A DNA stretch of 64,000 bases from an uncultured Candidatus Saccharibacteria bacterium (GCA_964574495.1 CAZNNT010000001.1:5194-69193); one strand, 5' to 3'. Positions 1-64,000 are shown, counted from the first letter of the stretch. Notes: a model not told the origin generated them from the sequence alone. Numbers and translations: made by a program.

Positions 1-855
1 ATCACATTTTCGAGTTCAGCCAGCCCTGGCGCAAGTTTTGGTTCCCATTCAAAAACATCAATGGCCGCGCCGCGTATGGTTTTATTTTTCAACGCTTCCG
101 CCAAAGCGGCTTCATCTATGATCGGCCCGCGGGAAGTGTTTATCAAATACGCAGTCGGCTTCATCTGGCTCAATCTTTCGGCGTTAATCAGATGCTGAGT
201 GGATTCCAAAAGAGGCACATGAATAGAAACATAATCGGCCTCTCGCAATAAATCATCTAATTTTTCTTTGTAAACGGCTCCGTATTCTTTTTCAAAATCG
301 GCGTTGCGATTGGGGTCATAATAAATAACTTTAGCGTCAAAACCTTTAACCGCGTGATGCGCGACGCGAGAGCCAATTCTGCCAAGGCCGACAATACCGA
401 TTGTTTTGCCCGATAAATCGTTTCCCAAAAGCATCATCGGCGCCCAGCCGTCGTATTTTCCCGCTCTTGTGAATTTATCCGCTTCAACCACACGGTGAGA
501 AATCGCAAGCATAAGCGCGAAAGTATGCTCGGCTACGGTATTAGTTAAAACGCCGGGGGTATTGGTAATCATCACTCCGCGCGACTCCGCCGCTTTCAAA
601 TCAATATTATCAAAACCGACGGCATAATTGGCAAAAATTTTTGCGCTTTTGCCTGCCGCGTCCAATACATCTCCGTCAATTTTATCGGTTAAAAGACATA
701 AAACCGCGTCGTATTTATCGGCTTTAAGCGCTTGAATAAGCTCGTCTTTAGCCAAAACCCCGTCTTTAGGGCTTACGACCACCTCATATCCTTTTTCTTT
801 TAATTTGTTTATTCCCGCCTCCGGAATCAAGCGGGTAATAAATATTTTCGGCATA
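1..855 (-). CDS. D-isomer-specific 2-hydroxyacid dehydrogenase (glycerate dehydrogenase/hydroxypyruvate reductase-like), C-terminally truncated by the window edge
   Basis: Minus-strand translation starts MPKIFITRLIPEAGINKL at 855. It carries the NAD Rossmann motif GIVGLGRIGSRVA and the catalytic region of the 2-Hacid_dh family. No stop before position 1, so the ORF is absent from the track because it runs off the edge. Confidence 0.85.
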
Positions 856-877
856 TATTATGGATTATAGACCCGTC

Positions 878-2332
878 CTATCGTTTTGACCATCTGTGCT
901 TGGCCTTACTCACTCTGAAACGCGCATCGCCGAAAGGCGCCAAAATTATATTCGGAAGGGCCTTCACGCCTATGGAGCGATGGAGTTTTCTGTATTCCAT
1001 ATTCATACTGACAAGACCTTCAAAAACGCTTTGGCGTATTTTAAAAATAATAACGGGCGAGGGTTTTAGGCCTCTAGCAAGTTCAACTTCCACAAAAAGT
1101 TTCTGGTCGCGCCCGTTTCTGAAAAGACGAGTGTAGGCGATAAATTTCCCGGAAACGAATTTATAAACATCTTTTTTCTCAAGGCCGGATTTTATGTTTT
1201 CAGGAAAAATGTTTAAAGCGTAGAAAGTGGTGGCGACATCTGAACGCGAACCAAGAAAAATAAAAGGCCGTTTCCATTTGTCAAAGCCGAGTTGTTTAAC
1301 CCTGTCCGACACTCCGGCTTTCTTTAAAATCGCTCGCATCTCTTTATGGCTGACAATGCGTCCCGTGTCGTGAATATTATAACGCAAAAGCGGAATGCCC
1401 GCGCGAGCGCTGAACAGCAATTCCCCGCCGACCATTTCAAAAAAAACCTGTCCGGGATCATATTGCACTATGGTGGGAATAAATTCTTCAAAACCGAGTT
1501 TTTTGGCAAAGGTCTTGTTTTCGGAGGCCAATTTTCTTATAAAAATGCTCGCCGGCGTCTCGTGGCCGATTGCGGCCGCGTCCGCCGTGCCATAGATGCT
1601 CACCGAACCGCTAAAACCGTTGGAGTTGTTGGAGCCGTTTTTAATTCCCGCGATTTTATGCATTATTGAACGGTATTTTTCAGAAAAATTTTCTCCGGCA
1701 AAAAGCAGATTTAACCGCAGATTTTTTATGTTTATTTTTTGAACGAGCGCTTCCTCCAGAACATCCCTTAAAAGCGGCGGATAACCGGCGAGAATCGTGC
1801 GTTTAAAAGACGGCGCGAGGTCTCGCAGAATCATAACCGCGTCCTCTTTTTCGATTGAAGGAGTTATAACTGAAATGTTGTAGCCGCGCCTAGAGAGCCA
1901 CCTTACGGAAGCCATGGTGAAGGTTCCGGCAATCCAGGTGCCCATTGAAAAACAAATCACCACCAAAGTTCTTTCGTTCTTTTTAACGCCGAAAATATCC
2001 CTGAAAATTCTTTCGTGCTGACGGCCCCCGGCTTCCTCCTGCCAATCGCCTCTTGGCCAATAAAACGGCTTGCCGGAAGAACCTGAACTGGCCGAAATCA
2101 TAGGCGGTATTTGTCGCTTTGGGAACAAATCAAAAAAATCAAAAGCCCTTAAATAATTGACCTTGTCCATTGAGGGCACTTTGATAAAATCGGCGTATGA
2201 TTTTATATTCTTTGGGTTTATGCCGCGCTTTCGCAAAAAAAACCTATAAGCCGGCACGACGCGCGCCGACTCCTGAAAAAGTTTTAAGGCCTCTTTAAAG
2301 CCCTCCGGGTTATGCGGACTATTTGAATGCAT
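878..2332 (-). CDS. PaaK/CapK-like adenylate-forming enzyme (phenylacetate-CoA ligase family)
   Basis: 484-aa ORF with an SASSGSSGKPF AMP-binding-like P-loop and the typical PaaK/CapK/F390-synthetase length. CapK-type enzymes are common in capsule/glycan loci. Confidence 0.6.
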   Translation of the reverse strand: MHSNSPHNPEGFKEALKLFQESARVVPAYRFFLRKRGINPKNIKSYADFIKVPSMDKVNYLRAFDFFDLFPKRQIPPMISASSGSSGKPFYWPRGDWQEEAGGRQHERIFRDIFGVKKNERTLVVICFSMGTWIAGTFTMASVRWLSRRGYNISVITPSIEKEDAVMILRDLAPSFKRTILAGYPPLLRDVLEEALVQKINIKNLRLNLLFAGENFSEKYRSIMHKIAGIKNGSNNSNGFSGSVSIYGTADAAAIGHETPASIFIRKLASENKTFAKKLGFEEFIPTIVQYDPGQVFFEMVGGELLFSARAGIPLLRYNIHDTGRIVSHKEMRAILKKAGVSDRVKQLGFDKWKRPFIFLGSRSDVATTFYALNIFPENIKSGLEKKDVYKFVSGKFIAYTRLFRNGRDQKLFVEVELARGLKPSPVIIFKIRQSVFEGLVSMNMEYRKLHRSIGVKALPNIILAPFGDARFRVSKAKHRWSKR

Positions 2333-2364
2333 TGCCCTCTATATTACCATATTATGCGAAAAAT

Positions 2365-3090
2365 TCAAGGCGATAGAATGGTTTTGGCAAAATCCCAAAA
2401 TTCGGGATGGTTTTGCTTAGTTTTTAACCAAAACCACCATTCCGCGCCCCATAAATAATATTCGTCAAAACCGCTGGCTTTGGCGTAATCAATCGTGTTT
2501 TTGAAAAAATCCAAATCAAAATGTTTCAATTGCTCGTCAAGCGCTGTTTCGTAAAGTTGTTCGGGAAGCCACGGCTCGGCCGCGAGCTCTGAGACAATAA
2601 ATTTTTTCTCATGCTCTCCGGTAAGCCGTCTTATTATTTTTTCTTTAAGTCCGAAAAACTCCGGCGGCAGATGATATTCAATAAAGCCGAGCGTATCATT
2701 ATAAATCCTGCGATACATTGTCGTTCCGAAAATATCTCCGCGTTTAACCGCCCCAAACCACAATCCCAATTCGCCGCTATCCGTAATTAAGACCGGGTGA
2801 TTGGAATCCAGGGATTTGACCAGCGTTATTTCTTCATCCAGAAATTCTTTATCCAGCGGCGGACATTCGCCGAATTTTAAAAACGGCTCGTTTTCTACCT
2901 GCCAATATAAAAGCGCCGGATGATTTTTATAGCGATTTACGACGGCTTCGAGCCCATTAGGGCTCATGACATTCGGGCCAGCGCGGCAGTTTCCGGCCAA
3001 CAGCCAAAATAACCCGCGCGCCGGAGAACGCGGCTTCATCCATTTGATAATCCAAATTTTGAAAATCAAACTTGTCTTCCTCCCGTTCAA
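2365..3090 (-). CDS. Glycoside hydrolase catalytic TIM-barrel portion (GH42/GH5-like NEP acid/base motif), 3' portion of the frameshifted gene
   Basis: Contains NRYKNHPALLYWQVENEPF, a catalytic acid/base context. It overlaps the upstream ORF by 134 nt in another frame. The Met start is probably artefactual, and the true gene likely reads through with a frameshift near 2975-3000. Confidence 0.5.
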   Translation of the reverse strand: MNGRKTSLIFKIWIIKWMKPRSPARGLFWLLAGNCRAGPNVMSPNGLEAVVNRYKNHPALLYWQVENEPFLKFGECPPLDKEFLDEEITLVKSLDSNHPVLITDSGELGLWFGAVKRGDIFGTTMYRRIYNDTLGFIEYHLPPEFFGLKEKIIRRLTGEHEKKFIVSELAAEPWLPEQLYETALDEQLKHFDLDFFKNTIDYAKASGFDEYYLWGAEWWFWLKTKQNHPEFWDFAKTILSP

Positions 3091-4213
3091 TCATGTCCCA
3101 ATAAGCGATGAGACGGATGCGCTTCGGCTTTAATTCTTTTATAATCGCGTCATAATTTTCGCGCCAATAAGCCCCCTCACCTACTTTGCCATCTTTTGAA
3201 TTTGCGCTTTGCGCCACGGCAAAGTAGGTGTGGGGGTCAGACCCGAGCTTTTCGGAAAATTTTTGCGAGAATGTAACGCCCCAGACAATCGAGCGGTTTT
3301 CATCCGACGCCCAGTTTACTCGCGTCCATGCGTCTGACTTGTAATATTCGCCGACGGCAAGCCATAAAACGCCGAAAGAAATAATCGCGAAAGCCGTTAT
3401 TTTTCCGGCCAGAATCCAGCCGGAAAACCGCTCGCGAAGTATCAGCCATCCGCCCAAAAAAACAAAAAGGTATTGGAGATTGCGTGTTGATTCAACCAGA
3501 GGCGGCAAACCGGTTGAAATTGCCGCGTAAATTAAAATGGACCCCAAACCGGCGTAAGCGCGGTTAAACAAATAAAGCCGCTTGTTTTTGAACTCGTCTC
3601 TGCCTTCCGGATGAAAAATCTTTTTTCTGAAAGCCGGCACGGCAAGAAAAATAAGCACCGTCAAAAACGAGGTGAACTTTATCCAAATAAGCCCGGAAAA
3701 AAAACCGGAAAAATCGAAAACCATTTTGGTAAGATTGCTCGCGAGCCCAAAACAAAAAGCGGCTATAACCGCAAGCATAATCACTTTTAACCGAACTCCT
3801 TTTTGTTCAATGAAAAATAATATCAGGCCGCCTAAGATTAAAATTATAAAACCGGCTAACTGGTAAAAGGTTAAATTGATGTCCAAAAGCGCGGAACTGA
3901 AAATCAAGGTGAATATCGGCGCCAAAGCCCAGATTAAAATTATTGAACTGGAGGCCTCGCCGTAAAAGAGGGCGGCAAAATAAAAAAATAGCGCGAGTAT
4001 TGAGACCGCACCGGTTAAAAAGGTAAAACCGAATTCGGAAAAATTAAACAATCTGAATCCGAAAGGCGCGAGAAAAACCGTAAAAACGCTCAAAATTCCT
4101 ATCCAAAAAGTATAGCCGATGGGATTGGGATAGGATTTTTTTAAAAGCAGTTTATCTATTACAGCCGAACTTCCGCTCACGAATTGCGAAGCCACCGCGA
4201 ATAAAAACCACAT
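2957..4213 (-). CDS. EamA/DMT-like 10-TM membrane domain fused to the N-terminal part of a glycoside hydrolase (5' portion of a frameshifted gene)
   Basis: Residues 1-290 are polytopic helices with an SSAVIDKLLL motif typical of EamA. The C-terminal 120 aa (YWDMIEREEDKFDFQNLDYQMDEAAFSGARVILAVG) resemble the N-terminus of a TIM-barrel GH. The ORF stops at 2957 inside what should be a continuous GH domain. Confidence 0.55.
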   Translation of the reverse strand: MWFLFAVASQFVSGSSAVIDKLLLKKSYPNPIGYTFWIGILSVFTVFLAPFGFRLFNFSEFGFTFLTGAVSILALFFYFAALFYGEASSSIILIWALAPIFTLIFSSALLDINLTFYQLAGFIILILGGLILFFIEQKGVRLKVIMLAVIAAFCFGLASNLTKMVFDFSGFFSGLIWIKFTSFLTVLIFLAVPAFRKKIFHPEGRDEFKNKRLYLFNRAYAGLGSILIYAAISTGLPPLVESTRNLQYLFVFLGGWLILRERFSGWILAGKITAFAIISFGVLWLAVGEYYKSDAWTRVNWASDENRSIVWGVTFSQKFSEKLGSDPHTYFAVAQSANSKDGKVGEGAYWRENYDAIIKELKPKRIRLIAYWDMIEREEDKFDFQNLDYQMDEAAFSGARVILAVGRKLPRWPECHEP

Positions 4214-4270
4214 AGATTAATTATAAAGCAAACTAACGCAAAGGCATTAAATGAACCATTGCCCGATTAA

Positions 4271-4299
4271 CTTGACTTTTTATTTATAAGGTGCTATAA
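4271..4299 (+). promoter_or_regulatory. Consensus sigma70-type promoter (TTGACT-17 bp-TATAAT)
   Basis: TTGACT at 4271-4276, a 17-bp spacer and TATAAT at 4294-4299, about 95 nt upstream of the 4396 start codon. Confidence 0.6.
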
Positions 4300-4395
4300 T
4301 TAAAAAGTAGTATTAAGTACCTTTCTAAAAAAGTGCCCTTGGAGCTTCGCTGTTCTTGGGGCAGATGTAAAATCCACAAAAAAAGGAGGTGTGTC

Positions 4396-4575
4396 ATGTT
4401 CAGGAATATAGAGAGGGAAGTTTGGGGTTACTGCGTGGCCGTTATCGGGGCTTTCGTGGCCGACTTCTTCTTCTGGTACCAGATATATGCCTACATCGGG
4501 TTCGTCGTGTTCATTTTGGGCTTGACGATGATGTTCGGCCCACCCGAGATCTTCAAGGTCTTCAGGAGAAAATGA
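4396..4575 (+). CDS. Small two-TM membrane protein (59 aa), unknown function
   Basis: ATG at 4396 is preceded by AAAGGAGGTGTGTC, a strong SD with a 7-nt spacer. The product is hydrophobic (VWGYCVAVIGAFVADFFFWYQIYAYIGFVVFILGLTMMFG). The ORF appears more GC-rich than its AT-rich surroundings and is followed by a strong terminator. The track's 80-aa version starts upstream without an SD. Confidence 0.6.
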   Translation: MFRNIEREVWGYCVAVIGAFVADFFFWYQIYAYIGFVVFILGLTMMFGPPEIFKVFRRK

Positions 4576-4617
4576 CAACTGTCCGTATGGCCACAAGCCG
4601 GCCGGACGGAAACAAGC

Positions 4618-4667
4618 GGGGGAATCCGTCCAATCCGGATTCCCTCTTTTTTATTTTTTTTTATTTT
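4618..4667 (+). terminator. Rho-independent terminator
   Basis: Stem GGGGGAATCCG/CGGATTCCCTC with a 7-nt loop, followed by CTTTTTTATTTTTTTTTATTTT. Confidence 0.75.
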
Positions 4668-4779
4668 CTTCACGCAAAGGATTCGCCTTTGCAAGTACTA
4701 TCCTCCCCAAATCCCACGATCGTGGAAATTAGAAAGGATGAAAAACTTTGCAAAATTACAAAATGGTTATTAATTTCAA

Positions 4780-5343
4780 TCAAAAAATAATAATGCTAAC
4801 CACCGTAAAATAAACAAGCAGACTTATTAAATCCTGAATAATGGTCGCCACGGGCCCCGAGCCCAAAGCCGGATCAGAATGTCTTTTGTATAAGAAGCTT
4901 GGAATAATCACGGCTAAAATCGGAGCCAGCGAAAGATTGATCAAAAAGGTCAGTCCTATGACAAATCCAATCGCGGAGGACTTAAGCCAATACGCGGCAA
5001 AAACCGCTAAAATCAAGCCGAAAATAACGCCGAGTCCGACGCCGACTACGCTTTCTTTAAAAATGTAAGTCCAGAAACGGGTTTTTTTGAACGTAAGCGC
5101 CCGCACATAAATAGTTTCGGTCTGCGTGCCCACGGCATCGCTTAGATACACGATAATCGGAATAAAAAAAGCGAGCCTTACATCGGCCGAAAGAATAGCT
5201 TCGTATTTAGAAATAATCAGTGTGGCAAGAATTCCGCCCAAAAGCCCGACAAAAAGCCACGGAACACGGCGTTCAATCAAATGCTCTACGGATTCTTTGG
5301 CGTCGTCTTCGGCCACATACTCTTTTTTTGGCTGTATCTCCAT
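4780..5343 (-). CDS. MgtE-like divalent cation transporter membrane domain protein (stand-alone TM domain)
   Basis: Five TM helices; C-terminal DPALGSGPVATIIQDLISLLVYF matches the MgtE/SLC41 signature (D-P-A-x-x-x-P-x-x-T-x-x-x-D). No N-terminal CBS or MgtE_N domain is present. Confidence 0.55.
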   Translation of the reverse strand: MEIQPKKEYVAEDDAKESVEHLIERRVPWLFVGLLGGILATLIISKYEAILSADVRLAFFIPIIVYLSDAVGTQTETIYVRALTFKKTRFWTYIFKESVVGVGLGVIFGLILAVFAAYWLKSSAIGFVIGLTFLINLSLAPILAVIIPSFLYKRHSDPALGSGPVATIIQDLISLLVYFTVVSIIIF

Positions 5344-5416
5344 ACGTTAAATATACCATATTCAATTTATTTTTATTTTAATACTTTGATGCCCCTCGGG
5401 CTGCGAATTTATATTT

Positions 5417-5959
5417 CTATAATACATACTCCCAGCCTGGTTTCCAGGATTTTGTTTTTCGCCAATCTTCGGCGAACGCCTCATCCCATGTTTTATTTTT
5501 AAGCAAAACTTCAAGGGCGAGCTGCGGGGCTTTATGCGAAACTAAGGCGACGCTTTTGCCGTCGTAATTTTGTTTTAAAAATTCAAGAAAATCGGCAACA
5601 CGCGTTTTTACATCCTCGTAGCTTTCGCCGTCGGGAAATTTTTCGGTTATCATTTTTTCTTGCATCGGCTCGACAATTTCAGACGAGTGGCCGTTAAACT
5701 TGCCGTAATTGCACTCGCGCAATCTTTGGTCGGGGATAATTGGTGCCACTCCTTCAAAAACTAGTTTTGCGGAGTCAACTGCCCGTCTCAAGTCGGAGCA
5801 AAAGACAACATCAAATTTTTTGTCTTTGATTTGGTCTTTTAGTTCAATAGATTGTTTTACACCAAGCTCCGAAAGCCCGACGTCAGACCACCCGGACGAG
5901 ATTCCTTTCTCGTTATCCTTAGTCGTTCCATGTACGAAATAAGTTATTTTGATTGGCAT
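5417..5959 (-). CDS. Histidine phosphatase family protein (phosphoglycerate mutase-like)
   Basis: The N-terminus (ITYFVHGTTKDN) carries the HG catalytic histidine motif variant of PGAM-like phosphatases. Length is 180 aa. Confidence 0.55.
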   Translation of the reverse strand: MPIKITYFVHGTTKDNEKGISSGWSDVGLSELGVKQSIELKDQIKDKKFDVVFCSDLRRAVDSAKLVFEGVAPIIPDQRLRECNYGKFNGHSSEIVEPMQEKMITEKFPDGESYEDVKTRVADFLEFLKQNYDGKSVALVSHKAPQLALEVLLKNKTWDEAFAEDWRKTKSWKPGWEYVL

Positions 5960-6396
5960 TATTTATTAAACTCAATATATTCTTTAACCCCCCTCAGCCA
6001 GCCTCCTTTGAAAAATTTTTCGGGTTTAAAATTGTTTGGGTCAACCCAAAGCAATTCCGAGTGTCTTTCCGAAGTTTTGACTTCGCCACTTTTCAATTCA
6101 CTCTCATAACCGATGGCAAATATTCTAACGGTGGGATTGCCCGGCGCATGTTCGACTCTTTCATGCCTCATAAAAATGATCGGCTCGCCGATGGTGTATT
6201 TGATGTCTTTACCCAGCTCCTCCGTCATTTTGCGTTCGATAATTTCATCCAAAGGTGTTTCGAACTCGTCTTTTTTGATTCGTCCTCCGGGCAAATCCCA
6301 GTCGCCAAAGCTATCTTTAAGTATTAAAAGTTTGCCGTCTTTTTTCAAAAAAACTTTTACCGCCACAAAATATTTTTCTTTTTCTTCTGTATCCAT
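5959..6396 (-). CDS. NUDIX hydrolase
   Basis: LPGGRIKKDEFETPLDEIIERKMTEELG is a Nudix-box-like segment (LPGG...E...ER..TEELG). Confidence 0.75.
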   Translation of the reverse strand: MDTEEKEKYFVAVKVFLKKDGKLLILKDSFGDWDLPGGRIKKDEFETPLDEIIERKMTEELGKDIKYTIGEPIIFMRHERVEHAPGNPTVRIFAIGYESELKSGEVKTSERHSELLWVDPNNFKPEKFFKGGWLRGVKEYIEFNK

Positions 6397-6407
6397 GTTC
6401 CGAAAAA

Positions 6408-6977
6408 TTACTTTGATAAATCCTCAATGGTTTGGATCACCTCGGGAAGTTCTAGACAGGGTTTTTCGCCTTCAATCGCGCCGGAAAAATGGCCCATTTT
6501 GTGTTTGATTATGACTTCCGCGCCGAGTTTTTCCTTAAAAATACCAGCATATTTCAGGTCAACATGCGGGTCGTTGTCGGAATGGATCGCCACAAAGCCG
6601 TTTTTTGATTTTGATTTGATATTTACAAAATCAATCGGCGTCTCAAAAAAGTTTTTGATTTCGTCATAACCCAAATCCTCGGTAAATCCGGCGACAAAGA
6701 CCACGCCGCCCACTCTTTGATTTTTCTGCAAAGTTTCCAAATAGCGCATTATTGTAACGCACCCGACGCTATGACCTATGAGAAATAGGTTTTCGTCAGG
6801 TTGCCCTATTTTTTCGGAAAGGAATGGAACCCACGCGTTTTGCTTAGGATGTTCGGTGTCGGGGAACGCCGGAATTTTCACTTCAAATCCTTTGGATTCA
6901 AGTTCTTTTTTCACTGACGGATACCAGCAATAGTCTGGCGCCCCCTCCCAACAATGGACTATGATTGCTCTTTTCAT
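6408..6977 (-). CDS. Alpha/beta-hydrolase fold serine hydrolase (RBBP9/YdeN-like esterase)
   Basis: GHSVG nucleophile elbow; 189 aa with a compact alpha/beta hydrolase layout and downstream Asp/His candidates (HSDNDPHV, HKMGHF). Confidence 0.6.
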   Translation of the reverse strand: MKRAIIVHCWEGAPDYCWYPSVKKELESKGFEVKIPAFPDTEHPKQNAWVPFLSEKIGQPDENLFLIGHSVGCVTIMRYLETLQKNQRVGGVVFVAGFTEDLGYDEIKNFFETPIDFVNIKSKSKNGFVAIHSDNDPHVDLKYAGIFKEKLGAEVIIKHKMGHFSGAIEGEKPCLELPEVIQTIEDLSK

Positions 6978-7098
6978 ATCCCTATTATGCTACGCAGCAT
7001 ATTACGCAGCAAGGTTTTACCGGGCGGTTTTGTTTAAATCGTTGGTGTAAAATAAATTATTTTTTCTTCACGCAAAGGTTTCGCCTTTACCTACGCCT

Positions 7099-7824
7099 TT
7101 ACTTAAAAAGCAAGACGGCGCCTAGAGCGGCGGCGTAGTTGCCGAGGCGAGATTTTAGAACCGGCGCCGGGATGCCGTTTTTGAAAAACTCCTTTTTTAA
7201 TTTTGAGACGAAATTTTTCCTTTTCATTATTACTCCCCCGCCGATGATTATTGCCCGCGGTTTATATGGCTTGATGAGTTTTGCCAAATTCTTGCCTAAA
7301 AATTCGGCGAGTTTCGTATCGTCTTTTTTATCTCTAATTTTTTGATACTCACCCTCCCAACGCTCCGGATATTCAAATTTTTTGATTTTTAAAATTTTTC
7401 CCTTTCTGCCGGAGGCCCGGCCGATTCCCGTGCCAATAGTCAAAAAAAACGCGTTTTTAAAACCTTTTCCGGCTCCAAGCAAATATTCCCCTCTGGCAAA
7501 ACAGCGCGCGTCGTTATCAAGTTTTAATTGAACTCCCGTCGGGATTATTTTTTGAAAATTAAAATTTTTAACCGCGGGAATATTGGGACTAAAACGCAAA
7601 ACCGCGCCACTAACCACTCCGGCTGTCCCGATGCCGATGCCCGATATTTTTTTGACGCGAAAAAAACCGCCAATAAGTCCTTTAAGTTTATTTTCAAAAC
7701 CGGCGCGGGTTTGAGGGGTCTTTATTTCGCGATTTTGCAAAATTTTTTTCTTATTCCACAAAATCCCCCGAATATTCGTCCCGCCTATATCTATGCCGAT
7801 GATATTTTTCAATTTATTGGTCAT
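7099..7824 (-). CDS. ROK-family sugar kinase (glucokinase/N-acetylglucosamine kinase-like)
   Basis: IGIDIGGTNIRG ATP-binding motif and LDNDARCFARGE. The chosen start is the Met of MTNKLKNIIGIDIGG. The 35 codons upstream in the track ORF translate the tRNA-like element and are probably not coding. Confidence 0.7.
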   Translation of the reverse strand: MTNKLKNIIGIDIGGTNIRGILWNKKKILQNREIKTPQTRAGFENKLKGLIGGFFRVKKISGIGIGTAGVVSGAVLRFSPNIPAVKNFNFQKIIPTGVQLKLDNDARCFARGEYLLGAGKGFKNAFFLTIGTGIGRASGRKGKILKIKKFEYPERWEGEYQKIRDKKDDTKLAEFLGKNLAKLIKPYKPRAIIIGGGVIMKRKNFVSKLKKEFFKNGIPAPVLKSRLGNYAAALGAVLLFK

Positions 7825-7825
7825 T

Positions 7826-7935
7826 TGGCTGCCGGGCTTGGATTCGAACCCCCGCCATAGCGGGACAAGCAAGATGCTCGCCTCTTCATCCCGCCAGAGG
7901 CGGGACAAGAAGGGCGATGTCCTATTCACCCCGCC
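7826..7935 (-). other. Degenerate tRNA-like element / tandem 39-40-nt CCCGCCA-initiated repeats derived from tRNA-Gln
   Basis: Shares GGATTCGAACC (T-loop) and AGGGCGATGTCCTA (anticodon stem region) with the adjacent tRNA-Gln and ends with CCA on the minus strand. It lacks a D-arm and a pairing T-stem. Three direct CCCGCCA repeats begin at 7851, 7890 and 7930. Confidence 0.4.
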
Positions 7936-8281
7936 AAATTTTACTTGATAATTCTCTCCCAGCCGAAGCTGCGGGACTAGGATTCGAACCTAGATACTCG
8001 CCTCCAAAGGGCGATGTCCTACCATTAGACGATCCCGCAGCTTCGGCTATGAGTTTTTTAAAAGCATTACCGCCATGCCAACTTTTTATTTGTTCCTCTC
8101 TCTTTCGCGCGTCTTCATAATTTAAATGCTTTTCTGAATAAACAATATCCCAGGGTTTGCTAAATTTTGTTGCACACACATACCCCTTGTTGTGGCGCTT
8201 TAGCCTTTCAATCGGATTCAAGGCGGTAATGCCAATATAGTACTTATTATTTCTATTTTTCAATATATAAAGATTGACCAT
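7922..8281 (-). CDS. GIY-YIG nuclease domain protein (small stand-alone, YhbQ-like); the 3' end runs through tRNA-Gln
   Basis: Start MVNLYILKNRNNKYYIGITALNPIERLKRHNKG carries GIY-YIG-type YIG and RLKRHN motifs. The domain is complete by about residue 81. The remaining 38 codons to the stop at 7922 overlap the same-strand tRNA-Gln, so the true C-terminus is uncertain. Confidence 0.6.
   Translation of the reverse strand: MVNLYILKNRNNKYYIGITALNPIERLKRHNKGYVCATKFSKPWDIVYSEKHLNYEDARKREEQIKSWHGGNAFKKLIAEAAGSSNGRTSPFGGEYLGSNPSPAASAGRELSSKIWRGE
7969..8039 (-). tRNA. tRNA-Gln (anticodon UUG), 71 nt, CCA not encoded
   Basis: Minus-strand read: TGCGGGA (acceptor), U8, D-arm GTCT/AATGGTA/GGAC, anticodon stem TCGCC/GGCGA with loop CUUUGGA, variable GTAT, T-arm CTAGG/TTCGAAT/CCTAG, acceptor TCCCGCA, discriminator G. 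U1-A72 as in E. coli tRNA-Gln. 8-bp leader/trailer complementarity (GCCGAAGC/GCTTCGGC) extends the acceptor stem. Confidence 0.85.
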
Positions 8282-8382
8282 AAATTCTTGTACCGCCACA
8301 GACGGGATGAAGCGGGGCAAGTTAGACGACCCGGCAATTTATAAATTATACGCTATTTTTTCTGTCTTGACAAAGATAAATC

Positions 8383-9447
8383 TTATGTTTCTCTAATTAT
8401 TCTGGACACCGCGAGCTCCAGAGGCAGTTCGCGATGCGAAGAGTAAAAACGGGCGCTTGCGGTATCAAGCAGAACTAAAAGAACGCGCTCAAGGCGATCG
8501 GCCGTAAAATTCGGGATTTCGGGGCCTCCGCCCAAAACACCAAGAAATTTATTCCTGAAATCGTGTATTAAAATTTTCATAAAGACATTGGGTTCAACCC
8601 CGCTTTTTAAAGACCCGCGCACACATTCAAAAGCCGATTTAAAATCCTTCGCGCCGACTGCTAAAACCAGTTCATTTACAGCGTTTTCAGCGGGAGCTCC
8701 AAAAAAGTCGCGCACATCCTCGGCTTTTATCAACTTGGACTTCGCGCCCGCCAAAACCGAAACCTGCTCCAAAAGATTAAGAGCATCACGCAAAGAACCG
8801 TCGGAAAAAAGCGCGAGTATGCGGGCGGCTTCCGGCTCAATTTCAAAACTCTCGGACCTGCCCACTTTAGAAATGACCGCGCCCGCAACTTCCTCAGGCA
8901 GGCGCCTGAATCTCAAATGCTGGCATCTTGAGATTATGGTTTCCGGCACTTTTTCGGGCTCGGTCGTCGCCAGCATAAAAATAAGATGTTCGGGCGGCTC
9001 CTCAAGCGTTTTTAAAAGGGCGTTTGAGGCCTCTTTAGTCAGCATGTGAACTTCATCAATGATATAAACTTTACGTCTGGCCGAAACCGGCAGGAACGAG
9101 GCGGCGTCTCGAATCGCTCGGATTTCATCAATTCCTCGGTTTGAAGCGGCGTCAATTTCAATCAAATCCAGAGTGCGGCCGGAAATAAATTCTGAACAAA
9201 CATGGCAATTATTGCATGGGGCAGACAATCCATCAGAAATTTTGGCTAAATTGGCGCAATTGATGGCGCGGGCAAGAATGCGGGCAACACTAGTTTTTCC
9301 GGTGCCCCTGGGCCCCGAAAAAAGATAAGCGTGGGCTACGCGATTCAGTGTCAGAGCGTTTTTTAAAATCTTAACCACATGAGGTTGCCCCGCGACTTCA
9401 TCTAAGTTTTTCGGCCGATATTTTCTGTATAAAACCGCGTCGGTCAT
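8383..9447 (-). CDS. dnaX: DNA polymerase III subunit gamma/tau (short form)
   Basis: Walker A GPRGTGKTS; zinc-module cysteines CANLAKISDGLSAPCNNCHVC; box II IIDEVHML; sensor SRC motif; 354 aa. Confidence 0.9.
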   Translation of the reverse strand: MTDAVLYRKYRPKNLDEVAGQPHVVKILKNALTLNRVAHAYLFSGPRGTGKTSVARILARAINCANLAKISDGLSAPCNNCHVCSEFISGRTLDLIEIDAASNRGIDEIRAIRDAASFLPVSARRKVYIIDEVHMLTKEASNALLKTLEEPPEHLIFMLATTEPEKVPETIISRCQHLRFRRLPEEVAGAVISKVGRSESFEIEPEAARILALFSDGSLRDALNLLEQVSVLAGAKSKLIKAEDVRDFFGAPAENAVNELVLAVGAKDFKSAFECVRGSLKSGVEPNVFMKILIHDFRNKFLGVLGGGPEIPNFTADRLERVLLVLLDTASARFYSSHRELPLELAVSRIIRET

Positions 9448-9486
9448 TTGGATATGATAGCAGAAATAATTGGTTTTATAAATTTA

Positions 9487-9515
9487 TTGACATAAACACT
9501 TTTTTAATTTAAAAT
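9487..9515 (+). promoter_or_regulatory. Putative sigma70 promoter (TTGACA-17-TAAAAT) for the 9570 gene
   Basis: TTGACA at 9487-9492, a 17-bp spacer and TAAAAT at 9510-9515. The downstream SD TTAAGGAGG sits 8 nt before the ATG. Confidence 0.5.
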
Positions 9516-9569
9516 ACCTTGGGAATTGATTTTTGAAATAACCCTCAACCCTTAAGGAGGCATTAACAG

Positions 9570-10628
9570 ATGCATGTAACGCTTGCCGGCAATATGATGG
9601 CTCCGTCAGTCGCGTTTACTATGCTTAGCCAGCATTTGGCCGCCCTCGGCATTCAAACTATTTCGTTGCTTGGATGCGGAAAAGAAATAGATTTATCCTC
9701 TAACGCTCTCCGCGACTTAGTTTATCTGGCAGATGTGATTCTTGTTGGCATGTCCGGGCCGGAAAAACTTGCTCAAACGGAGCTGGAAATTGCTAAAAAG
9801 GCGCTGGGACAAGACGTCCCTTTCGGCTTCTACTCCGACACTTATGATGTCTTTCGCAGGCCGTGGATTCCAGAATTTTTGAGAAAAGAAGCATCGTTTT
9901 TGTTCGTATCCCAAGAAGAAGAAAAAGAAGAAGCCCAAAAACTCTTCCCAAAAGCCAAAATCGTGGCCTCGGGCAATCCGACCTGGGAAGATTTTTTCTC
10001 GCCGCGATTTTCCAGAGATGAAATTCGTTCGCGCTTCTACATCCCAACCCAAAAAAAAGTTATTCTATGCTCTCTCGGCACTGCGCTTGAACCAAATTTA
10101 ACAATGCTGAAAAATCTGAATAATGCTTTGTTCAAAGAACATTTCTCGTGGACGATTCTCATCGGCATTCATCCTGGAGATCAAAATTATAGAAACGACC
10201 CGAGGATTTACGCAAAAAGTCTTGAACCAAATATTCAACTTGAACCAAACATTCAAATGGAGTTCGTCCCCAGAAACGAAATGCCGACAATGGACATTAT
10301 CCCGGGCGCGGATTATGTGGTGGATACGCCGGGCAGTTCCATCGGTATCAACGCGGCCTGCCTGCGAGTGCCCGTCATATGTTACTGTTCAAAAGAAGCG
10401 TTAGACAACTTGGAAGAATCAATCGGCAAAAGGTCGTGGAGACCATGTGAGAACGGCGTTGTTCTTCCTGTTTACAACCCCGACGATCTCTACTTGGCCT
10501 TTAGACAAGATTTTACGGATATTATTGATAGACAGAAATATATTTTTCCCAAACCCTTCGAAAAAGGCCAAGCAATAAGAATCATAACTGAAATCTTGCA
10601 AAAATACGGCTCTGATAAAAAGAGCTGA
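9570..10628 (+). CDS. GT-B fold glycosyltransferase-like protein (MurG/GT28-like C-terminal domain), function uncertain
   Basis: Strong SD (AAGGAGG). The N-terminus (MHVTLAG, beta-strand/helix) and the C-terminal half (KVILCSLGTALEP ... DYVVDTPGSSIGINAACLRVPVICY) resemble the two Rossmann halves of GT-B enzymes. No diagnostic family motif found. Confidence 0.35.
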   Translation: MHVTLAGNMMAPSVAFTMLSQHLAALGIQTISLLGCGKEIDLSSNALRDLVYLADVILVGMSGPEKLAQTELEIAKKALGQDVPFGFYSDTYDVFRRPWIPEFLRKEASFLFVSQEEEKEEAQKLFPKAKIVASGNPTWEDFFSPRFSRDEIRSRFYIPTQKKVILCSLGTALEPNLTMLKNLNNALFKEHFSWTILIGIHPGDQNYRNDPRIYAKSLEPNIQLEPNIQMEFVPRNEMPTMDIIPGADYVVDTPGSSIGINAACLRVPVICYCSKEALDNLEESIGKRSWRPCENGVVLPVYNPDDLYLAFRQDFTDIIDRQKYIFPKPFEKGQAIRIITEILQKYGSDKKS

Positions 10629-10636
10629 AAACCAAA

Positions 10637-10666
10637 CCGCCCCGACAGTTGTCGGGGCGGTTTTTT
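10637..10666 (+). terminator. Rho-independent terminator (bidirectional, between convergent genes)
   Basis: CCGCCCCGAC-AGTT-GTCGGGGCGG followed by TTTTTT. The reverse strand is also T-rich after the stem. Confidence 0.8.
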
Positions 10667-10686
10667 CGTCAGAGTATCAAAATCGT

Positions 10687-12072
10687 CTAGGGAGCCGGAA
10701 CCATCCCCTGAAGCCAAAATGGAGCATTTTGGTCAATTGGCGCAGGAGTTGGCGGAGGTGTATAGACATTAGCCGAACCCGGGGTAGCCGGAGTCAGTTG
10801 CAACCAGAATGGAACCGGCGCAGGAGCGGCTGGAGCCGGGGTTGGAGCGGGAGTTACGGCGGGCGCTGGCGTTACTTCCGGTGTTACGGCCGGAGTTACT
10901 GGAGCGGCTGGAACCGCCGCGGCTCCAAACACTTCAGCCAGTTTCGCTCTTGTTTTCGGCCCGACAAATCCGTATCCGGCATCGCCTGCTTTGGCTACGC
11001 CATATTTAACCTGGAATTTTTCAACGGCGCGGGTTGTAAGAGAGCCGAAAAATTCTGTTTCATTTCCTGCTGAACCCACACCAGATGAAGCAATCGCCGT
11101 ATCGGCATCGGAGTTAAGCAATTGCTGGATACGCTTAACATCTTCTCCTTTTGAACCAATCGTGAGAGCGCGGTTAAAGACAGGGCTGACCGCGGCAGCG
11201 ACCGGCGAGGGTGCGGCCGGCACTACCGGCAACTCTGGAGCCGCCGGAGCCGCGGCCTCTGCAAACACTTCAGCCAGTTTCGCTCTGGTTTTCGGCCCGA
11301 CAAGTCCGTATCCGGCATCGCCTGCTTGAGCTACGCCATATTTAACCTGGAATTTTTGGACGGCTTTTTCAGAAAGCGAACCGAAGAATTCGGTTTCATT
11401 TCCTGGAGAACCAACGCCTGACGCCGCAATTACGGTGTCAGAATCAGAGTTTAACAACTGTTGAAGGCGCTTAACGTCTTCACCTTTAGAACCGATGGTT
11501 AAAGCCCTATTAAAAGCTGGGCTTACAGCCAATGCCTGGGCTGATGGCTGGGCCGCTGACGACGGAACCGCGGGTGTAGCCGGCGTTACGGTCGGTACTG
11601 CGGGTACAGCCGCAACTGCTGCGGTCTGCGAGGGAATGCTCGGCGCGCTACTTCCTCCGCCACCCCCTCCTCCGCCACCGCCTCCTCCGCCACCGCCTCC
11701 GGCAGCGCAGGTATCAGCTGAAACACTTATAGTGGAAGTTCCGAAAGGCGCGTTAGTCGGGTTGGTAACAGTTATTTTTGAACTACTGGTGGTGCAGGAA
11801 AACCCGGCCGTAATTGACCCGACTACCGTGGCGGTCAGTTTTCTGCGATTAGTTGAAGTAACTTCATAGCTTGCCCCCGGCGACATACCGACATCAAAAG
11901 AAGTGGAATTCACATCAATGTAATCGGCGTTAAAACCCGTGCCCGTAACATTTAAAGTTACGCTATTAACATCTAGATCAACATTAGTGTCAAAAGTAAA
12001 GTCGCCCAAAGCGGCCAACGCGAACATCGGTATAAAGCTGGCAGTTAAAATCGTTAGATAGATTTTTTTCAT
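10687..12072 (-). CDS. Secreted low-complexity protein with two peptidoglycan-binding-like (PG_binding_1-type) repeats and a 16-residue poly-Gly tract
   Basis: N-terminal signal/anchor (MKKIYLTILTASFIPMFALAA). Two ~115-aa repeats contain FNRALTIGSKGEDVKR(L/I)QQLLNSD ... KFQVKYGVA(Q/K)AGDAGYG(L/F)VGPKTRAKLAEVF. Pro/Ala-rich linkers and a G16 stretch are present. Confidence 0.6.
   Translation of the reverse strand: MKKIYLTILTASFIPMFALAALGDFTFDTNVDLDVNSVTLNVTGTGFNADYIDVNSTSFDVGMSPGASYEVTSTNRRKLTATVVGSITAGFSCTTSSSKITVTNPTNAPFGTSTISVSADTCAAGGGGGGGGGGGGGGGGSSAPSIPSQTAAVAAVPAVPTVTPATPAVPSSAAQPSAQALAVSPAFNRALTIGSKGEDVKRLQQLLNSDSDTVIAASGVGSPGNETEFFGSLSEKAVQKFQVKYGVAQAGDAGYGLVGPKTRAKLAEVFAEAAAPAAPELPVVPAAPSPVAAAVSPVFNRALTIGSKGEDVKRIQQLLNSDADTAIASSGVGSAGNETEFFGSLTTRAVEKFQVKYGVAKAGDAGYGFVGPKTRAKLAEVFGAAAVPAAPVTPAVTPEVTPAPAVTPAPTPAPAAPAPVPFWLQLTPATPGSANVYTPPPTPAPIDQNAPFWLQGMVPAP
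10920..11600. repeat. Two tandem ~345-bp intragenic repeats encoding the PG-binding-like modules
   Basis: A near-identical DNA segment (cttcagccagtttcgctct.gttttcggcccgacaa.tccgtatccggcatcgcctgct...) occurs at about 10935-11040 and 11270-11375, with flanking similarity. Confidence 0.6.
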
Positions 12073-12106
12073 GGGCGATAATTTAGTTTTTAATTAAACC
12101 GCTAAA

Positions 12107-12922
12107 TTATCGCGTTGCCCAAAAGTTAAGAGTGCCCCGTGGAGTAAAGGCGGCGCCGGCAAGATTGGTCAATTCAACTCCAATGGTTGCCGAACCCGTG
12201 GATGAAGCGCTGGCAATTACCATACCTACGTTATTAGGAGTGGCAGCTACAATCAGCGAGCTTGTCGCCTGAACAAAAACTCGGGTAAAGCTTGTAGTTA
12301 TTCCCGTGGCGCCAGAGCAAATAATGCCTGTTGTTGTGGTTGCAGGTATAGAAATCTGCGCGAGGTTGCAAGTTCCGAAAACCATACTTGTCAAAGCGGT
12401 TCCATCGCCAACCGTTAAAGTACCTTTCGTCGCAAAGTCGCCGTTTGAGCCGGTTGTGGTCGCAAAGCCGTTAACATATAAATTTTTGCCGACCTCAAAC
12501 TCATTCGTTGTGGAAGCGTTGCCGGTGATGATAATGTTGTCAACCGCGGCATTGCCCAAAGTGACATTGCCGTTAAGATTTGAGGCTCCGGTCACAGTCA
12601 AAGTGCCCGCAGTCTCAAAATTTCCGTTCGCGCCTGTTGTAGTGGCAAAACCGTTAACATAAAAGTTGCTGCCGACCTCAAATTCATTCGTTGTTGAAGC
12701 GTTGCCGGTGATGATAATGTTATCAGCCGCGGCATCGCCCAAAGTTACATTGCCATTTAAAGTCGTGGCTCCGGAAGCCGTAAGCGTCCCGCCCGTGTTA
12801 ACGTTTGAACCAATAGTGGTTACGCCGTAAGTGGTGAGAGCAACCAGTAAAAACGACAAAATTGTCGCCGCAATTATGCCGCTGACCTGACGAGTATCTA
12901 AAAAACTTGAAACCTTTTGCAT
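12107..12922 (-). CDS. Cell-surface tandem-repeat protein (Thr/Gly/Asn-rich, beta-helix/adhesin-like) with an N-terminal membrane anchor
   Basis: N-terminal hydrophobic anchor IIAATILSFLLVALTTYG, then two ~61-aa tandem repeats (TLT..GA..LNGNVTLG.AA.DNIIITGNASTTNEFEVG.N.YVNGFATTTG.NG.F.T.G). Confidence 0.55.
   Translation of the reverse strand: MQKVSSFLDTRQVSGIIAATILSFLLVALTTYGVTTIGSNVNTGGTLTASGATTLNGNVTLGDAAADNIIITGNASTTNEFEVGSNFYVNGFATTTGANGNFETAGTLTVTGASNLNGNVTLGNAAVDNIIITGNASTTNEFEVGKNLYVNGFATTTGSNGDFATKGTLTVGDGTALTSMVFGTCNLAQISIPATTTTGIICSGATGITTSFTRVFVQATSSLIVAATPNNVGMVIASASSTGSATIGVELTNLAGAAFTPRGTLNFWATR
12440..12805. repeat. Two tandem ~183-bp intragenic repeats
   Basis: Near-identical DNA copies (ccgttaacata.aa.tt..tgccgacctcaaa.tcattcgttgt.gaagcgttgccggtgatgataatgtt...) encode the repeated protein module. 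Confidence 0.6.
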
Positions 12923-13084
12923 ATTTTTATGCTTTTATTAACTAATAATTAATAATAAAAATTAACAATTTATTATTTAAACTAGACCGTTTCAGGACAT
13001 AAAAAATGCCCTTTAATTTATTATCCCTTTAAACAAAAATAGCCGCAAATACGGCCTGTGGATAAGTGCCTTATGAAATTTTCC

Positions 13085-15322
13085 CTACTTGGAAACCGGA
13101 TTTCTTCCGGCCATTATTTCATTAATAAAATATTCTCCAGATGCCTTAAAACCGGTGTCAAGTTCAATGGCGCGCTTAAGCTCCGCGATTGCCTTATTCG
13201 GCTCCCCAAGCTCCATATAAGTCGCGCCTAAATTAATATGATATTGGGCCTTGTTTGGCTCATTTTTAATGAATTCCAGCCAAAGATCGCGTACCCTGCC
13301 GTACTTTCCGACGCGGGCGTAAGCGTTAATCAATTGCTGGTCAGCCACAATAATAGTGCCAAAACGGTTCGTCAAAGCCCTTTCTCCCTCTTCTTGGCGG
13401 CCGCTGAAAATGGCTATTGTCGCAAAATTTTTAACGGCCTGGTCGTATTCGGGAGCAAGCTCATAGGCCTCTTTTACCGCCTCGTAGGCCTTTTGCTGAT
13501 TACCGAGATTAATATAACTATCTGCCAGCAAAAAAAGAATCTGCTGTTTTTTGGGCGAAAGCTCAAGCGCTTTTTCAACCGAATGTAAAGCGTCTTCATT
13601 ACGGCCCGCGTTGGCATACATAGCCGACAAAAAAAGATACCCCCTTGCGTCATGCGGAAACGCCTCAACTTGACGCTCAAGCTCACTTACGGAAAATTGA
13701 TTAAGTTTGTCCTTTAAATGTTGGGCGATATTTGCCTTAACAACCGAGTTAGCATAAGCGCTTAACTGTTCTCGTGCTTCTCCTGTCCCAAATGTCCGAT
13801 AACCAAATACCTTTTCGAAATCGGACAAAATTAAATCAACATTTTGTCTTTGAATATTAATGTCCTTTAAGGCCTGTAAAAGCCCCGTATTGGCCGATAT
13901 GGGTTTGATATTTAAAAAATATAAAGAGAATATCAGCGCGAAAATCACAAACGCGGACGCAAACGAACGCGCCGGCGTTATCTCAAGCATGCCAAGAGCT
14001 AAGCTCTCCCCATTTTTGCCAAGAGCTAAGCTCTTGGCGCTTTTGGTATCATTAGTAGAAAGATGGTGAATAAAGGCCAAAACCGAAAAAAATAAAATGT
14101 AGGATATGAGATTATCAAAAACAAATAAATTATGGAAAAAATAAGCCGCCAAAAGAGAGGTGAAGATGCCGGCAAACATTAAGTTTTCAGAGTTTTTTTC
14201 AAGGGCGTATTTCTTCCAAAGAAAGTAAATCGCAAAGGCAAATAAAGACAAGTAGGACAATAGCCCCAAAATGCCGCCGCTAGTCAGCCAGTCAAAAATT
14301 ATATTATGCGACCTGTCAAACCACGGCTCTTGCGGCCAAAGTTCGGGCTCATAATACTTGTTAAATACCTGACCGTAATTATCAAGCCCCCATCCCAATA
14401 ACGGCCTTTCCAAAAAACCCTTAAAAGACATCTCCCAAATAGTAAAGCGCGACTGAACCGTCCTGTCCTGCAAAGACAAATTACTGAACCGCGAAATAAC
14501 CGGATTCTCAAGAATAAAATTCTTGTTTTGGACCAATAAAAATAAGCCCGCTAAAATAATTATTCCGGCAATCGCGCTAAAAGAAACTATTTTTATCCGT
14601 TTGTCTTTGGAAAACAGCGACAAAAGCAAAGCAAGCAGAATAATCCCAGACATAAGTCCCAAAATAGCCCCCCTTGTTGCCGTCAAAAAAATGACCGGTA
14701 TTTCCAAGAGCGCCGCGACTCCAAAAACATTTTTTAACCATTTTTTGGGTTCAAAAAAATAAAGAAACGCCGCGATAAAAATATTGAAAAGCATGAAAAC
14801 GGCCATATAGCTCGCGTTGCCGAATGTCCCGTCGGCGCGCGGGCCGCTTTGAACCGATATGGCCAGAACGCCCAGCGCCTGGAGATAGCCGTATAGCCCC
14901 ATCCCCGCGCCGGAGGCGGCAATGGCGTAGAAAAATCTGCGCCAATCCCGTCCGGATTTCAAAACGCTTATCAAAACCAAAAAATAGGCGAAAAGATGCA
15001 GATGGGTTATGAGCCCTTCCATTCGCTCGAAATTAGACCAAAAACTCCGGTAAGGATCGGTGCTGAAAATAGTTGAGAGAGTTAAAACCGCGACAACCGC
15101 CGTAAGAGCCCAGAGAACCGGCGAGGACTTTGGCCGATAATTTTTGTCAACCATTGCCAAAATCAGCCACAAAGCAAAAATTATCTCAACAAAGATGCGG
15201 AAAAAAAATCCCTTTCCCGCAATAAACGGGAAAAACATAACCTTGGAAACAAAAAAAGGCGCTATAAGCACGATTGCCAAAAGGCCGGCCCAAATCGCCC
15301 ATTTCAGATATTTAGACAACAT
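13085..15322 (-). CDS. O-antigen ligase/polymerase-like (Wzy_C) polytopic membrane protein with C-terminal TPR repeats
   Basis: Roughly 12 TM helices with a large periplasmic loop of the Wzy_C/WaaL type (ATRGAILGLMSGIILLALL). The C-terminal ~300 aa contain several TPR-like 34-aa repeats (ALELSPKKQQ..., YELAPEYDQA..., AIELDTGFKA...). Confidence 0.6.
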   Translation of the reverse strand: MLSKYLKWAIWAGLLAIVLIAPFFVSKVMFFPFIAGKGFFFRIFVEIIFALWLILAMVDKNYRPKSSPVLWALTAVVAVLTLSTIFSTDPYRSFWSNFERMEGLITHLHLFAYFLVLISVLKSGRDWRRFFYAIAASGAGMGLYGYLQALGVLAISVQSGPRADGTFGNASYMAVFMLFNIFIAAFLYFFEPKKWLKNVFGVAALLEIPVIFLTATRGAILGLMSGIILLALLLSLFSKDKRIKIVSFSAIAGIIILAGLFLLVQNKNFILENPVISRFSNLSLQDRTVQSRFTIWEMSFKGFLERPLLGWGLDNYGQVFNKYYEPELWPQEPWFDRSHNIIFDWLTSGGILGLLSYLSLFAFAIYFLWKKYALEKNSENLMFAGIFTSLLAAYFFHNLFVFDNLISYILFFSVLAFIHHLSTNDTKSAKSLALGKNGESLALGMLEITPARSFASAFVIFALIFSLYFLNIKPISANTGLLQALKDINIQRQNVDLILSDFEKVFGYRTFGTGEAREQLSAYANSVVKANIAQHLKDKLNQFSVSELERQVEAFPHDARGYLFLSAMYANAGRNEDALHSVEKALELSPKKQQILFLLADSYINLGNQQKAYEAVKEAYELAPEYDQAVKNFATIAIFSGRQEEGERALTNRFGTIIVADQQLINAYARVGKYGRVRDLWLEFIKNEPNKAQYHINLGATYMELGEPNKAIAELKRAIELDTGFKASGEYFINEIMAGRNPVSK

Positions 15323-15393
15323 CTATGTATAATACGCCTCTATCAAAAATAAACAAACCCGCCACATCTGTGGCGGGTTAACGCTGAAATTTA

Positions 15394-16542
15394 TTACAAA
15401 AAATTCACATGCAGCGGCTTCGGTCCTGTCGCGGGCTGAATCCGCTTAATACCTCTCACATGCTCATCAAGCGCCACGCTCACATAGTGCTGAATGGGCA
15501 GTGTGCCCATCATTGTCTGGGCGTTAAAAGCGGGAGACGCCAGATAAGCCATGGCTCTCCAGTAGCGCTCCGACCGAAAGATGTCAATGAATCTCTCTTC
15601 GGTAAAGTTGCCGATATGCAGTTTTGAATATCGGGCGTTGAAAAACATCCCCGAAGGCGCCACAAGGCCGCTGCCGCTGATTTGCAGGAGAAACGCCGGC
15701 CCGTAGAAACGCCTGTACGGCATATTTCCTCCGTCGCGTATTTTATCCCATTTAACGATGACCTTCGTCTGTTCCGTGCTCATTCTTTCCGCTTGAGTCA
15801 GAAGGCCGTATAATTCCTGATATTTACTGTAATCAATGCCCAGCGAGCCCACTTCATCGTCCGAGCAATGTTTAATCACGGCATAGTCAGCGCCGAGATC
15901 CAAACCCAATTGCGCGAACGGTATGATTTCCTCTCCGAATCGGGGCATAAGCACCATCTGAATCCCAAGAGTCACTTTCAAGCCCAGTTTCCTTTTTAAT
16001 TCAACGGCGTATCTGATGTTATTCATCGCGCGGTCAAATACATATGTGTGATCTTTCGCCGGCTTTTTATGGTACATAATGGAGGTGTAACTTTCGGGCC
16101 GGCCTGCGGCAACGGTGAATCGCACCCATGTAAGATACGGGAGGACTTGCTCAATTTTATCCGGTTCCCACTCCCAGCCATTTGTCGCGTTAGCCACATC
16201 AATGCCGAGATCGGCCAGATACCGGATAAAAGGCGCGTATGCCTTTGACAAAGTGCTTTCGCCGTCCGAAACCAAAGATACGCTACGCACGCCGATTTCT
16301 TTAAAATCGTCCGCCAGACGCAGCGCAAGGTCGGGCGTGATACGTTCACGCGTCTGTGATTCCTGCATCATCGCGTAACAAAATTCGCACGAAGACCCGC
16401 AAGCGCGGGTTAACGCCATATCAACGCCCACGGGCGCTATGCGCTCGCCGGCTTCCCAGGCCTCCACGCGGTCAAAGTGATAAGCCAACTTATGCGAATC
16501 AAGAATTAAAGCGCCTTCGCGCGTCTGAACGGCTAAACTCAT
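15394..16542 (-). CDS. Radical SAM enzyme, unknown substrate
   Basis: CGSSCEFCY (CxxxCxxC) at residues 47-54, followed by the glycine-rich SAM-binding segment VSLVSDGES. No SPASM-type C-terminal cysteine cluster. The gene looks GC-rich relative to its neighbours. Confidence 0.7.
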   Translation of the reverse strand: MSLAVQTREGALILDSHKLAYHFDRVEAWEAGERIAPVGVDMALTRACGSSCEFCYAMMQESQTRERITPDLALRLADDFKEIGVRSVSLVSDGESTLSKAYAPFIRYLADLGIDVANATNGWEWEPDKIEQVLPYLTWVRFTVAAGRPESYTSIMYHKKPAKDHTYVFDRAMNNIRYAVELKRKLGLKVTLGIQMVLMPRFGEEIIPFAQLGLDLGADYAVIKHCSDDEVGSLGIDYSKYQELYGLLTQAERMSTEQTKVIVKWDKIRDGGNMPYRRFYGPAFLLQISGSGLVAPSGMFFNARYSKLHIGNFTEERFIDIFRSERYWRAMAYLASPAFNAQTMMGTLPIQHYVSVALDEHVRGIKRIQPATGPKPLHVNFL

Positions 16543-16877
16543 GACTTCACCTCCACTCCGCGCAGATTGCGCAAGGAATTGCGATCCCCCAGCGGATTCA
16601 GCCAGACAACAAGGCCCGGGTCAATATTTTCTTTCAGAAACGCTTCCAGATCCAAGAGCAAAGTGCCGCGCTTGCCGGCTGGCAGCGCCTCTCTAAGTTC
16701 CACGATAATCTCGCCGTTTTTCTTTGCCCTGATTACATTGACACTGCCTTTAAAATCTGCCGACCCGTCAATCAAAGCATCAGAAATTTTGCAGAGCCGC
16801 TCTTCATCCGTCAACCCCTGCCACTCGAAACTCGCAGATGGCGTCTCGACGTCTGCGTACTTTAGTATTTCATTCAA
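16539..16877 (-). CDS. Small hypothetical protein (112 aa), translationally coupled to the radical SAM gene
   Basis: Its stop overlaps the radical SAM start as ATGA (16539-16542). Same apparently GC-rich composition. No recognisable motif. Confidence 0.45.
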   Translation of the reverse strand: MNEILKYADVETPSASFEWQGLTDEERLCKISDALIDGSADFKGSVNVIRAKKNGEIIVELREALPAGKRGTLLLDLEAFLKENIDPGLVVWLNPLGDRNSLRNLRGVEVKS

Positions 16878-16993
16878 CGCTCATTTACCCCTTTTGAAAA
16901 AAAACTCCTCTATTAATTTAACAGCAAAAAAGAGCCGAGTGATATCTTGACAAAATATAAAAAAATATTTTAGTTTTTTTCAAGACTTTATTT

Positions 16994-17500
16994 CTAAAAT
17001 TTCAAGGTGGTTCCATTAATAGCGGCTCTTAATATTTCGGATGCGTGTGTAAAGCAACGGACAAATTTTAGCTTTCCACCTAAAGATTCGATAATTCGCT
17101 TATCTTTATTTAAACCGCTCTTTGGATTTTTTAGCCGCGGCTTTGCATCATCGCCTTTTACATAAACATCCGGTTGAATCGCTTTCATAACCTTCCACGG
17201 ACCAATATCTCCACAGATTGTAACAAAATCTACGACCTCTAATTCCGCCAGCCATTTTAACCTAATAATTTCTGGAAAAATCAATGGTCGCCTTTTAACA
17301 TCTATTTTTTTAATATATCTATCGTCCACAACCGAAACCACTAACACTTCGCCATATTTCTTGGCGTCTTGAAAATATTGAATATGGCCCCAGTGAATTA
17401 AATCAAAAACCCCATGGCAAAGAACTATGCGTTTTTTCTCACTATGAAGTTTAATAGCTATCTTTTTAAGCTGGGAAATATTCTTAATTTTGGATTTCAT
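16994..17500 (-). CDS. HIGH-motif nucleotidyltransferase (cytidylyltransferase-like; RfaE/HldE domain II-type sugar-phosphate adenylyltransferase)
   Basis: IVLCHGVFDLIHWGH is the (T/H)xGH nucleotidyltransferase signature. 168 aa. Paralogous to 25690..26178 and to the N-terminus of 18337..19863. Confidence 0.7.
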   Translation of the reverse strand: MKSKIKNISQLKKIAIKLHSEKKRIVLCHGVFDLIHWGHIQYFQDAKKYGEVLVVSVVDDRYIKKIDVKRRPLIFPEIIRLKWLAELEVVDFVTICGDIGPWKVMKAIQPDVYVKGDDAKPRLKNPKSGLNKDKRIIESLGGKLKFVRCFTHASEILRAAINGTTLKF

Positions 17501-17628
17501 AAATTATCGTTCACAAAAGGGAATAATTTCTAAATACCATATTAAACTCTAACAAAAATAAACTCCCGATACAATATCGGGAGAAATTTTGAATAAAACA
17601 CACTTATTAGAACTGCTTTAATAAACCA

Positions 17629-18279
17629 TTAATAAGATATTTTTAAAATCCCCACCTCCTTTGCCACCTCATCAAGCATCCTGGAAGAAATTAGGTCAAA
17701 TTTTTTTCTACCATCATCCCTATCTTTTAAAATGTCCGTCAAATCAAAAATGCAATTTATAGAATATTCACACAAACCCCACTCTCCTCTTATACCATCT
17801 TCAGGAATATCTTCTGAATTGATCTGTACAATGCCACCAAAAAAAGTATTGTTCAGTAAAGAGTTTAAAATCCATTCAACAAGAACGATTTTAATTTTTG
17901 AGGGATGAACTACCAAACCAATTTCTTCCTCCATCTCCCTTGCCATTGCGTTTTTTGCTAGATCTTTTGAAAAACAAATGAGCGGATCTTCAGAAATCCT
18001 TCCACCCGCCGGCTCAATTGTCTCACTTTCAACTGCAACCCTAAACTGTTTAACCATTACTATCTTCCACCTATTATCAAAAGGATCGTGAAAATAAGGA
18101 ACAACCACGCAACCATCAGCCCCATAAGCAACGCCGCGACTAGAAATGAATGTTCTTTTTAAAGTGCCGGAATTTACTTCAACCGTCATTTGGGGCCATC
18201 TATAAGTTATAAATTTATCTTGAAACCCAGGCTTATTGGAACACAAAGTTGTTTCTCCAACCTTCCTAAAACTACCCAT
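17629..18279 (-). CDS. NUDIX hydrolase (ADP-sugar/nucleotide-sugar pyrophosphatase-like)
   Basis: Nudix box PAGGRISEDPLICFSKDLAKNAMAREMEEEIG. Confidence 0.7.
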   Translation of the reverse strand: MGSFRKVGETTLCSNKPGFQDKFITYRWPQMTVEVNSGTLKRTFISSRGVAYGADGCVVVPYFHDPFDNRWKIVMVKQFRVAVESETIEPAGGRISEDPLICFSKDLAKNAMAREMEEEIGLVVHPSKIKIVLVEWILNSLLNNTFFGGIVQINSEDIPEDGIRGEWGLCEYSINCIFDLTDILKDRDDGRKKFDLISSRMLDEVAKEVGILKISY

Positions 18280-18336
18280 TCCACATCCTCCCCTTATTTA
18301 GGCAGCAAAGAGCTCCTATAAGCATAGCACTTTTTT

Positions 18337-19863
18337 CTATTCAAGCAAGTAGCCGATTCTGCCGAATAGTTCTTCGCGCTCAACCGAGTTTTTGTTGCCG
18401 ACAATATCCACCGCGATTGACGCGGCAACGCTTCCCACAAACGAGGTTAAATCAATATCAAATCCCGCCGCGACGCACGGCGCGGAAATGCACAAAAAGG
18501 CATCACCAGCTCCAACGGCGTCAGTAATTCTGCCCGCAAGCGAGGGAATTCTTTTTATTTTTCCGTTTTTATCGCGAGCTATAAGGCCGAGGTGGCCCAA
18601 AGTTACAACCATCTGCTTTGGAGATATCTTTTCAAAAAGTTTCTCGGCAACTCTTTCAACGGGTGAATAATCGTCGTGCGCCGCGAGCCGCGCCTCCAAT
18701 TCATCCATAGAGACATAATCGGCTTTTGAATATTTCGTAATATAGTTAAAACCGGCATTTCCGCTGTTTGTCTGCGCGGTTGCCGCAAGAAATTTGGACT
18801 TAGACAAAATAAGTTTTATTAAATCGGGCGAGAATAAGCCGTGTCCGTAGTCCACCGCCACAACCAAATCAAAGTCGGCTATTTTATTTGAGAGATAACT
18901 TTTTATTTTATCTTTTACCGAGGCCGGGATGAACCCCTTGTCAAACTCGTATTCTTCAAAAAATTTCACAAAAGAACCCTCGTCAAGAAAACGCCTCTTG
19001 ACGATTGAGCGTTGGTTGGGATAAGAAAAAATTTTTGTTTTTATGTTCGGCTTCAACCTTTTAAGCGCGTTCTTTTCGGAACTGCCGTCTCCAAACATTG
19101 TTACCAGCTCAACATTTCCGCAAACAGAAGCAAGGTGGTTGGCGCACGCCAAAATGCCGCCGGCGAATTCTTCTTTTTTCTTGAAGTGAGTGCTTACAAC
19201 ATGCGATTTTGCCGGTTTGCCCAAAGGGGAAACATACCTGTATTCGTCTATTATGGACTCTCCGATTACCAGCGCTTTTATTTTCTTTAATTTTTCCAAA
19301 TTCATTAAAATATCCGCGACATTGTATTTTTTCTTAAAATTGGAAAGGAAGGCGGTTGCCTCGTCCGGCACCGCTCCAAAATGCTTGTTCAAAATGTTTT
19401 CTGAAGGAATTTGCAGGGTTTTGGTAAAAACCATTTTCCCGCCAAAACCCTCAACTATTCTCTTATCCAAACCAACGCCGCTTTCGGGAGTAGTAAGCTG
19501 TGATTTGGAATCGGCGCCTTTAACATAAATATCGGGCCGCAGTTTTTTAATAATTTCCCACGGGCCGAAGTCATTGCAAAAAACGGCGTAATCAACGCAG
19601 TCCAATAAGGCGATTGAATTGGCTCGCACAATTTCGTTAAAAACCGGGCGCTTCAATCCTTTGCGGACAAAGTCATCCGAAATAATTGAGACAATTAAAA
19701 TATCTCCCAGTTTTTTGGCATTAGCCAGATAATGAAGATGGCCGTGATGGAACAAATCAAAAGCGCCGTGAGCCAAAACAATTTTTTTGCCCGCGTCTTT
19801 ATATTTGCGAATAAGCGGCTTTAGATTTTCTATGTTTTTAATCTTTGAATTAAATTCGGGCAT
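18337..19863 (-). CDS. Bifunctional sugar-phosphate nucleotidyltransferase (N-terminal) / PfkB-family sugar kinase (C-terminal); HldE-like with inverted domain order
   Basis: The N-terminus has IVLAHGAFDLFHHGH (HxGH). The C-terminal ~330 aa are a ribokinase/PfkB fold with the DAVGAGDAF anion-hole motif. Confidence 0.7.
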   Translation of the reverse strand: MPEFNSKIKNIENLKPLIRKYKDAGKKIVLAHGAFDLFHHGHLHYLANAKKLGDILIVSIISDDFVRKGLKRPVFNEIVRANSIALLDCVDYAVFCNDFGPWEIIKKLRPDIYVKGADSKSQLTTPESGVGLDKRIVEGFGGKMVFTKTLQIPSENILNKHFGAVPDEATAFLSNFKKKYNVADILMNLEKLKKIKALVIGESIIDEYRYVSPLGKPAKSHVVSTHFKKKEEFAGGILACANHLASVCGNVELVTMFGDGSSEKNALKRLKPNIKTKIFSYPNQRSIVKRRFLDEGSFVKFFEEYEFDKGFIPASVKDKIKSYLSNKIADFDLVVAVDYGHGLFSPDLIKLILSKSKFLAATAQTNSGNAGFNYITKYSKADYVSMDELEARLAAHDDYSPVERVAEKLFEKISPKQMVVTLGHLGLIARDKNGKIKRIPSLAGRITDAVGAGDAFLCISAPCVAAGFDIDLTSFVGSVAASIAVDIVGNKNSVEREELFGRIGYLLE

Positions 19864-19975
19864 AAATTAAATAAATACGGTTAAAATAAAAATACCGCAT
19901 ATTTAATCTATCATGAAATCTTTTCACAAATCAATATTAACAAAATGTCAATTTTATGACCTTATATAAAAGAGA

Positions 19976-20007
19976 AAGCCGTCCCTTTGGGACGGCTTTA
20001 TTTTCTT
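19976..20007 (-). terminator. Rho-independent terminator downstream of the E1-beta gene
   Basis: AGCCGTCCC-TTT-GGGACGGCT stem-loop flanked by T-rich runs on both strands. Confidence 0.65.
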
Positions 20008-20013
20008 AATTCC

Positions 20014-20994
20014 TTAGCGGTTGGCGGCAAGCCGGAACGCCCGCGTCGCGATATCCGAAGAGCTCGGATGGTAATTTCCAACAAGATATTTGCTCGCGGG
20101 GCAAGGCCAGCCCGGAAGGCCGATGCGCGCCGGCGGAGCTTTCAACTTATCAAGAGCGCCTCTTTCCAAAACCGCGCAAATGACCTCGCTTGAAACCCCG
20201 AATTCCTTCCAGCCGATATCAACTACGAGCAGTCGCCCCGTTTTATGCGCTGATTCCGCAATCGTATCAATATCCAGAGGCCTGACCCAGCGCAAATCTA
20301 TCACTTCGGCCGAGACGCCTTTTTCTTTAAGAATTTCGGCCGCCTTAAGCGCGTCTTTAACAGCAACGGACAAGGCGACGATCGTCACATCGTCTCCCTC
20401 CGCAACAACGCTGGCGCCGAACGGAGCCCGATAATACGCTTCCGGCACAAATCCCTCTTCATCAAGAAGCAGACAGTGCTCCAAAATGATTACCGGCTCA
20501 TCGTCGCTAATAGCCGTTATAATCATCCCTTTGGCATCGGCCGGGGTTGCCGGCATTCCGACTTTAACTCCCGGAAAATGGGCAAAGATTGCCTGCAAAC
20601 TCTGCGAATGCTGAACTCCTTCCCCGGTTTTTCGGGCGATGAAGCTCAAAATGGCAATCGGAATTTTATGCTTTCCGCCGGAAGCAAAGCCGAGTTTGGC
20701 CGCCTGGTTAAACATCTGATCCATAGCCAGAAGCATAAAATCGTTACGCTGGTGAATTAAAACCGGCCGAAGGCCGTTTAAAGCCGCGCCAATCGCAATG
20801 CCGGTCAAACCGTTTTCGGAAAGAGGCGTATCAACCACCCTATGCTCTCCGAACCTTTTGAAAGCCGGCAGCACTTGTCCGTAAACGCCCCGAATTCCAT
20901 CAACTCCCTCGCCCATCAAAAAGACGTTTTCATCTCTTTCCATAGACATAAGGAGCCCCGAAGAGGCCGCTTCTTTATAGGTCATTTTAGCCAT
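20014..20994 (-). CDS. Thiamine-diphosphate-dependent E1 component beta subunit (pyruvate/acetoin dehydrogenase E1-beta, transketolase-like)
   Basis: Start MAKMTYKEAASSGL chosen; it overlaps the E1-alpha stop by 8 nt. Typical E1-beta/transketolase pyrimidine-binding and C-terminal domains (GEGVDGIRGVYG, PIAILSFIARKTGEGVQHSQS, EVIDLRWVRPLD). Confidence 0.8.
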   Translation of the reverse strand: MAKMTYKEAASSGLLMSMERDENVFLMGEGVDGIRGVYGQVLPAFKRFGEHRVVDTPLSENGLTGIAIGAALNGLRPVLIHQRNDFMLLAMDQMFNQAAKLGFASGGKHKIPIAILSFIARKTGEGVQHSQSLQAIFAHFPGVKVGMPATPADAKGMIITAISDDEPVIILEHCLLLDEEGFVPEAYYRAPFGASVVAEGDDVTIVALSVAVKDALKAAEILKEKGVSAEVIDLRWVRPLDIDTIAESAHKTGRLLVVDIGWKEFGVSSEVICAVLERGALDKLKAPPARIGLPGWPCPASKYLVGNYHPSSSDIATRAFRLAANR

Positions 20995-21958
20995 GGCGCT
21001 TGCCACAAACATCCGGCGGCGACGGTTCTGGGCTTCCCAAAGCAAATTTCTCCGCACGATTGATCTCGTCATTGATTTCGGCCTCCATGTCCCGCGTCTC
21101 TTTTTCTGAAAAAGCGCCGCTATGCATTTTTAAAGGATCTCGAGCCAGCCATTTTTCGCCTTCCTCACGGCTTCTATACCCCAAGTCCCAGTCCTCGCCA
21201 ACGCCCCAATGCTCTTTCGAACGGTAAGTACAAATTTCCAAAAAAGCCGGAGCGCGTCCTCTGGCGCGCGCCGCCAGTTCTTGTGCCGCTTTGTAAACGG
21301 CCAAGACATTATTTCCGTCTTCTTCTCCGACTCTCAAAGCCATGATGCCGTGCGGCCGCACCCGCTCAATGATTGAGGCGTACGGCTGACGTTTTAATAT
21401 CGGCGAGTGGGTCGCGTAAAGATTGTTTTCGCAAACAAACAATACCGGCAGGCGATGAACGGAAGCAAAATTCAAACTTTCCCAAAAAATCCCTTCTTCC
21501 ACCGCGCCGTCGCCAAAAAAGGCCGCCGCGATTTTATCTTCTTTTTTGATTTTAAAAGCAAGGGCAATGCCCACGGCAATCGCGATACTCGCGCCGACTA
21601 TGGGGGCCGCGACCGTAAAACCCGCTTCGTCATCGGTCAGATGCATCGTTCCGCCGTATCCTCCGGCGCAGCCGGTAGCGCGTCCGCAAAGTTCGGCTAG
21701 CATGTTGGCCAAATCGCCGCCTTTGGCGAGGTAATGCCCGTGGCAGCGATGAGTTGAGACAACTTTATCCTGTTTATCCAGTACGCTCATCACGCCCACG
21801 GCGGCCGCTTCCTGACCGATGGAAAGGTGCACCGGAGCTATAATATGTCCGGATTTAAAAAGTTCGGTTATTTTCTCTTCAGCTCTTCGTATGCGAAGCA
21901 TCCGGTAAAAAAGGACTTTTAGAATTTCTTTCGGCATTACATGACTCTCCTTTTTCAA
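20987..21958 (-). CDS. Thiamine-diphosphate-dependent E1 component alpha subunit (pyruvate/acetoin dehydrogenase E1-alpha)
   Basis: TPP-binding motif GDGAVEEGIFWESLNFASVHRLPVLFVCENNLYA; upstream HRCHGHYLAKGG and GGYGGTMH. SD AAAGGAGAG precedes the ATG. Confidence 0.85.
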   Translation of the reverse strand: MKKESHVMPKEILKVLFYRMLRIRRAEEKITELFKSGHIIAPVHLSIGQEAAAVGVMSVLDKQDKVVSTHRCHGHYLAKGGDLANMLAELCGRATGCAGGYGGTMHLTDDEAGFTVAAPIVGASIAIAVGIALAFKIKKEDKIAAAFFGDGAVEEGIFWESLNFASVHRLPVLFVCENNLYATHSPILKRQPYASIIERVRPHGIMALRVGEEDGNNVLAVYKAAQELAARARGRAPAFLEICTYRSKEHWGVGEDWDLGYRSREEGEKWLARDPLKMHSGAFSEKETRDMEAEINDEINRAEKFALGSPEPSPPDVCGKRHG

Positions 21959-21974
21959 GCTAATCTTGCCTTAA

Positions 21975-22010
21975 AATAATAAAAAAGGGCAGCCAAGTCA
22001 ATGGCTGCCG
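21975..22010 (-). terminator. Rho-independent terminator downstream of the DegT gene
   Basis: Minus-strand read GGCAGCC-ATTGACTT-GGCTGCC followed by CTTTTTTATTATTTT. Confidence 0.7.
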
Positions 22011-22020
22011 CGCGCAAAAT

Positions 22021-23154
22021 TTATTTCTGCATATTTACAAAATCGGCGATGCATTCGGCAACATAGACAATCTGAGCTTTAGTCAAATACTGATGCACCG
22101 GCAGGGTAAGGATTTCAAACGACTGGCGCTCGCAATTCGGAAAATCCCCGAGCTTATAACCAAGATGGCCTGCCGCTTCCTGCAGGTGAATAGGTATCGG
22201 GTAATGCACCTTAGTATCAATACCGCGCTCTTCTAAAAGAAACTTTTGCAGCTCATCGCGTTTGCCGTCAAGAACCCTGATTACATAAGTGTGATAAACT
22301 TGCTTTTTGTTCGCGGGCCTCGGGGGCAAAACAACATGTGGATGAAACGGCTTGAGCAGCTCATCATAAAGCGCGGCGTTGGCAATTCTTTTTTCGGTAA
22401 TATCCTCGGCATGTCCCACGAGACAATTTAAAACGGCGGCCGCGGTTGAATGCATTCGCTCGTTTACGGAAAAAAATTCAACCTCATCACGGTTTTTCAT
22501 GCCGTGATTGCGCCATTTGGCGACCTTATCCGCGAGCCATTTGTGGTCGGTTACAACCGCTCCGGCATCGCCCCATCCGTTAAGATTTTTCAGCGGGTGG
22601 AAACTGAACTCTCCGGCGATACCGAGATGGCCGACTCTTTTTCCGTCAACTTCGGCGCAAACCGCCTGAGCCGCGTCCTCAACGACATAAAGATTCCGCC
22701 TTTCGGCAATATTGTTGATCGCGGTCATGTCGGCCGGACAACCGGTCAAATGCACGGGAAGAATTGCTTTTGTGCGCCCGGTTATCGCTTTCTCAATCTT
22801 GCTGACGTCAATTTGATACTGCTCGTCAACATCCACAAAAACAACTCTTGCTTTGACCAAATCAATGGCCGCCGCGGTTGCGATAAAACTATTGGGAACG
22901 GTAATCACCTCATCTCCCGGGCCGATTTCAAGCGCCTCTAAAATAGCGATAAGAGCGGCCGTGCCTGAGTTTAAGCCAATGGCGTATTTCGCGCGGCATA
23001 GCGCGGCAAATTTTTCTTCAAACTCGCCAACCGAACGGCCTAAAGTGAAATCGCCTCTTTTGGCTACTTTATCAATGGCCGCAAGAATTTCTGCTCTTTT
23101 CTCCTTACAAAACTGAGTCGTCAGATACGAATACGGGACTTTTATTTTACTCAT
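22021..23154 (-). CDS. DegT/DnrJ/EryC1/StrS-family PLP-dependent sugar aminotransferase
   Basis: N-terminal LGRSVGEFEEKFAALC, a glycine-rich SGTAALIAILEAL segment and a DAAQA-type site; 377 aa. Confidence 0.85.
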   Translation of the reverse strand: MSKIKVPYSYLTTQFCKEKRAEILAAIDKVAKRGDFTLGRSVGEFEEKFAALCRAKYAIGLNSGTAALIAILEALEIGPGDEVITVPNSFIATAAAIDLVKARVVFVDVDEQYQIDVSKIEKAITGRTKAILPVHLTGCPADMTAINNIAERRNLYVVEDAAQAVCAEVDGKRVGHLGIAGEFSFHPLKNLNGWGDAGAVVTDHKWLADKVAKWRNHGMKNRDEVEFFSVNERMHSTAAAVLNCLVGHAEDITEKRIANAALYDELLKPFHPHVVLPPRPANKKQVYHTYVIRVLDGKRDELQKFLLEERGIDTKVHYPIPIHLQEAAGHLGYKLGDFPNCERQSFEILTLPVHQYLTKAQIVYVAECIADFVNMQK

Positions 23155-24185
23155 ACTTTTCCCTCCAGGATTAGATTTTTCATCACCGCGATATTGCGGT
23201 ATTTCGGGTTTTCCGGATCGGGAATGCGCCCGTCAAAAAACGCCCGGCATAAATTGTGAATGGCTGATTTGATTCCGAATTCCGGCAGCCAGCCAAGCTC
23301 CCGCTTGATTTTTTCAGAGGAAATGTGATAAGAACGCAAATCGTTTGTCGAAACAACTTCAATCTCAACAGTTCCTCTGCCGGTATATCTTTGCACGATT
23401 TCTTTGACCGTTTCGGCTATTTGCATGACGGTAAAATTATCAAAGCCGGCGTTATAAACCTTTCCGCCGATTATTTCACGCGGCTCGCTGACCAATCGCG
23501 CGTAAAGGTTGGCCATATCCTCAATATGGATATTCGGCCTTTTCTGCTCCCCGCCAGAAACCTTAATTTTATTTTCGGTCAAAGCCGAAATCGTCAGATC
23601 GTTAACCACGACATCCAGACGCAGGCGCGGCGACCAGCCGCAAACGGTTGCCGGACGCAAAATCACCCATTCTATTCTATCCTGCGGAATCATTTGCAAT
23701 TCCATCTCGCAAAACGCTTTGAATTTGGAATAATCGGTTATCGGCTCAAGCGCCAAATCCTCCGTAACTTCAACATCTCCCTTAACCCCGTAAACGCTGG
23801 AAGACGAGGCGTAAATAAAACGCCTGACTTTTGCCGCAAGCGCGGCGTCCAAAACCCGCCGGAAAGCGTCATAGTTTATGGAACGCCCAAGTCGGCGATC
23901 AAGCTCAAAGCTCGGATCATTTGAAAGGCAGGCCAGATGAATAACCGCGTCGCAATCGAACATCAAATTTTGCAAGTCGCAATTTCGGATATCTCCTTTA
24001 AAAAGCTGGAGAGAACTATCGGTGTCATACGGACCTATCGGCCTTGTCAAACCGTTAAAAACGTTTTCACCGAACCAAAAAGTGTCAATTACGCTTACAG
24101 GATAATGAAGAGCCAAAAGTTTTGGCACAAGAGCGCTGCCGACATAGCCGGCTCCGCCGGTAATTAAGACCCTTTTTCTTTCCAC
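23151..24185 (-). CDS. NAD-dependent epimerase/dehydratase (extended SDR)
   Basis: TGGAGYVGS Rossmann motif, a catalytic SSS...YxxxK region (YSKFKAF), 344 aa. A 4-nt overlap with the downstream DegT gene suggests an operon. Confidence 0.8.
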   Translation of the reverse strand: MERKRVLITGGAGYVGSALVPKLLALHYPVSVIDTFWFGENVFNGLTRPIGPYDTDSSLQLFKGDIRNCDLQNLMFDCDAVIHLACLSNDPSFELDRRLGRSINYDAFRRVLDAALAAKVRRFIYASSSSVYGVKGDVEVTEDLALEPITDYSKFKAFCEMELQMIPQDRIEWVILRPATVCGWSPRLRLDVVVNDLTISALTENKIKVSGGEQKRPNIHIEDMANLYARLVSEPREIIGGKVYNAGFDNFTVMQIAETVKEIVQRYTGRGTVEIEVVSTNDLRSYHISSEKIKRELGWLPEFGIKSAIHNLCRAFFDGRIPDPENPKYRNIAVMKNLILEGKV

Positions 24186-24325
24186 TGCCGTGTCCTCCTT
24201 TATTTTTAGTGAACGAACCCGAAATCAGGTTAGCAAAAAACCGCCCCCATATCAAGAGGCGGCAATTCAAAATATTATTAATCGTTTTTCACCAAATATC
24301 AGAATATCTAAAAAATCAGCTTGAT

Positions 24326-24913
24326 TTATTCGCCTCTAAATTTGTCAACAAAATCCAAAATCCAATTGCATATGAAAAGATGCGCGCTTTCCACGTGGCG
24401 GTATGAATCGGACGGAATGTAAAAATTAATATCGCCCAGTTTCCGCAAAGGATTGTCCTGGCCGAATCCCGACATGGTTACGACGCCCGCGCCCTTGCCC
24501 CGCATTGCGCCAACGGCGTTGATAATGTTTTGCGACTTGCCGGAGCTGGATATGGCAATTAAAAGGTCTTTTTTTGTTCCCAGAATTTTAAGGGGCTGGG
24601 AAAAAATATTTTCATACCCGACATCATTTCCCATACAGGTAAGCAAAGAATGTTCCGTTGGCGAAAAAGCCGCGATGCCGTGCGTCCGCATAAAATCTGT
24701 CGCTTGATGGCTCGCAATGGCGGCGCTTCCGCCGTTGCCAACGAACACAATCCGCCCCCCTTCTTTATTTGCCTGCAAAATTGACTTAATAGAGCCCTTG
24801 ACCGCATCAGCCAGATCCATATCAAAGCCACTCTTGTCCGTTGTTTTAACGCTTCGTAAACACTCTGCGAATCCATCCAGGTATGAGTGCAAATCCTTTT
24901 TACTAAAATCCAT
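24326..24913 (-). CDS. gmhA: SIS-domain sedoheptulose-7-phosphate isomerase (phosphoheptose isomerase)
   Basis: GGRIVFVGNGGSAAIASH SIS motif about 40 aa from the chosen start (MDFSKKDL). About 195 aa. A second SIS-typical ISSSGKSQNIINA segment is present. The longer track ORF would overlap the GT2 gene. Confidence 0.7.
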   Translation of the reverse strand: MDFSKKDLHSYLDGFAECLRSVKTTDKSGFDMDLADAVKGSIKSILQANKEGGRIVFVGNGGSAAIASHQATDFMRTHGIAAFSPTEHSLLTCMGNDVGYENIFSQPLKILGTKKDLLIAISSSGKSQNIINAVGAMRGKGAGVVTMSGFGQDNPLRKLGDINFYIPSDSYRHVESAHLFICNWILDFVDKFRGE

Positions 24914-24924
24914 AATATAAATAA

Positions 24925-25683
24925 TTAAACCGTCGTCCCCGGCTTTTTGTTTCCTGATTTCGAGGGAAAATATACGCGAAAAAATAGTTTTCTCGCAGTG
25001 CCGGCAATTTCCAAAACATTTTTCCATTTTAAAAGTCGTGATTTTCTCAAACCCATTTTTCCATAACCTTGTTCTCTTATATACATCGGCACCTCAATAT
25101 AAGAAGCATTCTTAATTTTAAGCAACTGCACCAATATCTCCATCATAAAAGACGGGCCGTTGCTTGACATCGCGACATTTTCCAAAAGAGGCCTTCTAAA
25201 AAAACATGTTCCGTTAAAATATTTAAGATTGGCGCCGAACATTATATTAAATATCGCGGTGTATGCTAAAGAAAGAATCCTTCGCGAGAACGGCCTAACC
25301 TGCGGGTTTGCGGTATAAGGAATAATAATATCTTTTTGACCGATTTGGCTAAAAATATTATCCATAGTTTCCGAAAGAGTCTCATTGTCCCCCGGAAAAT
25401 ACCCAACATAATTTTTTGAGGATTCTAAAACTCCGCGCCGAAAACAATATCCGATTCCTTGATTTGGATTATTGCGGATTTTCAAAATTCGGCTGTCTTT
25501 GGCGCATAGGCCATCCATAATTTCGCCGGTTCTGTCTTTACTGCCGTCATCAATTAAAATAATTTCAAAGTCGTCAAAACCGTTTTTTTTAAGATGTTCC
25601 GTAACCATGTTCACGGTATCCGGCACATTTTTTTCTTCATTGAGCGCGGGAATAATAACCGATATTGAGGGCTTCAGAGCCAT
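24925..25683 (-). CDS. Family 2 glycosyltransferase (polyprenyl-phosphate sugar transferase/DPM1-like)
   Basis: VIIPALNEE and IILIDDGSKD (DxD context) are typical of GT2_2 enzymes; 252 aa. Confidence 0.75.
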   Translation of the reverse strand: MALKPSISVIIPALNEEKNVPDTVNMVTEHLKKNGFDDFEIILIDDGSKDRTGEIMDGLCAKDSRILKIRNNPNQGIGYCFRRGVLESSKNYVGYFPGDNETLSETMDNIFSQIGQKDIIIPYTANPQVRPFSRRILSLAYTAIFNIMFGANLKYFNGTCFFRRPLLENVAMSSNGPSFMMEILVQLLKIKNASYIEVPMYIREQGYGKMGLRKSRLLKWKNVLEIAGTARKLFFRVYFPSKSGNKKPGTTV

Positions 25684-25689
25684 AAATAA

Positions 25690-26178
25690 TTATTTATTCT
25701 CCAAAATCCGGTTAATAATATCCGTTGTGGATAATTTTTCATCTTTGGTGTATAAAATTTCTCCGCCTATAGAACGCATCGCTTCTCTTTCTACCGCTAT
25801 GCCCGGCGTATCTTTATTTATATAATCCGGCCCCTTAATGTAATAATCGGGCTTAAAAATTTTTATTAACTCAACGGCCGTTTTGTAAGGGCTTACCATC
25901 GTAAAATCCACTGCTTTGATATTTGATACCATATAAGCTCTTTGCTCTTCATTAAAAATGGGTCTATAAGGGCCTTTTCTTTTATTTACAAATTTATCGC
26001 AGGTAACGGCCGCCACCAAAACATCGCAAAGTTTTTTTGCCGAATTAAAGTGCATTATATGCCCCGCGTGCAGCAGGTCATAGCCGCCGCAGCATAAACC
26101 CACGGTTTTGCCCTCTTTTTTTAAATTTCCGATAACTTTTTTTAATTCCTGGAGCTTGAGTGAGCCCAAAAATTTCAT
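25690..26178 (-). CDS. HIGH-motif nucleotidyltransferase (RfaE domain II/cytidylyltransferase-like), third paralog
   Basis: VGLCCGGYDLLHAGH signature; 162 aa. Confidence 0.7.
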   Translation of the reverse strand: MKFLGSLKLQELKKVIGNLKKEGKTVGLCCGGYDLLHAGHIMHFNSAKKLCDVLVAAVTCDKFVNKRKGPYRPIFNEEQRAYMVSNIKAVDFTMVSPYKTAVELIKIFKPDYYIKGPDYINKDTPGIAVEREAMRSIGGEILYTKDEKLSTTDIINRILENK

Positions 26179-26231
26179 ATAGATATAATACGGTTTTTCT
26201 TAAAAAACGCAAGAAACAGCTTAATAAAAAA

Positions 26232-26269
26232 ACACCCGTGATAAAAACGGGTGTTCCTTTTTTTATTTT
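26232..26269 (-). terminator. Rho-independent terminator (bidirectional)
   Basis: ACACCCGT-GATAAAA-ACGGGTGT flanked by A6 upstream and TCCTTTTTTTATTTT downstream. Confidence 0.75.
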
Positions 26270-27270
26270 CCCAGATGTTGGAACCACGCTTTGGTGGCTT
26301 TCTCAATTCCTTTGGGTGTCCAGACCGGAGCGCCGCGCCAATAATCAATGTTTTTCAGAAGTTCTTTAACGCCTTCCTCAAACGAAACCTCCGGCGACCA
26401 GCCAAGCTTTGATTTAATCTTTGCGATATCGGCGCAAGTTACATCCGGCTCACCGGGCCTTTTCGGCAAATTCACGGTTTCTTTCGCCCCCAAAAGCCGG
26501 ACTATTTCATTTACGCTCCGAGGCGCGCCCGAGCCGACATTGAAAATTTCTCCCGAAATATCCGATTCAGCCGCGGCCAGAAACGCGCGAGCGACATCTG
26601 AAACGAAAACAAAATCCCTTTTTTGCTCCCCGTCGCCGACCACTGTCAGCGGCTTATTATAAATCAATTGCGCCAGAAATATTCCGAAGACCGCGCCGTA
26701 AGCTCCGGAAGTGCGCGATCGCGGACCGTAAACATTGAACATACGCAAAGAAATTGCCGGCAAGCCGTAAACCTTGTTCCACTGCATCACCAATTCTTCG
26801 CCAAGACGCTTGGTCAAAGCATAGGGATATTGCGGTGAAATTTCAGCGCTTTCCGGAGTCGGATAAATATCGGGAATGCCGTAGCAGGAAGAGGAGGCCG
26901 CGTAGATAAATCTTTTAACACCGTACTGGATAGAGGCCTCTAAAACGTTCAGCGTTCCCTCAACATTGTTTTCAAAGTAATGTCTCGGAAACTCAATGGA
27001 CGGTACTATATCGGCTAGGCCGGCCAGATGAAAAACCCAATCGGCTCCGGCAAATGCCGACGCCACTGTCATATCGCGAATACTCATTCTAATAAAGCTC
27101 ATATTCTTGGCTTCAGGCAAAAGTTCCATCTGCCGAATATTTTCAAAACGGCCCGTAGTCAGACTATCCACCACAATAACTTTATGGCCTTTTTTAAGAA
27201 GCAGTTCAACCAAGTGGCTGCCGATAAAACCGGCCCCGCCCGTCACAACAGCTGTTTTCCGCTCTTCCAT
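26263..27270 (-). CDS. NAD-dependent epimerase/dehydratase (extended SDR; possible nucleotide-sugar 4,6-dehydratase or 4/6-epimerase)
   Basis: Start MEERKTAVVTGGAGFIGSHLV is preceded by AGGAAAGGAGAAGAA. SSSCYG...YALTKRLGEE (SxnYxxxK). The 32 upstream codons in the track ORF lack an SD. Confidence 0.8.
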   Translation of the reverse strand: MEERKTAVVTGGAGFIGSHLVELLLKKGHKVIVVDSLTTGRFENIRQMELLPEAKNMSFIRMSIRDMTVASAFAGADWVFHLAGLADIVPSIEFPRHYFENNVEGTLNVLEASIQYGVKRFIYAASSSCYGIPDIYPTPESAEISPQYPYALTKRLGEELVMQWNKVYGLPAISLRMFNVYGPRSRTSGAYGAVFGIFLAQLIYNKPLTVVGDGEQKRDFVFVSDVARAFLAAAESDISGEIFNVGSGAPRSVNEIVRLLGAKETVNLPKRPGEPDVTCADIAKIKSKLGWSPEVSFEEGVKELLKNIDYWRGAPVWTPKGIEKATKAWFQHLGK

Positions 27271-27423
27271 TTCTTCTCCTTTCCTGATGAAAAGAACTTT
27301 GAAAACTAGCGGCCTCGGTGGCCGCGAATCCCCAACAAACCTATCACAAAAGGCGGATTTTATCAATCAAAATCTTTAATATTTACGGATTACTGCTTAT
27401 TTGTTCATCCAGTTCCAAAATAA

Positions 27424-27458
27424 GAGCAGTGGAGAAATTCCTCCACTGCTTTTGTTTT
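27424..27458 (-). terminator. Rho-independent terminator (bidirectional)
   Basis: AGCAGTGGAG-AAATTC-CTCCACTGCT followed by TTTTGTTTTA. The minus strand is T-rich too. Confidence 0.7.
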
Positions 27459-27477
27459 ATTAGCGAACTTTCGGCGC

Positions 27478-28575
27478 TTAAACGCGCTCAAGCACCTGAA
27501 AAAACCACTGTGACCTGTTTGGAACGGCTAGCTCTTCGGGTGTTACCGAAGCCAACAGTCGCGAACGAACTTCCCGGCCCAGCTTCATCTTTTCTTCAAA
27601 CGGAATATCCACCGACCCCATCATCATTGGGAAGCCCGCGAATATTGAATCCAAATAGTTTACGCAGACATTTTCCAAATGATGGAATCTCTCGAGCTTA
27701 AACCCGTTTTCCGCAAAAATACTCTTGAGCGTGCTTCTTGGAAACAAATTGCTTCTTTTCGGCACGTCATTCTCTATGCCATATCTCTTCTTCAGGAGTC
27801 CTGCGAAAATAGAGTGGAACTTCAGAAAAACTGGGTGTTCAACTGCCACGTTTCCGCAGAAATCCTGTTCTTCTTCAGGCGCGTCGTCAAACGTAATGAA
27901 ATCCTCGCCCTCCATCAGCACCATAATTCCGCCCGGCTTCATAACTTTGGCCAACGGCCTAAGCGCCACGGAACAAGCGGACTTCAGGAGGATTTCAGTC
28001 GGAATTTCAGGCGACTTTTTTTTCATTTCGGCAAGCGATTGGATTACCGGCCAGTGCAGGTAATTGCTCCCGACAATAAGGTCTATCGGGTCCAACCCCA
28101 AAGAATCCACCCGAAGGCCGTCGGCCTTGATGGCTTCCAGTTTTCCTCCGCGCCTCAAAAAAATACCTCCGCGAAAAGCATTTCTCATAGCTAAAAGGTG
28201 GCGCAGAGTCGGCTCAAAATACTCGCCTAGGACTTCGCGCGCTCCTTCTTTGCCGGACATCCAATCTGACAAATTTTTGTTCCCGACCAACGCCTCTTTC
28301 AAAAGCTCAATCATTCCTCCTGAATTATCAACGGCATAAATCTTTTCTGGCGCGTAAGCGGCTGCCGCGAGGGCGACCGTTCCGAAACCGCACCCTATGT
28401 CCAGCACTGTTCTATCTCTGATGCCGAGGTGAGCGTCAGCAAGGGCCGCAATTATCGCGGCAACTCCTTCATAACCTCCGCTTGTGGGACTTATAGACGC
28501 GTAAAGCAGAGGGTAAATACTTGAAAAAACCTTATCCGCTTTCTCTCCTTGCCTGCTTCCCGCGCTATCAGCCAT
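27478..28575 (-). CDS. Class I SAM-dependent methyltransferase
   Basis: VLDIGCGFGTVALAAAAYAP (motif I GxGxG) and a post-I acidic residue (AVDNSG). Start MADSAG chosen, overlapping the upstream gene's stop by 8 nt. Confidence 0.7.
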   Translation of the reverse strand: MADSAGSRQGEKADKVFSSIYPLLYASISPTSGGYEGVAAIIAALADAHLGIRDRTVLDIGCGFGTVALAAAAYAPEKIYAVDNSGGMIELLKEALVGNKNLSDWMSGKEGAREVLGEYFEPTLRHLLAMRNAFRGGIFLRRGGKLEAIKADGLRVDSLGLDPIDLIVGSNYLHWPVIQSLAEMKKKSPEIPTEILLKSACSVALRPLAKVMKPGGIMVLMEGEDFITFDDAPEEEQDFCGNVAVEHPVFLKFHSIFAGLLKKRYGIENDVPKRSNLFPRSTLKSIFAENGFKLERFHHLENVCVNYLDSIFAGFPMMMGSVDIPFEEKMKLGREVRSRLLASVTPEELAVPNRSQWFFQVLERV

Positions 28576-29266
28576 CGCCGTTCTCCTTCCTTGGGGTGAG
28601 ATTTCGGTTCTTCCTGTACGCGAACCAAAGAAGAACAATTGAGCCGTAAAGTAAAAACGCGATTGAATTCACGATCCCCAATATCAGTCCCACCTCGGCG
28701 GAATGCGCTTCAGACGAGCGGCCGACAAAAAAGCCGTAACTCGCCCAAAAAAACACACCGAGGGTAAAAACAATCATTGAACGAATATCCACGTCGCCCG
28801 CGTTCTTGTTGCGCCATATTTCCAACGGCTGAGCGACCAGAGCCGTCAATCCTGCCAACATAAAAACAAAGAACATTTCCCCCTTCCACGGCAAAAAAAA
28901 CATTGCCGGAATCATCAGCGAGAAGAGCGCGCAACAGATTTTTTCCCCCTTCCTCAGGCGCTTGAACTTGAACATACCGTGAAAAATTGGAATAATGCTG
29001 TACCCGAGAATCAGCCCGTTGAAAAGAATCGCCATACTGCCGACAAAAACAGCGTAGATCGCGTACGAGTAGCAAAGAAAAGCTTCGTAGAAAAAAGTGA
29101 TTGCCGACACGGACTCCGCGGATCTGTTTTTCCAGATTGTCTCGCCTTGCTTTTTGTAACCCCATCCGTCAATGAGGGTAAATAAAATAGTGAGCAAGAA
29201 GGTCAACGTGACCGGATTCCACCCCCACGACCGCCACTCAATGGTCTGCTTTAATATGTCAAACAT
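28568..29266 (-). CDS. Polytopic membrane protein, unknown function
   Basis: About 6 predicted TM helices, aromatic-rich. No diagnostic motif. Confidence 0.45.
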   Translation of the reverse strand: MFDILKQTIEWRSWGWNPVTLTFLLTILFTLIDGWGYKKQGETIWKNRSAESVSAITFFYEAFLCYSYAIYAVFVGSMAILFNGLILGYSIIPIFHGMFKFKRLRKGEKICCALFSLMIPAMFFLPWKGEMFFVFMLAGLTALVAQPLEIWRNKNAGDVDIRSMIVFTLGVFFWASYGFFVGRSSEAHSAEVGLILGIVNSIAFLLYGSIVLLWFAYRKNRNLTPRKENGDG

Positions 29267-29375
29267 CTGTCCTTGCCTCCAAATTCAGCCCAAATATCTC
29301 TTTTGCTTTAATCGGGCATCCACTAGAAATAAATCACAACAAAGCCGTGTTGTCAATACATTTGGTATACGAGAT

Positions 29376-30182
29376 TTATATCGCGGTCCAGCCGCCGTCA
29401 ACTATGAGATTATGGCCGGTGACATATCGGGATTCGTCCGATAAAAGAAAAATCAGCGGCCCGCAAATTTCTTCGGGACGGGCAAAACGCCCCAGGGGCA
29501 CTCTTTTGGAAAAATTGCTCACGAACGCTTTATTTCGCATTCTTTGGTCTTCGTCAAAAAAAATCCCGCCGGGGCTCAAGGCGTTCACGCGGATATTGTG
29601 CCTGCCGAGAAGCGCGGCAAGATATCTCGTAAAATTGATAAGACCGCCTTTGTGAAAAGCGTAATATTCGGCGTTGGCTTCTTTCGCGCCGGGATAAATT
29701 GAGGGGTCGTGCGCCACCACGCCGTAAATGGAGCCGATCTTGACTATGACTCCGGATTTTTGTTTTTTCATTATTTTAGCCGCTTCGCGCGTCATTAAAA
29801 AATTTCCGTTGACATTGACGTCCGTCGCCTTTCTGAAATTGGCCAAACTTCGCGAGGTAAAACTTTCAGCCGTCGGACGATGCACCGCGTTATTCACCAG
29901 GCCGTCAAGGCGCTTAAATTTTTTGATGGCGGCGTCCAGACATTCTTTAACCGATTTTTCATCGGTTATATCAAGCTCGCGGGCAAATAAACGCCGGCTG
30001 TCCTTCGCGATTTTATTTTTCAGTTTTAGGCATCCGGCATAATCAAGGTCGGCCAGAATCACATTGGCTCCGGCATTATATAAAGCTCCGGCAAAATGGC
30101 TGCCGAGCATGCCCGACGCTCCGGTCAGCAGGATTGTTTTGCCGCCCAAACGATAATCAGACGAGATGCGTTTCATTTTCAA
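29376..30182 (-). CDS. Classical short-chain dehydrogenase/reductase (SDR)
   Basis: TGASGMLGSHFA cofactor motif, NNAV, and the catalytic YAFHKGG (YxxxK). Confidence 0.8.
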   Translation of the reverse strand: MKMKRISSDYRLGGKTILLTGASGMLGSHFAGALYNAGANVILADLDYAGCLKLKNKIAKDSRRLFARELDITDEKSVKECLDAAIKKFKRLDGLVNNAVHRPTAESFTSRSLANFRKATDVNVNGNFLMTREAAKIMKKQKSGVIVKIGSIYGVVAHDPSIYPGAKEANAEYYAFHKGGLINFTRYLAALLGRHNIRVNALSPGGIFFDEDQRMRNKAFVSNFSKRVPLGRFARPEEICGPLIFLLSDESRYVTGHNLIVDGGWTAI

Positions 30183-31209
30183 TTTCTTTTAATAGTTTTA
30201 AAATTTCTTTTTCCTTTAATTTTCTGGCGTGCTCCGAAGAAAAAACGCGGCTTGCGGTTTTAAGCGCCGAGCCGTAACCGCTCGGATGGCTATAGCCCCA
30301 AACCTCTTTTCGCGGAGTCAAAATATACATATCTTTGGTTTCCAAGACGCCGCGAACCTCGTGGTCGGCCAGCAATTGCTCGTGCTTTTTTTCTCCCGCG
30401 CGCAGTCCCATAATTTTGGTTTTAATTTCCGAGCGTTTTTTTCCCAAAACTCCGGAGTAATATTGAATTGCCGCGCTCACGAGATTTTTCAATTTAACCG
30501 CCGGCATTTTAAAAACGAAAATCTCCTGGCCCTTGGTTAAAACGGCCGCGCGCAAAACCAAACCGACCGCCTGCGGAATGGTCATTATAAATCTGGTCAT
30601 TTCCGGATTGGTTACGGTTACTGACGAACCCTGGATAATTTGATTTTTAATCAACGGGAGTATGCTTCCGGAAGAGCCCAAAACATTTCCGAAGCGCACG
30701 CAGGTATACTTTGTTTTTTTGTCGCCGCGGTAATAATAAGAATTTAAAATCAGTTTTTCGGCCATCAGTTTAGACGCGCCTAAAACACCTTCGGGATTTA
30801 CGGCTTTATCGGTGGAAATGGAAACAACTTTATCCACGTTAAATTCCCTCGCGACATCAATAACATTCTGGGTTCCTAAAATATTCGTGGCTACGGCCTC
30901 AAAAGGGTCGTTGTCGCATATGTCCACATGCTTCATGGCTGCCGCGTGAAAAACAATGTCTATGCCCTCCATGGCTAGACGCAAACGGTTTTTATCCCGA
31001 ATGTCGCCGACAATAAAACGGACGGGATGTTCTTGTTCAAATCCTATTTCCTGCCTGAATTTATGGTGTCCATACTCGCCCCTCGCAAAAACCCGTACGC
31101 TTCTGGGACCGAAAGGAATGAGTTGCCTGACGATCTCCGAGCCGATAGAGCCGGTGCCGCCGGTCACCAAAATTCTTTTATCCTTGAACTCTTTAATAAA
31201 ATCGTTCAT
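30157..31209 (-). CDS. UDP-N-acetylglucosamine 4,6-dehydratase-like (PseB/FlaA1/CapD/LegB family)
   Basis: ILVTGGTGSIGSEIV Rossmann motif and the STDKAVNP signature typical of the CapD/PseB polysaccharide-biosynthesis dehydratase family. 350 aa. Confidence 0.75.
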   Translation of the reverse strand: MNDFIKEFKDKRILVTGGTGSIGSEIVRQLIPFGPRSVRVFARGEYGHHKFRQEIGFEQEHPVRFIVGDIRDKNRLRLAMEGIDIVFHAAAMKHVDICDNDPFEAVATNILGTQNVIDVAREFNVDKVVSISTDKAVNPEGVLGASKLMAEKLILNSYYYRGDKKTKYTCVRFGNVLGSSGSILPLIKNQIIQGSSVTVTNPEMTRFIMTIPQAVGLVLRAAVLTKGQEIFVFKMPAVKLKNLVSAAIQYYSGVLGKKRSEIKTKIMGLRAGEKKHEQLLADHEVRGVLETKDMYILTPRKEVWGYSHPSGYGSALKTASRVFSSEHARKLKEKEILKLLKEIENETHLV

Positions 31210-31331
31210 ATCTATACTTTATTTTCTACCACACCGACGGGTCTTTGCAAATACTTGCATTATTTTTTATGTATGGTAATATGTGAACGAAACAACGGCA
31301 GATGAACTAACGCCGCACAAGGAGGCAAAAT

Positions 31332-31733
31332 ATGAAAATAGACATGAAGGCAGCAGTTGAACTCATCCGAAAATTAAGTTCTTCGCATAAACCAAAAAGC
31401 AAACAAAGAAAAACCAAAATTACCGGAGCCGCAAAAGAAATGTTGCCGCATATTAAAACTCTGCCGCAAAAAACAATAGAAAAATTTGTCAGAAAAATCG
31501 CCCTAACCGAACCATGGATAGAAATCCACAGCACTAGTATTGCGGTCGCGTACGGTAGTGAAGGACCGATGTTTTTTAGGTGCATCTTCTGTGGCCTTGC
31601 AACCGAGGCACATTTAAACGGTCATTCTATACCTGAATCCAAAATCCGGCATAAAAAAGATTGCCCGCAACGCATGGCCCTGGAAATCATCGGCTTAGTC
31701 CGACGTACACGAAACACGCATACACGAGTCTGA
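31332..31733 (+). CDS. Hypothetical small protein (133 aa) with a CxxC pair
   Basis: Strong SD ACAAGGAGGCAAAAT before the ATG. FRCIFCGL ... KKDCPQ cysteines. Its stop codon lies inside the solo REP-like palindrome. Alternative antisense ORFs lack an SD. Confidence 0.4.
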   Translation: MKIDMKAAVELIRKLSSSHKPKSKQRKTKITGAAKEMLPHIKTLPQKTIEKFVRKIALTEPWIEIHSTSIAVAYGSEGPMFFRCIFCGLATEAHLNGHSIPESKIRHKKDCPQRMALEIIGLVRRTRNTHTRV

Positions 31734-31739
31734 CTTGTG
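31723..31739. repeat. Solo REP-like 17-bp palindrome (CACGAGTCTGACTTGTG), one mismatch from the RAYT-flanking copies
   Basis: Matches CACAAGTC-T-GACTTGTG at 48531 and 49305 except A to G at position 4. Confidence 0.6.
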
Positions 31740-31772
31740 TATCACGCCTCGGCGATTTGTTGCCGGGGTTTT

Positions 31773-32891
31773 TTATGTGCTATTTTTTACCATTTCGGCC
31801 AATCTCTGGCAAATATATTCAATATCCGATTTTTCAAGGCCGATATAAAAAGGCAGGGCGATTGATGAAGAACTGATTGATTCCGAAACCGGAAAATCGC
31901 CCTCGCGAAACCCGAAGGCCTTACGATAAAAATCAAAAAGATGGATTGAGGGCAAATAGGGCTTGGTTGAAATGCCGAGACCGGCTAATTTTTTAATGAC
32001 TCCGTCGCGGTCCGCTCCCGTCTTAATTCTCGCGACATAAACGAACCAGGAATGGGTATTATCGGGATGAATTTCGGGAGCCGAAATCGTTTCGCCGTAT
32101 TTTCCCAATTCTTCCGAATACCATGAAGCGATTTTTCGCCGCTCCTCTATAATTTTGGGGAGTTTTTTAAGCTGAACGATTCCCAAAGCCGCGCTTAACT
32201 CATTCATCCGGTAGTTATAGCCGAGCCGTTCGTGGTCAAGCCATTGCATATTTTCGGAACGACCTTGATTACGCAAAGACCGACAAAGGGCGTCAATCTT
32301 TTGGTCATTGGTCGTAATGACGCCGCCTTCGGTGGTGGTCATTTGCTTATTGGGATAAAAAGAAAACACCGCGGCGTCGCCGAAAGTTCCGACTTTTTTA
32401 TTTTTATGTTCGGCCATAATGCTTTCACAAGCGTCTTCCACGACTACCAGAGCGTGTTTTTTGGCAAATGCCGTTATCGGGTCCATATCGCAGGATTGGC
32501 CGAAAATATGCACCGGCAAAATCGCTTTTGTTTTGGATGTTATTTTTTTCTCAACTTCTTTGGGGTCAATATTAAAAGTGAGCGGATTGATATCGGCAAA
32601 AACCGGCTTCGCGCCAACATATAAAATCGCGTTGGCTGACGCAATAAAAGAAAAAGGCGAGGTTATAACTTCGTCTCCCGCTTTTATGCCGGAGGCGATT
32701 AAAGCCAGGTGCAGCCCGGCCGTTCCGCTTGAAACCGCGCAGGCGTAATCGGAACCGATGAGTTTAGCGAATTTATTCTCAAACTCCTCTATTTTCGGGC
32801 CGATGCTTAAAACGCCGGAACGCAAAACTTCCAGAATAATTTTTTCTTCTTCTTCGTCAAAATGCGGTTTTGCCATTGGATATTTCGGCAT
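31773..32891 (-). CDS. DegT/DnrJ-family PLP-dependent aminotransferase (PseC/LegC/PglE-like nonulosonate-pathway transaminase)
   Basis: DegT-type N-terminus (KIILEVLRSGVLSIGPKIEEFENKFAKLIGSDYACAVSSGTAGLHLAL); 372 aa; operon position next to the PseB-like gene. Confidence 0.8.
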   Translation of the reverse strand: MPKYPMAKPHFDEEEEKIILEVLRSGVLSIGPKIEEFENKFAKLIGSDYACAVSSGTAGLHLALIASGIKAGDEVITSPFSFIASANAILYVGAKPVFADINPLTFNIDPKEVEKKITSKTKAILPVHIFGQSCDMDPITAFAKKHALVVVEDACESIMAEHKNKKVGTFGDAAVFSFYPNKQMTTTEGGVITTNDQKIDALCRSLRNQGRSENMQWLDHERLGYNYRMNELSAALGIVQLKKLPKIIEERRKIASWYSEELGKYGETISAPEIHPDNTHSWFVYVARIKTGADRDGVIKKLAGLGISTKPYLPSIHLFDFYRKAFGFREGDFPVSESISSSSIALPFYIGLEKSDIEYICQRLAEMVKNST

Positions 32892-32897
32892 ATGAAT

Positions 32898-34574
32898 TTA
32901 AAAAATATTTATATCGGATTCCGAGCGTTCTTTTCTTTGGCCGGCAGCAGCCGTTTTCTCCACCTCTTTTGACGGTATGAAAACCTCGTTCCAATAGCGG
33001 AAAAGATGCGCCGGCCGAAAGACCAACGGCCTAAAAGGACGATTAAAAAATAATTTTTGCAAAATCGCGTTGACGGGGTTAAACCCCAGAAAGCTCGCGG
33101 CCCCCGTCGTTCCTGAAAAACGGCAGTTTATTTCAAAAATTTTCGCGAGCCCGCCGGATTTTCTCAATTGAAAATTGCACGGCCCTTCAACCTTCAAGGC
33201 CTTGCCGACATTCGTCACAAGTTCCTCTATTTCTTTATCGCGAACCGCCACCGCTTTATAAGTATCGCCGTCCCGCAGCCACCGGTTCATCACAATTACT
33301 CCGTAGCAGACGCCGTTATCAAAAAACGACCCGCAGGTGTATTCCTGGTCTTTTTCGGAAAGATATTCCTGAACTATAAGGTCCGGATTTTTTGATAAAG
33401 CCCCGAGCAAAGCCGGTTCATCCGAGACCAGTTGAAAACCGATTGATCGCGCGCCGATTCTCGGCTTTAAAACCAAAGGGAAGCCGGCCTCCTTCAAAAA
33501 TTCTCCAGCCCTATCCGCCAAAGCCGAGCGGACATAAGGGAAATTATGCGATTTTAAAAACTCCGCTGTTTTCCATTTATCGTCTGATATGGCCACGGCT
33601 TCGAGATTGCCAACCACCACCTTGGCGCCCGATCGCATTTCAAAATCATCTCTATTTTGGGAGAGTATCTTTAACTCCGTGTCGGTGCCGATAAAAACGG
33701 CTTCCACTCCTTCGCCCTTGCAAATTTTTTCCAAAACGCCCAAATAAGTCGGGTCGTCCGGACCGGGAACTATGTAGGCGGCATCCGCCCGGTATAGCCC
33801 CGCGGCCAGATGATTCATATCGGTCGCGATAATTCTTGTTTTTACTTTAGAAAGTTTGAGCGATTTAATAATGCTCTGACCCACGCCGGCTCCCGCGCCC
33901 GTAACCAAGACCGTGATTAAACGGGTCAAATCAAAAGCCGAATCGCCTATTTCCCGCAAGTCATTATGGACATCGCTGCCAAAAGAAAAATTATCTATAT
34001 TGCCTTTGGCGATTTCTTCCGAGACCAGATTTTTGAGCGGTTCGGCCGCGTGCTTGGCGTTGAATTCAAATTTAACGCCGTTAGCCGCGCATAATTTATA
34101 AACCTCTTCTACATATTCCCGAGGGGGAGAGTAGTTATAAAAGCGTTTGCTCATGCTGAAAGGGTGACCCAAAATATCAATTTTCGGATGGCGCGCGAGC
34201 GCCTTGGTCAATTCGTATTCTTTTTCCAAAAGTTCTTCCCGACTCATTGATTTGATGCCTTCAAAATGATGAACGCTGCCGACAATGACTTCCGCGGCGT
34301 CCAAAATGTCGTCTCGTGTGTTTAAAGAGCCGTCGTCAAGTATTTTTACTTCGCACCCCGCTCTAACGCTAAAGCCGGGGTAATTTAGACGGAGTTTTTT
34401 GATTTCGGCGACATAGTCGGAAAACCAATCCGTATTTTTATCCACGTGGTCGGCAAAAATAAGATTCAGTTGATCGCGCAAATGATTATGCTCTAATAAT
34501 TCGGCGATGGAATGCCGGCCGTCGCTGTAAGAAGAATGCATATGATTTTCCTCAAAACGGGTCTTTATGGACAT
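32898..34574 (-). CDS. Fusion protein: N-terminal PHP-domain phosphoesterase + C-terminal ATP-grasp ligase
   Basis: The N-terminal HMHSSYSDG ... H/D-rich ladder (HVDK, HHFEG, GHPF, GSDVHND) is a PHP fold. Residues 230-558 have a pre-ATP-grasp Rossmann (VLVTGAGAGVGQS) and an ATP-grasp core (DKWKTAEFL, GFPLVLKPRIGARSIG, IVQEYL, EINCRFSGTTG). Confidence 0.7.
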   Translation of the reverse strand: MSIKTRFEENHMHSSYSDGRHSIAELLEHNHLRDQLNLIFADHVDKNTDWFSDYVAEIKKLRLNYPGFSVRAGCEVKILDDGSLNTRDDILDAAEVIVGSVHHFEGIKSMSREELLEKEYELTKALARHPKIDILGHPFSMSKRFYNYSPPREYVEEVYKLCAANGVKFEFNAKHAAEPLKNLVSEEIAKGNIDNFSFGSDVHNDLREIGDSAFDLTRLITVLVTGAGAGVGQSIIKSLKLSKVKTRIIATDMNHLAAGLYRADAAYIVPGPDDPTYLGVLEKICKGEGVEAVFIGTDTELKILSQNRDDFEMRSGAKVVVGNLEAVAISDDKWKTAEFLKSHNFPYVRSALADRAGEFLKEAGFPLVLKPRIGARSIGFQLVSDEPALLGALSKNPDLIVQEYLSEKDQEYTCGSFFDNGVCYGVIVMNRWLRDGDTYKAVAVRDKEIEELVTNVGKALKVEGPCNFQLRKSGGLAKIFEINCRFSGTTGAASFLGFNPVNAILQKLFFNRPFRPLVFRPAHLFRYWNEVFIPSKEVEKTAAAGQRKERSESDINIF

Positions 34575-34583
34575 GCCGGCATT

Positions 34584-35699
34584 CTATAGGTTTTTTAAAA
34601 ATTTTTCAATCGCTTTAGCGATGCCGTCGGCGACTCGTCCGCCGCGATAGACCGACGGCTTACGCCTTAAATTCAAACGAAAACGCGGCGATATCGCCTT
34701 ACGGACCCCTTTTAAAATGTCGTCCGGGTCATAATCGCTGAAAATCACGTTTGATCCGGCTTCGCGGTTTTGCTGGCGACGGCCGACATTCACAAAAGGC
34801 GTTTTTAAATAATCCCCCTCCATAAGCCCCGAACTGCTGTTGCCGATTAAAGCCGCGCTTTCTTTCATCAATCCCAGATAATCCGCGCGTTCAATATGCC
34901 GATAAACGCGGAAATGGGGATTTTTGCGAAGCGCCTCTATTTTTTTTATGAAATATCCGCTGCCTTCGTCGGAATTGGGATACAAAACTATTTTTTCGTC
35001 TTGAAAATCAAGGCGCCGAAGCGCGGATACGACCGAATTAATCTGTTTGAAGATCGGCGCGCCGTCAAGAATCGTCGGATGATGAACGACAAGAAACCAC
35101 CGTTTCGCGATATCAAGATGAAAACGCGAGGACAATTCTTTTCTTTTGGGCAAGGAATTCCGGTTAAGCCGGTCTAATCCGGCGGAACCGACTACTTTTA
35201 CTAAAGCGGGGTTGGCGCCAAGAGCAATTATATTTTTTTTGCTTTTGGCCGTCTGCACCAAATGGAGTTTAGAAAAAAGAGTGATGGCGTTACGCAAATA
35301 CTGATCCACCGTCGGCCCGGAAACATCTCCGCCGGAGACATGAATAACCGGAATTCCGAGATGCAGTCCCGCGACGGCCGCGGCAAAACCCTCGTCGCGA
35401 TCGGCAATAACCAAAAGCGCGTCAACTTTGCGGCGCTTAAGATAGCGCCCTATGCCGGCAATCTCCTTGCTTAGCGCTTCAAGTTGATTGTCAAATTCTC
35501 CGACCCGAACCACGGCGTCAACGCGCGCGTCTTTTTTCACCTCGTTTAAAGTCAACCCGAACCGACGCTGGGTATGCATGCCGGTCGCGAGTATTTTTAA
35601 ATTTATTTTTGGACTTTTAAGCAGGCGAAAAATAGTTGACCTGAAAAGCCCCCATTCCGCGCGCGTTCCGGTAACGAATAAAATTGTTTTTTTATTCAT
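34584..35699 (-). CDS. UDP-N-acetylglucosamine 2-epimerase family, hydrolysing type (NeuC/LegG-like)
   Basis: ILFVTGTRAEWGL, HVSGGDVSG and a GNSSSGL-type C-terminal motif are characteristic of Epimerase_2 (WecB/NeuC). 371 aa. Confidence 0.8.
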   Translation of the reverse strand: MNKKTILFVTGTRAEWGLFRSTIFRLLKSPKINLKILATGMHTQRRFGLTLNEVKKDARVDAVVRVGEFDNQLEALSKEIAGIGRYLKRRKVDALLVIADRDEGFAAAVAGLHLGIPVIHVSGGDVSGPTVDQYLRNAITLFSKLHLVQTAKSKKNIIALGANPALVKVVGSAGLDRLNRNSLPKRKELSSRFHLDIAKRWFLVVHHPTILDGAPIFKQINSVVSALRRLDFQDEKIVLYPNSDEGSGYFIKKIEALRKNPHFRVYRHIERADYLGLMKESAALIGNSSSGLMEGDYLKTPFVNVGRRQQNREAGSNVIFSDYDPDDILKGVRKAISPRFRLNLRRKPSVYRGGRVADGIAKAIEKFLKNL

Positions 35700-36747
35700 A
35701 GTGGCCTTTTTTTATAAGCGTCTCTGCAGGAATGTCAATTTTTGCCGCCTTGCCGATTATTTTTCGCAGGTATTTGGGTTCCAGACCCGTGCCCGGGCGT
35801 TTAATGGCCAGATTACTGCGGCTGAATATTTCGCCTTTTTTAATGTCGCGTAAAACAACAACGCTTTTTCTCGCAAGCGCTTTATAGGCCGATTCGCTTT
35901 TAGAAGGCCTTTTTTCGGCCGAACCCTTAAGTAAGGGAATCATTCTTATCTGCCTGACCATTTCTTTAAATTCTTCCGGCTCCAAAGACGCTTTATGGTC
36001 GGGTCCCGGCAGATTTTTGTTTAAAGTCAGATGCTTTTCAATAATTTCCGCGCCCATGGCCGCGGCCAAAACCGAAGCGAACGCGCCGAGCGTGTGGTCG
36101 GAATAACCGGCCAAAACCCCAAACTTTTTACGAAATGTCTCCAAAACCCGCAGATTGGCTTCCTCCGGCTTTGAGGGATAATCGGTGGTGCACTGCAAAA
36201 GAATAATTTTATTGTTTCCGGATTTTCTGATAGTTTTTACGGCTTCTTTAACTTCGGACATTGTTGCCATTCCGGTTGAAATTATCATCGGTTTTTTGAA
36301 GCGCGCGGCGTATTCCAAAACCGGCAGATTGGTCAGTTCCCCCGAGCCGAATTTAAAAGCCGTAGCGCCCAAAGCGCGGACTCTGTCTACGCTCGCGAAT
36401 CCGCCGTGGGGCGAGGAAAGAAAAATAATTTTTTCCCCGCGGCAATACTCCGCGACTTTTTTAAAATCCTCATCGCTTAATTCCAACCTTTTAATCATTT
36501 CCAGCTGATTCTCGCTTCTGCCGATATTCTTTTTTTGGTAAGAGGCCATTTTTCCCGCCGAAGTTACCACCTCTTCGGCTTTAAAATCCTGAAATTTTAC
36601 GGCATCCGCGCCGGCTTTTTTTGCCGCTTTAACGAGTTTCAGCGCCAGCGATAATTTACCGTTATGGTTTACTCCGGCTTCGGCTATCACGAAAACCGGC
36701 TGTCCCTGGCCGATGAACTTTCCGCCTATTTTGAGATTAGAAACCAT
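35692..36747 (-). CDS. N-acylneuraminate (nonulosonate) synthase, NeuB/LegI/PseI family with a C-terminal SAF domain
   Basis: VFVIAEAGVNHNGKLSLALKLVKAAKKAGADAVKFQ is the NeuB TIM-barrel N-terminus. The C-terminal ~60 aa are SAF/antifreeze-like (KKGEIFSRSNLAIKRPGTG). Confidence 0.85.
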   Translation of the reverse strand: MVSNLKIGGKFIGQGQPVFVIAEAGVNHNGKLSLALKLVKAAKKAGADAVKFQDFKAEEVVTSAGKMASYQKKNIGRSENQLEMIKRLELSDEDFKKVAEYCRGEKIIFLSSPHGGFASVDRVRALGATAFKFGSGELTNLPVLEYAARFKKPMIISTGMATMSEVKEAVKTIRKSGNNKIILLQCTTDYPSKPEEANLRVLETFRKKFGVLAGYSDHTLGAFASVLAAAMGAEIIEKHLTLNKNLPGPDHKASLEPEEFKEMVRQIRMIPLLKGSAEKRPSKSESAYKALARKSVVVLRDIKKGEIFSRSNLAIKRPGTGLEPKYLRKIIGKAAKIDIPAETLIKKGHYE

Positions 36748-37714
36748 GAAAATATGCCCTCTTTAAAGCTAAAGCGTTTTTTAAGTCCGAAGCGGATTCT
36801 TCCAAATTACTGTACCCCTTTTTCTCGCGCGTTTTTTTTATAAAAAACGCGAGTTCTTTGCGGTACATATCATTGCCTCCGGCTTTGATTTTAAAAATCT
36901 TTGTTCTCTTGTCGGTATGAAGTTTTATTTCATTATCTTCACTGCCTCGCCGCAGAATCTTCTCCCAGATTAGCGTCCCGCGGCTCCCCAAAATCTCGCA
37001 GTATCTTTTTCCCGGAACCTGAAAATAATCCTGATGAACCGAAATTATTTTGCCCTTTTCGGAAACAAAAAGACCTTCAGCCATGTCTTCGGATTTAATT
37101 TTCAGGTCTGAAATATTTCCGGAAAATCCTTTAACGAACCGCAATTTTTCTCCGAGAAGCCAGGCGGGATAATTTATCTCGTGAATTAAATCCAAAGTTA
37201 CGCCTCCGCCTTTTTTGGAGTCGCCGGAATAGCTTTTTCGGTAATCCCCCTTTCTCCAAGTTCTCAAATCCTTTCCGGCCGAAACGCGCATGGAAAGTAT
37301 GACGCTGATTTTTTTTTGCTTGATCATTTTTTTCAAAAATACGAGCGGCTTAAAAAATTGGAGGCAGTAAGCCACGAAAAACACCGGCTTTCGCTTTTTA
37401 ATTTCTTTTCGTATTTTGGCGATGTCTTTTAAAGAATGGGATATCGGTTTTTCCACGAAAATGCCCGCGGGATTATGACGGAGGCAGCGCAAAATCGTCG
37501 CGGCGTGCTTGTGAGTTTCGTTGGTTATGAAAAAAATATCCGGGCCGGCGGCGTAAAATTTTTTTTCCGAAGAAAAAAACCGGATATTCTTATCCGAACT
37601 TTTCACATCCTTTCTTTTGGTCAGCACGTTAAGGATTGAGCGCGGGAAAAGTTCGCGGATGTTGGCCGCGTGCCTCTGGCCGATTGAACCGTAACCGATA
37701 AGCCCCATGTTCAT
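36737..37714 (-). CDS. Gfo/Idh/MocA-family NAD(P)-dependent oxidoreductase
   Basis: MNMGLIGYGSIGQRHAANI Rossmann N-terminus and an EKP motif (FVEKPIS). Confidence 0.7.
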   Translation of the reverse strand: MNMGLIGYGSIGQRHAANIRELFPRSILNVLTKRKDVKSSDKNIRFFSSEKKFYAAGPDIFFITNETHKHAATILRCLRHNPAGIFVEKPISHSLKDIAKIRKEIKKRKPVFFVAYCLQFFKPLVFLKKMIKQKKISVILSMRVSAGKDLRTWRKGDYRKSYSGDSKKGGGVTLDLIHEINYPAWLLGEKLRFVKGFSGNISDLKIKSEDMAEGLFVSEKGKIISVHQDYFQVPGKRYCEILGSRGTLIWEKILRRGSEDNEIKLHTDKRTKIFKIKAGGNDMYRKELAFFIKKTREKKGYSNLEESASDLKNALALKRAYFHGF

Positions 37715-37718
37715 AAAA

Positions 37719-38453
37719 TTATTTTAAGTTCTTAATTCTATTTTTTATAACCCCTTTCTTTTTGTATAAAATTTCGGCCAGCGCCCAGTCCTCCGGCGCG
37801 TCCAAATCCACCGACCTCCATTTATCGCAAACCACGGCTTTGGTTTTTTTGGTCAAAACCGTTTTTTCTTTCAGAAGCGCGGATGTTTTAACAATGTAGA
37901 CAAAACAGCCGTTGAGGAGATAAGCGACATTCCAATCCTGAATGTTGGACGACTTGAATTTAACCTTATTTGCTAAAATGATATTTTTATTTTTATCCAG
38001 CCAATAAAGCCGGGGGTGGGTTGGAGCTACAGTTAAAACCGTCGTGGCGTCGGTTCGTTTCATCAAATCCCACGAGGCCTCAATGTCTCTATTTTCGCGA
38101 AGGGGCGAGGTGGTCTGCAAAATTACAATATGAGTCGGCTCATATTTTTCATCTTTTTTTAGACGTTTTAACAGAAACACTATGGCGTCAATCACCTGCG
38201 CCTTATCGCCCGCTAAACTTTTCGGCCTTAAATACGGAACTTCGGCGCCGTATTTTTTGGAAATGGAGGCGATTTTGGGCGAGTCGGTATCAACCACCAC
38301 GCGGTCAATCCATGGAATTTTTTTGGCCTGCAAAATCGTGTAAGCAATCAGCGGTTTGCCCAGAAAATTTCTTATGTTTTTATTGCGGATTCTTTTTGAA
38401 CCGGCTCTGGCGGGAATTACGGCTAAAACCGTTTTATTTTTCTTAATTTTCAT
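37719..38453 (-). CDS. Acylneuraminate cytidylyltransferase (CMP-nonulosonate synthetase, NeuA/LegF/PseF family)
   Basis: AVIPARAGSKRIRNKNIRNFLGKPLIAYTI is the canonical CTP_transf_3 N-terminus. 244 aa. Confidence 0.85.
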   Translation of the reverse strand: MKIKKNKTVLAVIPARAGSKRIRNKNIRNFLGKPLIAYTILQAKKIPWIDRVVVDTDSPKIASISKKYGAEVPYLRPKSLAGDKAQVIDAIVFLLKRLKKDEKYEPTHIVILQTTSPLRENRDIEASWDLMKRTDATTVLTVAPTHPRLYWLDKNKNIILANKVKFKSSNIQDWNVAYLLNGCFVYIVKTSALLKEKTVLTKKTKAVVCDKWRSVDLDAPEDWALAEILYKKKGVIKNRIKNLK

Positions 38454-38458
38454 GGCTA

Positions 38459-39763
38459 TTAAACCAGGCCTTTGAGCGGCGTTTGATTTTCGCCGGGATC
38501 TTCGCCTGCCGGACCGCCGTTAGACACTACTTTTTTCAACCGCCATAAATCGTCTTCTCCCTTTTTCCAAACATGGGGCATTCTGTATTTATCCATAATT
38601 TTCCAGAAATGCTCTTCGCTGATTCCCAGATAATCCAAAAAATTCTGAAAATATTTTTTAGGAAATTCGTGGTCGTATCTATGCACCAGCGAAACCGCCT
38701 CTTCCCTTGTGATGTGGCCGCATCTGATTTCACTGCAGGCCTCGCGGGTAGCCCGCCCGTAGCCGAATTTAATATAGGCCAAGAGCCAATGGAACGGGTC
38801 CAATTGGTCGTCAATGCTGCAGTGCTTGGTATAAGTGCCTTCGGTACGTTCGGTGTTGGCTTCAAATCCGGTGTGTTTTGAAGCGTAGTAAAAATTTTCC
38901 TGCGGCACCCAGAGTTTATAGTAAGACCACCAGTGCATCTGCAAATCAAGTTTTTTAATTTCATCAAGCGCCGGCGGACGGTAAAAATCAAACTGATTAT
39001 CTTTAAGCTCGGAAGCCGAAAAAATTCCCATTTTAAAACCTTCCGCGAGCAAAACATCCACTCCGGCTCCTTTAAAATAAAGCTCGTCCCAATCCTCGGG
39101 CGATTCATAGGGTTTGTTTTCGTTTTTAAACGACCCGCCGTATTCAATCTCGCCGTTTTCGCCGTAAAAAATCAGGGGGATTTTAAAGCGATGGGCCATC
39201 TGAAAAGCCAGCGCTTTTTGCCCGAAAGTGAACGGCTCCCACGGATCGCCCTTCAATTCAAAAGCCACGCGGGCAAGTTTGCGATGCAAAATTCCGTTCG
39301 GCCAAACGAGCACTCCGTCAAGCCCGCTCTGAATAAAATTAAAATAATTCTGCCAGCCGATATCGGTATAAATAAACGGCGCCCAGGTTACGGCTAAAGG
39401 ATGCATTCCGCGGGCTTTCAATTGATGCGTTACCAAAGCGCTGTCTTTTCCCGCGCTGCCCGGAACAATGACGTCAAAACCGCCGTTTTTAGACCGGTGT
39501 TTGTCCAGAAGCGCTTCCAATTCTTTTTCCCGTTTAGCCCAATCAATTACTCCGCCGAATTTTTTTTCGGCGTATTTGCAGGCGTTGCAGATGCCGTCGG
39601 CGTCAAACTCGGTTCTGGGACGCTGATTGGATATGACGCATTTTTTGCAAAATAAAATTTTTTGAGGCAGTAACTTCAGCTGCCGGTCCTTGGTCTTAAA
39701 TTCATACTGCCGATATTTTGTTTCATCTATGTTTAATTTAGGAAATTTATATTTCATGACCAA
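38459..39763 (-). CDS. N-acetyl sugar amidotransferase (PP-loop ATPase; PseA/WbpG/LfnA family)
   Basis: PP-loop-like VPGSAGKDS, an N-terminal Cys cluster (CKKC ... CNAC) and ~430 aa are typical of the LPS/flagellin-glycan amidotransferase family that makes acetamidino groups. Confidence 0.7.
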   Translation of the reverse strand: MVMKYKFPKLNIDETKYRQYEFKTKDRQLKLLPQKILFCKKCVISNQRPRTEFDADGICNACKYAEKKFGGVIDWAKREKELEALLDKHRSKNGGFDVIVPGSAGKDSALVTHQLKARGMHPLAVTWAPFIYTDIGWQNYFNFIQSGLDGVLVWPNGILHRKLARVAFELKGDPWEPFTFGQKALAFQMAHRFKIPLIFYGENGEIEYGGSFKNENKPYESPEDWDELYFKGAGVDVLLAEGFKMGIFSASELKDNQFDFYRPPALDEIKKLDLQMHWWSYYKLWVPQENFYYASKHTGFEANTERTEGTYTKHCSIDDQLDPFHWLLAYIKFGYGRATREACSEIRCGHITREEAVSLVHRYDHEFPKKYFQNFLDYLGISEEHFWKIMDKYRMPHVWKKGEDDLWRLKKVVSNGGPAGEDPGENQTPLKGLV

Positions 39764-39774
39764 TCCAAACTATA

Positions 39775-41307
39775 TCATAAATTACGCTCTTTGCAAAACG
39801 CTTCCAGAATTTTTAATCCGGCTTGTCCGCTTCGCTCCGGATGAAACTGGGTCGCAAAAATATTGTCTTTTTTTACCGCGGAGCAGAATCTTTGGCCTCC
39901 GTATTCCGAAACGGCGGCCACCACGCTTTGGTCTTCCGGTTCCGGATAATAAGAGTGCACGAAATAGACCATTTCATCGCCGCCGGCGTTTTGGCGCTTC
40001 GGATTTTTCAAATAATTCCATCCTATATGAGGCAGTTTATATCTGTTTAAATTAACTTCGGACGGTTTTTTAAAAGATACGACCCGGCCGCCAATCAAAT
40101 CAAGGCCTTTGTGCAAGCCGAACTCTTCGCTTTCCGAAAAAAGAAGCTGCATACCCAGACATATCCCTAAAAACGGTTTGCCGGATTTAACTTCTTCCAC
40201 AAGCGGCTCAATAAGACCCATATTTTTCAGGGCGTTCATTCCGTGCTCATACGCTCCGACTCCGGGCAAAACCAGACATTTGACATTTTTAAATTCCGAA
40301 GGACTTTCAATTACTTTTACGCTTTTTCCCAGACGCTCAAACGCTTTCAAAACGCTTTTTACATTATTAAGTTTGTAATTAATCACGCCGATGTCGCGCT
40401 TTTGGCCGATTTTTAACAAGTCCTCGCGGCTTTCCTTGCCTATGTCAATTCCCAAATTTTCGTCTCCCAGCTGCCTTAAAGTGAATCGATTATAGTCAAA
40501 GATGCCGGCCGCGGACGCCGACCCCGACTTTTTTTTCGCGTCCGAAACATTCCTCACCTTAATTCCGGCTTTCAAAAGCGCGGTTTTGACATCATCAATA
40601 TCCGCTTCTTTATAGTGAAAAATGGAGGCCGCGGCCACCGCGTCGGCGTCAGTCGTCTTGAAACAATCAACAAAATCCTCCGGTTTAGCCGCGCCGCCCG
40701 AAGCAATGACCGGAATTGAAACGGCTCCAGACACTTCTTTTACAAGCTCCAGATCAAGCCCGTTTTTAGCGCCTTCCATATCAACCGAGGTCAATAAAAT
40801 CTCGCCCGCGCCCAATTCTTCGCCTCTTTTGGCCCACGAAACGGCATTCAGGCCGGTTGTTTGCCGGCCGTTATCGGTGTAGGCCTCCCATTTGCCCGGC
40901 GATATTTTTTTGGCTTCAATTGAAAGCACGACGCACTGCGACCCGAAACGCTCCGAGGCCTCCTTAATCAATCGCGGATTTTTGGTGGCGGCCGTGTTTA
41001 CGGCCACCTTGTCGGCTCCGGCTCGCAATAAATTTTCTATGTCTTCAATCGTACGAACTCCGCCGCCGGCGGTAAAAGGAATAAATATTTTTTCGGTCGC
41101 GCGCTCCACAATATTTAAAAGATTCTTACGGCCGTATAAACTGGCGACGGTATCTAAATAAATCAATTCATCAGCGCCCTGCAAATAATATTCCTCGGCT
41201 ATGTCTTCCGGCCTGCCCATCACGCGCAAACATTCAAACTGGACGCCCTTAACCACATTGGGGCCCTTAATATCCAGTCGGGCAATGACGCGTATGTTTT
41301 TGTCCAT
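39775..41307 (-). CDS. Fused imidazole-glycerol-phosphate-synthase-like protein: HisF-like cyclase (N-terminal) + HisH-like glutamine amidotransferase (C-terminal); WbuZ/WbuY-type partner of the amidotransferase
   Basis: N-half: ARLDIKGPNVVKGVQFE ... FTAGGGVRTIEDIENLLRAGADKVAVNTAA (HisF barrel). C-half: class I GATase with GICLGMQLL (catalytic Cys) and FHPERS (His). Confidence 0.8.
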   Translation of the reverse strand: MDKNIRVIARLDIKGPNVVKGVQFECLRVMGRPEDIAEEYYLQGADELIYLDTVASLYGRKNLLNIVERATEKIFIPFTAGGGVRTIEDIENLLRAGADKVAVNTAATKNPRLIKEASERFGSQCVVLSIEAKKISPGKWEAYTDNGRQTTGLNAVSWAKRGEELGAGEILLTSVDMEGAKNGLDLELVKEVSGAVSIPVIASGGAAKPEDFVDCFKTTDADAVAAASIFHYKEADIDDVKTALLKAGIKVRNVSDAKKKSGSASAAGIFDYNRFTLRQLGDENLGIDIGKESREDLLKIGQKRDIGVINYKLNNVKSVLKAFERLGKSVKVIESPSEFKNVKCLVLPGVGAYEHGMNALKNMGLIEPLVEEVKSGKPFLGICLGMQLLFSESEEFGLHKGLDLIGGRVVSFKKPSEVNLNRYKLPHIGWNYLKNPKRQNAGGDEMVYFVHSYYPEPEDQSVVAAVSEYGGQRFCSAVKKDNIFATQFHPERSGQAGLKILEAFCKERNL

Positions 41308-41322
41308 TGGCTTGCCTTACGT

Positions 41323-43101
41323 TTATTTTTTGATAATAAGAGTTCTATTAAGCAGTAAGGCATCCAAGTCGGATTCAATAAAAGTGTGCCAGGCGTCTTC
41401 GGCGTTCCTGACAATCGGCTCGCCGTGCAGATTAAACGAGGTGTTTAAGAGCGCTCCCACACCGGTCTGTTTTTCAAATTCCTGAATCAAGGCGTAATAT
41501 TCGGGGTTGGACTCTTCTTCCAAAATCTGGGGACGCGCCGTAAAATCAGCCGGATGAATCGCGGCTTTCAGGTGTTCTTGCCCTAAAAGCGTAGTATCAA
41601 AAGCCATTGTCATAAAGGGCGACTTTAAATTTTTGGGATTAACCAGGTAATCATTCGCGCGATAATCAAGAATTGAAGGCGTAAAAGGCATCCAGAAATC
41701 ACGGTATTTTATTTTGTCGTTGATTAAACGGATGTTGTCAAAATTGGATGGATGGCAAAGAATGGAACGATTGCCCAGAGCTCTCGCCCCAAACTCGCCC
41801 CTCCCCGCGCATCTTGCCACAATTTTGTTTTTAGCGAGCAGGTCCGCGATTTGCTTATTTGACGCTTCGTAAACTATCTCGTAACCGGCAATATCATATT
41901 TCGCGATAAGTTTTTTTATTTCGTCATCGGTTATAGCGTAGCCCAGATAAACATTGGTTGGCGTTTTTGGAGCAATCCCCTTTTCCGCAAAAAGCGCGAA
42001 TGCCGCCCCTATCGCCGTTGATTCATCCCCGCCCGATGCCGGCACAAAAAAATAATTCAATCCGTCAATTTCGGCAAGCGTCTTATTGGCCTTAACATTC
42101 ATAGCGAGCCCTCCGCTAAAAACAAGCGAGTCAACCCGCAGATGGTTTAAAACATTTTTCGCCCAGACGGCTAAAACCTCTTCCACCCATTTCTGGAGGC
42201 CGCCGGCAATGCCGTCAAAACGGACGCCTTCCAGCTTGTCTTTGAAATAAAAATACATGTCCGACGGCTTTTTATTCCATTTAAAATCCAGGCCGTCGGC
42301 GACCAGGGTTTCCTTAAAGACATCGTAGGCCGGCTTTAAAACATAGTCCTTGGCGTAGGGCGCTAAACCCATAACTTTATATTCGTGCTCAAAAGGCCTC
42401 ATTCCGAGAAGTAAAGTAATATAGCGATAGATTCTTGCCAGATTGCACATGGCGCTTCCATGAATTTTTTCAAGTTTCCCGTTTTCGGCGACATAAATAG
42501 AGGCGTTTTCGCCGTCGCCCCAGCCGTCGGCCGTAATTACGCCGATTCTTTTTGAGCGCTCCAAGGGCGAGGCGTAATAAGCGTAACCGGCGTGAGCCAA
42601 ATGATGATTGACGAATATAACCTTTCCTGGATCAATGCCCAATTGCTTGACGGCAACTTTGATTCTTTCCTTATTAAATGCCTCGCTCCATTTTTCTTTC
42701 GGCTCGGTTTTCATAAAGCCGAAATCGTAATATTCTTTTTCGGGAAAATTAAAACGCTTTTCCTGCATCACGTTTTCCCAAAAAGACGATTCTTTATTTT
42801 CAAGTAAAACCGGCTTCCAGTATTCATTCATTTCGCGAAGGTAATCTGAAACGCGAAATCTGGTGATTCTTTTTATTTTTAACTGCGCGGGGTCCGTAAT
42901 CTGGCAGGTATAGGCGACAAAATCCACCTCTTCCGGCTTTACGCCCGTAAGACGAAAGGCCTCTTCCACGCTTTTGAAGGGATAGCCAACTTCGTTTTTG
43001 GACCTCTCAATCCGCTCTTCGGAAGAGGCGTATAAAACTTCGCCGTCTTTTATCAGCGCGGCTGTCGCGTTATGGTCCTCATTTATTCCCAGGATAATCA
43101 T
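41323..43101 (-). CDS. Carbamoyltransferase (NodU/CmcH/TobZ family)
   Basis: MIILGINEDHNATAALIKDGEVLYASSEERIERSKN is the Kae1/YgjD-like N-terminus of Carbam_trans_N. The C-terminal domain is Carbam_trans_C-like. 592 aa. Confidence 0.8.
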   Translation of the reverse strand: MIILGINEDHNATAALIKDGEVLYASSEERIERSKNEVGYPFKSVEEAFRLTGVKPEEVDFVAYTCQITDPAQLKIKRITRFRVSDYLREMNEYWKPVLLENKESSFWENVMQEKRFNFPEKEYYDFGFMKTEPKEKWSEAFNKERIKVAVKQLGIDPGKVIFVNHHLAHAGYAYYASPLERSKRIGVITADGWGDGENASIYVAENGKLEKIHGSAMCNLARIYRYITLLLGMRPFEHEYKVMGLAPYAKDYVLKPAYDVFKETLVADGLDFKWNKKPSDMYFYFKDKLEGVRFDGIAGGLQKWVEEVLAVWAKNVLNHLRVDSLVFSGGLAMNVKANKTLAEIDGLNYFFVPASGGDESTAIGAAFALFAEKGIAPKTPTNVYLGYAITDDEIKKLIAKYDIAGYEIVYEASNKQIADLLAKNKIVARCAGRGEFGARALGNRSILCHPSNFDNIRLINDKIKYRDFWMPFTPSILDYRANDYLVNPKNLKSPFMTMAFDTTLLGQEHLKAAIHPADFTARPQILEEESNPEYYALIQEFEKQTGVGALLNTSFNLHGEPIVRNAEDAWHTFIESDLDALLLNRTLIIKK

Positions 43102-43124
43102 AAAATATTTTTTATAATACGATA

Positions 43125-45701
43125 TTGATGGACGGCGGTCAATATGATATTATTTTGGGCATGGTAAAAATTGAAGAACTAAAACGTTGGCAGTACGGGT
43201 TATTCGCGGCTCTGGTCATGCTTGCGGGATTTGTGATTTTATTTTGGCCGGAAATTACCGGAAAAAACTTGCCGCCGATAGGAAACATAGGCCTATACCA
43301 CTACATATATTTCACGGCTACGAGTTTTTTCATAAATATCCTTAATATGCTGCCGAACTGGTGGCCGGCCTATAATTCGGGGTACCCCATAAACCTTACT
43401 TTGGACGGCTTTCTTAATCCCTTTTTTCTTTTGGCGCTAAAATTCATTCCTCCGTTTTTAGCCAACAATTTGGCGATTATTTTTCTTTTCGTCATAAACG
43501 GCTTGAGTTTTTACGCGCTGGCGAGAGCGCTGAAATTAAGCAGGACGGCAGGCCTTATCAGCGCGATTTCATACGCTTTTAGCGGCGTTATTGTTCACTT
43601 CTCGGTGGTAACCACGATTGCCGCCTTAATGCCTTTTCTGCCGCTTTCTTTTTTATGCTGTCTTAAAATTTTTGAAGGCCGGACAAAATGGTTCTGGGCG
43701 TGGCTGGCTCTGATGACTTATTCCTGGTTCGGGGGATGGTCTGAAATGATTGTTTACGCCTTAACTGCCGTGGGATTTTTTGCGGTATATTTAATATTCA
43801 AAAACAGGAAGTCGGAAAATTTCAGTTTTTATTATCCCCTGCTTTTTTTCGGCGCCATTCCCTTGAGTATGCTGATTTTATCTCCGTGGTTTTTATCAAT
43901 TTTGCATTTTGTTTCTTACTCCGAAAGAGCCGGGGGAACGGGAGAGGCGGGCAAATACATGCCGACGACTCTCTCTCATCTTCTTCATATGCTAAATCCC
44001 CGCATTTCCGTTCTTTACGGCGACCTCTTGCCGTTTTTCTCTTTAGGCAATCATCCCTATTTTTTGTTTTTTGGCACTTTGCCGTTTCTGTTGGCGCTCT
44101 CGGCCTTTTTTATAAAAAATCTCAAGGAAAATAAAAACCTGTTATTTTTTATGGGATTGTCCGCCGGCGCCATTTTTATGACCGTGAACAACTCGCCTCT
44201 GTTCTGGCTGTTTCATCAGATTCCGGTGCTGAAGTGGTTTGGAGGATACTGGAAATGGTCGTTTGTCATTGTTTTTTCGCTGGCAATGCTGGCCGGCTAC
44301 GGTTTTGACAACATTGGAGATTTTTTCCGGCGTAAATTTTCTAAACGCGCGATTGCGGTTTTGTGGATATTTTTTGCCGTAGCTTTAATCGGCGCCGGAA
44401 CTATCGCCATTTTTGACCGCAAAATCCAATCAACGATTACCTCTTACGGCGTGGCTCACTACCAGAACGCAAGCGGTCGGGTTTTTGTCCGGCCGGCGGC
44501 CTATTACGAAAGGACGGTAAAAGAAATAGCCGAAAGTTTAACCTACAATTTCTCTTTAAAAAACAAGTGGATTATTCTTATGACCGTTTTGTGGTTTATG
44601 ACTCTGCTTTATTTCACCCTCGGCAGGAAGTATGGCGAAATAAACCTCCAAAGGTGGAAGGCCTTTGCGATTCTGGTGGCTTTTGCCGGAAGCGTTCTTC
44701 CTTGGTACGGATTTCTAAAGGGGCCCCCCATATCTTATCTTAGAAATGAACCCGAAACGGCAAAATTTCTGCACTCAATCGAGGCCTACGCTTCAAACAA
44801 ATTGCCGCTTAGCGGCCCGTCAAAAGATCTGGTGCCATATAGAATTTTTCTTTATGTGCCGGAACAATATGTCGCTGAAATTTCCGAAAAATACGGCAGT
44901 AAATTCGCTTTTGGAGAAGCCAATTACGATTTATTTAAAGAAATGATGGATGATAACGCCCATGTATTTTTCAATTTTGACACTTTTCAAAACCATCAAA
45001 CGCTCTCGCTCCAGCGCCTTATGGATGTTTATTTTTTAGTCAGGCGCCAGGACTTAAACTACCAAAACCGCTTTACGGCTACTACGCCTTTTGAAAAATT
45101 CGTGGAGGATTTTTCAAAAGAAAAAAATATGCGGCTTTTGGGGGCGTTAAACGTAAAATACATTCTGTCGTTTTTTGAATTAAAAACGGGGATGAAGCCG
45201 ATTTTTACGAATTACATCAGGGGTATAGTTCCGATTTATATTTATAAAAACCCTTATTTTATGCCGAGATGGCATTTTGCCGATAAAATTTTGTGGGCGG
45301 ATGGCGGCAAGGAGGACCCTCTAAAGACGCTTGACGGCGTAGAAAATCTTTCATCTATAACCCTCCTTGAAACGCAGACCTCGGGCGATCCGGCGCTCCT
45401 GACTAAATCAAATCCGAACGACAAAATAGAATTGGAACTTTATACCGCGGGCGCCTTACGTTTAAAAACAAAAACGGAAAATTACCGCTTTTTGGTATTT
45501 TCTGAAAGCCGTTTTCCCGACTTTTGGCAAGCGACGATTAACGGGCAAAAGACCCCGATTTATACCGCCAATTATCTTTATCAGGCGATTTTGGTCCCTC
45601 CCGGAGAAAACATCGTTGAATTTCGCTATCCTAAACTAATGGAGCAAAGCGCCATTGCGCTAAATAAACGCATTGAAAGCTTGCTTAAAATAAATAATTA
45701 A
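43125..45701 (+). CDS. YfhO-family polytopic membrane protein (putative GT-C-type glycosyltransferase)
   Basis: 858 aa, about 13 N-terminal TM helices followed by a large C-terminal extracytoplasmic domain. This matches YfhO size and architecture. The start is 24 nt after the divergent carbamoyltransferase gene. Confidence 0.5.
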   Translation: MMDGGQYDIILGMVKIEELKRWQYGLFAALVMLAGFVILFWPEITGKNLPPIGNIGLYHYIYFTATSFFINILNMLPNWWPAYNSGYPINLTLDGFLNPFFLLALKFIPPFLANNLAIIFLFVINGLSFYALARALKLSRTAGLISAISYAFSGVIVHFSVVTTIAALMPFLPLSFLCCLKIFEGRTKWFWAWLALMTYSWFGGWSEMIVYALTAVGFFAVYLIFKNRKSENFSFYYPLLFFGAIPLSMLILSPWFLSILHFVSYSERAGGTGEAGKYMPTTLSHLLHMLNPRISVLYGDLLPFFSLGNHPYFLFFGTLPFLLALSAFFIKNLKENKNLLFFMGLSAGAIFMTVNNSPLFWLFHQIPVLKWFGGYWKWSFVIVFSLAMLAGYGFDNIGDFFRRKFSKRAIAVLWIFFAVALIGAGTIAIFDRKIQSTITSYGVAHYQNASGRVFVRPAAYYERTVKEIAESLTYNFSLKNKWIILMTVLWFMTLLYFTLGRKYGEINLQRWKAFAILVAFAGSVLPWYGFLKGPPISYLRNEPETAKFLHSIEAYASNKLPLSGPSKDLVPYRIFLYVPEQYVAEISEKYGSKFAFGEANYDLFKEMMDDNAHVFFNFDTFQNHQTLSLQRLMDVYFLVRRQDLNYQNRFTATTPFEKFVEDFSKEKNMRLLGALNVKYILSFFELKTGMKPIFTNYIRGIVPIYIYKNPYFMPRWHFADKILWADGGKEDPLKTLDGVENLSSITLLETQTSGDPALLTKSNPNDKIELELYTAGALRLKTKTENYRFLVFSESRFPDFWQATINGQKTPIYTANYLYQAILVPPGENIVEFRYPKLMEQSAIALNKRIESLLKINN

Positions 45702-47228
45702 ATGGCAAAGGCCTGTATTTTATTACAACGTAGGTTTGCTTATGTCGGCCACGCTATCGCCGTTATGCTTCAAGAAAAATACGGCGTTCGGGATTTTTGC
45801 GGCTATGTATATTTAAGAGACAGTTTGAATTTTTTAAAAACGCAAAAAGACATAAACTACTCTGAATTGATTTTAGACGAGGATATACATAACCAATATA
45901 AAAGCGAGCCGCTTGACCCCGATTATTTGCGTTTGCTTGAAAAAAAATACGGCATACCGAATCTTTGGCCCTATATAGAAATAGACCGGGTGGCGCGTCA
46001 CGGACAACTGGTAAGAGAATACCCGTATGATTCCCCCAAATATTCCCACGAAGAAATGATGAAAATAGTGCAGGTAAAAGCCAGGTCTATGATTGATTTT
46101 TTAGAAAGGCAAAAACCTGATTTTATAATTTTTTCGGTGGTCGGCGACATCGCGACTATGCTTATGTACCATGTGGCCAAAAAAATGGGCATAAAAACCC
46201 TACTTATACAAACCGCGCGCGTGGGAAACAGATATTCGCTCACCCAAAACTACGAAGATTTAAATTACATCAATGACGCTTTTTTAACCCTTCAAAAAAA
46301 TGCCGTAAGCACTTCGGAAGAAATAAAAATGGCGGAGAAATTTTTAGAGGACTTCAGATCCAAACCCCGCCCCCACTCTCCGACCGATTTGCCCAAATAT
46401 CGGCCGATCGGCAGAAGGAAGCAATTTAAATTCTTGCGGCCGGAAAATATTGTTCAATCCATCAAATGGAATTTTAAAATAGTTTACGACTACCTCAAAA
46501 ATCCGCATAAAGACGATTTCAACGCGATAAAACCGTGGCATCATTTCATTGACAGAATTAAAAGAAAATTCAGGGTGCTCGTCGGTTTTAACGATTTATA
46601 CGACGCCCCCGATTTAAACGAGGAGTTCGCCTTCTTTCCTCTGCACCTTGAGCCGGAAATGTCTATTTCGCTTTTTGCCCCCTTCTACACCGACCAGCTC
46701 TGGCTGACAAAACAAATCGCGCGCTCGCTACCGATAACCCATAAACTATATATCAAAGAACATCCGGCAATGTTCGGCTATAGGACGCGAAATTTCTATA
46801 AAGAATTAAAAAAGATACCGAATGTCAAACTTATAGACCCGTCTTTAGAAAGCTTTCCGTTAACCAAAAACGCGAAACTTATAATCACCATCAACGGCAC
46901 TGCCGGCTGGGAGGGTATTTTATTGAAAAAACCAGTAATAACTTTCGGCAATGTGTTTTACAACGCCCTGCCAATGGTGAAAAAATGCGTTTCCATCAGC
47001 GATTTACCTTATATAGTCAAGGAACAGCTTGAAAATTTTCATCATGACGACCCGGCGCTTATAAATCTTATCGCCGCGATTTTCAGAGAAAGCTTTGATT
47101 TGGATTTAGTTCAAATTTGGGACATTGAAGGAGGAGCCAACCAGCAAAAAAAACAAGAAGAGGTGGCGCCTCTCGTTGATTATCTGGCAAAGAAACTAAA
47201 TTTAACTCCCGAATCGGCGCGTTTATAA
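45702..47228 (+). CDS. Capsule_synth-family protein (KpsS/KpsC-like retaining ulosonic-acid transferase fold)
   Basis: FFPLHLEPE matches the conserved F-P-L-Q-V-E-x-D motif of KpsS/KpsC (PF05159). LYIKEHPAM resembles the family's K-x-HP motif. The start abuts the YfhO stop. Confidence 0.5.
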   Translation: MAKACILLQRRFAYVGHAIAVMLQEKYGVRDFCGYVYLRDSLNFLKTQKDINYSELILDEDIHNQYKSEPLDPDYLRLLEKKYGIPNLWPYIEIDRVARHGQLVREYPYDSPKYSHEEMMKIVQVKARSMIDFLERQKPDFIIFSVVGDIATMLMYHVAKKMGIKTLLIQTARVGNRYSLTQNYEDLNYINDAFLTLQKNAVSTSEEIKMAEKFLEDFRSKPRPHSPTDLPKYRPIGRRKQFKFLRPENIVQSIKWNFKIVYDYLKNPHKDDFNAIKPWHHFIDRIKRKFRVLVGFNDLYDAPDLNEEFAFFPLHLEPEMSISLFAPFYTDQLWLTKQIARSLPITHKLYIKEHPAMFGYRTRNFYKELKKIPNVKLIDPSLESFPLTKNAKLIITINGTAGWEGILLKKPVITFGNVFYNALPMVKKCVSISDLPYIVKEQLENFHHDDPALINLIAAIFRESFDLDLVQIWDIEGGANQQKKQEEVAPLVDYLAKKLNLTPESARL

Positions 47229-47232
47229 CTAT

Positions 47233-47991
47233 ATGGAACGGGAATATCCGGATTTAACGCAAAAAATATCAGGCATACAAGGATGCGTCTCAACAAAAGA
47301 AGCCGTATTTCTTTATGAAGCGGCAAGAAATTGCGGAAATGGCGTAATAGTGGAACTCGGCTCGTGGAAGGGCAAATCAACAATCTGCCTCGGGCTTGGT
47401 TCAAAAAACGGACGGGGCGTCAAGGTCTACGCCGTTGACCCGCATAGCGGGAGTCCGGACCAAAAGGGATTTGAAAAAGAAAACACATTTGAAGAATTCA
47501 AGAAAAATATTAAAAACGCGGGGCTTGAGAATATAGTTGAACCGATTGTTTCCACCTCTTTTGAAGCCGCAAAAACATGGGACAAGCTGGCGGGCCTTAT
47601 ATTCGTGGACGCGAATTATCACGACTATGAAAACACAAAAAAAGATTTTTTCCAGTGGTCAAAATATTTAATTGACGGCGGCATCTACGCGCTCCATAAC
47701 ACCGTGCCGTCGGTTTCCGGAATCTTGGAAGGAATTCCGCTTCACGGATGCGAAGCGCCCCGCAAATTTATGAATGATTTTATTTTTGGCTCTAAAAATT
47801 TCAAAGTGTTGAAAATCCAAGGCACGATAACCGCGATACAAAAATTAGAAAAATTGTCGCTTTTAGACAAAATAAAAAATAGGGCCGCCGAAATCAAAAG
47901 CGCCCTATCTTACTCAAACCATAAAATCTATTTAGCCCTAGCTTCCCTGCCGCCATCAATAAAAAAACCAATAAAGACCCTCTTCAACTAG
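47233..47991 (+). CDS. Class I SAM-dependent methyltransferase (Methyltransf_24-like, sugar/macrolide O-methyltransferase type)
   Basis: VIVELGSWKGKST (motif I) and VDANYHDYENT (acidic motif) resemble TylF/MycF-like glycan O-MTases. 252 aa. Confidence 0.6.
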   Translation: MEREYPDLTQKISGIQGCVSTKEAVFLYEAARNCGNGVIVELGSWKGKSTICLGLGSKNGRGVKVYAVDPHSGSPDQKGFEKENTFEEFKKNIKNAGLENIVEPIVSTSFEAAKTWDKLAGLIFVDANYHDYENTKKDFFQWSKYLIDGGIYALHNTVPSVSGILEGIPLHGCEAPRKFMNDFIFGSKNFKVLKIQGTITAIQKLEKLSLLDKIKNRAAEIKSALSYSNHKIYLALASLPPSIKKPIKTLFN

Positions 47992-48415
47992 GAATCGGTG
48001 GGAGCGAAATTTTTTCATGTGGGTCACTCGAAGGATACGCGTCAATGGCCCCCGGAGCCGATTTTACTATTGGACGATCGCCGAAATCCCTATCCCAATC
48101 CGCACACGCTCTTGCGTGAGCCATTAATGCCCGGGGAAGTGTCTGCTGGTAGCGACGTTTTATACCTCTAAATGCCGATAAGGCTTTCTGTCTCGTTTCA
48201 TAAAACCGAATCTGTTCGGTTCTTGTCCGATAAACAACAGCATCTTTAACCCCCCTTGGCGTCGCAACACAATCATCCGGATACATCCTTGAAAACGGCC
48301 ACTCCAATTTCAATAATTTTGTTGTTTTATTATAAGATAAAACCCTGGCAACTATAGCGTACTCCTTGTGTTCGTGCTGCATCAAAACGAAGCGCTTTCT
48401 TTCTCTACTCGTCAT
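47984..48415 (-). CDS. Hypothetical protein (143 aa); appears GC-rich; next to the RAYT element
   Basis: Strong SD GGGGGAAGGAGGTTTCAGC before the ATG at 48415. Basic, no recognised motif. Composition looks distinct from its neighbours. Confidence 0.45.
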   Translation of the reverse strand: MTSRERKRFVLMQHEHKEYAIVARVLSYNKTTKLLKLEWPFSRMYPDDCVATPRGVKDAVVYRTRTEQIRFYETRQKALSAFRGIKRRYQQTLPRALMAHARACADWDRDFGDRPIVKSAPGAIDAYPSSDPHEKISLPPIPS

Positions 48416-48530
48416 GCTGAAACCTCCTTCCCCCTCGGGTTAACTACCTCCTCACTGATTTCAAGGAGCCTAAATCGCAACCTAGCACATTTTAATAATT
48501 ATGTAAAGTAAAGCCCATCAACCCATCATA

Positions 48531-49321
48531 CACAAGTCTGACTTGTGGTTTACCAATCTTCTAAAAGAAACTGCGCTACGTCTTCTCTCTTTTCCGCGTG
48601 CGATATCAACATGTCGCGCGCGGCTTGTTTGAAATCGGCGTCTGGCAAACCAAGATCTGCGAATACTTTTGCGTCAATAATTGGCGACAATTTACCAAAT
48701 GCCGCTGTTTGAAAACTGGAAAATGAGTAAGTTTTCGCCCATTCCCATGCTTTGTTAAATTCTTTGACAGCTTTTGCGAAACCGCCGGGATAAAGCTCAA
48801 ATACGTTTTTCACAACAATATAAGCCAGAATATAGTTTAGATCTGCGTCATCATGTATAGTACGACTTTTATAGGAACCCTGAAAAATGCTTCCTTTTTC
48901 ATTGTATTTTTCATTAAAAGACAGGGTCATGCTCCCGCATAAACGTTGTAAAAACTTAGAAATTCCTCCCTCATGAATTTCGTAAAGCAACAAATGAAAA
49001 TGATTTGGCATTAGTGTCCACGCCAATACCGCCGCCAGAGGATCACGCTCTGGCCAATGTTCCGACCGCGAAAAAAGTGGCAAATCTTGTTCATCTTTTG
49101 TCCAATTGCGATTTTGAAAATCATCATTAAGAAGATAAAGCGTTTTGACATAACGCCAATGATCGGCTTTATCGCGTACAATTTCCATTCCGCGCGCACC
49201 GCGTTTTACAACATGCACAACCGAACCAACCGAAAATGGTTCTACTCTCATATTTACATATGTAACATTATTCTATACATACACAAGTCAGACTTGTGGT
49301 GGTCCACAAGTCTGACTTGTG
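48531..49321 (-). mobile_element. REP/RAYT-type unit: HUH Y1 transposase gene flanked by 17-bp palindromic REP-like sequences (one downstream, an inverted pair upstream)
   Basis: CACAAGTCTGACTTGTG at 48531-48547, CACAAGTCAGACTTGTG at 49282-49298 and CACAAGTCTGACTTGTG at 49305-49321 bracket ORF 48550..49251. A fourth, diverged copy lies at 31723. Confidence 0.65.
48550..49251 (-). CDS. HUH-motif Y1 transposase-like protein (REP-associated tyrosine transposase/IS200-TnpA-like)
   Basis: LMPNHFHLLL is an HUH motif (H-hydrophobic-H in a hydrophobic strand). The downstream tyrosine-rich segment DADLNYILAYIVVKN resembles the Y1 catalytic-Tyr helix. 233 aa. The gene appears AT-rich and is flanked by palindromes. 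Confidence 0.55.
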   Translation of the reverse strand: MRVEPFSVGSVVHVVKRGARGMEIVRDKADHWRYVKTLYLLNDDFQNRNWTKDEQDLPLFSRSEHWPERDPLAAVLAWTLMPNHFHLLLYEIHEGGISKFLQRLCGSMTLSFNEKYNEKGSIFQGSYKSRTIHDDADLNYILAYIVVKNVFELYPGGFAKAVKEFNKAWEWAKTYSFSSFQTAAFGKLSPIIDAKVFADLGLPDADFKQAARDMLISHAEKREDVAQFLLEDW

Positions 49322-50502
49322 GGAAGATTTAAAAGCTTTTCGTTAATTCTTAAAATCTGCTTGCGGTAATTATGGTCGTCATCCGCAAGGCGCAAATAGC
49401 AATTACGCGACAACTCGCTCCTTAATTCGTGATTTGAGCCGAGTTCTTCAATACGGCGGGCGAAACTTTCGTCATCATTGTCTTTGAAATATACCGCGCT
49501 TTTTTGCGACACCCATTCAAGTCCTCCTCCCCCCGGAAGAATTGACGGCAGGCCGAAAGTCATTGCTTCAAGTAAAGAAATGGAAGTCATATCTCCTCGC
49601 CATTTCGGCTGAATAAAAATATCGGCATTTTTATAAAAATCGTAGACCTTTTCTTTTTCCACCCATCCGGGCATAAAAACATATTTCTCTAAATCCAAAT
49701 CGCGAACCATCTTTTTTAATTTTTCTTCCTCGGGTCCGGTTCCACCCAGAATCAGTTTAAAATCACTTTTATTCTTCACTTTGGAAAACGCCGACAAAAG
49801 CAGTTCAAACCCTTTTCCGGGAACCATCCGGCCCGAGTAAAATAAATTTATAACGCCGCCTTTTTTATTTCTCTCTTGATATGAATTTTCAGCGATATTT
49901 AAATCGCGCATCATTTTTTTATAATCGAAACAATCGCCCACAATCAAACTTTTGTCTTTTGTTTTCAAACCAAAATCGGAATAGGCCTTTTTTAAAAACG
50001 GGTTGGTAAAAGTCATTAAATCCAGACCATCCGCAAACGGCATGCCGATATATTTTTCGATAATCCACCGGAGTTTCTTTTTTAAAACGCGCAAATACGC
50101 ACCCTTTTCCATTTTAAATTCCGAAAAAGCGGATGTATTTTGAGGCCATGAGAGCAGTTCGCGGTTAAAGCAGGCCACAACCGGAACTCTGCCTCCGAAT
50201 TTACGATAAACGGAGCCCGCGTAAAAATACTGGCCGTCTATGTAAAAAATATCGGCTTCGCCCGAATAAGCCCTTAAAACCTTAAAAACGCCCTTCTGAA
50301 TGCCAAAAAGCCGCCTTGACTTTATGTCTTTTTCAATCGTATTATAAGGTAAGTTGGAATAATGATTCGCGCCTGAAAAAACAGTGATGACATTAACGTC
50401 GGAGCCCAAATCCAGAAAAGCCCGCGCCCTTAAATCAAGATCGGCCACCGAGCCGCCGGCGCGCTCAAAATTGAGCTTTGAGGTAACAAAATAAATTTTC
50501 AT
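49288..50502 (-). CDS. Family 1 (GT4-type) glycosyltransferase
   Basis: C-terminal GT-B domain with the ExFGxxxxEAM-like motif (SISLLEAMTFGLPSI). 404 aa. The last ~11 codons are encoded by the REP pair. Confidence 0.8.
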   Translation of the reverse strand: MKIYFVTSKLNFERAGGSVADLDLRARAFLDLGSDVNVITVFSGANHYSNLPYNTIEKDIKSRRLFGIQKGVFKVLRAYSGEADIFYIDGQYFYAGSVYRKFGGRVPVVACFNRELLSWPQNTSAFSEFKMEKGAYLRVLKKKLRWIIEKYIGMPFADGLDLMTFTNPFLKKAYSDFGLKTKDKSLIVGDCFDYKKMMRDLNIAENSYQERNKKGGVINLFYSGRMVPGKGFELLLSAFSKVKNKSDFKLILGGTGPEEEKLKKMVRDLDLEKYVFMPGWVEKEKVYDFYKNADIFIQPKWRGDMTSISLLEAMTFGLPSILPGGGGLEWVSQKSAVYFKDNDDESFARRIEELGSNHELRSELSRNCYLRLADDDHNYRKQILRINEKLLNLPTSQTCGPPQV

Positions 50503-50541
50503 AGTTTAATTATTTATAATATTTAATGTTTAATAAATCAA

Positions 50542-51807
50542 ATGGGAGGTTTTAAAAATAAAAAACCGAATATCGGCCCGATCACGGAATGCCAGATCTG
50601 CTCCGCGAGAAACCTGAAAACAATCCTTTCATTGGGGCACCAGGCGCGCGTCCACGGCCACCTTACGCCAAAAACGAATAATGAACCGGAAACAAAATAT
50701 CCGCTGGACTTGAATTACTGCCCTAAATGCCATCTTATCCAGCTCGGTTACGCCATTGACCCGAAAGTGGTTTTCTTTCCCGACTACCCCTACCATAGCG
50801 GAACAACAAATATGCTTGTGAAAAATTTCCGGTCCCTGGCGGAAATGACCGTAAAAAAATACGATCTAAATTCAAAGGATTTGGTGATTGACATCGGTTC
50901 AAATGACGGAACCCTGCTTCAGGGGTTTAAAGAAAAAGGCGTCAGGGTCTTGGGAATTGAACCGACCAATGTCGCGAAATTCGCGAGGCGAGCCGGCATA
51001 CCGACCATTCAGGAATTTTTTAGTGAAAAAGTCGCCAAAAAAATAGCGCGTCGGTACGGTAGGGCGAAAATAATTGCGGCAGCGAATGTTTTCGCGCACA
51101 TAAACCACCTCCGTGATTTTATGAGGGGCGTTTCAGCGCTCTTGGAAAAAGACGGGGTTTTTATCACGGAGTCGCAATACATCACGGACATAATCAAAAA
51201 ACTTGAAGTGGACACCATTTATGACGAACATTTAAGATACTACACGCTAAAGCCCATGCAAAAACTTTTTTCTCTTTCAGGATTTAGTTTGGTGGATGCC
51301 GAAAGAATATCCGCCGCCGGAGGATCCATCAGGGTATACGCCATGAAAGGAGAAAAACAGGCAAGTTCTCGGGTAAATAAAATCATAGCCCAGGAAAAAA
51401 GAGCGGGCGTTTATAATTTTAAAACCCTTCAAAAATTCGGGCAAAAAACAGTACAGGCAAAATACGGCCTTTTGGAATTGCTGATTAAGTGTAAAAAAGA
51501 AGGCGCGCGTATAGCGGGATTGGGGGCGCCGGGACGATCCAATACCCTGCTCGGCTTTAATAAAATAGACCATCACATTCTGGATTATCTTTGCGAAAAA
51601 AATACTTCTCCGAAAATCGGGCTTTTTGCTCCCGGCACTCACCTGCCGATAGTTGATGAAAAAAAACTCATAGAAGAGCAGCCCGAATACGCCCTTGTCC
51701 TTTCATGGCATATCGGAAAAGAACTTATGAAAAAAACCCGACTGGCCGGCTATAAAGGAAAATTTATAATGCCCCTGCCCAAGCCCCGCATAGTTAAAAC
51801 CATATAG
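50542..51807 (+). CDS. NDP-hexose C-methyltransferase-like (TylCIII/EvaC-type; Zn-ribbon + class I MTase + C-MT C-terminal domain)
   Basis: N-terminal CQIC...CPKC zinc ribbon (Methyltransf_13-type), MTase motif I VIDIGSNDGTL, and a C-terminal ~150-aa domain as in C-methyltransferases. 421 aa. Confidence 0.7.
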   Translation: MGGFKNKKPNIGPITECQICSARNLKTILSLGHQARVHGHLTPKTNNEPETKYPLDLNYCPKCHLIQLGYAIDPKVVFFPDYPYHSGTTNMLVKNFRSLAEMTVKKYDLNSKDLVIDIGSNDGTLLQGFKEKGVRVLGIEPTNVAKFARRAGIPTIQEFFSEKVAKKIARRYGRAKIIAAANVFAHINHLRDFMRGVSALLEKDGVFITESQYITDIIKKLEVDTIYDEHLRYYTLKPMQKLFSLSGFSLVDAERISAAGGSIRVYAMKGEKQASSRVNKIIAQEKRAGVYNFKTLQKFGQKTVQAKYGLLELLIKCKKEGARIAGLGAPGRSNTLLGFNKIDHHILDYLCEKNTSPKIGLFAPGTHLPIVDEKKLIEEQPEYALVLSWHIGKELMKKTRLAGYKGKFIMPLPKPRIVKTI

Positions 51808-51808
51808 T

Positions 51809-52921
51809 ATGTCTGAAAATAAAAAAATTCCGTGGTGGGAACCGCAAATAGGCGAAGAAGATATACGCAGAGTTACCGAAGTTCTTAAAAGCAATTTTAT
51901 TAACGAGGGCAAAGTTACGGCTGAATTTGAAAAGGCCGTATCCGAGACACTCGGATGCAAATACGCGGTTGCCGTCCCAAGCTGCACTATGGGCCTTTTT
52001 GCCGCCTTAAAAGCGGCGGGAATCGGGCAGGGAGACGAAGTTATAATTCCCGACCTGACTTGGATAGCCACCGCTAACGCCGCCCAGCTCGCGGGCGCTA
52101 CGCCAGTTTTTGCCGATATTAACCCCGAAAATCTGACATTAGACCCGAAAGCCGCGGAGAAAGCCATTACAAAGCGCACCCGGGCCATTATGCCGGTTCA
52201 CGTTACCGGGCGCGCTTCCGATATGGAAGCGTTTATGGCTCTGGCTTCGCGTTATAATCTCGCGGTCATTGAAGACGCCGCGGAGGCCTTTTTTTCAAAA
52301 CACAAGGGAAAATACTTGGGAACATGGGGAACGGCCGGCGCTTTTTCGCTTCATCCCTATAAACTCATAACTTCGGGGCAGGGAGGATTCGTCACAACCA
52401 ATGACGACGAAATTTATTTTCGCTTAAAAATGCTCAAAAATCAGGGGAAAACCGAAGCGGGCACCGGAGGCGATGATGTTTTTGAATCCATCGGCTACAA
52501 TTTGAAATTTACGAATGTCCAAGCGGCCATCGCGTTAGCGCAGCTTGAACATTTAAATTTCCGCGCGGACCGCATCAGAAGGACCAGAAAATTATATTTG
52601 GAGAACCTGGCTCCGGGAACCGTTAATCTTTTTCCTTTTGATATTGAAGGCGGAGAACTCCCTTTATGGATTGACGGCTGGACCTTAAAGCGGGACGGCC
52701 TGCACGATTATCTGCACGCCAATAATATCGTCTGTCGGAAATTCTGGCATCCCGTACATCGCCAAAAAATTTATAAAGCCGGATCTGATTCTGATTTTCC
52801 GCAAAGCACCCGTATGGCTTACCAGTCAATTTGGCTGCCGTCCGCCTTCACAATGTCCGATGAAGATGTTATAACGGTTTGCAGGCGCATTAACGATTTT
52901 TTCGCAAAAAATCATGGATAA
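51809..52921 (+). CDS. DegT/DnrJ-family PLP-dependent sugar aminotransferase (perosamine-synthetase-like)
   Basis: EFEKAVSETLGCKYAVAVPSCTMGLFAAL is a DegT N-terminal domain. Starts 2 nt after the C-MT gene. Confidence 0.85.
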   Translation: MSENKKIPWWEPQIGEEDIRRVTEVLKSNFINEGKVTAEFEKAVSETLGCKYAVAVPSCTMGLFAALKAAGIGQGDEVIIPDLTWIATANAAQLAGATPVFADINPENLTLDPKAAEKAITKRTRAIMPVHVTGRASDMEAFMALASRYNLAVIEDAAEAFFSKHKGKYLGTWGTAGAFSLHPYKLITSGQGGFVTTNDDEIYFRLKMLKNQGKTEAGTGGDDVFESIGYNLKFTNVQAAIALAQLEHLNFRADRIRRTRKLYLENLAPGTVNLFPFDIEGGELPLWIDGWTLKRDGLHDYLHANNIVCRKFWHPVHRQKIYKAGSDSDFPQSTRMAYQSIWLPSAFTMSDEDVITVCRRINDFFAKNHG

Positions 52922-53918
52922 TAAAAAACGCGTGGCATTTATCACCGGCATTACGGGACAAGACGGCTCTTACTTGGCCGAATTTTTGCTTACTAAAGGA
53001 TACATAGTGCACGGCTTGGTCAGGCGCACTTCGCTTTTTAACCGTTCGCGCATTGAACACTTTTTTAATTACCCCCATAACACCGATGTGTTTCTCCACT
53101 ACGGGGATATGACCGATTCGGTTTCTTTAACCAACATTCTGGCCGAAGTGCGGCCAGACGAAATTTACAATCTGGCCGCCCAATCGCACGTCCGCATATC
53201 GTTTGACACGCCCCTTTACACGGCGCACACAACCGGCATCGGGGTCTTAAACCTGCTGGAAGCCGTGAGGGCCCTGGGGCTTAAGTCCAGAATCTATCAG
53301 GCCTCAACTTCGGAACTTTTTTCAGGAGACCCTTCTGAAGCGCCGCAAAACGAACTGACGCCCTTCAGGCCAAAAAGCCCCTACGGAGTCGCCAAACTTT
53401 ATGGATACGAAATAGCGCGGATTTATCGCGAATCATACGGCATGTTTGTCTCAAACGGCATTCTTTTTAACCATGAGTCGGAGCGCAGGGGCGAATCGTT
53501 TGTAACCAGAAAAATAACTTTGGGCATACGCGACATACTTTCCGGAAAAGAAAAATTCATACTTCTCGGAAATCTGGACGCTTGCCGGGACTGGGGCTAC
53601 GCGCCGGAATACATACAAAGCATGTGGCTGATGCTCCAGCAGCCGAAGCCGGACGATTTTGTGATTGCCACCGGCGAGACGCATTCAGTCCGGGAATTTT
53701 TAAACGAGTGCTGTAAACTTGCGGGGCTCGATCCGGAACGCATAGTAAAAATTGATCCGGCGTTTATGAGACCGAATGAAGTCAGCCACCTTTGCGGCGA
53801 CTACTCCAAAGCCAAACGCGTTCTCGGTTGGGAGCCGAAAACAAAGTTCAAAGACGTGGTAAAAATTATGCTAAAAGCCGAGCTGAAAAATACCGACTTC
53901 CCCGCCATTACGCGGTAA
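52914..53918 (+). CDS. gmd: GDP-mannose 4,6-dehydratase
   Basis: ITGITGQDGSYLAEFLL, ASTSE and YGVAKLY (catalytic YxxxK), plus the full-length Gmd pattern (NHESERRGESFVTRKIT). 334 aa. 8-nt overlap with the upstream gene. Confidence 0.9.
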   Translation: MDNKKRVAFITGITGQDGSYLAEFLLTKGYIVHGLVRRTSLFNRSRIEHFFNYPHNTDVFLHYGDMTDSVSLTNILAEVRPDEIYNLAAQSHVRISFDTPLYTAHTTGIGVLNLLEAVRALGLKSRIYQASTSELFSGDPSEAPQNELTPFRPKSPYGVAKLYGYEIARIYRESYGMFVSNGILFNHESERRGESFVTRKITLGIRDILSGKEKFILLGNLDACRDWGYAPEYIQSMWLMLQQPKPDDFVIATGETHSVREFLNECCKLAGLDPERIVKIDPAFMRPNEVSHLCGDYSKAKRVLGWEPKTKFKDVVKIMLKAELKNTDFPAITR

Positions 53919-53928
53919 CGCCAAATCC

Positions 53929-54807
53929 TTATCTAAATATTTTCAATTCGTTAAGCGCCGAGCGATAATTTTTCACGGCCACCCCCAACCGCTTCAAGTC
54001 GGCGGCGGTATCAAACGTTTTCAGTTTTTTAAGGCCGAGCGTATTTTCGGAAGTTATCGGAAGGCGTATTCCCAGCGCCTCCATAAACCGCAAAATAAAA
54101 TAAACAAAAGAAACGGGGAGGGGAATAAAAAATATTTTTTTATTCATCCTTTTCGCTATCTCAATATAAAGTTCTTTCATGGAAATTATTTCCGGGTTTG
54201 CCGCCATGAATTTACCGCTGATATTCTTATTTATCCCCAATTCTATAATTCGGCATAAATCATCCGCGGCGATTACCTGTATTTGCTGCTTTCCTCCCCC
54301 CACAAGCGGAATTATTCTTGCCTTTTTCAATATAGAGACAATTTTTCCGAATACGCCTCCGTCTCTGCCTAAAACAAGACCCGGTTTTAACACAAGGTCT
54401 TTTTGGAGGTCAAACAAGCTTTCCATTGCCAATTTTTGCCGCCCGTAATTTGACTCCGCTTCTGGATGGGCGGACAAGGTTGAAAGAAATATGATTTTTA
54501 TCCCGTATTTCCTGCATATAGCTATGATTTTTTTCGTGCCTTCCATATTGACATTGGATCCGCGATTTTTGCCGATTAAAATCTGATAGGCGCAGTGCAC
54601 CAAATAATCGGCGCCGCGGAATTGCTCGTCTTTTATGTCGGAAAGCTCAAAATGAAAATACGACACAAGAGGATTATTGCCGGCGCCGGCTTTTCTTTGA
54701 AATGCCCGGATATTAAAACCCAGTCCCGCAAAATAGGCGACTAAATTGGAGCCGATAAAGCCGCTGCTTCCGGTTATTATAATGGTTGGTTTTTTATCCA
54801 TGGCCAA
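53929..54807 (-). CDS. NAD(P)-dependent epimerase/dehydratase-family protein (atypical short extended SDR)
   Basis: TGSSGFIGSNLV Rossmann motif and SNYGRQKLAME (YxxxK). 292 aa. Confidence 0.65.
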   Translation of the reverse strand: MAMDKKPTIIITGSSGFIGSNLVAYFAGLGFNIRAFQRKAGAGNNPLVSYFHFELSDIKDEQFRGADYLVHCAYQILIGKNRGSNVNMEGTKKIIAICRKYGIKIIFLSTLSAHPEAESNYGRQKLAMESLFDLQKDLVLKPGLVLGRDGGVFGKIVSILKKARIIPLVGGGKQQIQVIAADDLCRIIELGINKNISGKFMAANPEIISMKELYIEIAKRMNKKIFFIPLPVSFVYFILRFMEALGIRLPITSENTLGLKKLKTFDTAADLKRLGVAVKNYRSALNELKIFR

Positions 54808-56419
54808 AAGACCTCAAAGCACTATGCGAAACAATATGGGCATTTGCCATTAACGTCAAAGTCGGGCCTTTCGCGGGCATATACCGGAAACCCGACCCGT
54901 CGGCGACATAAACATTCTGCGCGCCGTTCAATTTTCCGTCCGCGGATAAAGTGAGCGGCTTGCCGGCGTCATCAAACGGCAAAGTTCCTCCGTAATGGAT
55001 GCTTGATCCGTAGCCGGGATCTATTCGCTTAACCGGATAGCACCCCAGCCGGCGCAGGGCTCTTTTTATAACCTTTTCGCGCTCCATATTTTCCAGCATC
55101 TCGCTATCGGATAGTTCGTAATGAACAAATAATTTATCTCCCGTCGGACTGGATTCGTCTTTTATCAATTGAATATATCTGTCCGGAGAACCCTTATCGA
55201 AATGATGCAGTCCGGCTATTACCAAACTGGGGTAACCAAGTTTAAGAAGACGCAGCGTGTCGGAAAAATCAAAAGGCAATTCATTGGCCAATCGGAATAA
55301 CATCAATGAAGAATATGTGTAAAACATAACGGTGGTAATATCAAATCCATTTTTATCCTTATCGTAAAAAAGAGACAGCGGGCTATAGCTTATTTTTTTG
55401 GTCTCCGCCTCTTTCCCGAACATCCTTGGCTGAAAACAGGCATAATAATAATAACCGCCGCTAAGGATGGGGAGTTTATTTTGAATATGACCGAGAGACC
55501 GTAAAACAATGCGCGCGCTGCCCAACGCTCCGGCGGCTAATATTAATTTCTTGCAATAAAATTTTTCGTCTTTCGTCTCGTCAACTCTTCTGACCGTAAT
55601 TTCAACGCCTTCATCTTGGTCTAAAAACCGCATGGCTAAACGATCTTTGTAGTAAGAAAAATTAGGTTGCTTTCTTAAATTATCCAGCGTAATGGCCGGA
55701 CGGTACGCGGAATTTCCGTGATTGGCCCAGAAATCCATGTCGGTATATCCGGTGGATTTTCGTTCTTTCAAATCAGTCGTTAATATAGCCAGCGGAGTTC
55801 TGCCGATAAAGATTCCATCGTTGTTTAACAAAAGCCGTTTTTTTTGATAGCAGGAATAAATTCCGTTTAAAGCGGGCTCGAGGCGCGGCGCATTCTGGAT
55901 GTTTTCCAGTCCTTGAAGACAATAGGGCAGCCCATCGTCGCGCGCTCCGGAAATTCCAATCCTGTCGGCGATAACGCGGTAAGCGTCAAAAAGAAACTTT
56001 TCATTAAGACCCGTTGCTTTTATTTCCGGCTTGGAATAAACAAAACAAGCCAGACCCCAAGCTCCGCCGAGTCCCCCGTAAGCCAGCGATTCCATGGGAT
56101 GGAAATTATCCGATACGACGGGGAGCCAAGTTTCTGTTCCCCGGGAGACGAAATGCCGCGGCGGAGTAAGCTGGGGTCCGGTTTTTATTTTTCCGAAAGA
56201 TATCCCCTCAAAATTCCTGCCTAAAAAATATTCATGCTGAGTTAAATCCGATTTGCGCGCTGATACAAAATCGGTTTCGGGTATCTTACCGTCATAAGAT
56301 TTGTCGTAAAAGCCGACATCAATCATGCCGACATCAGCGCCGGCCTCCACCAAACTTTGAGCCGCCATCGCTCCGCTGGGGCCGGAACCGATAACAATAA
56401 AATCGTGATAGGTCTTCAT
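54794..56419 (-). CDS. GMC-family FAD-dependent oxidoreductase
   Basis: Start MKTYHDFIVIGSGPSGAMAAQSL is an FAD ADP-binding GxGxxG motif. The C-terminus (VYVADGSGFRYMPAKGPTLTLMANAH) resembles the GMC_oxred_C active-site region. The track ORF extends 35 codons further upstream; either start is possible. Confidence 0.65.
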   Translation of the reverse strand: MKTYHDFIVIGSGPSGAMAAQSLVEAGADVGMIDVGFYDKSYDGKIPETDFVSARKSDLTQHEYFLGRNFEGISFGKIKTGPQLTPPRHFVSRGTETWLPVVSDNFHPMESLAYGGLGGAWGLACFVYSKPEIKATGLNEKFLFDAYRVIADRIGISGARDDGLPYCLQGLENIQNAPRLEPALNGIYSCYQKKRLLLNNDGIFIGRTPLAILTTDLKERKSTGYTDMDFWANHGNSAYRPAITLDNLRKQPNFSYYKDRLAMRFLDQDEGVEITVRRVDETKDEKFYCKKLILAAGALGSARIVLRSLGHIQNKLPILSGGYYYYACFQPRMFGKEAETKKISYSPLSLFYDKDKNGFDITTVMFYTYSSLMLFRLANELPFDFSDTLRLLKLGYPSLVIAGLHHFDKGSPDRYIQLIKDESSPTGDKLFVHYELSDSEMLENMEREKVIKRALRRLGCYPVKRIDPGYGSSIHYGGTLPFDDAGKPLTLSADGKLNGAQNVYVADGSGFRYMPAKGPTLTLMANAHIVSHSALRSFGHG

Positions 56420-56826
56420 CAACTTTTTAATTGCTCCGAGCGCCGCATCAATGCCACTATGAAAAAACCCGCGATTGCCCGAAACAAAGCCCGCAGGCCA
56501 AACCAAAAAACGCTTACAATCCAAAAACCGCGCTTTTTATATATAAAAAGGTCGGAATATAAAGGGTCTGTTTCAAGAACGGCGAACATAATATATAATT
56601 TTTGCCGGATCGTATTTTTCGGCTCAATAAGAGCAAACCCCGCGTCGATATACGGCAACAAAAAAGGATGGTTCAAAACAAGGTCCCAGATTTGCCGATC
56701 GTTCCGGCCAGCCGTCACATTTAACTTTTTTAGCGCCTGATTGAAAAGATCTTTATTCATCCGGGTCGGCGCTCTGCCTATTAAATATTTGGTTATTATT
56801 TCCGCTTTTTTTTCTTGAAAATCCAT
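56419..56826 (-). CDS. Small hypothetical membrane-associated protein (135 aa)
   Basis: Hydrophilic N-terminus with 1-2 C-terminal TM helices (FWIVSVFWFGLRALFRAIAGFFIVALM). Its stop overlaps the GMC start (TGATG). Confidence 0.4.
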   Translation of the reverse strand: MDFQEKKAEIITKYLIGRAPTRMNKDLFNQALKKLNVTAGRNDRQIWDLVLNHPFLLPYIDAGFALIEPKNTIRQKLYIMFAVLETDPLYSDLFIYKKRGFWIVSVFWFGLRALFRAIAGFFIVALMRRSEQLKS

Positions 56827-56830
56827 ACAT

Positions 56831-57535
56831 TTAAAACTTCCTAAATCGATATTTCAAAAGCGTCAGTATGGCTTTAAAACCGTCTTTTAAGGATATCTTC
56901 TTTCCTTCCTCAACCCTTCTTGCTTGATACTGGATGGGAACTTCAACAATTTCAATCTTTTTCAAAGAAAGTTTCGCTGTTACTTCGGGACAAAATTCAA
57001 ATCCCCTGCACTCAAGATTTAATTTCTCCAAAACATCTTTTTTAAAGGCCTTATAGCAAGTCGCTTCATCGGTAATACGTATGTTATATAAGACATTAGC
57101 CAGTGAAGTGAGCAATTTATTGGCAAAGTAGTACGCTAATTTCATGTTTGCGGGATATTTATTTTTAAGAAAACGGGAGCCGTAGACAACTTCCGCCTTT
57201 TTTTCAATGAAAGGTTTGAGAATAGTCGGATAATCAAGCGGAGAATACTCCAGGTCCGCATCCTGAATAATGACGATATCACCCATAGCGACGGCCAAAC
57301 CGGAACGGATCGCGAAACCTTTCCCCATATTTTTTTCATGCCTGATGAGTTTTATCCGGTATTCTTTTTGAAGACCGGAAAGTATATCCCATGTGCGATC
57401 GCTTGAACCATCATCTACCGCGATAAATTCTTTTTGGATTCCTAAATTATCCAATTGCAGAGTTTCTACTTTTTTCAGCGCCTCCGAAACCGTATTCTCC
57501 TCATTAAAACACGGGATGATAATAGAAAGAATCAT
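56831..57535 (-). CDS. Family 2 glycosyltransferase (polyprenyl-phosphate glycosyltransferase, DPM1/ArnC-like)
   Basis: LSIIIPCFNEE, AVDDGSSD, VIIQDADLEY (DxD). 234 aa. Confidence 0.8.
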   Translation of the reverse strand: MILSIIIPCFNEENTVSEALKKVETLQLDNLGIQKEFIAVDDGSSDRTWDILSGLQKEYRIKLIRHEKNMGKGFAIRSGLAVAMGDIVIIQDADLEYSPLDYPTILKPFIEKKAEVVYGSRFLKNKYPANMKLAYYFANKLLTSLANVLYNIRITDEATCYKAFKKDVLEKLNLECRGFEFCPEVTAKLSLKKIEIVEVPIQYQARRVEEGKKISLKDGFKAILTLLKYRFRKF

Positions 57536-57573
57536 ATATGTTGTTTATACCCTTTATAGCAATTATATTCCGG

Positions 57574-58962
57574 TCATGTCAACAAGAATGCGGAGCGGAT
57601 ATTTTTATGAAATCTTAGATAAATTAACCGAATGCCGTCAAAAGCAAGGATTAAAATAAGCGGATAAATGGGGACACGGTACCTTTGTTGTCCCAGAGGG
57701 GAAACCATGACCGCGTATAAAAAGATAAAAAGAAGAAAAAATAAAGAAATTTTTAAGAATCCGGCGCCAAGTTTCCACCTTAAGAAAAAATTTAAAAAAG
57801 CCAGCAAACTCAGCGATAAAATCGTCAGTTTCAAAAAAATGGAAACGAGCCAAATCGGATGACTCCGAAATTCGCTCCAAGCCGAATAAAATTTTCCATT
57901 AAAAATATCTTTAATGATGTCAATATCCGTACGCGGGCCGAGCACAACGCTCCGAATGCCAAAACTTCGAGCAATACTTCCTATCGTATTGTCGTGCCAA
58001 AAAAGCCGGGGTATGCGCGTAATGTGGTAAAAAGCAAATGAAAAAGGCCTTTCTATTATGAATTTGAAACCCAAATCAGCCAATTCTTTAGCTCGATGCG
58101 GTTCAAAAAGCTGCGCGTCATAACGGACTCCGAAACGCTGTCTAGCCCGATCCCACGTATAATCATTATATTCCGGGCCATGCCCGCCCTTTAGAAACTC
58201 TTGAAAAAAGCCCACGCTTTGATAGAAAGCCGCGTATGGGTTGGACGAAAATTGAAAAACTTTCAAAGTAAAAAAATTGTAATAAAGCCATGGCGAGAGC
58301 AGCGTAAAAAAGATCAATCCGGAAGCCGCGAATTGCCGAAAGTTTCTATGCTCGCCGGCAAGAAAAACAGCCAAAAAGATAAAAAAGCCGAAAATAAAAA
58401 ATTGGGGTTTGATTAAAGCAGTCAAAGCAAGAAAAAACGAACCCCAGTAGAGATTGGGGGGCGTTTTTTCCCTTATGTAAATTCCCAGGTTGAAAAGTGA
58501 AACAATCAGGAAAAAAACAGCAAAGGCCTCGGTCATAATCGCCTTAGAAACAAAAGGAGAAGCGAGATACGGATCCAGAGCAAAAAAAACCGCGGCGAAA
58601 AATGCCGCTGTTTCAAAAAATATCTTGCGGCCTAAAATATAAATCAAAACGGCTGTAAGCGCCATGATTAAATCCTGGATAAGACCAACGTATTCCAAAG
58701 AGATGTTAAATTTGTGAAAAAACATCAGGAAAAACGGGTAAATCGGCGCTCTAAAATTGTCCGGCTCGGGGTTTTCGGCTGGCGAAGAGGACCAAATTCC
58801 TTTATCAAGAAAATTACTCGCGGTATAAAGGTAATCCTGCGCGTCCCCTGTAACGGAAATCAACGGATTGTGGTTTAAAACGAGCCCGAAACTGAATAAC
58901 AGCCGCATGATAACGGCTAAAATAAAAATAACGGCTGCTTTATGTTTCGTTTCCAGCGTCAT
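57574..58962 (-). CDS. GT-C fold glycosyltransferase (ArnT/PMT_2-like, dolichyl/undecaprenyl-phosphate-sugar dependent)
   Basis: 462 aa, about 11 TM helices, with an early extracytoplasmic loop containing an acidic motif (VTGDAQDY) as in ArnT/PMT families. The gene order GT2 then GT-C is the usual lipid-linked sugar donor and transferase pairing. Confidence 0.55.
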   Translation of the reverse strand: MTLETKHKAAVIFILAVIMRLLFSFGLVLNHNPLISVTGDAQDYLYTASNFLDKGIWSSSPAENPEPDNFRAPIYPFFLMFFHKFNISLEYVGLIQDLIMALTAVLIYILGRKIFFETAAFFAAVFFALDPYLASPFVSKAIMTEAFAVFFLIVSLFNLGIYIREKTPPNLYWGSFFLALTALIKPQFFIFGFFIFLAVFLAGEHRNFRQFAASGLIFFTLLSPWLYYNFFTLKVFQFSSNPYAAFYQSVGFFQEFLKGGHGPEYNDYTWDRARQRFGVRYDAQLFEPHRAKELADLGFKFIIERPFSFAFYHITRIPRLFWHDNTIGSIARSFGIRSVVLGPRTDIDIIKDIFNGKFYSAWSEFRSHPIWLVSIFLKLTILSLSLLAFLNFFLRWKLGAGFLKISLFFLLFIFLYAVMVSPLGQQRYRVPIYPLILILAFDGIRLIYLRFHKNIRSAFLLT

Positions 58963-60644
58963 TTATGAATTACTCTTAAAACTCCGGCGCCGTCCGGTGA
59001 AAAATCAACGGTTTCGTCTACAGAGGCGTAATCCCTCATATCCTTCATTTTCTCAAGCGTTTCTCTATACTCTCGGTCCGGCATAACCAATAGAAAATTA
59101 ACTTTCCCGGGTATGACGGAGTAAATCTTATCCATATATTCTAATAATGTTTCGGGGTCGGGAAGAAAAAGCATTATACGGTCGGCATAGAACTCGGAAA
59201 TATGGCGGTTTTCAATACTGTTGATGACAAGAATCATTGTTGAAGAATCGGATATTTTATTTAAATTTTTCAAGAAAGCAATTTTATTTCCGGCCTCGTC
59301 TCTGGAATACAGAGCATTCGGCCATTTTTTGGCGTAACTTAAACTTGTCGAAAAATTTGCCGTCCAAAAAAAGATAACGCAAAGCAGCAAAACAAAAAAC
59401 TTGAGATTGAATTGCTTTTCTTTTATTTTCTCCCACAATTTCCACGAGATAAGCGAAAGAATTAAGAGCATGGCCGGCGCCATTTGCCTGCCCTGATACC
59501 CAAAAGTTCCCGCAACCGGAAAAATTAAAGGAAAAATGAAACCGCTGACGGATAACGCGTAGAAATATTGCCATTGCTTTCTGTCCAGCAATCTTAAACG
59601 CCAGACGACATAGATTAAAACCAATAAAAGAGGCAGAGCGTAACGCGTCCGCGCGCCGCTAAAATAACCGATTGTTGAAAGGGAAGCCGCGATATTTTTT
59701 ATTATGGGGGGCAAGTGCCCCAAAACCGCCGGCGCCTCGCCGCTACGATGCAAAAAATCTCCCCAAAAATCAAGTGCCGCGCCCTTAAAACTCAGATAGC
59801 CGGAATTTTGCGTAAACTGGATAGCAAAAGCCAAAACGGGAGCCGTTGCCCAATAAAAATATTCTTTGAGATTTATTTTTCTGGTTTCTATGAAGTTCAA
59901 AATACAAAGCCATAAAAATACGAAAATTGTTGAATCAAGGGAAACGGAGGCCAGAACGAAATACAAAATCCACATCGCAATTTTTATTCTTCGCTTTGCG
60001 GTTATGCTATCGGCCGCCTTCCAATAGCAAACGCTTAAAAACAGGATTAAATTCCTGAAAAAATCGTCCAGCGGAGTATTGTTTAGAGCGTCGGCATAAC
60101 TAAGAAAATTTGATGAAATTACATAGTAAAAAACGGCGAGCAAAGCAATCCAACGGCTGCGGTTTGCCAACATATAAATGAAGCCGGCCAGAAATAAAAC
60201 CGACCCTAAGGAAAAAATAATGGATAATAATCTGAATAAAAATCTGTCTCCCAGATCCGCCAATTTTCCGAGCAGAGCGTAAGGAATAACGTAGTTTGAC
60301 GGATAGTGGTTATAGTAAAGACGGTTGCCTACCAGGCCGCCCGTAAGCGTGTCGTTGGTCAGAAACTGAAATTCCGGTTTGTCTAAAATTCTTACTTCGG
60401 GATGATAACCTTTTAATAGAAAAAACATTCTGTGGTTTAAAAATCCGTCTCTAACCCAATAACGCACTGTGAGCATCGTTTGCGCCGAACCCCAACTCCA
60501 GCCGTCCCAGCTGTCAATTTGGGTGGAACGCGAAACCAAAAAAATTATGGAGGGCAAAATAACCAAAATCGCCAGACCCGCAAAAATTAAATTATTTTTG
60601 TTTCTTAAAATTTTCATCGGAAACAGTTTATTTTTGGCATACAA
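58959..60644 (-). CDS. Large polytopic membrane protein (paralog A), probable GT-C-like glycosyltransferase of unknown family
   Basis: 561 aa, about 12 TM helices plus a C-terminal soluble domain. Clearly paralogous to 61601..63262 (WSWGSAQTMLTVRYWVRDGF / WGFGSAQTMLTARFWGRDGF; GNRLYY.HYPS.Y.IPY). Confidence 0.45.
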   Translation of the reverse strand: MYAKNKLFPMKILRNKNNLIFAGLAILVILPSIIFLVSRSTQIDSWDGWSWGSAQTMLTVRYWVRDGFLNHRMFFLLKGYHPEVRILDKPEFQFLTNDTLTGGLVGNRLYYNHYPSNYVIPYALLGKLADLGDRFLFRLLSIIFSLGSVLFLAGFIYMLANRSRWIALLAVFYYVISSNFLSYADALNNTPLDDFFRNLILFLSVCYWKAADSITAKRRIKIAMWILYFVLASVSLDSTIFVFLWLCILNFIETRKINLKEYFYWATAPVLAFAIQFTQNSGYLSFKGAALDFWGDFLHRSGEAPAVLGHLPPIIKNIAASLSTIGYFSGARTRYALPLLLVLIYVVWRLRLLDRKQWQYFYALSVSGFIFPLIFPVAGTFGYQGRQMAPAMLLILSLISWKLWEKIKEKQFNLKFFVLLLCVIFFWTANFSTSLSYAKKWPNALYSRDEAGNKIAFLKNLNKISDSSTMILVINSIENRHISEFYADRIMLFLPDPETLLEYMDKIYSVIPGKVNFLLVMPDREYRETLEKMKDMRDYASVDETVDFSPDGAGVLRVIHK

Positions 60645-61578
60645 GAAATAAATTATCGGGGGTTTCTTCTTCGTTTTCTTTCCCGATTTTATTAGCTATT
60701 ATGATATCAAAAAAACTGGCGCCCGAAAACCTCATTTGCGCCGAAATCCCGAAACGAACCAGCGCGTCAAAAATCTTCCGCGGAAGCGCGTCTCTTGCGA
60801 AGGCGTAGACCGCATTGATGACCTTTTTTGCCGCGCCGCCGTTTGGTTTAAATCTTTTTATACTGGAATTGAAAATACGGCAGAACAGGGGGTTATATAA
60901 CGCGTCTATTTTTACTTGTTGAGGCAAAAACACTTTCTCTGCGGCATTTCTTAATTCCGACAGAGTATATTCATGCTCATGCGGAGGAATGAGCCGATAT
61001 TTTTTCTCGTCTTTTGGATTTTCCGCATAAAGATTCTGGCATTTTTTCCTTTCGGGAGTGCCGATAAAAGCATACCCCTCGGGCGTTAAAATGCGTCTTA
61101 CCTCTTCCAAAAAACGCCTGCCGTCCCGCTCCTTAATATGTTCAATGACGTGAGAAGACAAAACAACATCAAAAGACGAGGAAGAAAATTGAGTGCTTGC
61201 GGCGGACTCAATATGTATAAACTGAACTCCGAATTTTCCGTAAGCGGACTTCGCGTAATCTATAACTCCTTTTGAATAATCCGCCCCGAAAATTTCCATA
61301 TCCGGGAATACCGTTTTTATGTAAGACAGCGCTCTTCCCGTGCCGCATCCAAGCTCAATTAATTTTGTTCCTCTTGGAAGACGCAGCGTCTTTAAGTAGC
61401 GTATAGCTGCCAAATATACCGGCATTACAGCGCCGTAATGCATTAACGGGGTGCGCAATTCAGAACCCGCCCCCTCTCTCGCAATGGATTGGGTAACCGG
61501 AAAAGGGGGATTCGCAATGCTCCATTGCCAATAGTCCTTTGCTTCTTCTTTTAAAGTAGAATAATGAATATCAATCAC
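60628..61578 (-). CDS. Class I SAM-dependent methyltransferase
   Basis: LIELGCGTGRALSYI (motif I), FGADYS (acidic post-I) and FDVVLSSHVIEHI (motif II/III). Confidence 0.75.
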   Translation of the reverse strand: MIDIHYSTLKEEAKDYWQWSIANPPFPVTQSIAREGAGSELRTPLMHYGAVMPVYLAAIRYLKTLRLPRGTKLIELGCGTGRALSYIKTVFPDMEIFGADYSKGVIDYAKSAYGKFGVQFIHIESAASTQFSSSSFDVVLSSHVIEHIKERDGRRFLEEVRRILTPEGYAFIGTPERKKCQNLYAENPKDEKKYRLIPPHEHEYTLSELRNAAEKVFLPQQVKIDALYNPLFCRIFNSSIKRFKPNGGAAKKVINAVYAFARDALPRKIFDALVRFGISAQMRFSGASFFDIIIANKIGKENEEETPDNLFLVCQK

Positions 61579-61600
61579 TGATTACGTAGATGATTTTTTA

Positions 61601-63262
61601 CTATTTATGAAAAACACTGAGATAAAAAATATCTTCTTGCCCATACGCGCCGTCTTTTAATGCGTAGCCGAACTGATTTTCGCGCGCATGCTCAATAATA
61701 GCATCTTTTTTATTTTTCGGCGCCACAACCAGAAATTCCCCGCCGCTGACAACGGCGCCGATTTTCGTCAAATAATCCAAAAGTTCTCCTGTGTCGTTAA
61801 AAACAAAAGCCGGCCTATCCATATAAAACTGCTCAAAAAATTCGCTCGTGCCGACTTCAAGCGATTCTTTTGTTCCCATCACGATCGTATTCGGAGCGGT
61901 AATGTTTTTGATCTCCTGCCAATAGTTTATTTTTTCTTCCGCGATGGCGCCGTTCGGCCAGTTTTTTACATAGGAAACCGTTTCTTTGGCATGGACCGCC
62001 CAGAAGACAAAAATGGCGGCGAATAAAAGAACGGCGGTTTTTGAAATATCTTTTTTGGCAAACCTTAGAATTATTTCGTAAGTGGCGTAAGAAAAAACCA
62101 AAAGAAACGCCGGAGCCATTTGCCTGCCCTGATATCCGTAAACACCAACCCCCGGAAGCAAAAAACCCAACATTAGGCCGGCCGCAAACAGAGCAACCGT
62201 CACTTTCCATTTTTTAGAATCAAAAAATTTACCGCGATAAAGCAACAACGCAAAAATGGCGACGAGCGGAAGGGCGAATCGGGCGCGCATATCGGTGAGA
62301 TACCCCACTTCGGCCAAAGACACAACGGCGTTTTTAATCACTAACGGCAACTCGTTTGCGCTGCCCATAACCTGACTTAAACGGAATATAAATGCGCCCA
62401 AAAAGTCAAGAAGCATGTTTTTAAATCCCAGATACCAGGCATTTTGCGCTATCTGCATAGCGAAAGCCAAAATTGGGGCAGAGGCCCAAAATATGTATTT
62501 TTTGAAATTTAATCTGCGTTTCGTTATATAATCCAGCGCGCAAAGCCAAAAAAATATAAAAAAGGTGGAATCATAAGAACTCAAAGCCAGAACAAAAAAC
62601 AAGAACCAAACTGTTTTATCAACCCATTTTTTCGGTTCTCCTGCCTCAATCTTAGAAACCCCGTATATGCTTAAAAACAAAATCAGCCATTTGAAAAAAT
62701 CATCCACGGGTATATTTGACAAAGAATCGGCGTAAGCCAAAAAAGTTTCCGAGGTTGAATAATAAAACGCGGCTATCGCCGGAATCCACAAATTACGGTC
62801 AAAAATCAAATATAAAAATCCCGCCAAAAATAAAACCGAAGCGAAGGAAAATAAAAGAGCTAAAAACCTGAAGAAAAATCTGTTCTCTACGCCGAATTTG
62901 GCCAAAAGGCCGTAGGGAATCAAATAACCCGAGGGGTAATGCGTATAGTAAAGCCGGTTGCCGATAAGCCCTCCCGCTTTAGTACCGTCAGCCAGAAATC
63001 TGAATTCCGGCTCATCCAAAAATTCTATTTCCGGATTATAACCTGATGGAATAAAGAAAAATTTATGCTGAATAAATCCGTCCCGTCCCCAAAAGCGGGC
63101 CGTAAGCATTGTTTGGGCCGAGCCGAATCCCCAATCGTCCCATCCCCGCTCATCGGCCGCTTTCCAAACCAAATAAATAAAGAACGGGAGTAAAATAACG
63201 CCGATTACGATTATAAATTTAGCGGTAGATGATGAAATCATCTGTTTCATAAACTTTTTCAA
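61601..63262 (-). CDS. Large polytopic membrane protein (paralog B), probable GT-C-like glycosyltransferase of unknown family
   Basis: 553 aa, with the same architecture as 58959..60644 and extended sequence similarity. Confidence 0.45.
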   Translation of the reverse strand: MKKFMKQMISSSTAKFIIVIGVILLPFFIYLVWKAADERGWDDWGFGSAQTMLTARFWGRDGFIQHKFFFIPSGYNPEIEFLDEPEFRFLADGTKAGGLIGNRLYYTHYPSGYLIPYGLLAKFGVENRFFFRFLALLFSFASVLFLAGFLYLIFDRNLWIPAIAAFYYSTSETFLAYADSLSNIPVDDFFKWLILFLSIYGVSKIEAGEPKKWVDKTVWFLFFVLALSSYDSTFFIFFWLCALDYITKRRLNFKKYIFWASAPILAFAMQIAQNAWYLGFKNMLLDFLGAFIFRLSQVMGSANELPLVIKNAVVSLAEVGYLTDMRARFALPLVAIFALLLYRGKFFDSKKWKVTVALFAAGLMLGFLLPGVGVYGYQGRQMAPAFLLVFSYATYEIILRFAKKDISKTAVLLFAAIFVFWAVHAKETVSYVKNWPNGAIAEEKINYWQEIKNITAPNTIVMGTKESLEVGTSEFFEQFYMDRPAFVFNDTGELLDYLTKIGAVVSGGEFLVVAPKNKKDAIIEHARENQFGYALKDGAYGQEDIFYLSVFHK

Positions 63263-64000
63263 ACGCGTTAACTAAATCGCTTTCTTGTCGCGTAATTTTA
63301 CCGTTTATTAAAATGTAGTCCAGACGATATTTTTTAAGTTCGGATATAATATTTTTCTTGAAGAATTCTTTATATTTATCCGGCAATTCAACAAACCTTT
63401 TCTCAAGCCCTCCGTCTTTAAAATCGGGGAAATCCTTTACATTAAAAAGCTCTTTAAAATTGGTAAATAGCCGGCTGCCGACTTCGCCCGGGTTTCGAGC
63501 GATATATTCTTCAATATTTTCCGGAGTTATTCCGTTTAAAAACAAACGCGTAAAATAGTTGTGATAAATCCGCTCTTCGGGCATAAGCGAAAACACCCAC
63601 TTGGAATCATATAAATCGCAGTGGGTAAAAGCGGGTATATAGTTATCAAAATTATCAAACTCCTTGCCCTCTCCAATCTCCAAAACAACACAACCGTTCT
63701 TTTGCGAATTCAGCCAATCAAAAAGCGAAGCATATCTCTGCAACGGAATATAACGGGAATAGGATTTATTGAGCGCGTTTAATTGCGTGTACGCGCCTAA
63801 AGACAAAGAAGAAACCGCGATAACCGACACAAAAACTTTCCAGACATACTTATTTTTCTCGCGGATAATATTGTAAAGCAGCGTCATGAAAATAACCATT
63901 GCCAAAGGTATGGTATATTGCACAAAATGATACGGCCAAATGGTTCGACCGGTCAAAATTTGCTGATTATAAGCAAGTAGGCCTCCGAAAACGAGCGCGA
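63219..64000 (-). CDS. Membrane protein with a C-terminal soluble domain, N-terminally truncated by the window edge
   Basis: The reading frame is open to the window end (…ALVFGGLLAYNQQILTGRTIWPY…). TM helix content is high near the edge. The track ORF begins at an internal Met. Confidence 0.4.
   Translation of the reverse strand, partial: ALVFGGLLAYNQQILTGRTIWPYHFVQYTIPLAMVIFMTLLYNIIREKNKYVWKVFVSVIAVSSLSLGAYTQLNALNKSYSRYIPLQRYASLFDWLNSQKNGCVVLEIGEGKEFDNFDNYIPAFTHCDLYDSKWVFSLMPEERIYHNYFTRLFLNGITPENIEEYIARNPGEVGSRLFTNFKELFNVKDFPDFKDGGLEKRFVELPDKYKEFFKKNIISELKKYRLDYILINGKITRQESDLVNAFEKVYETDDFIIYR

Follow-up and report, generated by a model that had tools for sequence, protein, structure and literature searches.

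A legionaminic-type nonulosonate operon from a Patescibacteria (CPR) host encodes a PHP/ATP-grasp fusion proposed as its N-acylating enzyme

Introduction

How is the amino sugar intermediate acylated in a nonulosonate pathway that encodes no acetyltransferase? In a characterized UDP-based legionaminic acid (Leg) pathway, acylation is indispensable, and a B. subtilis spsD mutant forms no Leg (PMC7439481). The locus analyzed here lies in a 64,000-nt stretch of DNA, referred to as the window. The initial annotation described it as a complete CMP-nonulosonate pathway with amidino and carbamoyl tailoring. The core enzymes are indeed present, but completeness depends on an N-acylating enzyme, for which that annotation overlooked the PHP/ATP-grasp candidate considered here.

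Results

Gene organization

The gene cluster is a real operon for a legionaminic-type, nine-carbon, sialic-acid-like sugar in a Patescibacteria (CPR) host. Coordinates and profile searches defined ten co-directional genes on the minus strand, from 43101 down to 30157 (Table 1). The nine functions named in the initial annotation were all found where it had placed them, with very strong profile scores. Its eleventh gene, a 92-aa ORF at 31307–31585, was rejected since it had no family match in the profile searches and runs antisense to a better-supported plus-strand ORF, which leaves a gap of 563 nt between the DegT and dehydratase genes. The tight packing claimed for the row was confirmed from the carbamoyltransferase gene to the DegT gene, where six gaps measure 15, 11, 5, 4, 9 and 6 nt and two junctions overlap by 11 and 8 nt, but it does not extend to the dehydratase gene. 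The gap splits the row into two units, an upstream one from the carbamoyltransferase to DegT and a downstream one that starts with the dehydratase. Promoter-like sites were found upstream of the carbamoyltransferase (43142–43114, minus strand) and of the dehydratase (31287–31259). As the SDR gene overlaps the end of the dehydratase gene, the minus-strand row extends beyond 30157.

The plus-strand ORF inside the gap carries an AAGGAGG ribosome-binding site 7 nt 5' of its ATG, and the region's strongest terminator-like hairpin follows it (31746–31769). Its product had no match in the Pfam or NCBIfam profile searches and probably lies outside the pathway.

Table 1. Features of the nonulosonate locus in the 64-kb window
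Feature	Position	Strand	Remark
Classical SDR, PtmA-like, accessory, 268 aa	29376..30182	-	adh_short_C2 179 bits
UDP-GlcNAc 4,6-dehydratase, soluble, PseB/Pen/PglF (Polysacc_synt_2) family, 350 aa	30157..31209	-	First gene of downstream unit
Small ORF, 133 aa, basic, Cys/His-rich	31332..31733	+	Interrupts cluster
NDP-4-keto-sugar C4 aminotransferase, PLP-dependent, DegT family, 372 aa	31773..32891	-	Last gene of upstream unit
PHP phosphoesterase + ATP-grasp carboxylate-amine ligase fusion, 558 aa	32898..34574	-	Between NeuC and DegT
Hydrolysing NDP-sugar 2-epimerase, NeuC/LegG type, 371 aa	34584..35699	-	TIGR03568
Nonulosonate synthase, NeuB/LegI type, SAF domain, 351 aa	35692..36747	-	TIGR03569
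Gfo/Idh/MocA oxidoreductase, accessory, 325 aa	36737..37714	-	Pfam GFO_IDH_MocA and C-terminal domains
CMP-nonulosonate synthetase, NeuA/LegF/PseF family, 244 aa	37719..38453	-	CTP_transf_3
WbuX/NASAT-type PP-loop N-acetyl-sugar amidotransferase	38459..39763	-	TIGR03573
HisF-like cyclase/synthase fused to HisH-like glutaminase, 510 aa	39775..41307	-	His_biosynth, GATase
O-carbamoyltransferase, NodU/CmcH/TobZ family, 592 aa	41323..43101	-	First gene of upstream unit
Capsule_synth (PF05159, KpsS-like) protein, 508 aa	45702..47228	+	Capsule_synth 42 bits

Core pathway enzymes

Profile searches assigned the core enzymes of a CMP-nonulosonate pathway, as claimed earlier. The dehydratase scored 327 bits with Polysacc_synt_2, and its translation contains the STDKAVNP motif. 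Among the NCBIfam models, it reached 283 bits with PseB, below the cut-off of 408, and only 72 bits with LegB. Its nearest solved structure was the Bacillus CapD-family protein 6bwc (264 bits), which we take to be Pen, an enzyme of pseudaminic acid synthesis, followed by PseB (203), FnlA (197), CapE (191) and PglF (187). The aminotransferase scored 408 bits with DegT_DnrJ_EryC1 (Pfam), and 328 and 293 bits with the PseC and LegC models, each below its cut-off; the top PDB match was GDP-perosamine synthase (291 bits). The 2-epimerase exceeded the TIGR03568 cut-off (321 bits vs. 236), and the GDP/UDP-N,N'-diacetylbacillosamine 2-epimerases (hydrolysing) 5xvs and 5zlr were its top PDB matches (169 bits).

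The synthase matched NeuB with 300 bits and SAF with 37 bits (Pfam). It scored above the cut-off of TIGR03569 (NeuB/NnaB; 427 bits vs. 400) and below that of PseI (295 bits vs. 340), and B. subtilis SpsE (1vli) was its best PDB match with 230 bits, ahead of PseI (199) and NeuB (197). For the CMP-nonulosonate synthetase, 88 bits were obtained with CTP_transf_3 and 168 bits with the PseF model, below its cut-off of 206; the top PDB matches were NeuA and CMP-Neu5Ac synthetases.

The locus was compared with 80 related loci, i.e., 10 close relatives and 70 more distant ones, the latter mostly without NeuB and NeuC. The Gfo/Idh/MocA gene occupies the equivalent position in L004, L014, L016, L057 and the Dongshaea Leg-type block. 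The SDR scored 188 bits with PRK09186 and 138 bits with the PtmA model, each below its cut-off, and an SDR also occurs in L004, L006, L016, L057 and the Dongshaea block. The Capsule_synth protein may be a CMP-nonulosonate glycosyltransferase, and paralogues adjoin the nonulosonate operons of L007, L009 and L012, in duplicate in L007 and L012.

Tailoring genes

The acetamidino machinery proposed in the initial annotation was borne out. The amidotransferase, probably translated from the ATG at codon 3 (432 aa), scored 318 bits with TIGR03573 (cut-off 203) and 317 bits with the L. pneumophila NASAT 8wex. Its translation shows the tetracysteine CxxC...GxCxxC and the PP-loop variant SAGKDS (for SGGxDS), with the motifs taken as defined in PMC10607449. 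It is predicted to convert an N-acetyl into an acetamidino group. The HisF-HisH fusion would act as its ammonia supplier of the WbuZ/WbuY type. It scored 227 bits with His_biosynth and 71 bits with GATase (Pfam), and 305 with hisF, 274 with WbuZ (cut-off 300), 201 with HisH and 196 with AglZ/HisF2 (NCBIfam), i.e., the HisF part lies slightly above the cut-off for genuine hisF and slightly below that for WbuZ. The fusion also adjoins the WbuX gene in L004, L013, L014 and L057. WbuX/WbuY/WbuZ, WbpG, PseA and LpNASAT likewise combine a PP-loop tetracysteine amidotransferase with ammonia-supplying HisH/HisF-like partners, whereas in the window HisF and HisH are joined in one 510-aa protein.

The carbamoyltransferase scored 96 bits with Carbam_trans_N and 194 bits with Carbam_trans_C (Pfam), and its top PDB matches (7xb6, GdmN, NovN and TobZ) are all O-carbamoyltransferases. 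The enzyme family was thus assigned as before, but the operon's 10 close relatives all lack the gene, and a sulfate-activation/sulfotransferase set takes the equivalent position in L004 and L016. The carbamoyltransferase is a variable tailoring function, not conserved in this operon type, and the nonulosonate is therefore only a possible carbamoyl acceptor.

Missing acetyltransferase and the PHP/ATP-grasp fusion

The earlier observation that the cluster lacks a GNAT/LbH acetyltransferase held, also for the scanned ORFs (at least roughly 100 aa) of the whole 64-kb window. No PglD-like gene was present in the 10 close relatives. In 13 nonulosonate-type loci, 110 ORFs carried no other label, and no family common to at least three of them was Hexapep or GNAT. 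An acetyltransferase could be encoded beyond the window.

The 558-aa gene between the NeuC and DegT genes had been counted in the initial annotation, but its function was left undescribed. It encodes a PHP domain (residues 1–215, approximately) fused to an ATP-grasp domain (residues 216–558, approximately), with 39 bits for PHP, 60 bits for PylC-like_N and 41 bits for ATPgrasp_Ter (Pfam) and 326 bits for NF009402 (NCBIfam; cut-off 218). The AF2 model (pLDDT 95.3) has an ATP-grasp ligase fold with 2pn1 as the best match (target-normalised TM 0.89). Its fold neighbours include PurK, CPSase, PurT and L-amino-acid ligases, from which bicarbonate, formate or another unphosphorylated acid may be the ligated substrate. 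Across 76 fusions, conservation is 95% or higher for each of the PHP metal ligands H13, D18, D42, H43, E75, H102, H137, D201 and H203, and the first residue of the HxH motif varies between H and Q within the family. We propose the fusion as the best candidate for N-acylation of the C4 amine.

Genomic neighbourhood of the ATP-grasp relatives

A phosphoesterase gene was located within 2.5 kb of the ATP-grasp gene in 71 of the 80 loci (PHP in 52, Metallophos in 19) and was often fused to it or overlapped it. The exchange of PHP for the unrelated Metallophos speaks for phosphoester hydrolysis as a part of the reaction scheme. A C4 aminotransferase gene and a 4,6-dehydratase gene usually adjoin the ATP-grasp gene too, in loci with nonulosonate genes and in those without. 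Among the 70 distant loci, DegT was encoded in 37, a Polysacc_synt_2 dehydratase in 32 and a PglC-type phosphoglycosyl transferase (PGT) in 36. This gene set is a bacillosamine-type pathway. A PglD-like acetyltransferase gene accompanied the ATP-grasp gene in only 5 of the 70. The ATP-grasp family of the window protein also includes natural Bac_transf/ATP-grasp fusions and genes that overlap those of PglC-type PGTs.

The fusion's slot between NeuC and DegT is conserved, with L004 and L016 being almost syntenic, and a NeuC-type gene directly precedes the PHP/ATP-grasp gene in L002, L003, L004 and most other nonulosonate-type loci. An extended SDR follows the ATP-grasp gene in 46/70 distant loci. 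A FemAB-like protein gene does so in cyanobacterial loci, and in C. difficile one adjoins an ATP-grasp gene of the type B locus. Such followers, which stand outside the proposed model, suggest that the acyl group may be an amino acid or reducible. In some loci, a PIG-L deacetylase is encoded nearby, which would allow for acylation at N2 instead of N4. Sinorhizobium loci carry a CysQ-like gene with the role of a PAP-phosphatase.

Discussion

We consider it moderately probable that this legionaminic-type CMP-nonulosonate pathway has replaced the acetyl-CoA-dependent N-acetyltransferase step by an ATP-dependent amide ligase. UDP-GlcNAc would be converted to the UDP-4-keto-6-deoxy sugar by the dehydratase and would receive its C4 amine from DegT. 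The ATP-grasp domain of the fusion would activate a carboxylic acid, probably a phosphorylated one, as acyl phosphate and join it to this amine, and the fused PHP domain would then strip off the acid's own phosphate. We would guess first at phosphoglycerate, which would leave an N-glyceroyl group, and otherwise at phosphoserine, phosphoglycolate or similar acids. The NeuC/LegG-type enzyme would release UDP and epimerise C2, the NeuB-type synthase would condense the hexose with PEP, and NeuA would form the CMP-sugar. WbuX with HisF-HisH would convert the N5-acetyl group, derived from GlcNAc, to acetamidino, and a hydroxyl of the sugar or its hydroxy-acyl chain would be carbamoylated. These steps predict CMP-Leg5Am7(acyl) as the product, O-carbamoylated or not.

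An ordinary Leg5Am7Ac/Leg5Ac7Ac pathway with its acetyltransferase elsewhere in the genome is unlikely. The fusion would then serve a later decoration, e.g., amidation of the C1 carboxylate or transfer of an amino acid or other acid onto the finished sugar or glycan. The window is 64 kb out of a 97,933-bp contig, Cj1438C-type amidoligases target carboxylates of polymerised sugars before a phosphatase acts, the Shewanella ATP-grasp protein SfmE affects a late extra mass on the flagellin nonulosonate, and in five loci a PglD-like gene and ATP-grasp occur together. However, most distant relatives lack NeuB and NeuC yet keep DegT, the dehydratase and the PglC-type PGT, which argues for an NDP-amino-hexose, not a nonulosonate, as the common substrate. 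Such loci encode no other candidate for acylation of the C4 amine, and the acetyltransferase is absent from all ten close operons. Similarly improbable is a ligase that does replace the acetyltransferase but whose acid carries no phosphate, be it 2-oxoglutarate as with Pyl, formate, acetate or an amino acid. PHP would then have a task of its own, such as proofreading or the hydrolysis of a by-product (a nucleotide or pyrophosphate). Pyl works without a phosphatase, the fusion is near PurT, PurK and L-amino-acid ligases in fold, and the FemAB-like genes of the cyanobacterial and C. difficile type B loci suggest an amino-acid acyl group. A housekeeping side reaction is nevertheless hard to square with phosphoesterases of two unrelated folds beside the ligase in so many loci, and in the Sinorhizobium loci the CysQ-like gene already fills the PAP-phosphatase role.

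Regarding stereochemistry, subfamily profiling placed the 2-epimerase in the NeuC/LegG type and the synthase under the NeuB/NnaB model. The choice between Leg and Pse, left open before, resolves toward the legionaminic type since the 2-epimerase is nearest to LegG 5xvs, the synthase is nearest to SpsE, and no PseG-like or PseH-like gene was found in the cluster; the amidotransferase is likewise nearest to the Legionella NASAT 8wex. It is doubtful that the product is of the pseudaminic type or another stereoisomer (8-epi-Leg, 4-epi-Leg, acinetaminic type) instead of legionaminic acid proper. PseB, PseC and PseF were the higher-scoring models for the dehydratase, aminotransferase and cytidylyltransferase, although all three enzymes stayed under the curated equivalog cut-offs for Pse and Leg alike, 6bwc is the nearest solved dehydratase, and the Gfo/Idh/MocA and SDR proteins, as extra oxidoreductases, could change the stereochemistry. 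Yet the NDP-sugar is handled by a hydrolysing 2-epimerase of the NeuC/LegG type, the synthase misses the PseI cut-off but passes that of the NeuB/NnaB model, and a PseG-type hydrolase and PseH are absent.

The legionaminic-type reading shares its core enzymes (4,6-dehydratase, C4 aminotransferase, hydrolysing 2-epimerase, NeuB-type synthase and CMP-transferase) with the UDP-based Leg pathways, i.e., B. subtilis SpsM/C/D/G/E/F, LegG 5xvs/5zlr and the L. pneumophila Leg5Am7Ac O-antigen; the latter also shares the acetamidino-forming NASAT. Unlike these, the window has the PHP/ATP-grasp fusion instead of an SpsD/LegH/PglD acetyltransferase, a fused HisF-HisH, an added O-carbamoyltransferase and a CPR host.

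For the ligase, the proposed function and the gene context suggest Pyl of Bacillus cereus ATCC 14579 as a parallel. This ATP-grasp enzyme of the UDP-yelosamine pathway is encoded with a dehydratase, an aminotransferase and a small PGT (PMC11626204). In the acetyltransferase's stead, it N-acylates, but does not acetylate, the C4 amine of UDP-4-amino-6-deoxy-HexNAc (PMC11626204; see also Hwang et al. 2014). In contrast to the window fusion, Pyl uses 2-oxoglutarate as the acid, no phosphoesterase partner is mentioned for it, and its product is not passed to a nonulosonate synthase. Neisseria PglB2 (ATP-grasp and PGT) yields the 4-glyceramido sugar GATDH, not diNAcBac (PMC11130364, PMC6959607). 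It appears functionally comparable, with an ATP-grasp domain where PglB has an acetyltransferase domain and glyceroyl in place of acetyl; however, it is fused to a PGT, not a phosphatase, and its sugar goes straight to protein O-glycosylation. The C. jejuni amidoligase Cj1438C uses a phosphorylated co-substrate, from which the phosphatase Cj1435 then strips the phosphate (PMC11800397). This capsule glucuronamide system resembles the proposal in its ATP-dependent amide formation, phospho co-substrate and dedicated phosphatase, but there the carboxylate comes from the sugar and the amine from the phospho-compound, a HAD enzyme acts as the phosphatase, and the site is the growing polymer.

If the fusion acylates as proposed, the operon would provide a CPR bacterium with a Leg5Am7(acyl) sugar that carries an acyl group other than acetyl and is perhaps O-carbamoylated.

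Organization of the Gene Cluster

The genes transcribed along the minus strand from 43101 to 29376 could be assigned to families unambiguously from their sequences. The cluster almost certainly encodes a CMP-nonulosonate pathway, as the initial annotation had proposed. The NeuC- and NeuB-type proteins passed their equivalog cut-offs (321 bits against 236 for the NeuC/NnaA model TIGR03568, and 427 bits against 400 for the NeuB/NnaB model TIGR03569). The first nine genes are separated by gaps of 4–15 nt or overlap by 8–11 nt. The gene row described initially was essentially right, but it is neither unbroken nor made up of eleven genes between 30157 and 43101: a gap of 563 nt separates the DegT and dehydratase genes, and a 92-aa minus-strand ORF within this gap was rejected as a gene, having no family match and lying antisense to a better-supported ORF of 133 aa. 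In addition, one gene of the row had been left undescribed; it encodes the fusion of a PHP phosphoesterase and an ATP-grasp domain.

The 133-aa plus-strand ORF, which splits the cluster, codes for a basic, Cys/His-rich protein without a family match in Pfam or NCBIfam. An AAGGAGG ribosome-binding site precedes it, and directly behind it lies the region's best terminator-like hairpin, followed by a T-run. Promoter-like consensus sites were found upstream of the carbamoyltransferase and dehydratase genes; as the total number of such sites was not above that in shuffled sequence, both are to be read as suggestive only. The start codon of the carbamoyltransferase gene and the divergent TTG start of a gene for an 858-aa YfhO-like membrane protein are only 23 nt apart (43101–43125). 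The annotation probably places one of these starts too far upstream.

Genes and other features of the cluster and its surroundings
Feature	Position	Strand	Remark
NodU/CmcH-type carbamoyltransferase	41323-43101	-	first in transcription order
HisF-HisH fusion	39775-41307	-	second
WbuX/NASAT-type PP-loop amidotransferase	38459-39763	-	third
CTP_transf_3 cytidylyltransferase	37719-38453	-	fourth
Gfo/Idh/MocA oxidoreductase	36737-37714	-	fifth
NeuB-type synthase with SAF domain	35692-36747	-	sixth
NeuC-type hydrolysing 2-epimerase	34584-35699	-	seventh
PHP + ATP-grasp fusion	32898-34574	-	eighth; 558 aa
DegT aminotransferase	31773-32891	-	ninth
Polysacc_synt_2 dehydratase	30157-31209	-	tenth, beyond the gap
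Classical SDR	29376-30182	-	last; overlaps dehydratase gene
133-aa ORF	31332-31733	+	in the gap
Terminator-like hairpin	31746-31769
Promoter-like sites	43142-43114, 31287-31259
Capsule_synth (PF05159, KpsS-like)	45702-47228	+	divergent from operon
IS200-like Y1 transposase	48550-49251	-
RfaE/HldE-like nucleotidyltransferases	16994-17500, 18337-19863, 25690-26178	-	one fused to PfkB kinase
TPP-dependent E1 alpha/beta pair	20014-21958	-	E1_dh; Transket_pyr + Transketolase_C
DegT aminotransferase	22021-23154		upstream of E1 pair
Epimerase	23151-24185		upstream of E1 pair
tRNA-Gln (anticodon TTG)	7968-8039	-
DNA polymerase III gamma/tau	8383-9447

Assignment to a Legionaminic-Type Route

The initial annotation had left the choice between legionaminic and pseudaminic acid to sub-family profiles. 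The epimerase passed the NeuC/NnaA model, and the synthase passed the NeuB/NnaB model while failing the PseI model (295 bits; cut-off 340), which points to the legionaminic-type route. Among solved structures, the 2-epimerase matched best the LegG-type GDP/UDP-N,N'-diacetylbacillosamine hydrolysing 2-epimerase (5xvs/5zlr, 169 bits), with human GNE next (114 bits). The synthase was closer to B. subtilis SpsE (230 bits) than to PseI (8h2c, 199 bits) or meningococcal NeuB (197 bits). B. subtilis makes legionaminic acid by a UDP-based pathway that requires SpsE (PMC7439481). The amidotransferase matched the L. pneumophila NASAT structure 8wex with 317 bits.

The remaining core enzymes were assigned at a broader level. 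The dehydratase belongs to the NDP-GlcNAc 4,6-dehydratase family (Polysacc_synt_2, 327 bits), with 6bwc as its best solved relative (264 bits), followed by PseB (203 bits) and PglF (187 bits). It reached 283 bits against the PseB equivalog (cut-off 408) and just 72 bits against the GDP-type LegB model; hence, the route is probably UDP-based. The C4 aminotransferase is a DegT family protein (408 bits) that stayed below the cut-off of the LegC model (293 bits; cut-off 420), so that its LegC/PglE-type membership holds at family level only. The cytidylyltransferase matched CTP_transf_3 with 88 bits and NeuA-type proteins in the PDB.

In favor of pseudaminic acid, the dehydratase, DegT and NeuA proteins had their best scores to Pse models, each below cut-off, and 6bwc as the nearest solved structure of the dehydratase points the same way. 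However, compared with CMP-pseudaminic pathways, the window has a NeuC-type epimerase instead of the PseG hydrolase and lacks the PseH GNAT enzyme: no Glyco_tran_28_C/PseG-like or GNAT protein was detected in the cluster or in the scanned ORFs of the window. Taken together, the NeuC/LegG-like epimerase, the SpsE-like synthase, the amidotransferase resembling Legionella NASAT and the lack of PseG and PseH make a legionaminic-type route probable. It would pass through a 2-epimerised 2,4-diamino-2,4,6-trideoxyhexose, and the product may have the D-glycero-D-galacto configuration, going by the NeuC-type route and the nearest characterised relatives.

Acetamidino and Carbamoyl Tailoring

An acetamidino group, a carbamoyl group or both had been predicted initially. 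For the acetamidino group, the WbuX/NASAT-type protein scored 318 bits against TIGR03573 (cut-off 203), and its translation contains the tetracysteine motif CKKC...GICNAC and the PP-loop variant SAGKDS. The adjacent gene encodes HisF and HisH domains in one protein, the HisF part of which scored 305 bits against hisF (cut-off 295), 274 bits against WbuZ (cut-off 300) and 196 bits against AglZ/HisF2 (cut-off 310). Since the same fusion stands beside WbuX in other loci, a WbuZ/WbuY role is favored. The two proteins would convert the N-acetyl group kept from GlcNAc to an acetamidino group, which would become N5 of the nonulosonate.

Carbamoylation was found to be probable only. The carbamoyltransferase combines Kae1-like N-terminal and YrdC-like C-terminal Pfam domains, both above cut-offs, and its PDB matches (7xb6, GdmN, NovN and TobZ) place it in the O-carbamoyltransferase family, although it does not qualify as a NodU equivalog (105 bits; cut-off 1000). 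Its gene is tightly linked to that of HisF-HisH (15-nt gap) and lineage-specific, as none of the ten close relatives of the locus carries it; distant homologues (27–29% identity) occur in 5 of 70 distant loci, including three in which no phosphoesterase is present. The predicted acceptor may be a hydroxyl of the sugar or of the acyl chain.

A Phosphoesterase/ATP-Grasp Fusion as Candidate Substitute for an Acetyltransferase

Compared with characterised CMP-legionaminic pathways, the window has the dehydratase, aminotransferase, epimerase, synthase and CMP-transferase, but no C4-amine acetyltransferase. The initial annotation had noted no GNAT or LbH N-acetyltransferase in the cluster, and Pfam scans extended this finding to all scanned window ORFs of about 100 aa or more: none matched Hexapep, PglD_N or GNAT, the families used to look for a LegH/PglD/SpsD-type enzyme. 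A regular expression for hexapeptide repeats gave mostly false positives and was replaced by these scans. The acylation step is indispensable in the characterised pathway, as a B. subtilis spsD mutant makes no legionaminic acid (PMC7439481). The fusion gene between the NeuC-type and DegT genes is the obvious candidate for it.

The fusion protein consists of a PHP domain (residues 1–215) and an ATP-grasp domain (residues 216–558), and its AlphaFold (AF2) two-domain model is confident (pLDDT 95.3, pTM 0.93). The PHP domain scored 39 bits in Pfam (cut-off 26). Residues H13, D18, D42, H43, E75, H102, H137, D201 and H203, which we take to correspond to the canonical PHP metal ligands, are at least 95% conserved in 76 full-length fusions, and the first His of the HxH motif (H11), present here, is H or Q across the family. 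The ATP-grasp half matched NCBIfam NF009402 ('carbamoyl phosphate synthase-like protein') with 326 bits (cut-off 218) and, in Pfam, ATP-grasp_3, ATPgrasp_Ter and PylC-like_N. It shows the ATP-grasp fold, and its nucleotide- and Mg-binding residues are conserved, with K333, K370, E411, Q469, E481, N483 and R485 invariant. In Foldseek, this half superposed on 2pn1 (target-normalised TM 0.89), a structural-genomics protein without assigned function. The looser likeness to CPSase, PurK, RizA, PylC and PurT is one to generic ATP-grasp enzymes and does not indicate the acid substrate. The deposited record of the protein (P0001) has 547 aa, 11 residues fewer than the 558-aa ORF, which aligns with homologues from residue 5. 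The record thus begins at Met12 and loses the conserved N-terminus including the first His of HxH.

Genomic Distribution of the Ligase and Its Partners

About 80 full-length relatives of the fusion were found (49–65% identity), and all those with a source name come from CPR bacteria. For the ligase, 80 loci were taken from a scan of one genome per species and classed as close (10 loci, 53–64% identity) or distant (70 loci, 34–45% identity); neighbors were searched over the whole locus with 10 kb flanks.

Neighbors of the ATP-grasp gene in close and distant loci
Neighbor	Close	Distant	Total
NeuC	10/10	3/70
NeuB	9/10	2/70
WbuX	9/10	1/70
DegT	9/10	37/70	46/80
Polysacc_synt_2 dehydratase	9/10	32/70	41/80
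PglC-type Bac_transf PGT	0/10	36/70
PglD-like acetyltransferase	0/10	5/70	5/80

As in the window, an acetyltransferase is absent from all ten close loci. In two Minisyncoccia loci (L004 and L016), the operon is nearly syntenic (HisFH, WbuX, NeuA, Gfo, SDR, NeuB, NeuC, PHP-ATP-grasp, DegT, dehydratase) and likewise contains no acetyltransferase. Upstream of HisFH, where the window has its carbamoyltransferase gene, both carry genes for ATP-sulfurylase, APS kinase and a sulfotransferase (positions 1–2378 in L004). This position looks like a variable decoration slot, with sulfate in one case and carbamoyl in the other.

The distant relatives occur in Sinorhizobium/Ensifer pSymB, cyanobacteria, Chloroflexota, Gemmatimonadota, sphingomonads, Bacteroidota and DPANN archaea. 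Two gene orders recur: PGT, PHP, ATP-grasp, extended SDR, DegT and PglF-like dehydratase; and Wzc, Metallophos, ATP-grasp, SDR and PGT. By gene content, the distant loci represent a bacillosamine-type pathway in which the PglD step is replaced. In the window, too, genes for a 4,6-dehydratase and a C4 aminotransferase accompany the ligase gene, which takes the place of an acetyltransferase gene. Since an NDP-4-amino-6-deoxy-hexose, not a nonulosonate, is common to all versions, the ligase was placed at the C4-amine step.

A phosphoesterase gene lies within 2.5 kb of the ligase gene in 71 of the 80 loci (PHP in 52, Metallophos in 19). PHP is fused to the ligase in CPR bacteria and encoded by a separate, overlapping gene in Sinorhizobium. 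The calcineurin-like Metallophos protein takes the place of PHP beside a stand-alone ATP-grasp protein in 19 of the 70 distant loci (e.g., L043, L053, L058, L069, L071, L076, L079, L081 and L083), as it does in the flagellar glycosylation island of Dongshaea marina (L005). That one phosphoesterase fold can be exchanged for another at this position, without homology between them, speaks for phosphoester hydrolysis as a part of the module's chemistry. Two other roles of the phosphoesterase are unlikely. Against a PAP phosphatase of sulfation, the window has no sulfation genes, Metallophos replaces PHP in loci without them, and in Sinorhizobium a CysQ-like gene already stands with those present. 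Hydrolysis of an NDP-sugar is countered by the PGT loci, which need the nucleotide kept on the sugar, and by the nonulosonate loci, in which NeuC performs the hydrolysis.

The split module (PHP, ATP-grasp and NAD(P) oxidoreductase) is exemplified by KEM44_10295/10300/10305 on pSymB of S. meliloti ABS7 (L086). It is widespread on pSymB-type megaplasmids, with 75 Sinorhizobium plasmid records carrying it, and lies near genes for CysDN/CysQ-like proteins, a sulfotransferase, an RTX protein and a PglF-like dehydratase. In four cyanobacterial loci (L027, L031, L035 and L036) as well as in L019 and L003 (18759–19817 in the latter), the ATP-grasp protein is followed by, or has nearby, a FemAB-like or Acetyltransf_6 protein; a FemAB-like/ATP-grasp pair is also present in the C. 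difficile type B flagellin locus. For the FemAB-associated lineages, this suggests an amino-acid acyl group that undergoes further extension. Together with the extended SDR that follows the ligase in 46 of the 70 distant loci, the cyanobacterial FemAB-like genes hint that other lineages use amino-acid or reducible acyl groups.

Proposed Acylation of the C4 Amine

Three precedents lend plausibility to the proposal that the ligase joins a phosphorylated acid and PHP dephosphorylates the product. The gene for the B. cereus ATP-grasp enzyme Pyl, which acylates the C4 amine of a UDP-4-amino-6-deoxy-HexNAc, adjoins a small PGT gene (PMC11626204; Hwang et al. 2014, as cited in secondary literature). 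Neisseria PglB2 is described as having an ATP-grasp domain where PglB has its acetyltransferase domain, and PglB2 strains as making the 4-glyceramido sugar GATDH rather than diNAcBac (PMC11130364 and PMC6959607). In the C. jejuni capsule pathway, the ATP-dependent amidoligase Cj1438C takes a phosphorylated co-substrate, and the phosphatase Cj1435 then strips the phosphate (PMC11800397). The fusion resembles Pyl- and PglB2-type ligases in its ATP-grasp fold and its dehydratase/aminotransferase context. Natural Bac_transf + ATP-grasp fusions occur in its ATP-grasp family and may lend indirect support to homology with Pyl or the PglB2 C-terminal domain; an artificial PGT + ATP-grasp query recovered such fusions, with no named Neisseria protein among them. 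ATP-grasp genes without reported biochemistry are likewise described for the flagellin glycan loci of Shewanella (sfm) and C. difficile (type B).

The C4 amine would thus be joined to a phosphorylated carboxylic acid by the ATP-grasp domain, and the PHP domain would dephosphorylate the ligation product. Judged from gene context, acylation of the C4 amine by the ATP-grasp domain is rather likely. That the acid is phosphorylated is conceivable, with the balance slightly against it. By analogy with GATDH, the leading guess for the acid is phosphoglycerate, giving an N-glyceroyl group, but glyceroyl specifically is an unlikely outcome. The full proposal, somewhat doubtful as a whole, is that a bifunctional enzyme of CPR bacteria, with a bacillosamine-type version in many phyla, transfers a phospho-hydroxy or phospho-amino acid (e.g., 3-phosphoglycerate) to the C4 amine of UDP-4-amino-6-deoxy-HexNAc and that PHP dephosphorylates the product, bypassing acetyl-CoA; here, it would yield a nonulosonate with 5-acetamidino, 7-hydroxyacyl and O-carbamoyl groups. 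Calculation of neutral monoisotopic masses gave about 422.16 Da (422.165) for the form with glyceroyl and carbamoyl groups and 379.16 Da (379.159) for Leg5Am7Gra, which lacks carbamoyl; the values for Leg5Ac7Ac and Leg5Am7Ac are 334.138 and 333.154. The 5-acetamidino/7-hydroxyacyl pattern recalls Pse5Am7Gra, which has reportedly been found in Tannerella. The abbreviations Am, Gra and Gc are used in PMC5420450. Our literature search returned no paper joining glyceroyl-Pse with phosphoglycerate, or 'carbamoyl-phosphate synthase' with flagellin nonulosonates. If the proposal is true, such a triply tailored nonulosonate is so far undescribed and the bifunctional enzyme previously uncharacterised.

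Host and Surrounding Glycan Locus

The named relatives of the DNA polymerase III gamma/tau protein are exclusively Patescibacteria (Niyogibacteria, Giovannonibacteria, Ryanbacteria and Tagabacteria; 45–60% identity), and CPR genomes also supply the nearest relatives of the cluster genes. Rfam and ARAGORN detected a single RNA gene in the window, that of tRNA-Gln. Beginning at about 13 kb, the rest of the window forms one large glycan locus, which holds several more DegT genes and encodes epimerases, methyltransferases and glycosyltransferases along with a Wzy_C/TPR protein and a radical SAM enzyme. The E1 dehydrogenase pair, directly downstream of a DegT and an epimerase gene, is of a kind that could attach a two-carbon branch to a keto-sugar. 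The three RfaE/HldE-like genes point to at least one nucleotide-heptose or similar pathway, and the transposase gene lies between those of a methyltransferase and a GT1 glycosyltransferase.

A plausible candidate for the CMP-nonulosonate transferase is the Capsule_synth protein. Paralogues, sometimes in two copies, adjoin CPR nonulosonate operons in three further loci (L007, L009 and L012); its match to the 'BFO_1060 family glycosyltransferase' model was very weak (25 bits).

Implications

The operon is real: it encodes a CMP-nonulosonate pathway, probably of legionaminic type, that includes acetamidino and, probably, carbamoyl tailoring. What sets it apart is the conserved phosphatase/ATP-grasp fusion, the best candidate to stand in for the acetyltransferase. 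No paper linking nonulosonic acids to Patescibacteria was found in our literature search, nor any biochemical study of a member of the ATP-grasp/phosphoesterase module. Nonulosonic acids are major surface determinants, and Patescibacteria rely on cell-cell contact with their hosts. The operon would show a conserved way of building a nonulosonate without an acetyl-CoA-dependent acetyltransferase. Beyond nonulosonates, it draws attention to a widespread two-part module of ATP-grasp ligase and phosphoesterase, seen in Patescibacteria, Sinorhizobium/Ensifer pSymB, cyanobacteria, Chloroflexota, sphingomonads, Gemmatimonadota and DPANN archaea. Naming the acid that it uses would account at one stroke for non-acetyl N-acyl groups of bacillosamine-type sugars and nonulosonates at many loci, and the identified ligase would provide a new enzyme for the synthesis of sialic acid analogues.

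What the first reader, a model, noticed from the sequence alone, without database searches (positions are those of the whole stretch)
32898..34574. PHP phosphoesterase fused to an ATP-grasp ligase at the position normally held by the pathway N-acetyltransferase
The 558-aa protein joins an HMHSSYSDG-type PHP metal-dependent phosphoesterase to a complete ATP-grasp ligase (pre-ATP-grasp Rossmann, KPRIGARSIG, EINCRFSGTTG). It sits between the pathway aminotransferase and NeuC, where PseH/LegH-type N-acetyltransferases usually are, and no acetyltransferase is present. An ATP-grasp could ligate a carboxylate such as an amino acid or hydroxy acid to the 4-amino group of the sugar nucleotide. The product would be an N-acyl nonulosonate variant with an acyl group other than acetyl. 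The PHP domain's substrate is unclear.
Basis: inference. Interest (0 to 1): 0.6.

Follow-up and report, generated by a model that had tools for sequence, protein, structure and literature searches.

The report
Phosphatase–ATP-grasp ligase replacing sugar N-acetyltransferase
A two-domain enzyme (metal phosphatase fused to an ATP-dependent amide ligase) sits in a sialic-acid-like sugar pathway of an uncultured bacterium exactly where the usual N-acetyltransferase should be, and comparative genomics indicates it puts an unusual, probably phosphate-derived acyl group (best guess glyceroyl) on the sugar instead of acetyl.

Summary
A 558-aa ORF (32898-34574, minus strand) joins a catalytically complete PHP phosphoesterase to a complete ATP-grasp ligase. 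It lies between the DegT aminotransferase and NeuC in a legionaminic-type nonulosonate operon. No Hexapep or GNAT acetyltransferase was detected among the window's ORFs of 110 aa or more.

The fusion is common in CPR bacteria, with conserved synteny. Its ATP-grasp belongs to a large uncharacterised family (about 293 clusters at 50% identity). In 70 reference loci from many phyla, this family sits in 4-amino-4,6-dideoxy-HexNAc modules (PglC-type transferase, DegT, 4,6-dehydratase). Hexapeptide acetyltransferases are rare there. In 80% of loci a phosphoesterase is nearby, either PHP or the unrelated Metallophos. One archaeal locus fuses the PHP to NeuC instead.

The closest documented precedent is Neisseria PglB2, where an ATP-grasp domain replaces the acetyltransferase domain and yields a 4-glyceramido sugar.

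Most likely mechanism (inferred): the ATP-grasp ligates a non-acetyl acid to the 4-amino group, and the PHP removes a phosphate from that acyl unit. 3-phosphoglycerate giving N-glyceroyl is the best guess.

Homology to PglB2 itself could not be tested. Verdict: new variant of a known kind, moderately interesting.

The parts
33930..34574 (-). PHP metal-dependent phosphoesterase domain of the fusion (residues 1 to about 215)
   Evidence: Pfam PHP scores 39.2 bits, above the 26.4 cutoff. All metal ligands are conserved in 57 fusions and in 20 stand-alone partners. A profile of this domain hits PolX-type PHP domains, YcdX and histidinol-phosphate phosphatase.
32898..33929 (-). ATP-grasp carboxylate-amine ligase domain of the fusion (residues about 216-558, plus stop codon)
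   Evidence: NCBIfam NF009402 scores 325.8 bits, above the 218 cutoff. Pfam finds PylC-like_N, ATP-grasp_3 and ATPgrasp_Ter. The AF2 model has pLDDT 93.4. The best fold match is 2pn1, with TM-score 0.88 normalised to the target.
31773..32891 (-). DegT-family sugar 4-aminotransferase (PseC/LegC-like). It makes the 4-amino group proposed as the acceptor.
   Evidence: Pfam DegT_DnrJ_EryC1, E 5e-122. NCBIfam PseC scores 328 bits and LegC 293 bits, both below their cutoffs.
30157..31209 (-). UDP-HexNAc 4,6-dehydratase (PseB/PglF family, short form)
   Evidence: Pfam Polysacc_synt_2, E 1.5e-97. NCBIfam PseB scores 283 bits, below its cutoff.
34584..35699 (-). NeuC-type hydrolysing UDP-sugar 2-epimerase
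   Evidence: NCBIfam NeuC_NnaA scores 321 bits, above the 236 cutoff.
35692..36747 (-). NeuB-type nonulosonate synthase
   Evidence: NCBIfam NeuB_NnaB scores 427 bits, above the 400 cutoff.
36737..37714 (-). GFO/IDH/MocA oxidoreductase of the nonulosonate block
   Evidence: Pfam. The same position is conserved in L002 and L008.
37719..38453 (-). CMP-nonulosonate synthetase (cytidylyltransferase)
   Evidence: Pfam CTP_transf_3. PseF-like at 168 bits, below its cutoff.
38459..39763 (-). WbuX-type N-acetyl sugar amidotransferase (acetamidino formation)
   Evidence: NCBIfam TIGR03573 scores 318 bits, above the 203 cutoff.
39775..41307 (-). HisF-HisH fusion, the ammonia-delivering partner of WbuX
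   Evidence: Pfam His_biosynth plus GATase. The same fusion is conserved in L002 and L008.
41323..43101 (-). NodU/CmcH-type carbamoyltransferase at the head of the operon. It may decorate the product.
   Evidence: Pfam Carbam_trans_N and Carbam_trans_C. The same family also lies next to the ATP-grasp module in three loci annotated as Bacteroidetes (L026, L028, L030).
29376..30182 (-). PtmA-like short-chain dehydrogenase downstream of the dehydratase
   Evidence: Pfam adh_short_C2. NCBIfam FlagModPtmA scores 138 bits, below its cutoff. An SDR is present in the syntenic block of L002.
26263..27366 (-). NAD-dependent epimerase/dehydratase-family SDR. It is a candidate, not established, counterpart of the roughly 300-aa SDR that follows the ATP-grasp in 51 of 55 loci.
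   Evidence: About 31% identity and a best score of 114 bits to the trio SDRs. The median score within that SDR family is 98 bits. It is also GalE/LegB-like, below cutoffs. Inconclusive.

Best explanation
The gene encodes a bifunctional enzyme that takes the place of the PglD/LegH/PseH-type N-acetyltransferase in a legionaminic-type nonulosonate pathway.

Shown:
- Both halves have complete catalytic motifs.
- The gene is embedded in the operon between the 4-aminotransferase and NeuC.
- The same ATP-grasp family, nearly always with a phosphoesterase, is conserved in 4-amino-4,6-dideoxy-HexNAc modules across many phyla.

Inferred:
- After the 4,6-dehydratase and DegT make UDP-4-amino-4,6-dideoxy-HexNAc, the ATP-grasp half activates a carboxylic acid as an acyl-phosphate. 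It then ligates that acid to the 4-amino group, which becomes N7 of the nonulosonate.
- The PHP half removes a phosphate ester from the acyl unit. It may act on the ligated product, or on the acid just before ligation.
- The most likely acid is 3- (or 2-) phosphoglycerate, giving an N-glyceroyl group. A phospho-amino acid such as phosphoserine, giving an aminoacyl group, is the main alternative.
- NeuC, NeuB and the cytidylyltransferase then process the N-acyl sugar to a CMP-nonulosonate. WbuX/HisFH convert the 5-acetamido group to acetamidino.

Rough sub-probabilities:
- Amide ligation at the 4-amino group: about 0.6.
- Phosphate removal from the acyl moiety or its precursor: about 0.45.
- The acyl group being glyceroyl: about 0.25.
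For: (a) Catalytic completeness. Both halves carry complete catalytic motifs, invariant across 57 fusions. The AF2 model has pLDDT 93.4 and pTM 0.91.

(b) Operon position and missing acetyltransferase. The gene is tightly packed between DegT and NeuC. No acetyltransferase domain was found in the 64-kb window.

(c) Conserved synteny. Loci annotated as Minisyncoccia, Saccharibacteria and Patescibacteria share the order HisFH-WbuX-CMP-transferase-(GFO)-(SDR)-NeuB-NeuC-fusion-(two methyltransferases in L082)-DegT-dehydratase. In the Peregrinibacteria/Peribacteria loci the fusion also lies among nonulosonate genes, directly after NeuC in L001.

(d) The ATP-grasp family occurs in two kinds of locus. 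One has PglC-type transferases, which need the UDP-sugar intact. The other has NeuC/NeuB. Counts out of 70 loci: Bac_transf 33, DegT 33, dehydratase 21, NeuB 9. Within the bacillosamine and legionaminic routes (established pathway knowledge), the step after amination that both share is N-acylation of the 4-amine.

(e) Acetyltransferases are scarce. Only 5 of 150 scanned neighbours are hexapeptide transferases.

(f) A phosphoesterase is a near-constant partner, with non-homologous displacement. PHP occurs in 33 loci and Metallophos in 23, together 56 of 70. PHP is found fused to the ATP-grasp (CPR, Nanoarchaeota), as a separate gene, or fused to NeuC in locus L036.

(g) Literature precedents:
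- Neisseria PglB2 has an ATP-grasp domain instead of the acetyltransferase domain and gives 4-glyceramido-2-acetamido-trideoxyhexose (PMC11130364, PMC6959607). An extra CDS lies between pglB2 and pglC (PMC7643975, PMC3338715).
- Natural PglC-type transferase~ATP-grasp fusions of this same family exist (P0139-P0141, P0166, P0167, P0266, P0466).
- C. jejuni Cj1438C (an ATP-grasp) ligates serinol-P or ethanolamine-P, and the phosphatase Cj1435 then removes the phosphate (PMC11800379).
- From established knowledge, mannosylglycerate and glucosylglycerate are made from 3-phosphoglycerate followed by a dedicated phosphatase.

(h) N-glyceroyl nonulosonates exist (Tannerella Pse5Am7Gra), and their genetic basis is stated to be unknown (PMC5378307).
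Against: - No member of this ATP-grasp family has been characterised biochemically. The acid substrate is a guess.
- Sequence homology to Neisseria PglB2 could not be tested. Its sequence was not retrievable, and searches returned only environmental proteins.
- The roughly 300-aa SDR that follows the ATP-grasp in 51 of 55 loci has no assigned role in this scheme. It is not adjacent in the window, where there is only an inconclusive candidate.
- In some relatives the ATP-grasp is paired with FemAB-like and PglD-like enzymes (L086 and cyanobacterial loci). This suggests aminoacyl rather than glyceroyl chemistry, at least in those loci.
- DegT lies within +/-6 ORFs in only 33 of 70 loci. Part of this is due to short contigs and long operons.
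- 14 loci show no phosphoesterase nearby.
- An acetyltransferase elsewhere in the genome is not excluded.
Confidence: 0.5

Rival explanations
1. Same ligase logic, but the acyl group is an amino acid. The ATP-grasp aminoacylates the 4-amine, for example with serine or threonine supplied as the O-phospho-amino acid, or with alanine or glycine. PHP acts as a phospho-amino-acid / phospho-aminoacyl phosphatase. The product is a 7-N-aminoacyl nonulosonate.
For: FemAB-like (PF13480) enzymes accompany or are fused to this ATP-grasp family in several loci. L017/L019/L020 carry one downstream. In L086 a FemAB-like~PglD-like protein follows the transferase~ATP-grasp fusion. P0101, P0191 and P0201 are ATP-grasp+PF13480 fusions. 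That pattern fits extension and capping of an aminoacyl group. The nearest PHP relatives include histidinol-phosphate phosphatases, which act on an amino-alcohol phosphate. From my own knowledge, alanyl and glutamyl legionaminic-acid derivatives are chemically known.
Against: The window and the syntenic CPR loci contain no FemAB-like gene. The only genetically linked product of an ATP-grasp in this position is glyceramido (PglB2; PMC11130364). HisJ-family scores are far below cutoff: 28.7 against 90.2.
Confidence: 0.17
2. N-acetylation of the 4-amine is done by an acetyltransferase encoded elsewhere in the genome. The fusion performs a different, later decoration, for example re-acylation after de-N-acetylation or modification of another glycan component.
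For: Only 64 kb of the genome was seen. PIG-L de-N-acetylases occur next to the module in 5 of 150 scanned neighbours, and in Dongshaea (L004) beside complete Pse genes. Hexapeptide transferases do co-occur in a few loci.
Against: The gene sits precisely between the aminotransferase and NeuC, in the same order in four species-level CPR loci (L002/L010, L008, L082 and the window). No acetyltransferase or PIG-L appears in those blocks or in the window. In most loci with a PglC-type transferase, the module is the only candidate for the N4 substituent.
Confidence: 0.13
3. The ATP-grasp uses a one- or two-carbon acid, as PurT, PurK and CPS do (formate, acetate or bicarbonate). It makes an ordinary N-formyl/N-acetyl group or a carbamate without acyl-CoA or folate. 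PHP has an accessory role unrelated to the acyl group.
For: After 2pn1, the best fold matches are CPS, PurK, biotin carboxylase and PurT, which all activate bicarbonate or formate. From my own knowledge, CPR bacteria often lack folate and CoA biosynthesis. N-formyl nonulosonates are known.
Against: Those fold matches are generic for ATP-grasp enzymes, at 13-20% identity. Sequence scores to PurT/PurK/CPS models are negligible. The family is abundant in Rhizobiales, Sphingomonadales and Bacteroidota, which have acetyl-CoA and folate. This reading leaves the near-universal phosphoesterase partner, and its PHP/Metallophos displacement, unexplained.
Confidence: 0.08
4. Reversed polarity, as in C. 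jejuni Cj1438C/Cj1435. The ATP-grasp activates a sugar carboxylate (a uronic acid, or C1 of the nonulosonate) and couples it to a phosphorylated amine such as ethanolamine-P or serinol-P. PHP then removes the phosphate.
For: This gives a clean explanation of an ATP-grasp plus phosphatase pair, with direct biochemical precedent (PMC11800379).
Against: The Pfam scan at E<=1 returned no family other than PHP, PylC-like_N, ATPgrasp_Ter, ATP-grasp_3 and three weak chance-level hits, so no TupA-like match. No UDP-sugar 6-dehydrogenase family is among the 25 commonest neighbour families. The conserved partners are the aminotransferase, dehydratase and PglC-type transferase of a 6-deoxy amino sugar, which has no carboxylate. 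From my own knowledge, amidating C1 of a nonulosonate would probably interfere with CMP activation.
Confidence: 0.07

Closest known systems
Neisseria PglB2 (phosphoglycosyltransferase + ATP-grasp), which makes glyceramido-acetamido-trideoxyhexose (GATDH)
   Same: In both cases an ATP-grasp occupies the place of the acetyltransferase that acts on UDP-2-acetamido-4-amino-2,4,6-trideoxyhexose. The result is a non-acetyl (glyceroyl) N4 substituent (PMC11130364, PMC6959607). The neighbouring aminotransferase and dehydratase are the same. An extra CDS is inserted after the ATP-grasp (PMC7643975, PMC3338715). This parallels the module order seen here: transferase, (phosphoesterase), ATP-grasp, SDR/phosphoesterase, DegT, dehydratase. 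Environmental proteins of the window's ATP-grasp family have the PglB2 architecture (P0139, P0166, P0167, P0266, P0466).
   Different: Here the fusion partner is a PHP phosphoesterase, not the PglC-type transferase. The sugar is then passed to NeuC/NeuB to become a nonulosonate rather than being transferred to undecaprenyl phosphate. Sequence homology to Neisseria PglB2 itself was not tested. PglB2 has genetic and mass-spectrometric evidence but, as far as I could find, no biochemical characterisation.
C. jejuni HS:2 capsule enzymes Cj1438C (ATP-grasp amidoligase) and Cj1435 (phosphatase)
   Same: Both follow a two-step logic: ATP-grasp amide formation with a phosphorylated building block, then removal of the phosphate by a dedicated phosphatase encoded alongside (PMC11800379).
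   Different: Cj1438C is described as a TupA-like ATP-grasp. The window protein matches the PylC-like_N, ATPgrasp_Ter and ATP-grasp_3 models instead. In C. jejuni the sugar supplies the carboxylate and the phospho-compound is the amine. The phosphatase there is a HAD enzyme, not PHP or Metallophos.
PglD / LegH / PseH N-acetyltransferases of the bacillosamine, legionaminic and pseudaminic pathways
   Same: Same pathway position and same presumed acceptor, the 4-amino group of UDP- or GDP-4-amino-4,6-dideoxy-HexNAc. From my own knowledge, the canonical gene order is dehydratase, aminotransferase, acetyltransferase, NeuC-like (for example lgaA-lgaD).
   Different: The fold and chemistry are unrelated. 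Those enzymes are acyl-CoA-dependent left-handed beta-helix or GNAT proteins. This one is an ATP-dependent carboxylate-amine ligase with a phosphoesterase attached. No Hexapep or GNAT domain is present.
PDB 2pn1 (Exiguobacterium sibiricum 'carbamoylphosphate synthase large subunit (split gene in MJ)') and NCBIfam PRK12767.1-1
   Same: 2pn1 is the closest solved structure and sequence relative of the ATP-grasp half. phmmer gives E 5e-24, and Foldseek gives TM-score 0.88 (target-normalised) at 25% identity. The window protein passes the NCBIfam cutoff for PRK12767.1-1.
   Different: 2pn1 is a structural-genomics entry with a homology-derived name and no PHP domain. I found no functional characterisation for it.

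Membership tests
ATP-grasp superfamily (ATP-dependent carboxylate-amine/thiol ligases) | Pre-ATP-grasp Rossmann-like domain plus ATP-grasp fold, recognised by family models | tested here: met
   PylC-like_N 60 bits, ATPgrasp_Ter 41 bits and ATP-grasp_3 30.5 bits, all above their cutoffs. Foldseek probability is 1.00 for many ATP-grasp structures.
ATP-grasp superfamily (ATP-dependent carboxylate-amine/thiol ligases) | Conserved ATP- and Mg-binding residues (Lys in the central domain; the E-x-N Mg ligands) | tested here: met
   K333, K370, E411, E481, N483 and R485 are invariant in 57 fusions, and the equivalent positions are invariant in 24 stand-alone relatives.
NCBIfam NF009402 (PRK12767.1-1, 'carbamoyl phosphate synthase-like protein') | Whole-protein score above the curated cutoff | tested here: met
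   325.8 bits against a cutoff of 218, covering profile positions 3-328 of 329. The name comes from homology, not from a demonstrated function.
PglB2-type ATP-grasp N-acyl ligase (Neisseria GATDH pathway) | ATP-grasp present instead of an acetyltransferase within a dehydratase/aminotransferase pathway for a 2-acetamido-4-amino-2,4,6-trideoxyhexose | tested here: met
   Window gene order and absence of acetyltransferase domains. The same holds in relatives.
PglB2-type ATP-grasp N-acyl ligase (Neisseria GATDH pathway) | Sequence homology to the ATP-grasp domain of Neisseria PglB2 (e.g. NMV_1981/1982) | not tested
   The PglB2 sequence could not be retrieved. Two searches designed to pull it out returned only environmental proteins. 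Only the same-architecture transferase~ATP-grasp fusions were shown to belong to the window's family.
PglB2-type ATP-grasp N-acyl ligase (Neisseria GATDH pathway) | Fusion or adjacency to a PglC-type phosphoglycosyltransferase | tested here: not met
   No Bac_transf domain was found among the window's ORFs of 110 aa or more, and none lies next to the gene. The feature is met by 33 of 70 relatives.
PglB2-type ATP-grasp N-acyl ligase (Neisseria GATDH pathway) | Product carries an N-glyceroyl group | not testable with these tools
   Requires glycan mass spectrometry or NMR, or an enzyme assay.
PHP (polymerase and histidinol phosphatase) metal-dependent phosphoesterases | Pfam PHP score above cutoff, and the full set of metal ligands (HxH, D, H, E, H, H, DxH) | tested here: met
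   39.2 bits against a cutoff of 26.4. H11/H13, D18, H43, E75, H102, H137 and D201/H203 are present and conserved.
HisJ-family histidinol-phosphate phosphatase | Score above the TIGR01856 cutoff | tested here: not met
   28.7 bits against a cutoff of 90.2. The 'histidinol-phosphatase' label on the Sinorhizobium partner is a generic annotation.
PurK / PurT / carbamoyl-phosphate synthetase / biotin carboxylase | Score above the family cutoffs | tested here: not met
   CPSaseII_lrg scores 21 bits against a cutoff of 1027. Biotin carboxylase PRK08654 scores 13.8 against 739. No PurK or PurT model appears among the 25 best of 34 NCBIfam hits shown. Similarity is at the fold level only, at 13-20% identity.
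RimK / LysX ribosomal- or carrier-protein-modifying ATP-grasp ligases | Score above the family cutoffs, and a non-glycan context | tested here: not met
   rimK_fam scores 26 bits against a cutoff of 143. LysX scores 22.8 against 275.6. The context is glycan biosynthesis in the 70 loci examined.
PglD / LegH / PseH N-acetyltransferases | Hexapeptide-repeat (LbH) or GNAT acetyl-CoA-dependent domain | tested here: not met
   No such Pfam domain at E<=1.
TupA-like ATP-grasp amidoligases (Cj1438C type) | Match to a TupA-like ATP-grasp model | tested here: not met
   The seven Pfam families listed at E<=1 are PylC-like_N, ATPgrasp_Ter, PHP, ATP-grasp_3, Myosin_VII_N, CPSase_L_D2 and DUF3517. None is TupA-like.

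The most novel reading that the evidence does not exclude
CPR bacteria and DPANN archaea make a legionaminic-type nonulosonate whose N7 carries a glyceroyl (or other hydroxy- or amino-acyl) group. The group is installed by a single bifunctional enzyme through a 'ligate a phospho-acid, then dephosphorylate' mechanism.

The same ATP-grasp + phosphoesterase (+SDR) module would be the long-missing enzymology behind several things. These include the N-glyceroyl and related non-acetyl groups on bacillosamine-type sugars and nonulosonates in many phyla, Neisseria GATDH together with its unexplained co-inserted ORF, and possibly the Gra group of Tannerella-type Pse/Leg derivatives.
Probability: 0.25. 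Interest if true: 0.7.

Novelty: new variant of a known kind. Interest (0 to 1): 0.55.

Why it matters
Nonulosonic acids and bacillosamine-type sugars carry many N-acyl groups: glyceroyl, hydroxybutyryl, alanyl, glutamyl and others. These groups shape antigenicity and host or phage recognition. The enzymes that install the non-acetyl groups are largely unknown. For Tannerella Pse5Am7Gra, the literature calls the genetic basis 'a major challenge' (PMC5378307).

This locus, and the module it belongs to, give a concrete and widely distributed candidate. The module spans about 293 sequence clusters and is found in CPR, DPANN, Rhizobiales (including Sinorhizobium pSymB), Sphingomonadales, Bacteroidota, Cyanobacteria and other groups.

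It leads to a mechanistic prediction that recombinant protein can test: ATP-dependent ligation of a phosphorylated acid, followed by dephosphorylation.

It would also show that ultra-small CPR and DPANN cells invest in elaborately modified sialic-acid-like surface sugars. The module could be used in chemoenzymatic synthesis of N-acyl-modified nonulosonates.

Tried and rejected
(1) Retrieving Neisseria PglB2 to test direct homology. I tried a chimeric query of a Polaromonas PglC-type transferase plus ATP-grasp. I then tried a profile of natural transferase~ATP-grasp fusions and cluster look-ups. All returned only environmental sequences. The original papers (PMC1976187, PMC3719539) are not held.

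(2) Using known E. coli O-antigen chemistry to identify the acyl group. There is no E. coli counterpart of the Enterobacteriaceae-MAG gene.

(3) Literature searches combining ATP-grasp with legionaminic, pseudaminic or nonulosonic gave only incidental hits. 'Carbamoyl phosphate synthase-like' + NeuB gave none, and nonulosonic + Patescibacteria gave none.

(4) AFDB50 fold search: the library was unavailable. Model coordinates are not exposed, so the inter-domain geometry and the acid pocket could not be analysed.

(5) PurK/PurT/CPS/RimK paralogue. Rejected on family scores and on context.

(6) PHP as a UDP-sugar pyrophosphatase. Rejected by inference. The module works both with PglC-type transferases, which need the UDP-sugar intact, and with NeuC, which removes UDP itself.

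(7) PHP as a nonulosonate-9-phosphate phosphatase. Rejected by inference. The 4,6-dehydratase implies a 9-deoxy product, and most loci carrying the module lack NeuB.

(8) Assigning the window SDR at 26263-27366 as the third member of the trio. Inconclusive.

(9) Finding the source record of the window through the identical protein P0001. Not on record.


Full report
**1. The observation**

The window contains one uninterrupted 558-aa ORF at 32898..34574 on the minus strand.
- Pfam places a PHP domain at residues 11-173, a PylC-like pre-ATP-grasp domain at 223-313, and ATP-grasp_3 / ATPgrasp_Ter at 331-507.
- NCBIfam NF009402 ('PRK12767.1-1, carbamoyl phosphate synthase-like protein') matches residues 220-538 with 325.8 bits against a cutoff of 218.
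- The gene starts 9 nt after the stop codon of a NeuC-type epimerase and ends 6 nt before the start of a DegT aminotransferase.

The identical database protein is annotated from Met12 (P0001, 547 aa). That start would delete His11 of the HxH motif. F7 and N10 are at least 90% conserved across homologues and H11 is the consensus residue. The 558-aa form is therefore preferred.

**2. The operon**

All genes below are on the minus strand and are transcribed from high to low coordinates:
- carbamoyltransferase (41323-43101)
- HisF-HisH fusion (39775-41307)
- WbuX-type N-acetyl-sugar amidotransferase (38459-39763; 318 bits, cutoff 203)
- cytidylyltransferase (37719-38453)
- GFO/IDH/MocA oxidoreductase (36737-37714)
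- NeuB (35692-36747; 427 bits, cutoff 400)
- NeuC (34584-35699; 321 bits, cutoff 236)
- the fusion (32898-34574)
- DegT (31773-32891)
- a 560-bp gap
- PseB/PglF-family 4,6-dehydratase (30157-31209)
- PtmA-like SDR (29376-30182)

This is a legionaminic-type pathway (NeuC-dependent) for a 5,7-diamino nonulosonate, with an acetamidino-forming system attached. The stereochemistry cannot be decided, because the PseB, PseC, LegC and PseF models all score below their cutoffs.

I scanned every ORF of 110 aa or more in the 64-kb window against Pfam. None has a hexapeptide-repeat or GNAT acetyltransferase domain.

**3. Both halves look catalytically active**

Evidence from 57 full-length fusions sharing 34-63% identity:
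- The PHP metal ligands H13, D18, H43, E75, H102, H137, D201 and H203 are invariant, and H11 is the consensus residue.
- The ATP-grasp core residues K333, K370, E411, E481, N483 and R485 are invariant.

The AlphaFold2 model built on that alignment is very confident as a whole (pLDDT 93.4, pTM 0.91). This suggests that the two domains pack in a defined way.

The nearest solved structure of the ATP-grasp half is 2pn1, a structural-genomics protein named only by homology. The other fold matches are generic ATP-grasp enzymes: CPS, PurK, biotin carboxylase, PylC and L-amino-acid ligases, at 13-20% identity.

A profile of the PHP half together with its stand-alone orthologues hits PolX-type PHP domains, YcdX and histidinol-phosphate phosphatases. 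It is a generic but complete phosphoesterase.

**4. Distribution of the fusion**

A homology search found about 80 clusters (at 90% identity) of fusions around 555 aa long, sharing 49-65% identity with the window protein. The names attached point to Peregrinibacteria/Peribacteria, Minisyncoccia, Gribaldobacteria and 'Patescibacteria'.

The exhaustive search of the 50%-identity library gives 293 clusters at E<=1e-30 for the family. About six of these are PHP fusions, and one of them is from Nanoarchaeota.

Synteny is conserved.
- Loci annotated as Minisyncoccia (L002/L003/L010), Saccharibacteria (L008) and Patescibacteria (L082) carry HisFH-WbuX-CMP-transferase-(GFO)-(SDR)-NeuB-NeuC-fusion-DegT-dehydratase.
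- In L082, two methyltransferase genes lie between the fusion and DegT.
- In the Peregrinibacteria and Peribacteria loci (L001, L006, L007) the fusion also lies among nonulosonate genes. In L001 it follows NeuC directly.
- A Staskawiczbacteria locus (L050) has the split form: NeuC, PHP, ATP-grasp, DegT.
- A Woesearchaeota locus (L036) has the PHP fused to NeuC instead, followed by a separate ATP-grasp. The PHP part is 27% identical to the window's PHP half (E 2e-16), and the ATP-grasp is 40% identical (E 4e-80).

**5. The wider family and its context**

Stand-alone ATP-grasps of about 335 aa, sharing 38-45% identity with the C-terminal half, occur in Rhizobiales, Sphingomonadales, Bacteroidota, Cyanobacteria, Chloroflexota, Myxococcota, Gemmatimonadota, gamma- and beta-proteobacteria, Firmicutes and archaea.

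I analysed the loci held at that point with labelled probes. Among the 70 loci with an intact ATP-grasp ORF, the following were found within +/-6 ORFs:

| Neighbour | Loci (of 70) |
|---|---|
| Any phosphoesterase | 56 (80%) |
| PHP | 33 |
| Metallophos | 23 |
| The same ~300-aa NAD-dependent SDR | 47 |
| PglC-type phosphoglycosyltransferase | 33 |
| DegT | 33 |
| PglF/PseB-type dehydratase | 21 |
| NeuB | 9 |

- The SDR lies immediately downstream of the ATP-grasp in 51 of 55 cases.
- The typical gene order is: transferase, phosphoesterase, ATP-grasp, SDR, (phosphoesterase), DegT, dehydratase.
- Where the gene directly upstream is the transferase (the Bacteroidota-type loci, including those annotated as Bacteroidetes), a Metallophos gene lies two genes downstream.
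- A Pfam census of 150 otherwise unlabelled neighbours found Bac_transf 26, GT4 about 22, Metallophos 20, PIG-L 5 and Hexapep only 5.
- The Sinorhizobium pSymB copy is annotated only as 'histidinol-phosphatase / ATP-grasp domain-containing protein / NAD(P)-dependent oxidoreductase'.

**6. What this implies**

The module occurs in two kinds of pathway. In one, the UDP-sugar is handed intact to a PglC-type transferase. In the other, NeuC removes the UDP and NeuB extends the sugar.

The two routes share the UDP-4-amino-4,6-dideoxy-HexNAc intermediate. Within the bacillosamine and legionaminic pathways (established pathway knowledge), the step after amination that both share is N-acylation of the 4-amine, normally done by PglD or LegH. 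The module sits where that enzyme would be, and acetyltransferases are rare there.

The same argument limits what the phosphoesterase can be acting on.
- It cannot be the UDP-sugar pyrophosphate, because PglC needs that bond intact.
- It cannot be a 9-phosphate, because the sugar is 6-deoxy and most loci with the module have no NeuB.
- By elimination, the target is the acyl unit or its precursor.

Two unrelated phosphoesterase folds substitute for each other. The PHP is found fused to either neighbouring enzyme. Both facts indicate that phosphate-ester hydrolysis is an integral step of the module.

**7. Precedents**

(a) Neisseria PglB2.
- The alternative allele PglB2 is described as 'ATP grasp/phosphoglycosyl-transferase'. 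It replaces the acetyltransferase/transferase PglB and produces 4-glyceramido-2-acetamido-2,4,6-trideoxyhexose (PMC11130364, PMC6959607, PMC10425976).
- pglB2 entered the locus together with an extra ORF of unknown function, located between it and the aminotransferase gene (PMC11130364, PMC3338715, PMC7643975).
- Vibrio has split pglBa/pglBb next to pglC and pglD (PMC10644004).
- Environmental proteins of the window's ATP-grasp family have exactly the PglB2 architecture (P0139-P0141, P0166, P0167, P0266, P0466). One of them is followed by the trio-type SDR (L088).
- I could not obtain a Neisseria sequence. Membership of PglB2 in this family is therefore inferred from architecture and synteny, not tested.

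(b) C. jejuni Cj1438C. This ATP-grasp amidates glucuronate with serinol phosphate or ethanolamine phosphate, and Cj1435 then removes the phosphate (PMC11800379). It is a demonstrated case of ligating a phosphorylated unit and then dephosphorylating it.

(c) From established knowledge, glycerate units in mannosylglycerate and glucosylglycerate are introduced as 3-phosphoglycerate and then dephosphorylated by a dedicated phosphatase.

(d) N-glyceroyl nonulosonates exist (Tannerella Pse5Am7Gra), and their genetic basis is stated to be unknown (PMC5378307).

**8. Most likely mechanism**

- The ATP-grasp half forms an acyl-phosphate from a non-acetyl carboxylic acid and transfers it to the 4-amino group of the UDP-sugar.
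- The PHP half hydrolyses a phosphate ester on that acyl unit, either before or after ligation.
- The best single guess for the acid is 3-phosphoglycerate, giving N-glyceroyl. This would yield a 7-N-glyceroyl-5-acetamidino legionaminic-type acid.
- The product might be decorated further by the methyltransferases and the carbamoyltransferase in the locus.

Shown: domain integrity, position in the operon, the conserved partnership, and the glycan context. Inferred: the acceptor, the order of steps, and the identity of the acid.

**9. Open problems**

- The conserved SDR has no role in this scheme. It may modify the acyl chain or the sugar. In the window only an inconclusive candidate exists, at 26263-27366.
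- Some relatives pair the ATP-grasp with FemAB-like and PglD-like enzymes. This suggests that in those loci the group is an amino acid that is then extended and capped. Acid specificity probably varies across the family.
- An acetyltransferase elsewhere in the genome cannot be excluded.

**10. Verdict**

Two corrections apply.
- The arrangement is not peculiar to nonulosonates. It is a widespread 4-amino-sugar module that was recruited into nonulosonate pathways mainly in CPR and DPANN.
- It has a genetic precedent in PglB2.

The new elements are the PHP fusion, the obligatory phosphoesterase partnership, and the nonulosonate context. I rate it a new variant of a known kind, with interest about 0.55.

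Noticed in passing
L036:7911-9764 (Woesearchaeota MAG JAGVYX010000037.1): A continuous 617-aa ORF joins NeuC (Epimerase_2, residues 26-360) to a PHP domain (396-537) of the same family as the window's PHP half. The ATP-grasp is the next, separate gene. This is an alternative fusion partner for the PHP. It could also be an assembly or frameshift artefact in a MAG.
   Followed up: partly
L086:5843-9308; L019:11928-12992; also proteins P0101, P0191, P0201: In some loci the same ATP-grasp family is followed by, or fused to, FemAB-like (PF13480) enzymes. In L086 the following gene encodes a FemAB-like~PglD-like (Hexapep) 559-aa protein. This suggests that an aminoacyl or peptidyl N-substituent is built on the amino sugar in those systems.
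   Followed up: partly
window 41323-43101 (-); L026, L028, L030: A NodU/CmcH-type carbamoyltransferase heads the window's operon. The same family lies directly upstream of the transferase/ATP-grasp module in three loci annotated as Bacteroidetes. It may O-carbamoylate the product or its acyl side chain.
   Followed up: no
window 27478-28638 (-); L082:10965-13050; L001:7608-8795; L004:13022-14155: Large methyltransferases (Methyltransf_23, some with a C-methyltransferase C-terminal domain) recur next to the fusion or ATP-grasp in the nonulosonate-type loci. In L082 two of them lie between the fusion and DegT. This recalls the di-O-methylglyceroyl pseudaminic acid of C. jejuni mentioned in PMC6321876.
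   Followed up: no
window 34542-34574: The identical database protein (P0001, 547 aa) is annotated from Met12, preceded by a GAGGA-like sequence. That start would remove His11 of the HxH metal motif. Residues upstream of Met12 are conserved in homologues, so the longer ORF is probably the correct one.
   Followed up: partly
alignment A5 (stand-alone PHP partners, e.g. L005:9255-10004, L011:9163-9957): In many stand-alone PHP partners, and in the L002 fusion, the first His of the HxH motif is replaced by Gln (for example 'LQVHT'). All other metal ligands are kept.
   Followed up: no
window 31210-31772: An unusually long 560-bp gap separates DegT from the dehydratase in an otherwise tightly packed operon. 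It holds a plus-strand 133-aa ORF (31332-31733) and a minus-strand 92-aa ORF, neither with a Pfam hit. There is one promoter-like site on the minus strand (31287-31259) and one terminator-like hairpin on the plus strand (31746-31769). Neither count exceeds what shuffled sequence gives.
   Followed up: partly
window 15394-26178 (-): A second sugar-modification block lies here. It contains a radical-SAM protein, three cytidylyltransferase-like proteins (one fused to a PfkB kinase domain), a GT2, a SIS-domain protein, an epimerase, a second DegT, and an E1 alpha/beta (transketolase-like) dehydrogenase pair. A Wzy_C/TPR protein is at 13085-15322.
   Followed up: no
window 50542-53918 (+): A third amino-sugar cassette: a C-methyltransferase with a zinc-binding N-terminal domain, a third DegT, and a GDP-mannose 4,6-dehydratase.
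   Followed up: no
window 48550-49251 (-) and 7922-8320 (-): An IS200-like Y1 transposase ORF sits at the edge of the glycan island. A tRNA gene at 7969-8039 (-) (64 bits) overlaps an ORF with a GIY-YIG domain hit, so one of the two calls may be spurious.
   Followed up: no
L090 (S. meliloti pSymB, CP073680.1, 752539-771492); L005: The PHP / ATP-grasp / SDR trio is conserved on Sinorhizobium pSymB-type replicons; 75 of the 78 matching plasmid records are Sinorhizobium. In the Ensifer aridi locus L005 it lies next to sulfate-activation genes, an AsnB-like amidotransferase, GT4 glycosyltransferases and a PglF-like dehydratase. The S. meliloti record additionally annotates a formyltransferase-like gene nearby. 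Sinorhizobium is a genetically tractable host for testing the module.
   Followed up: partly
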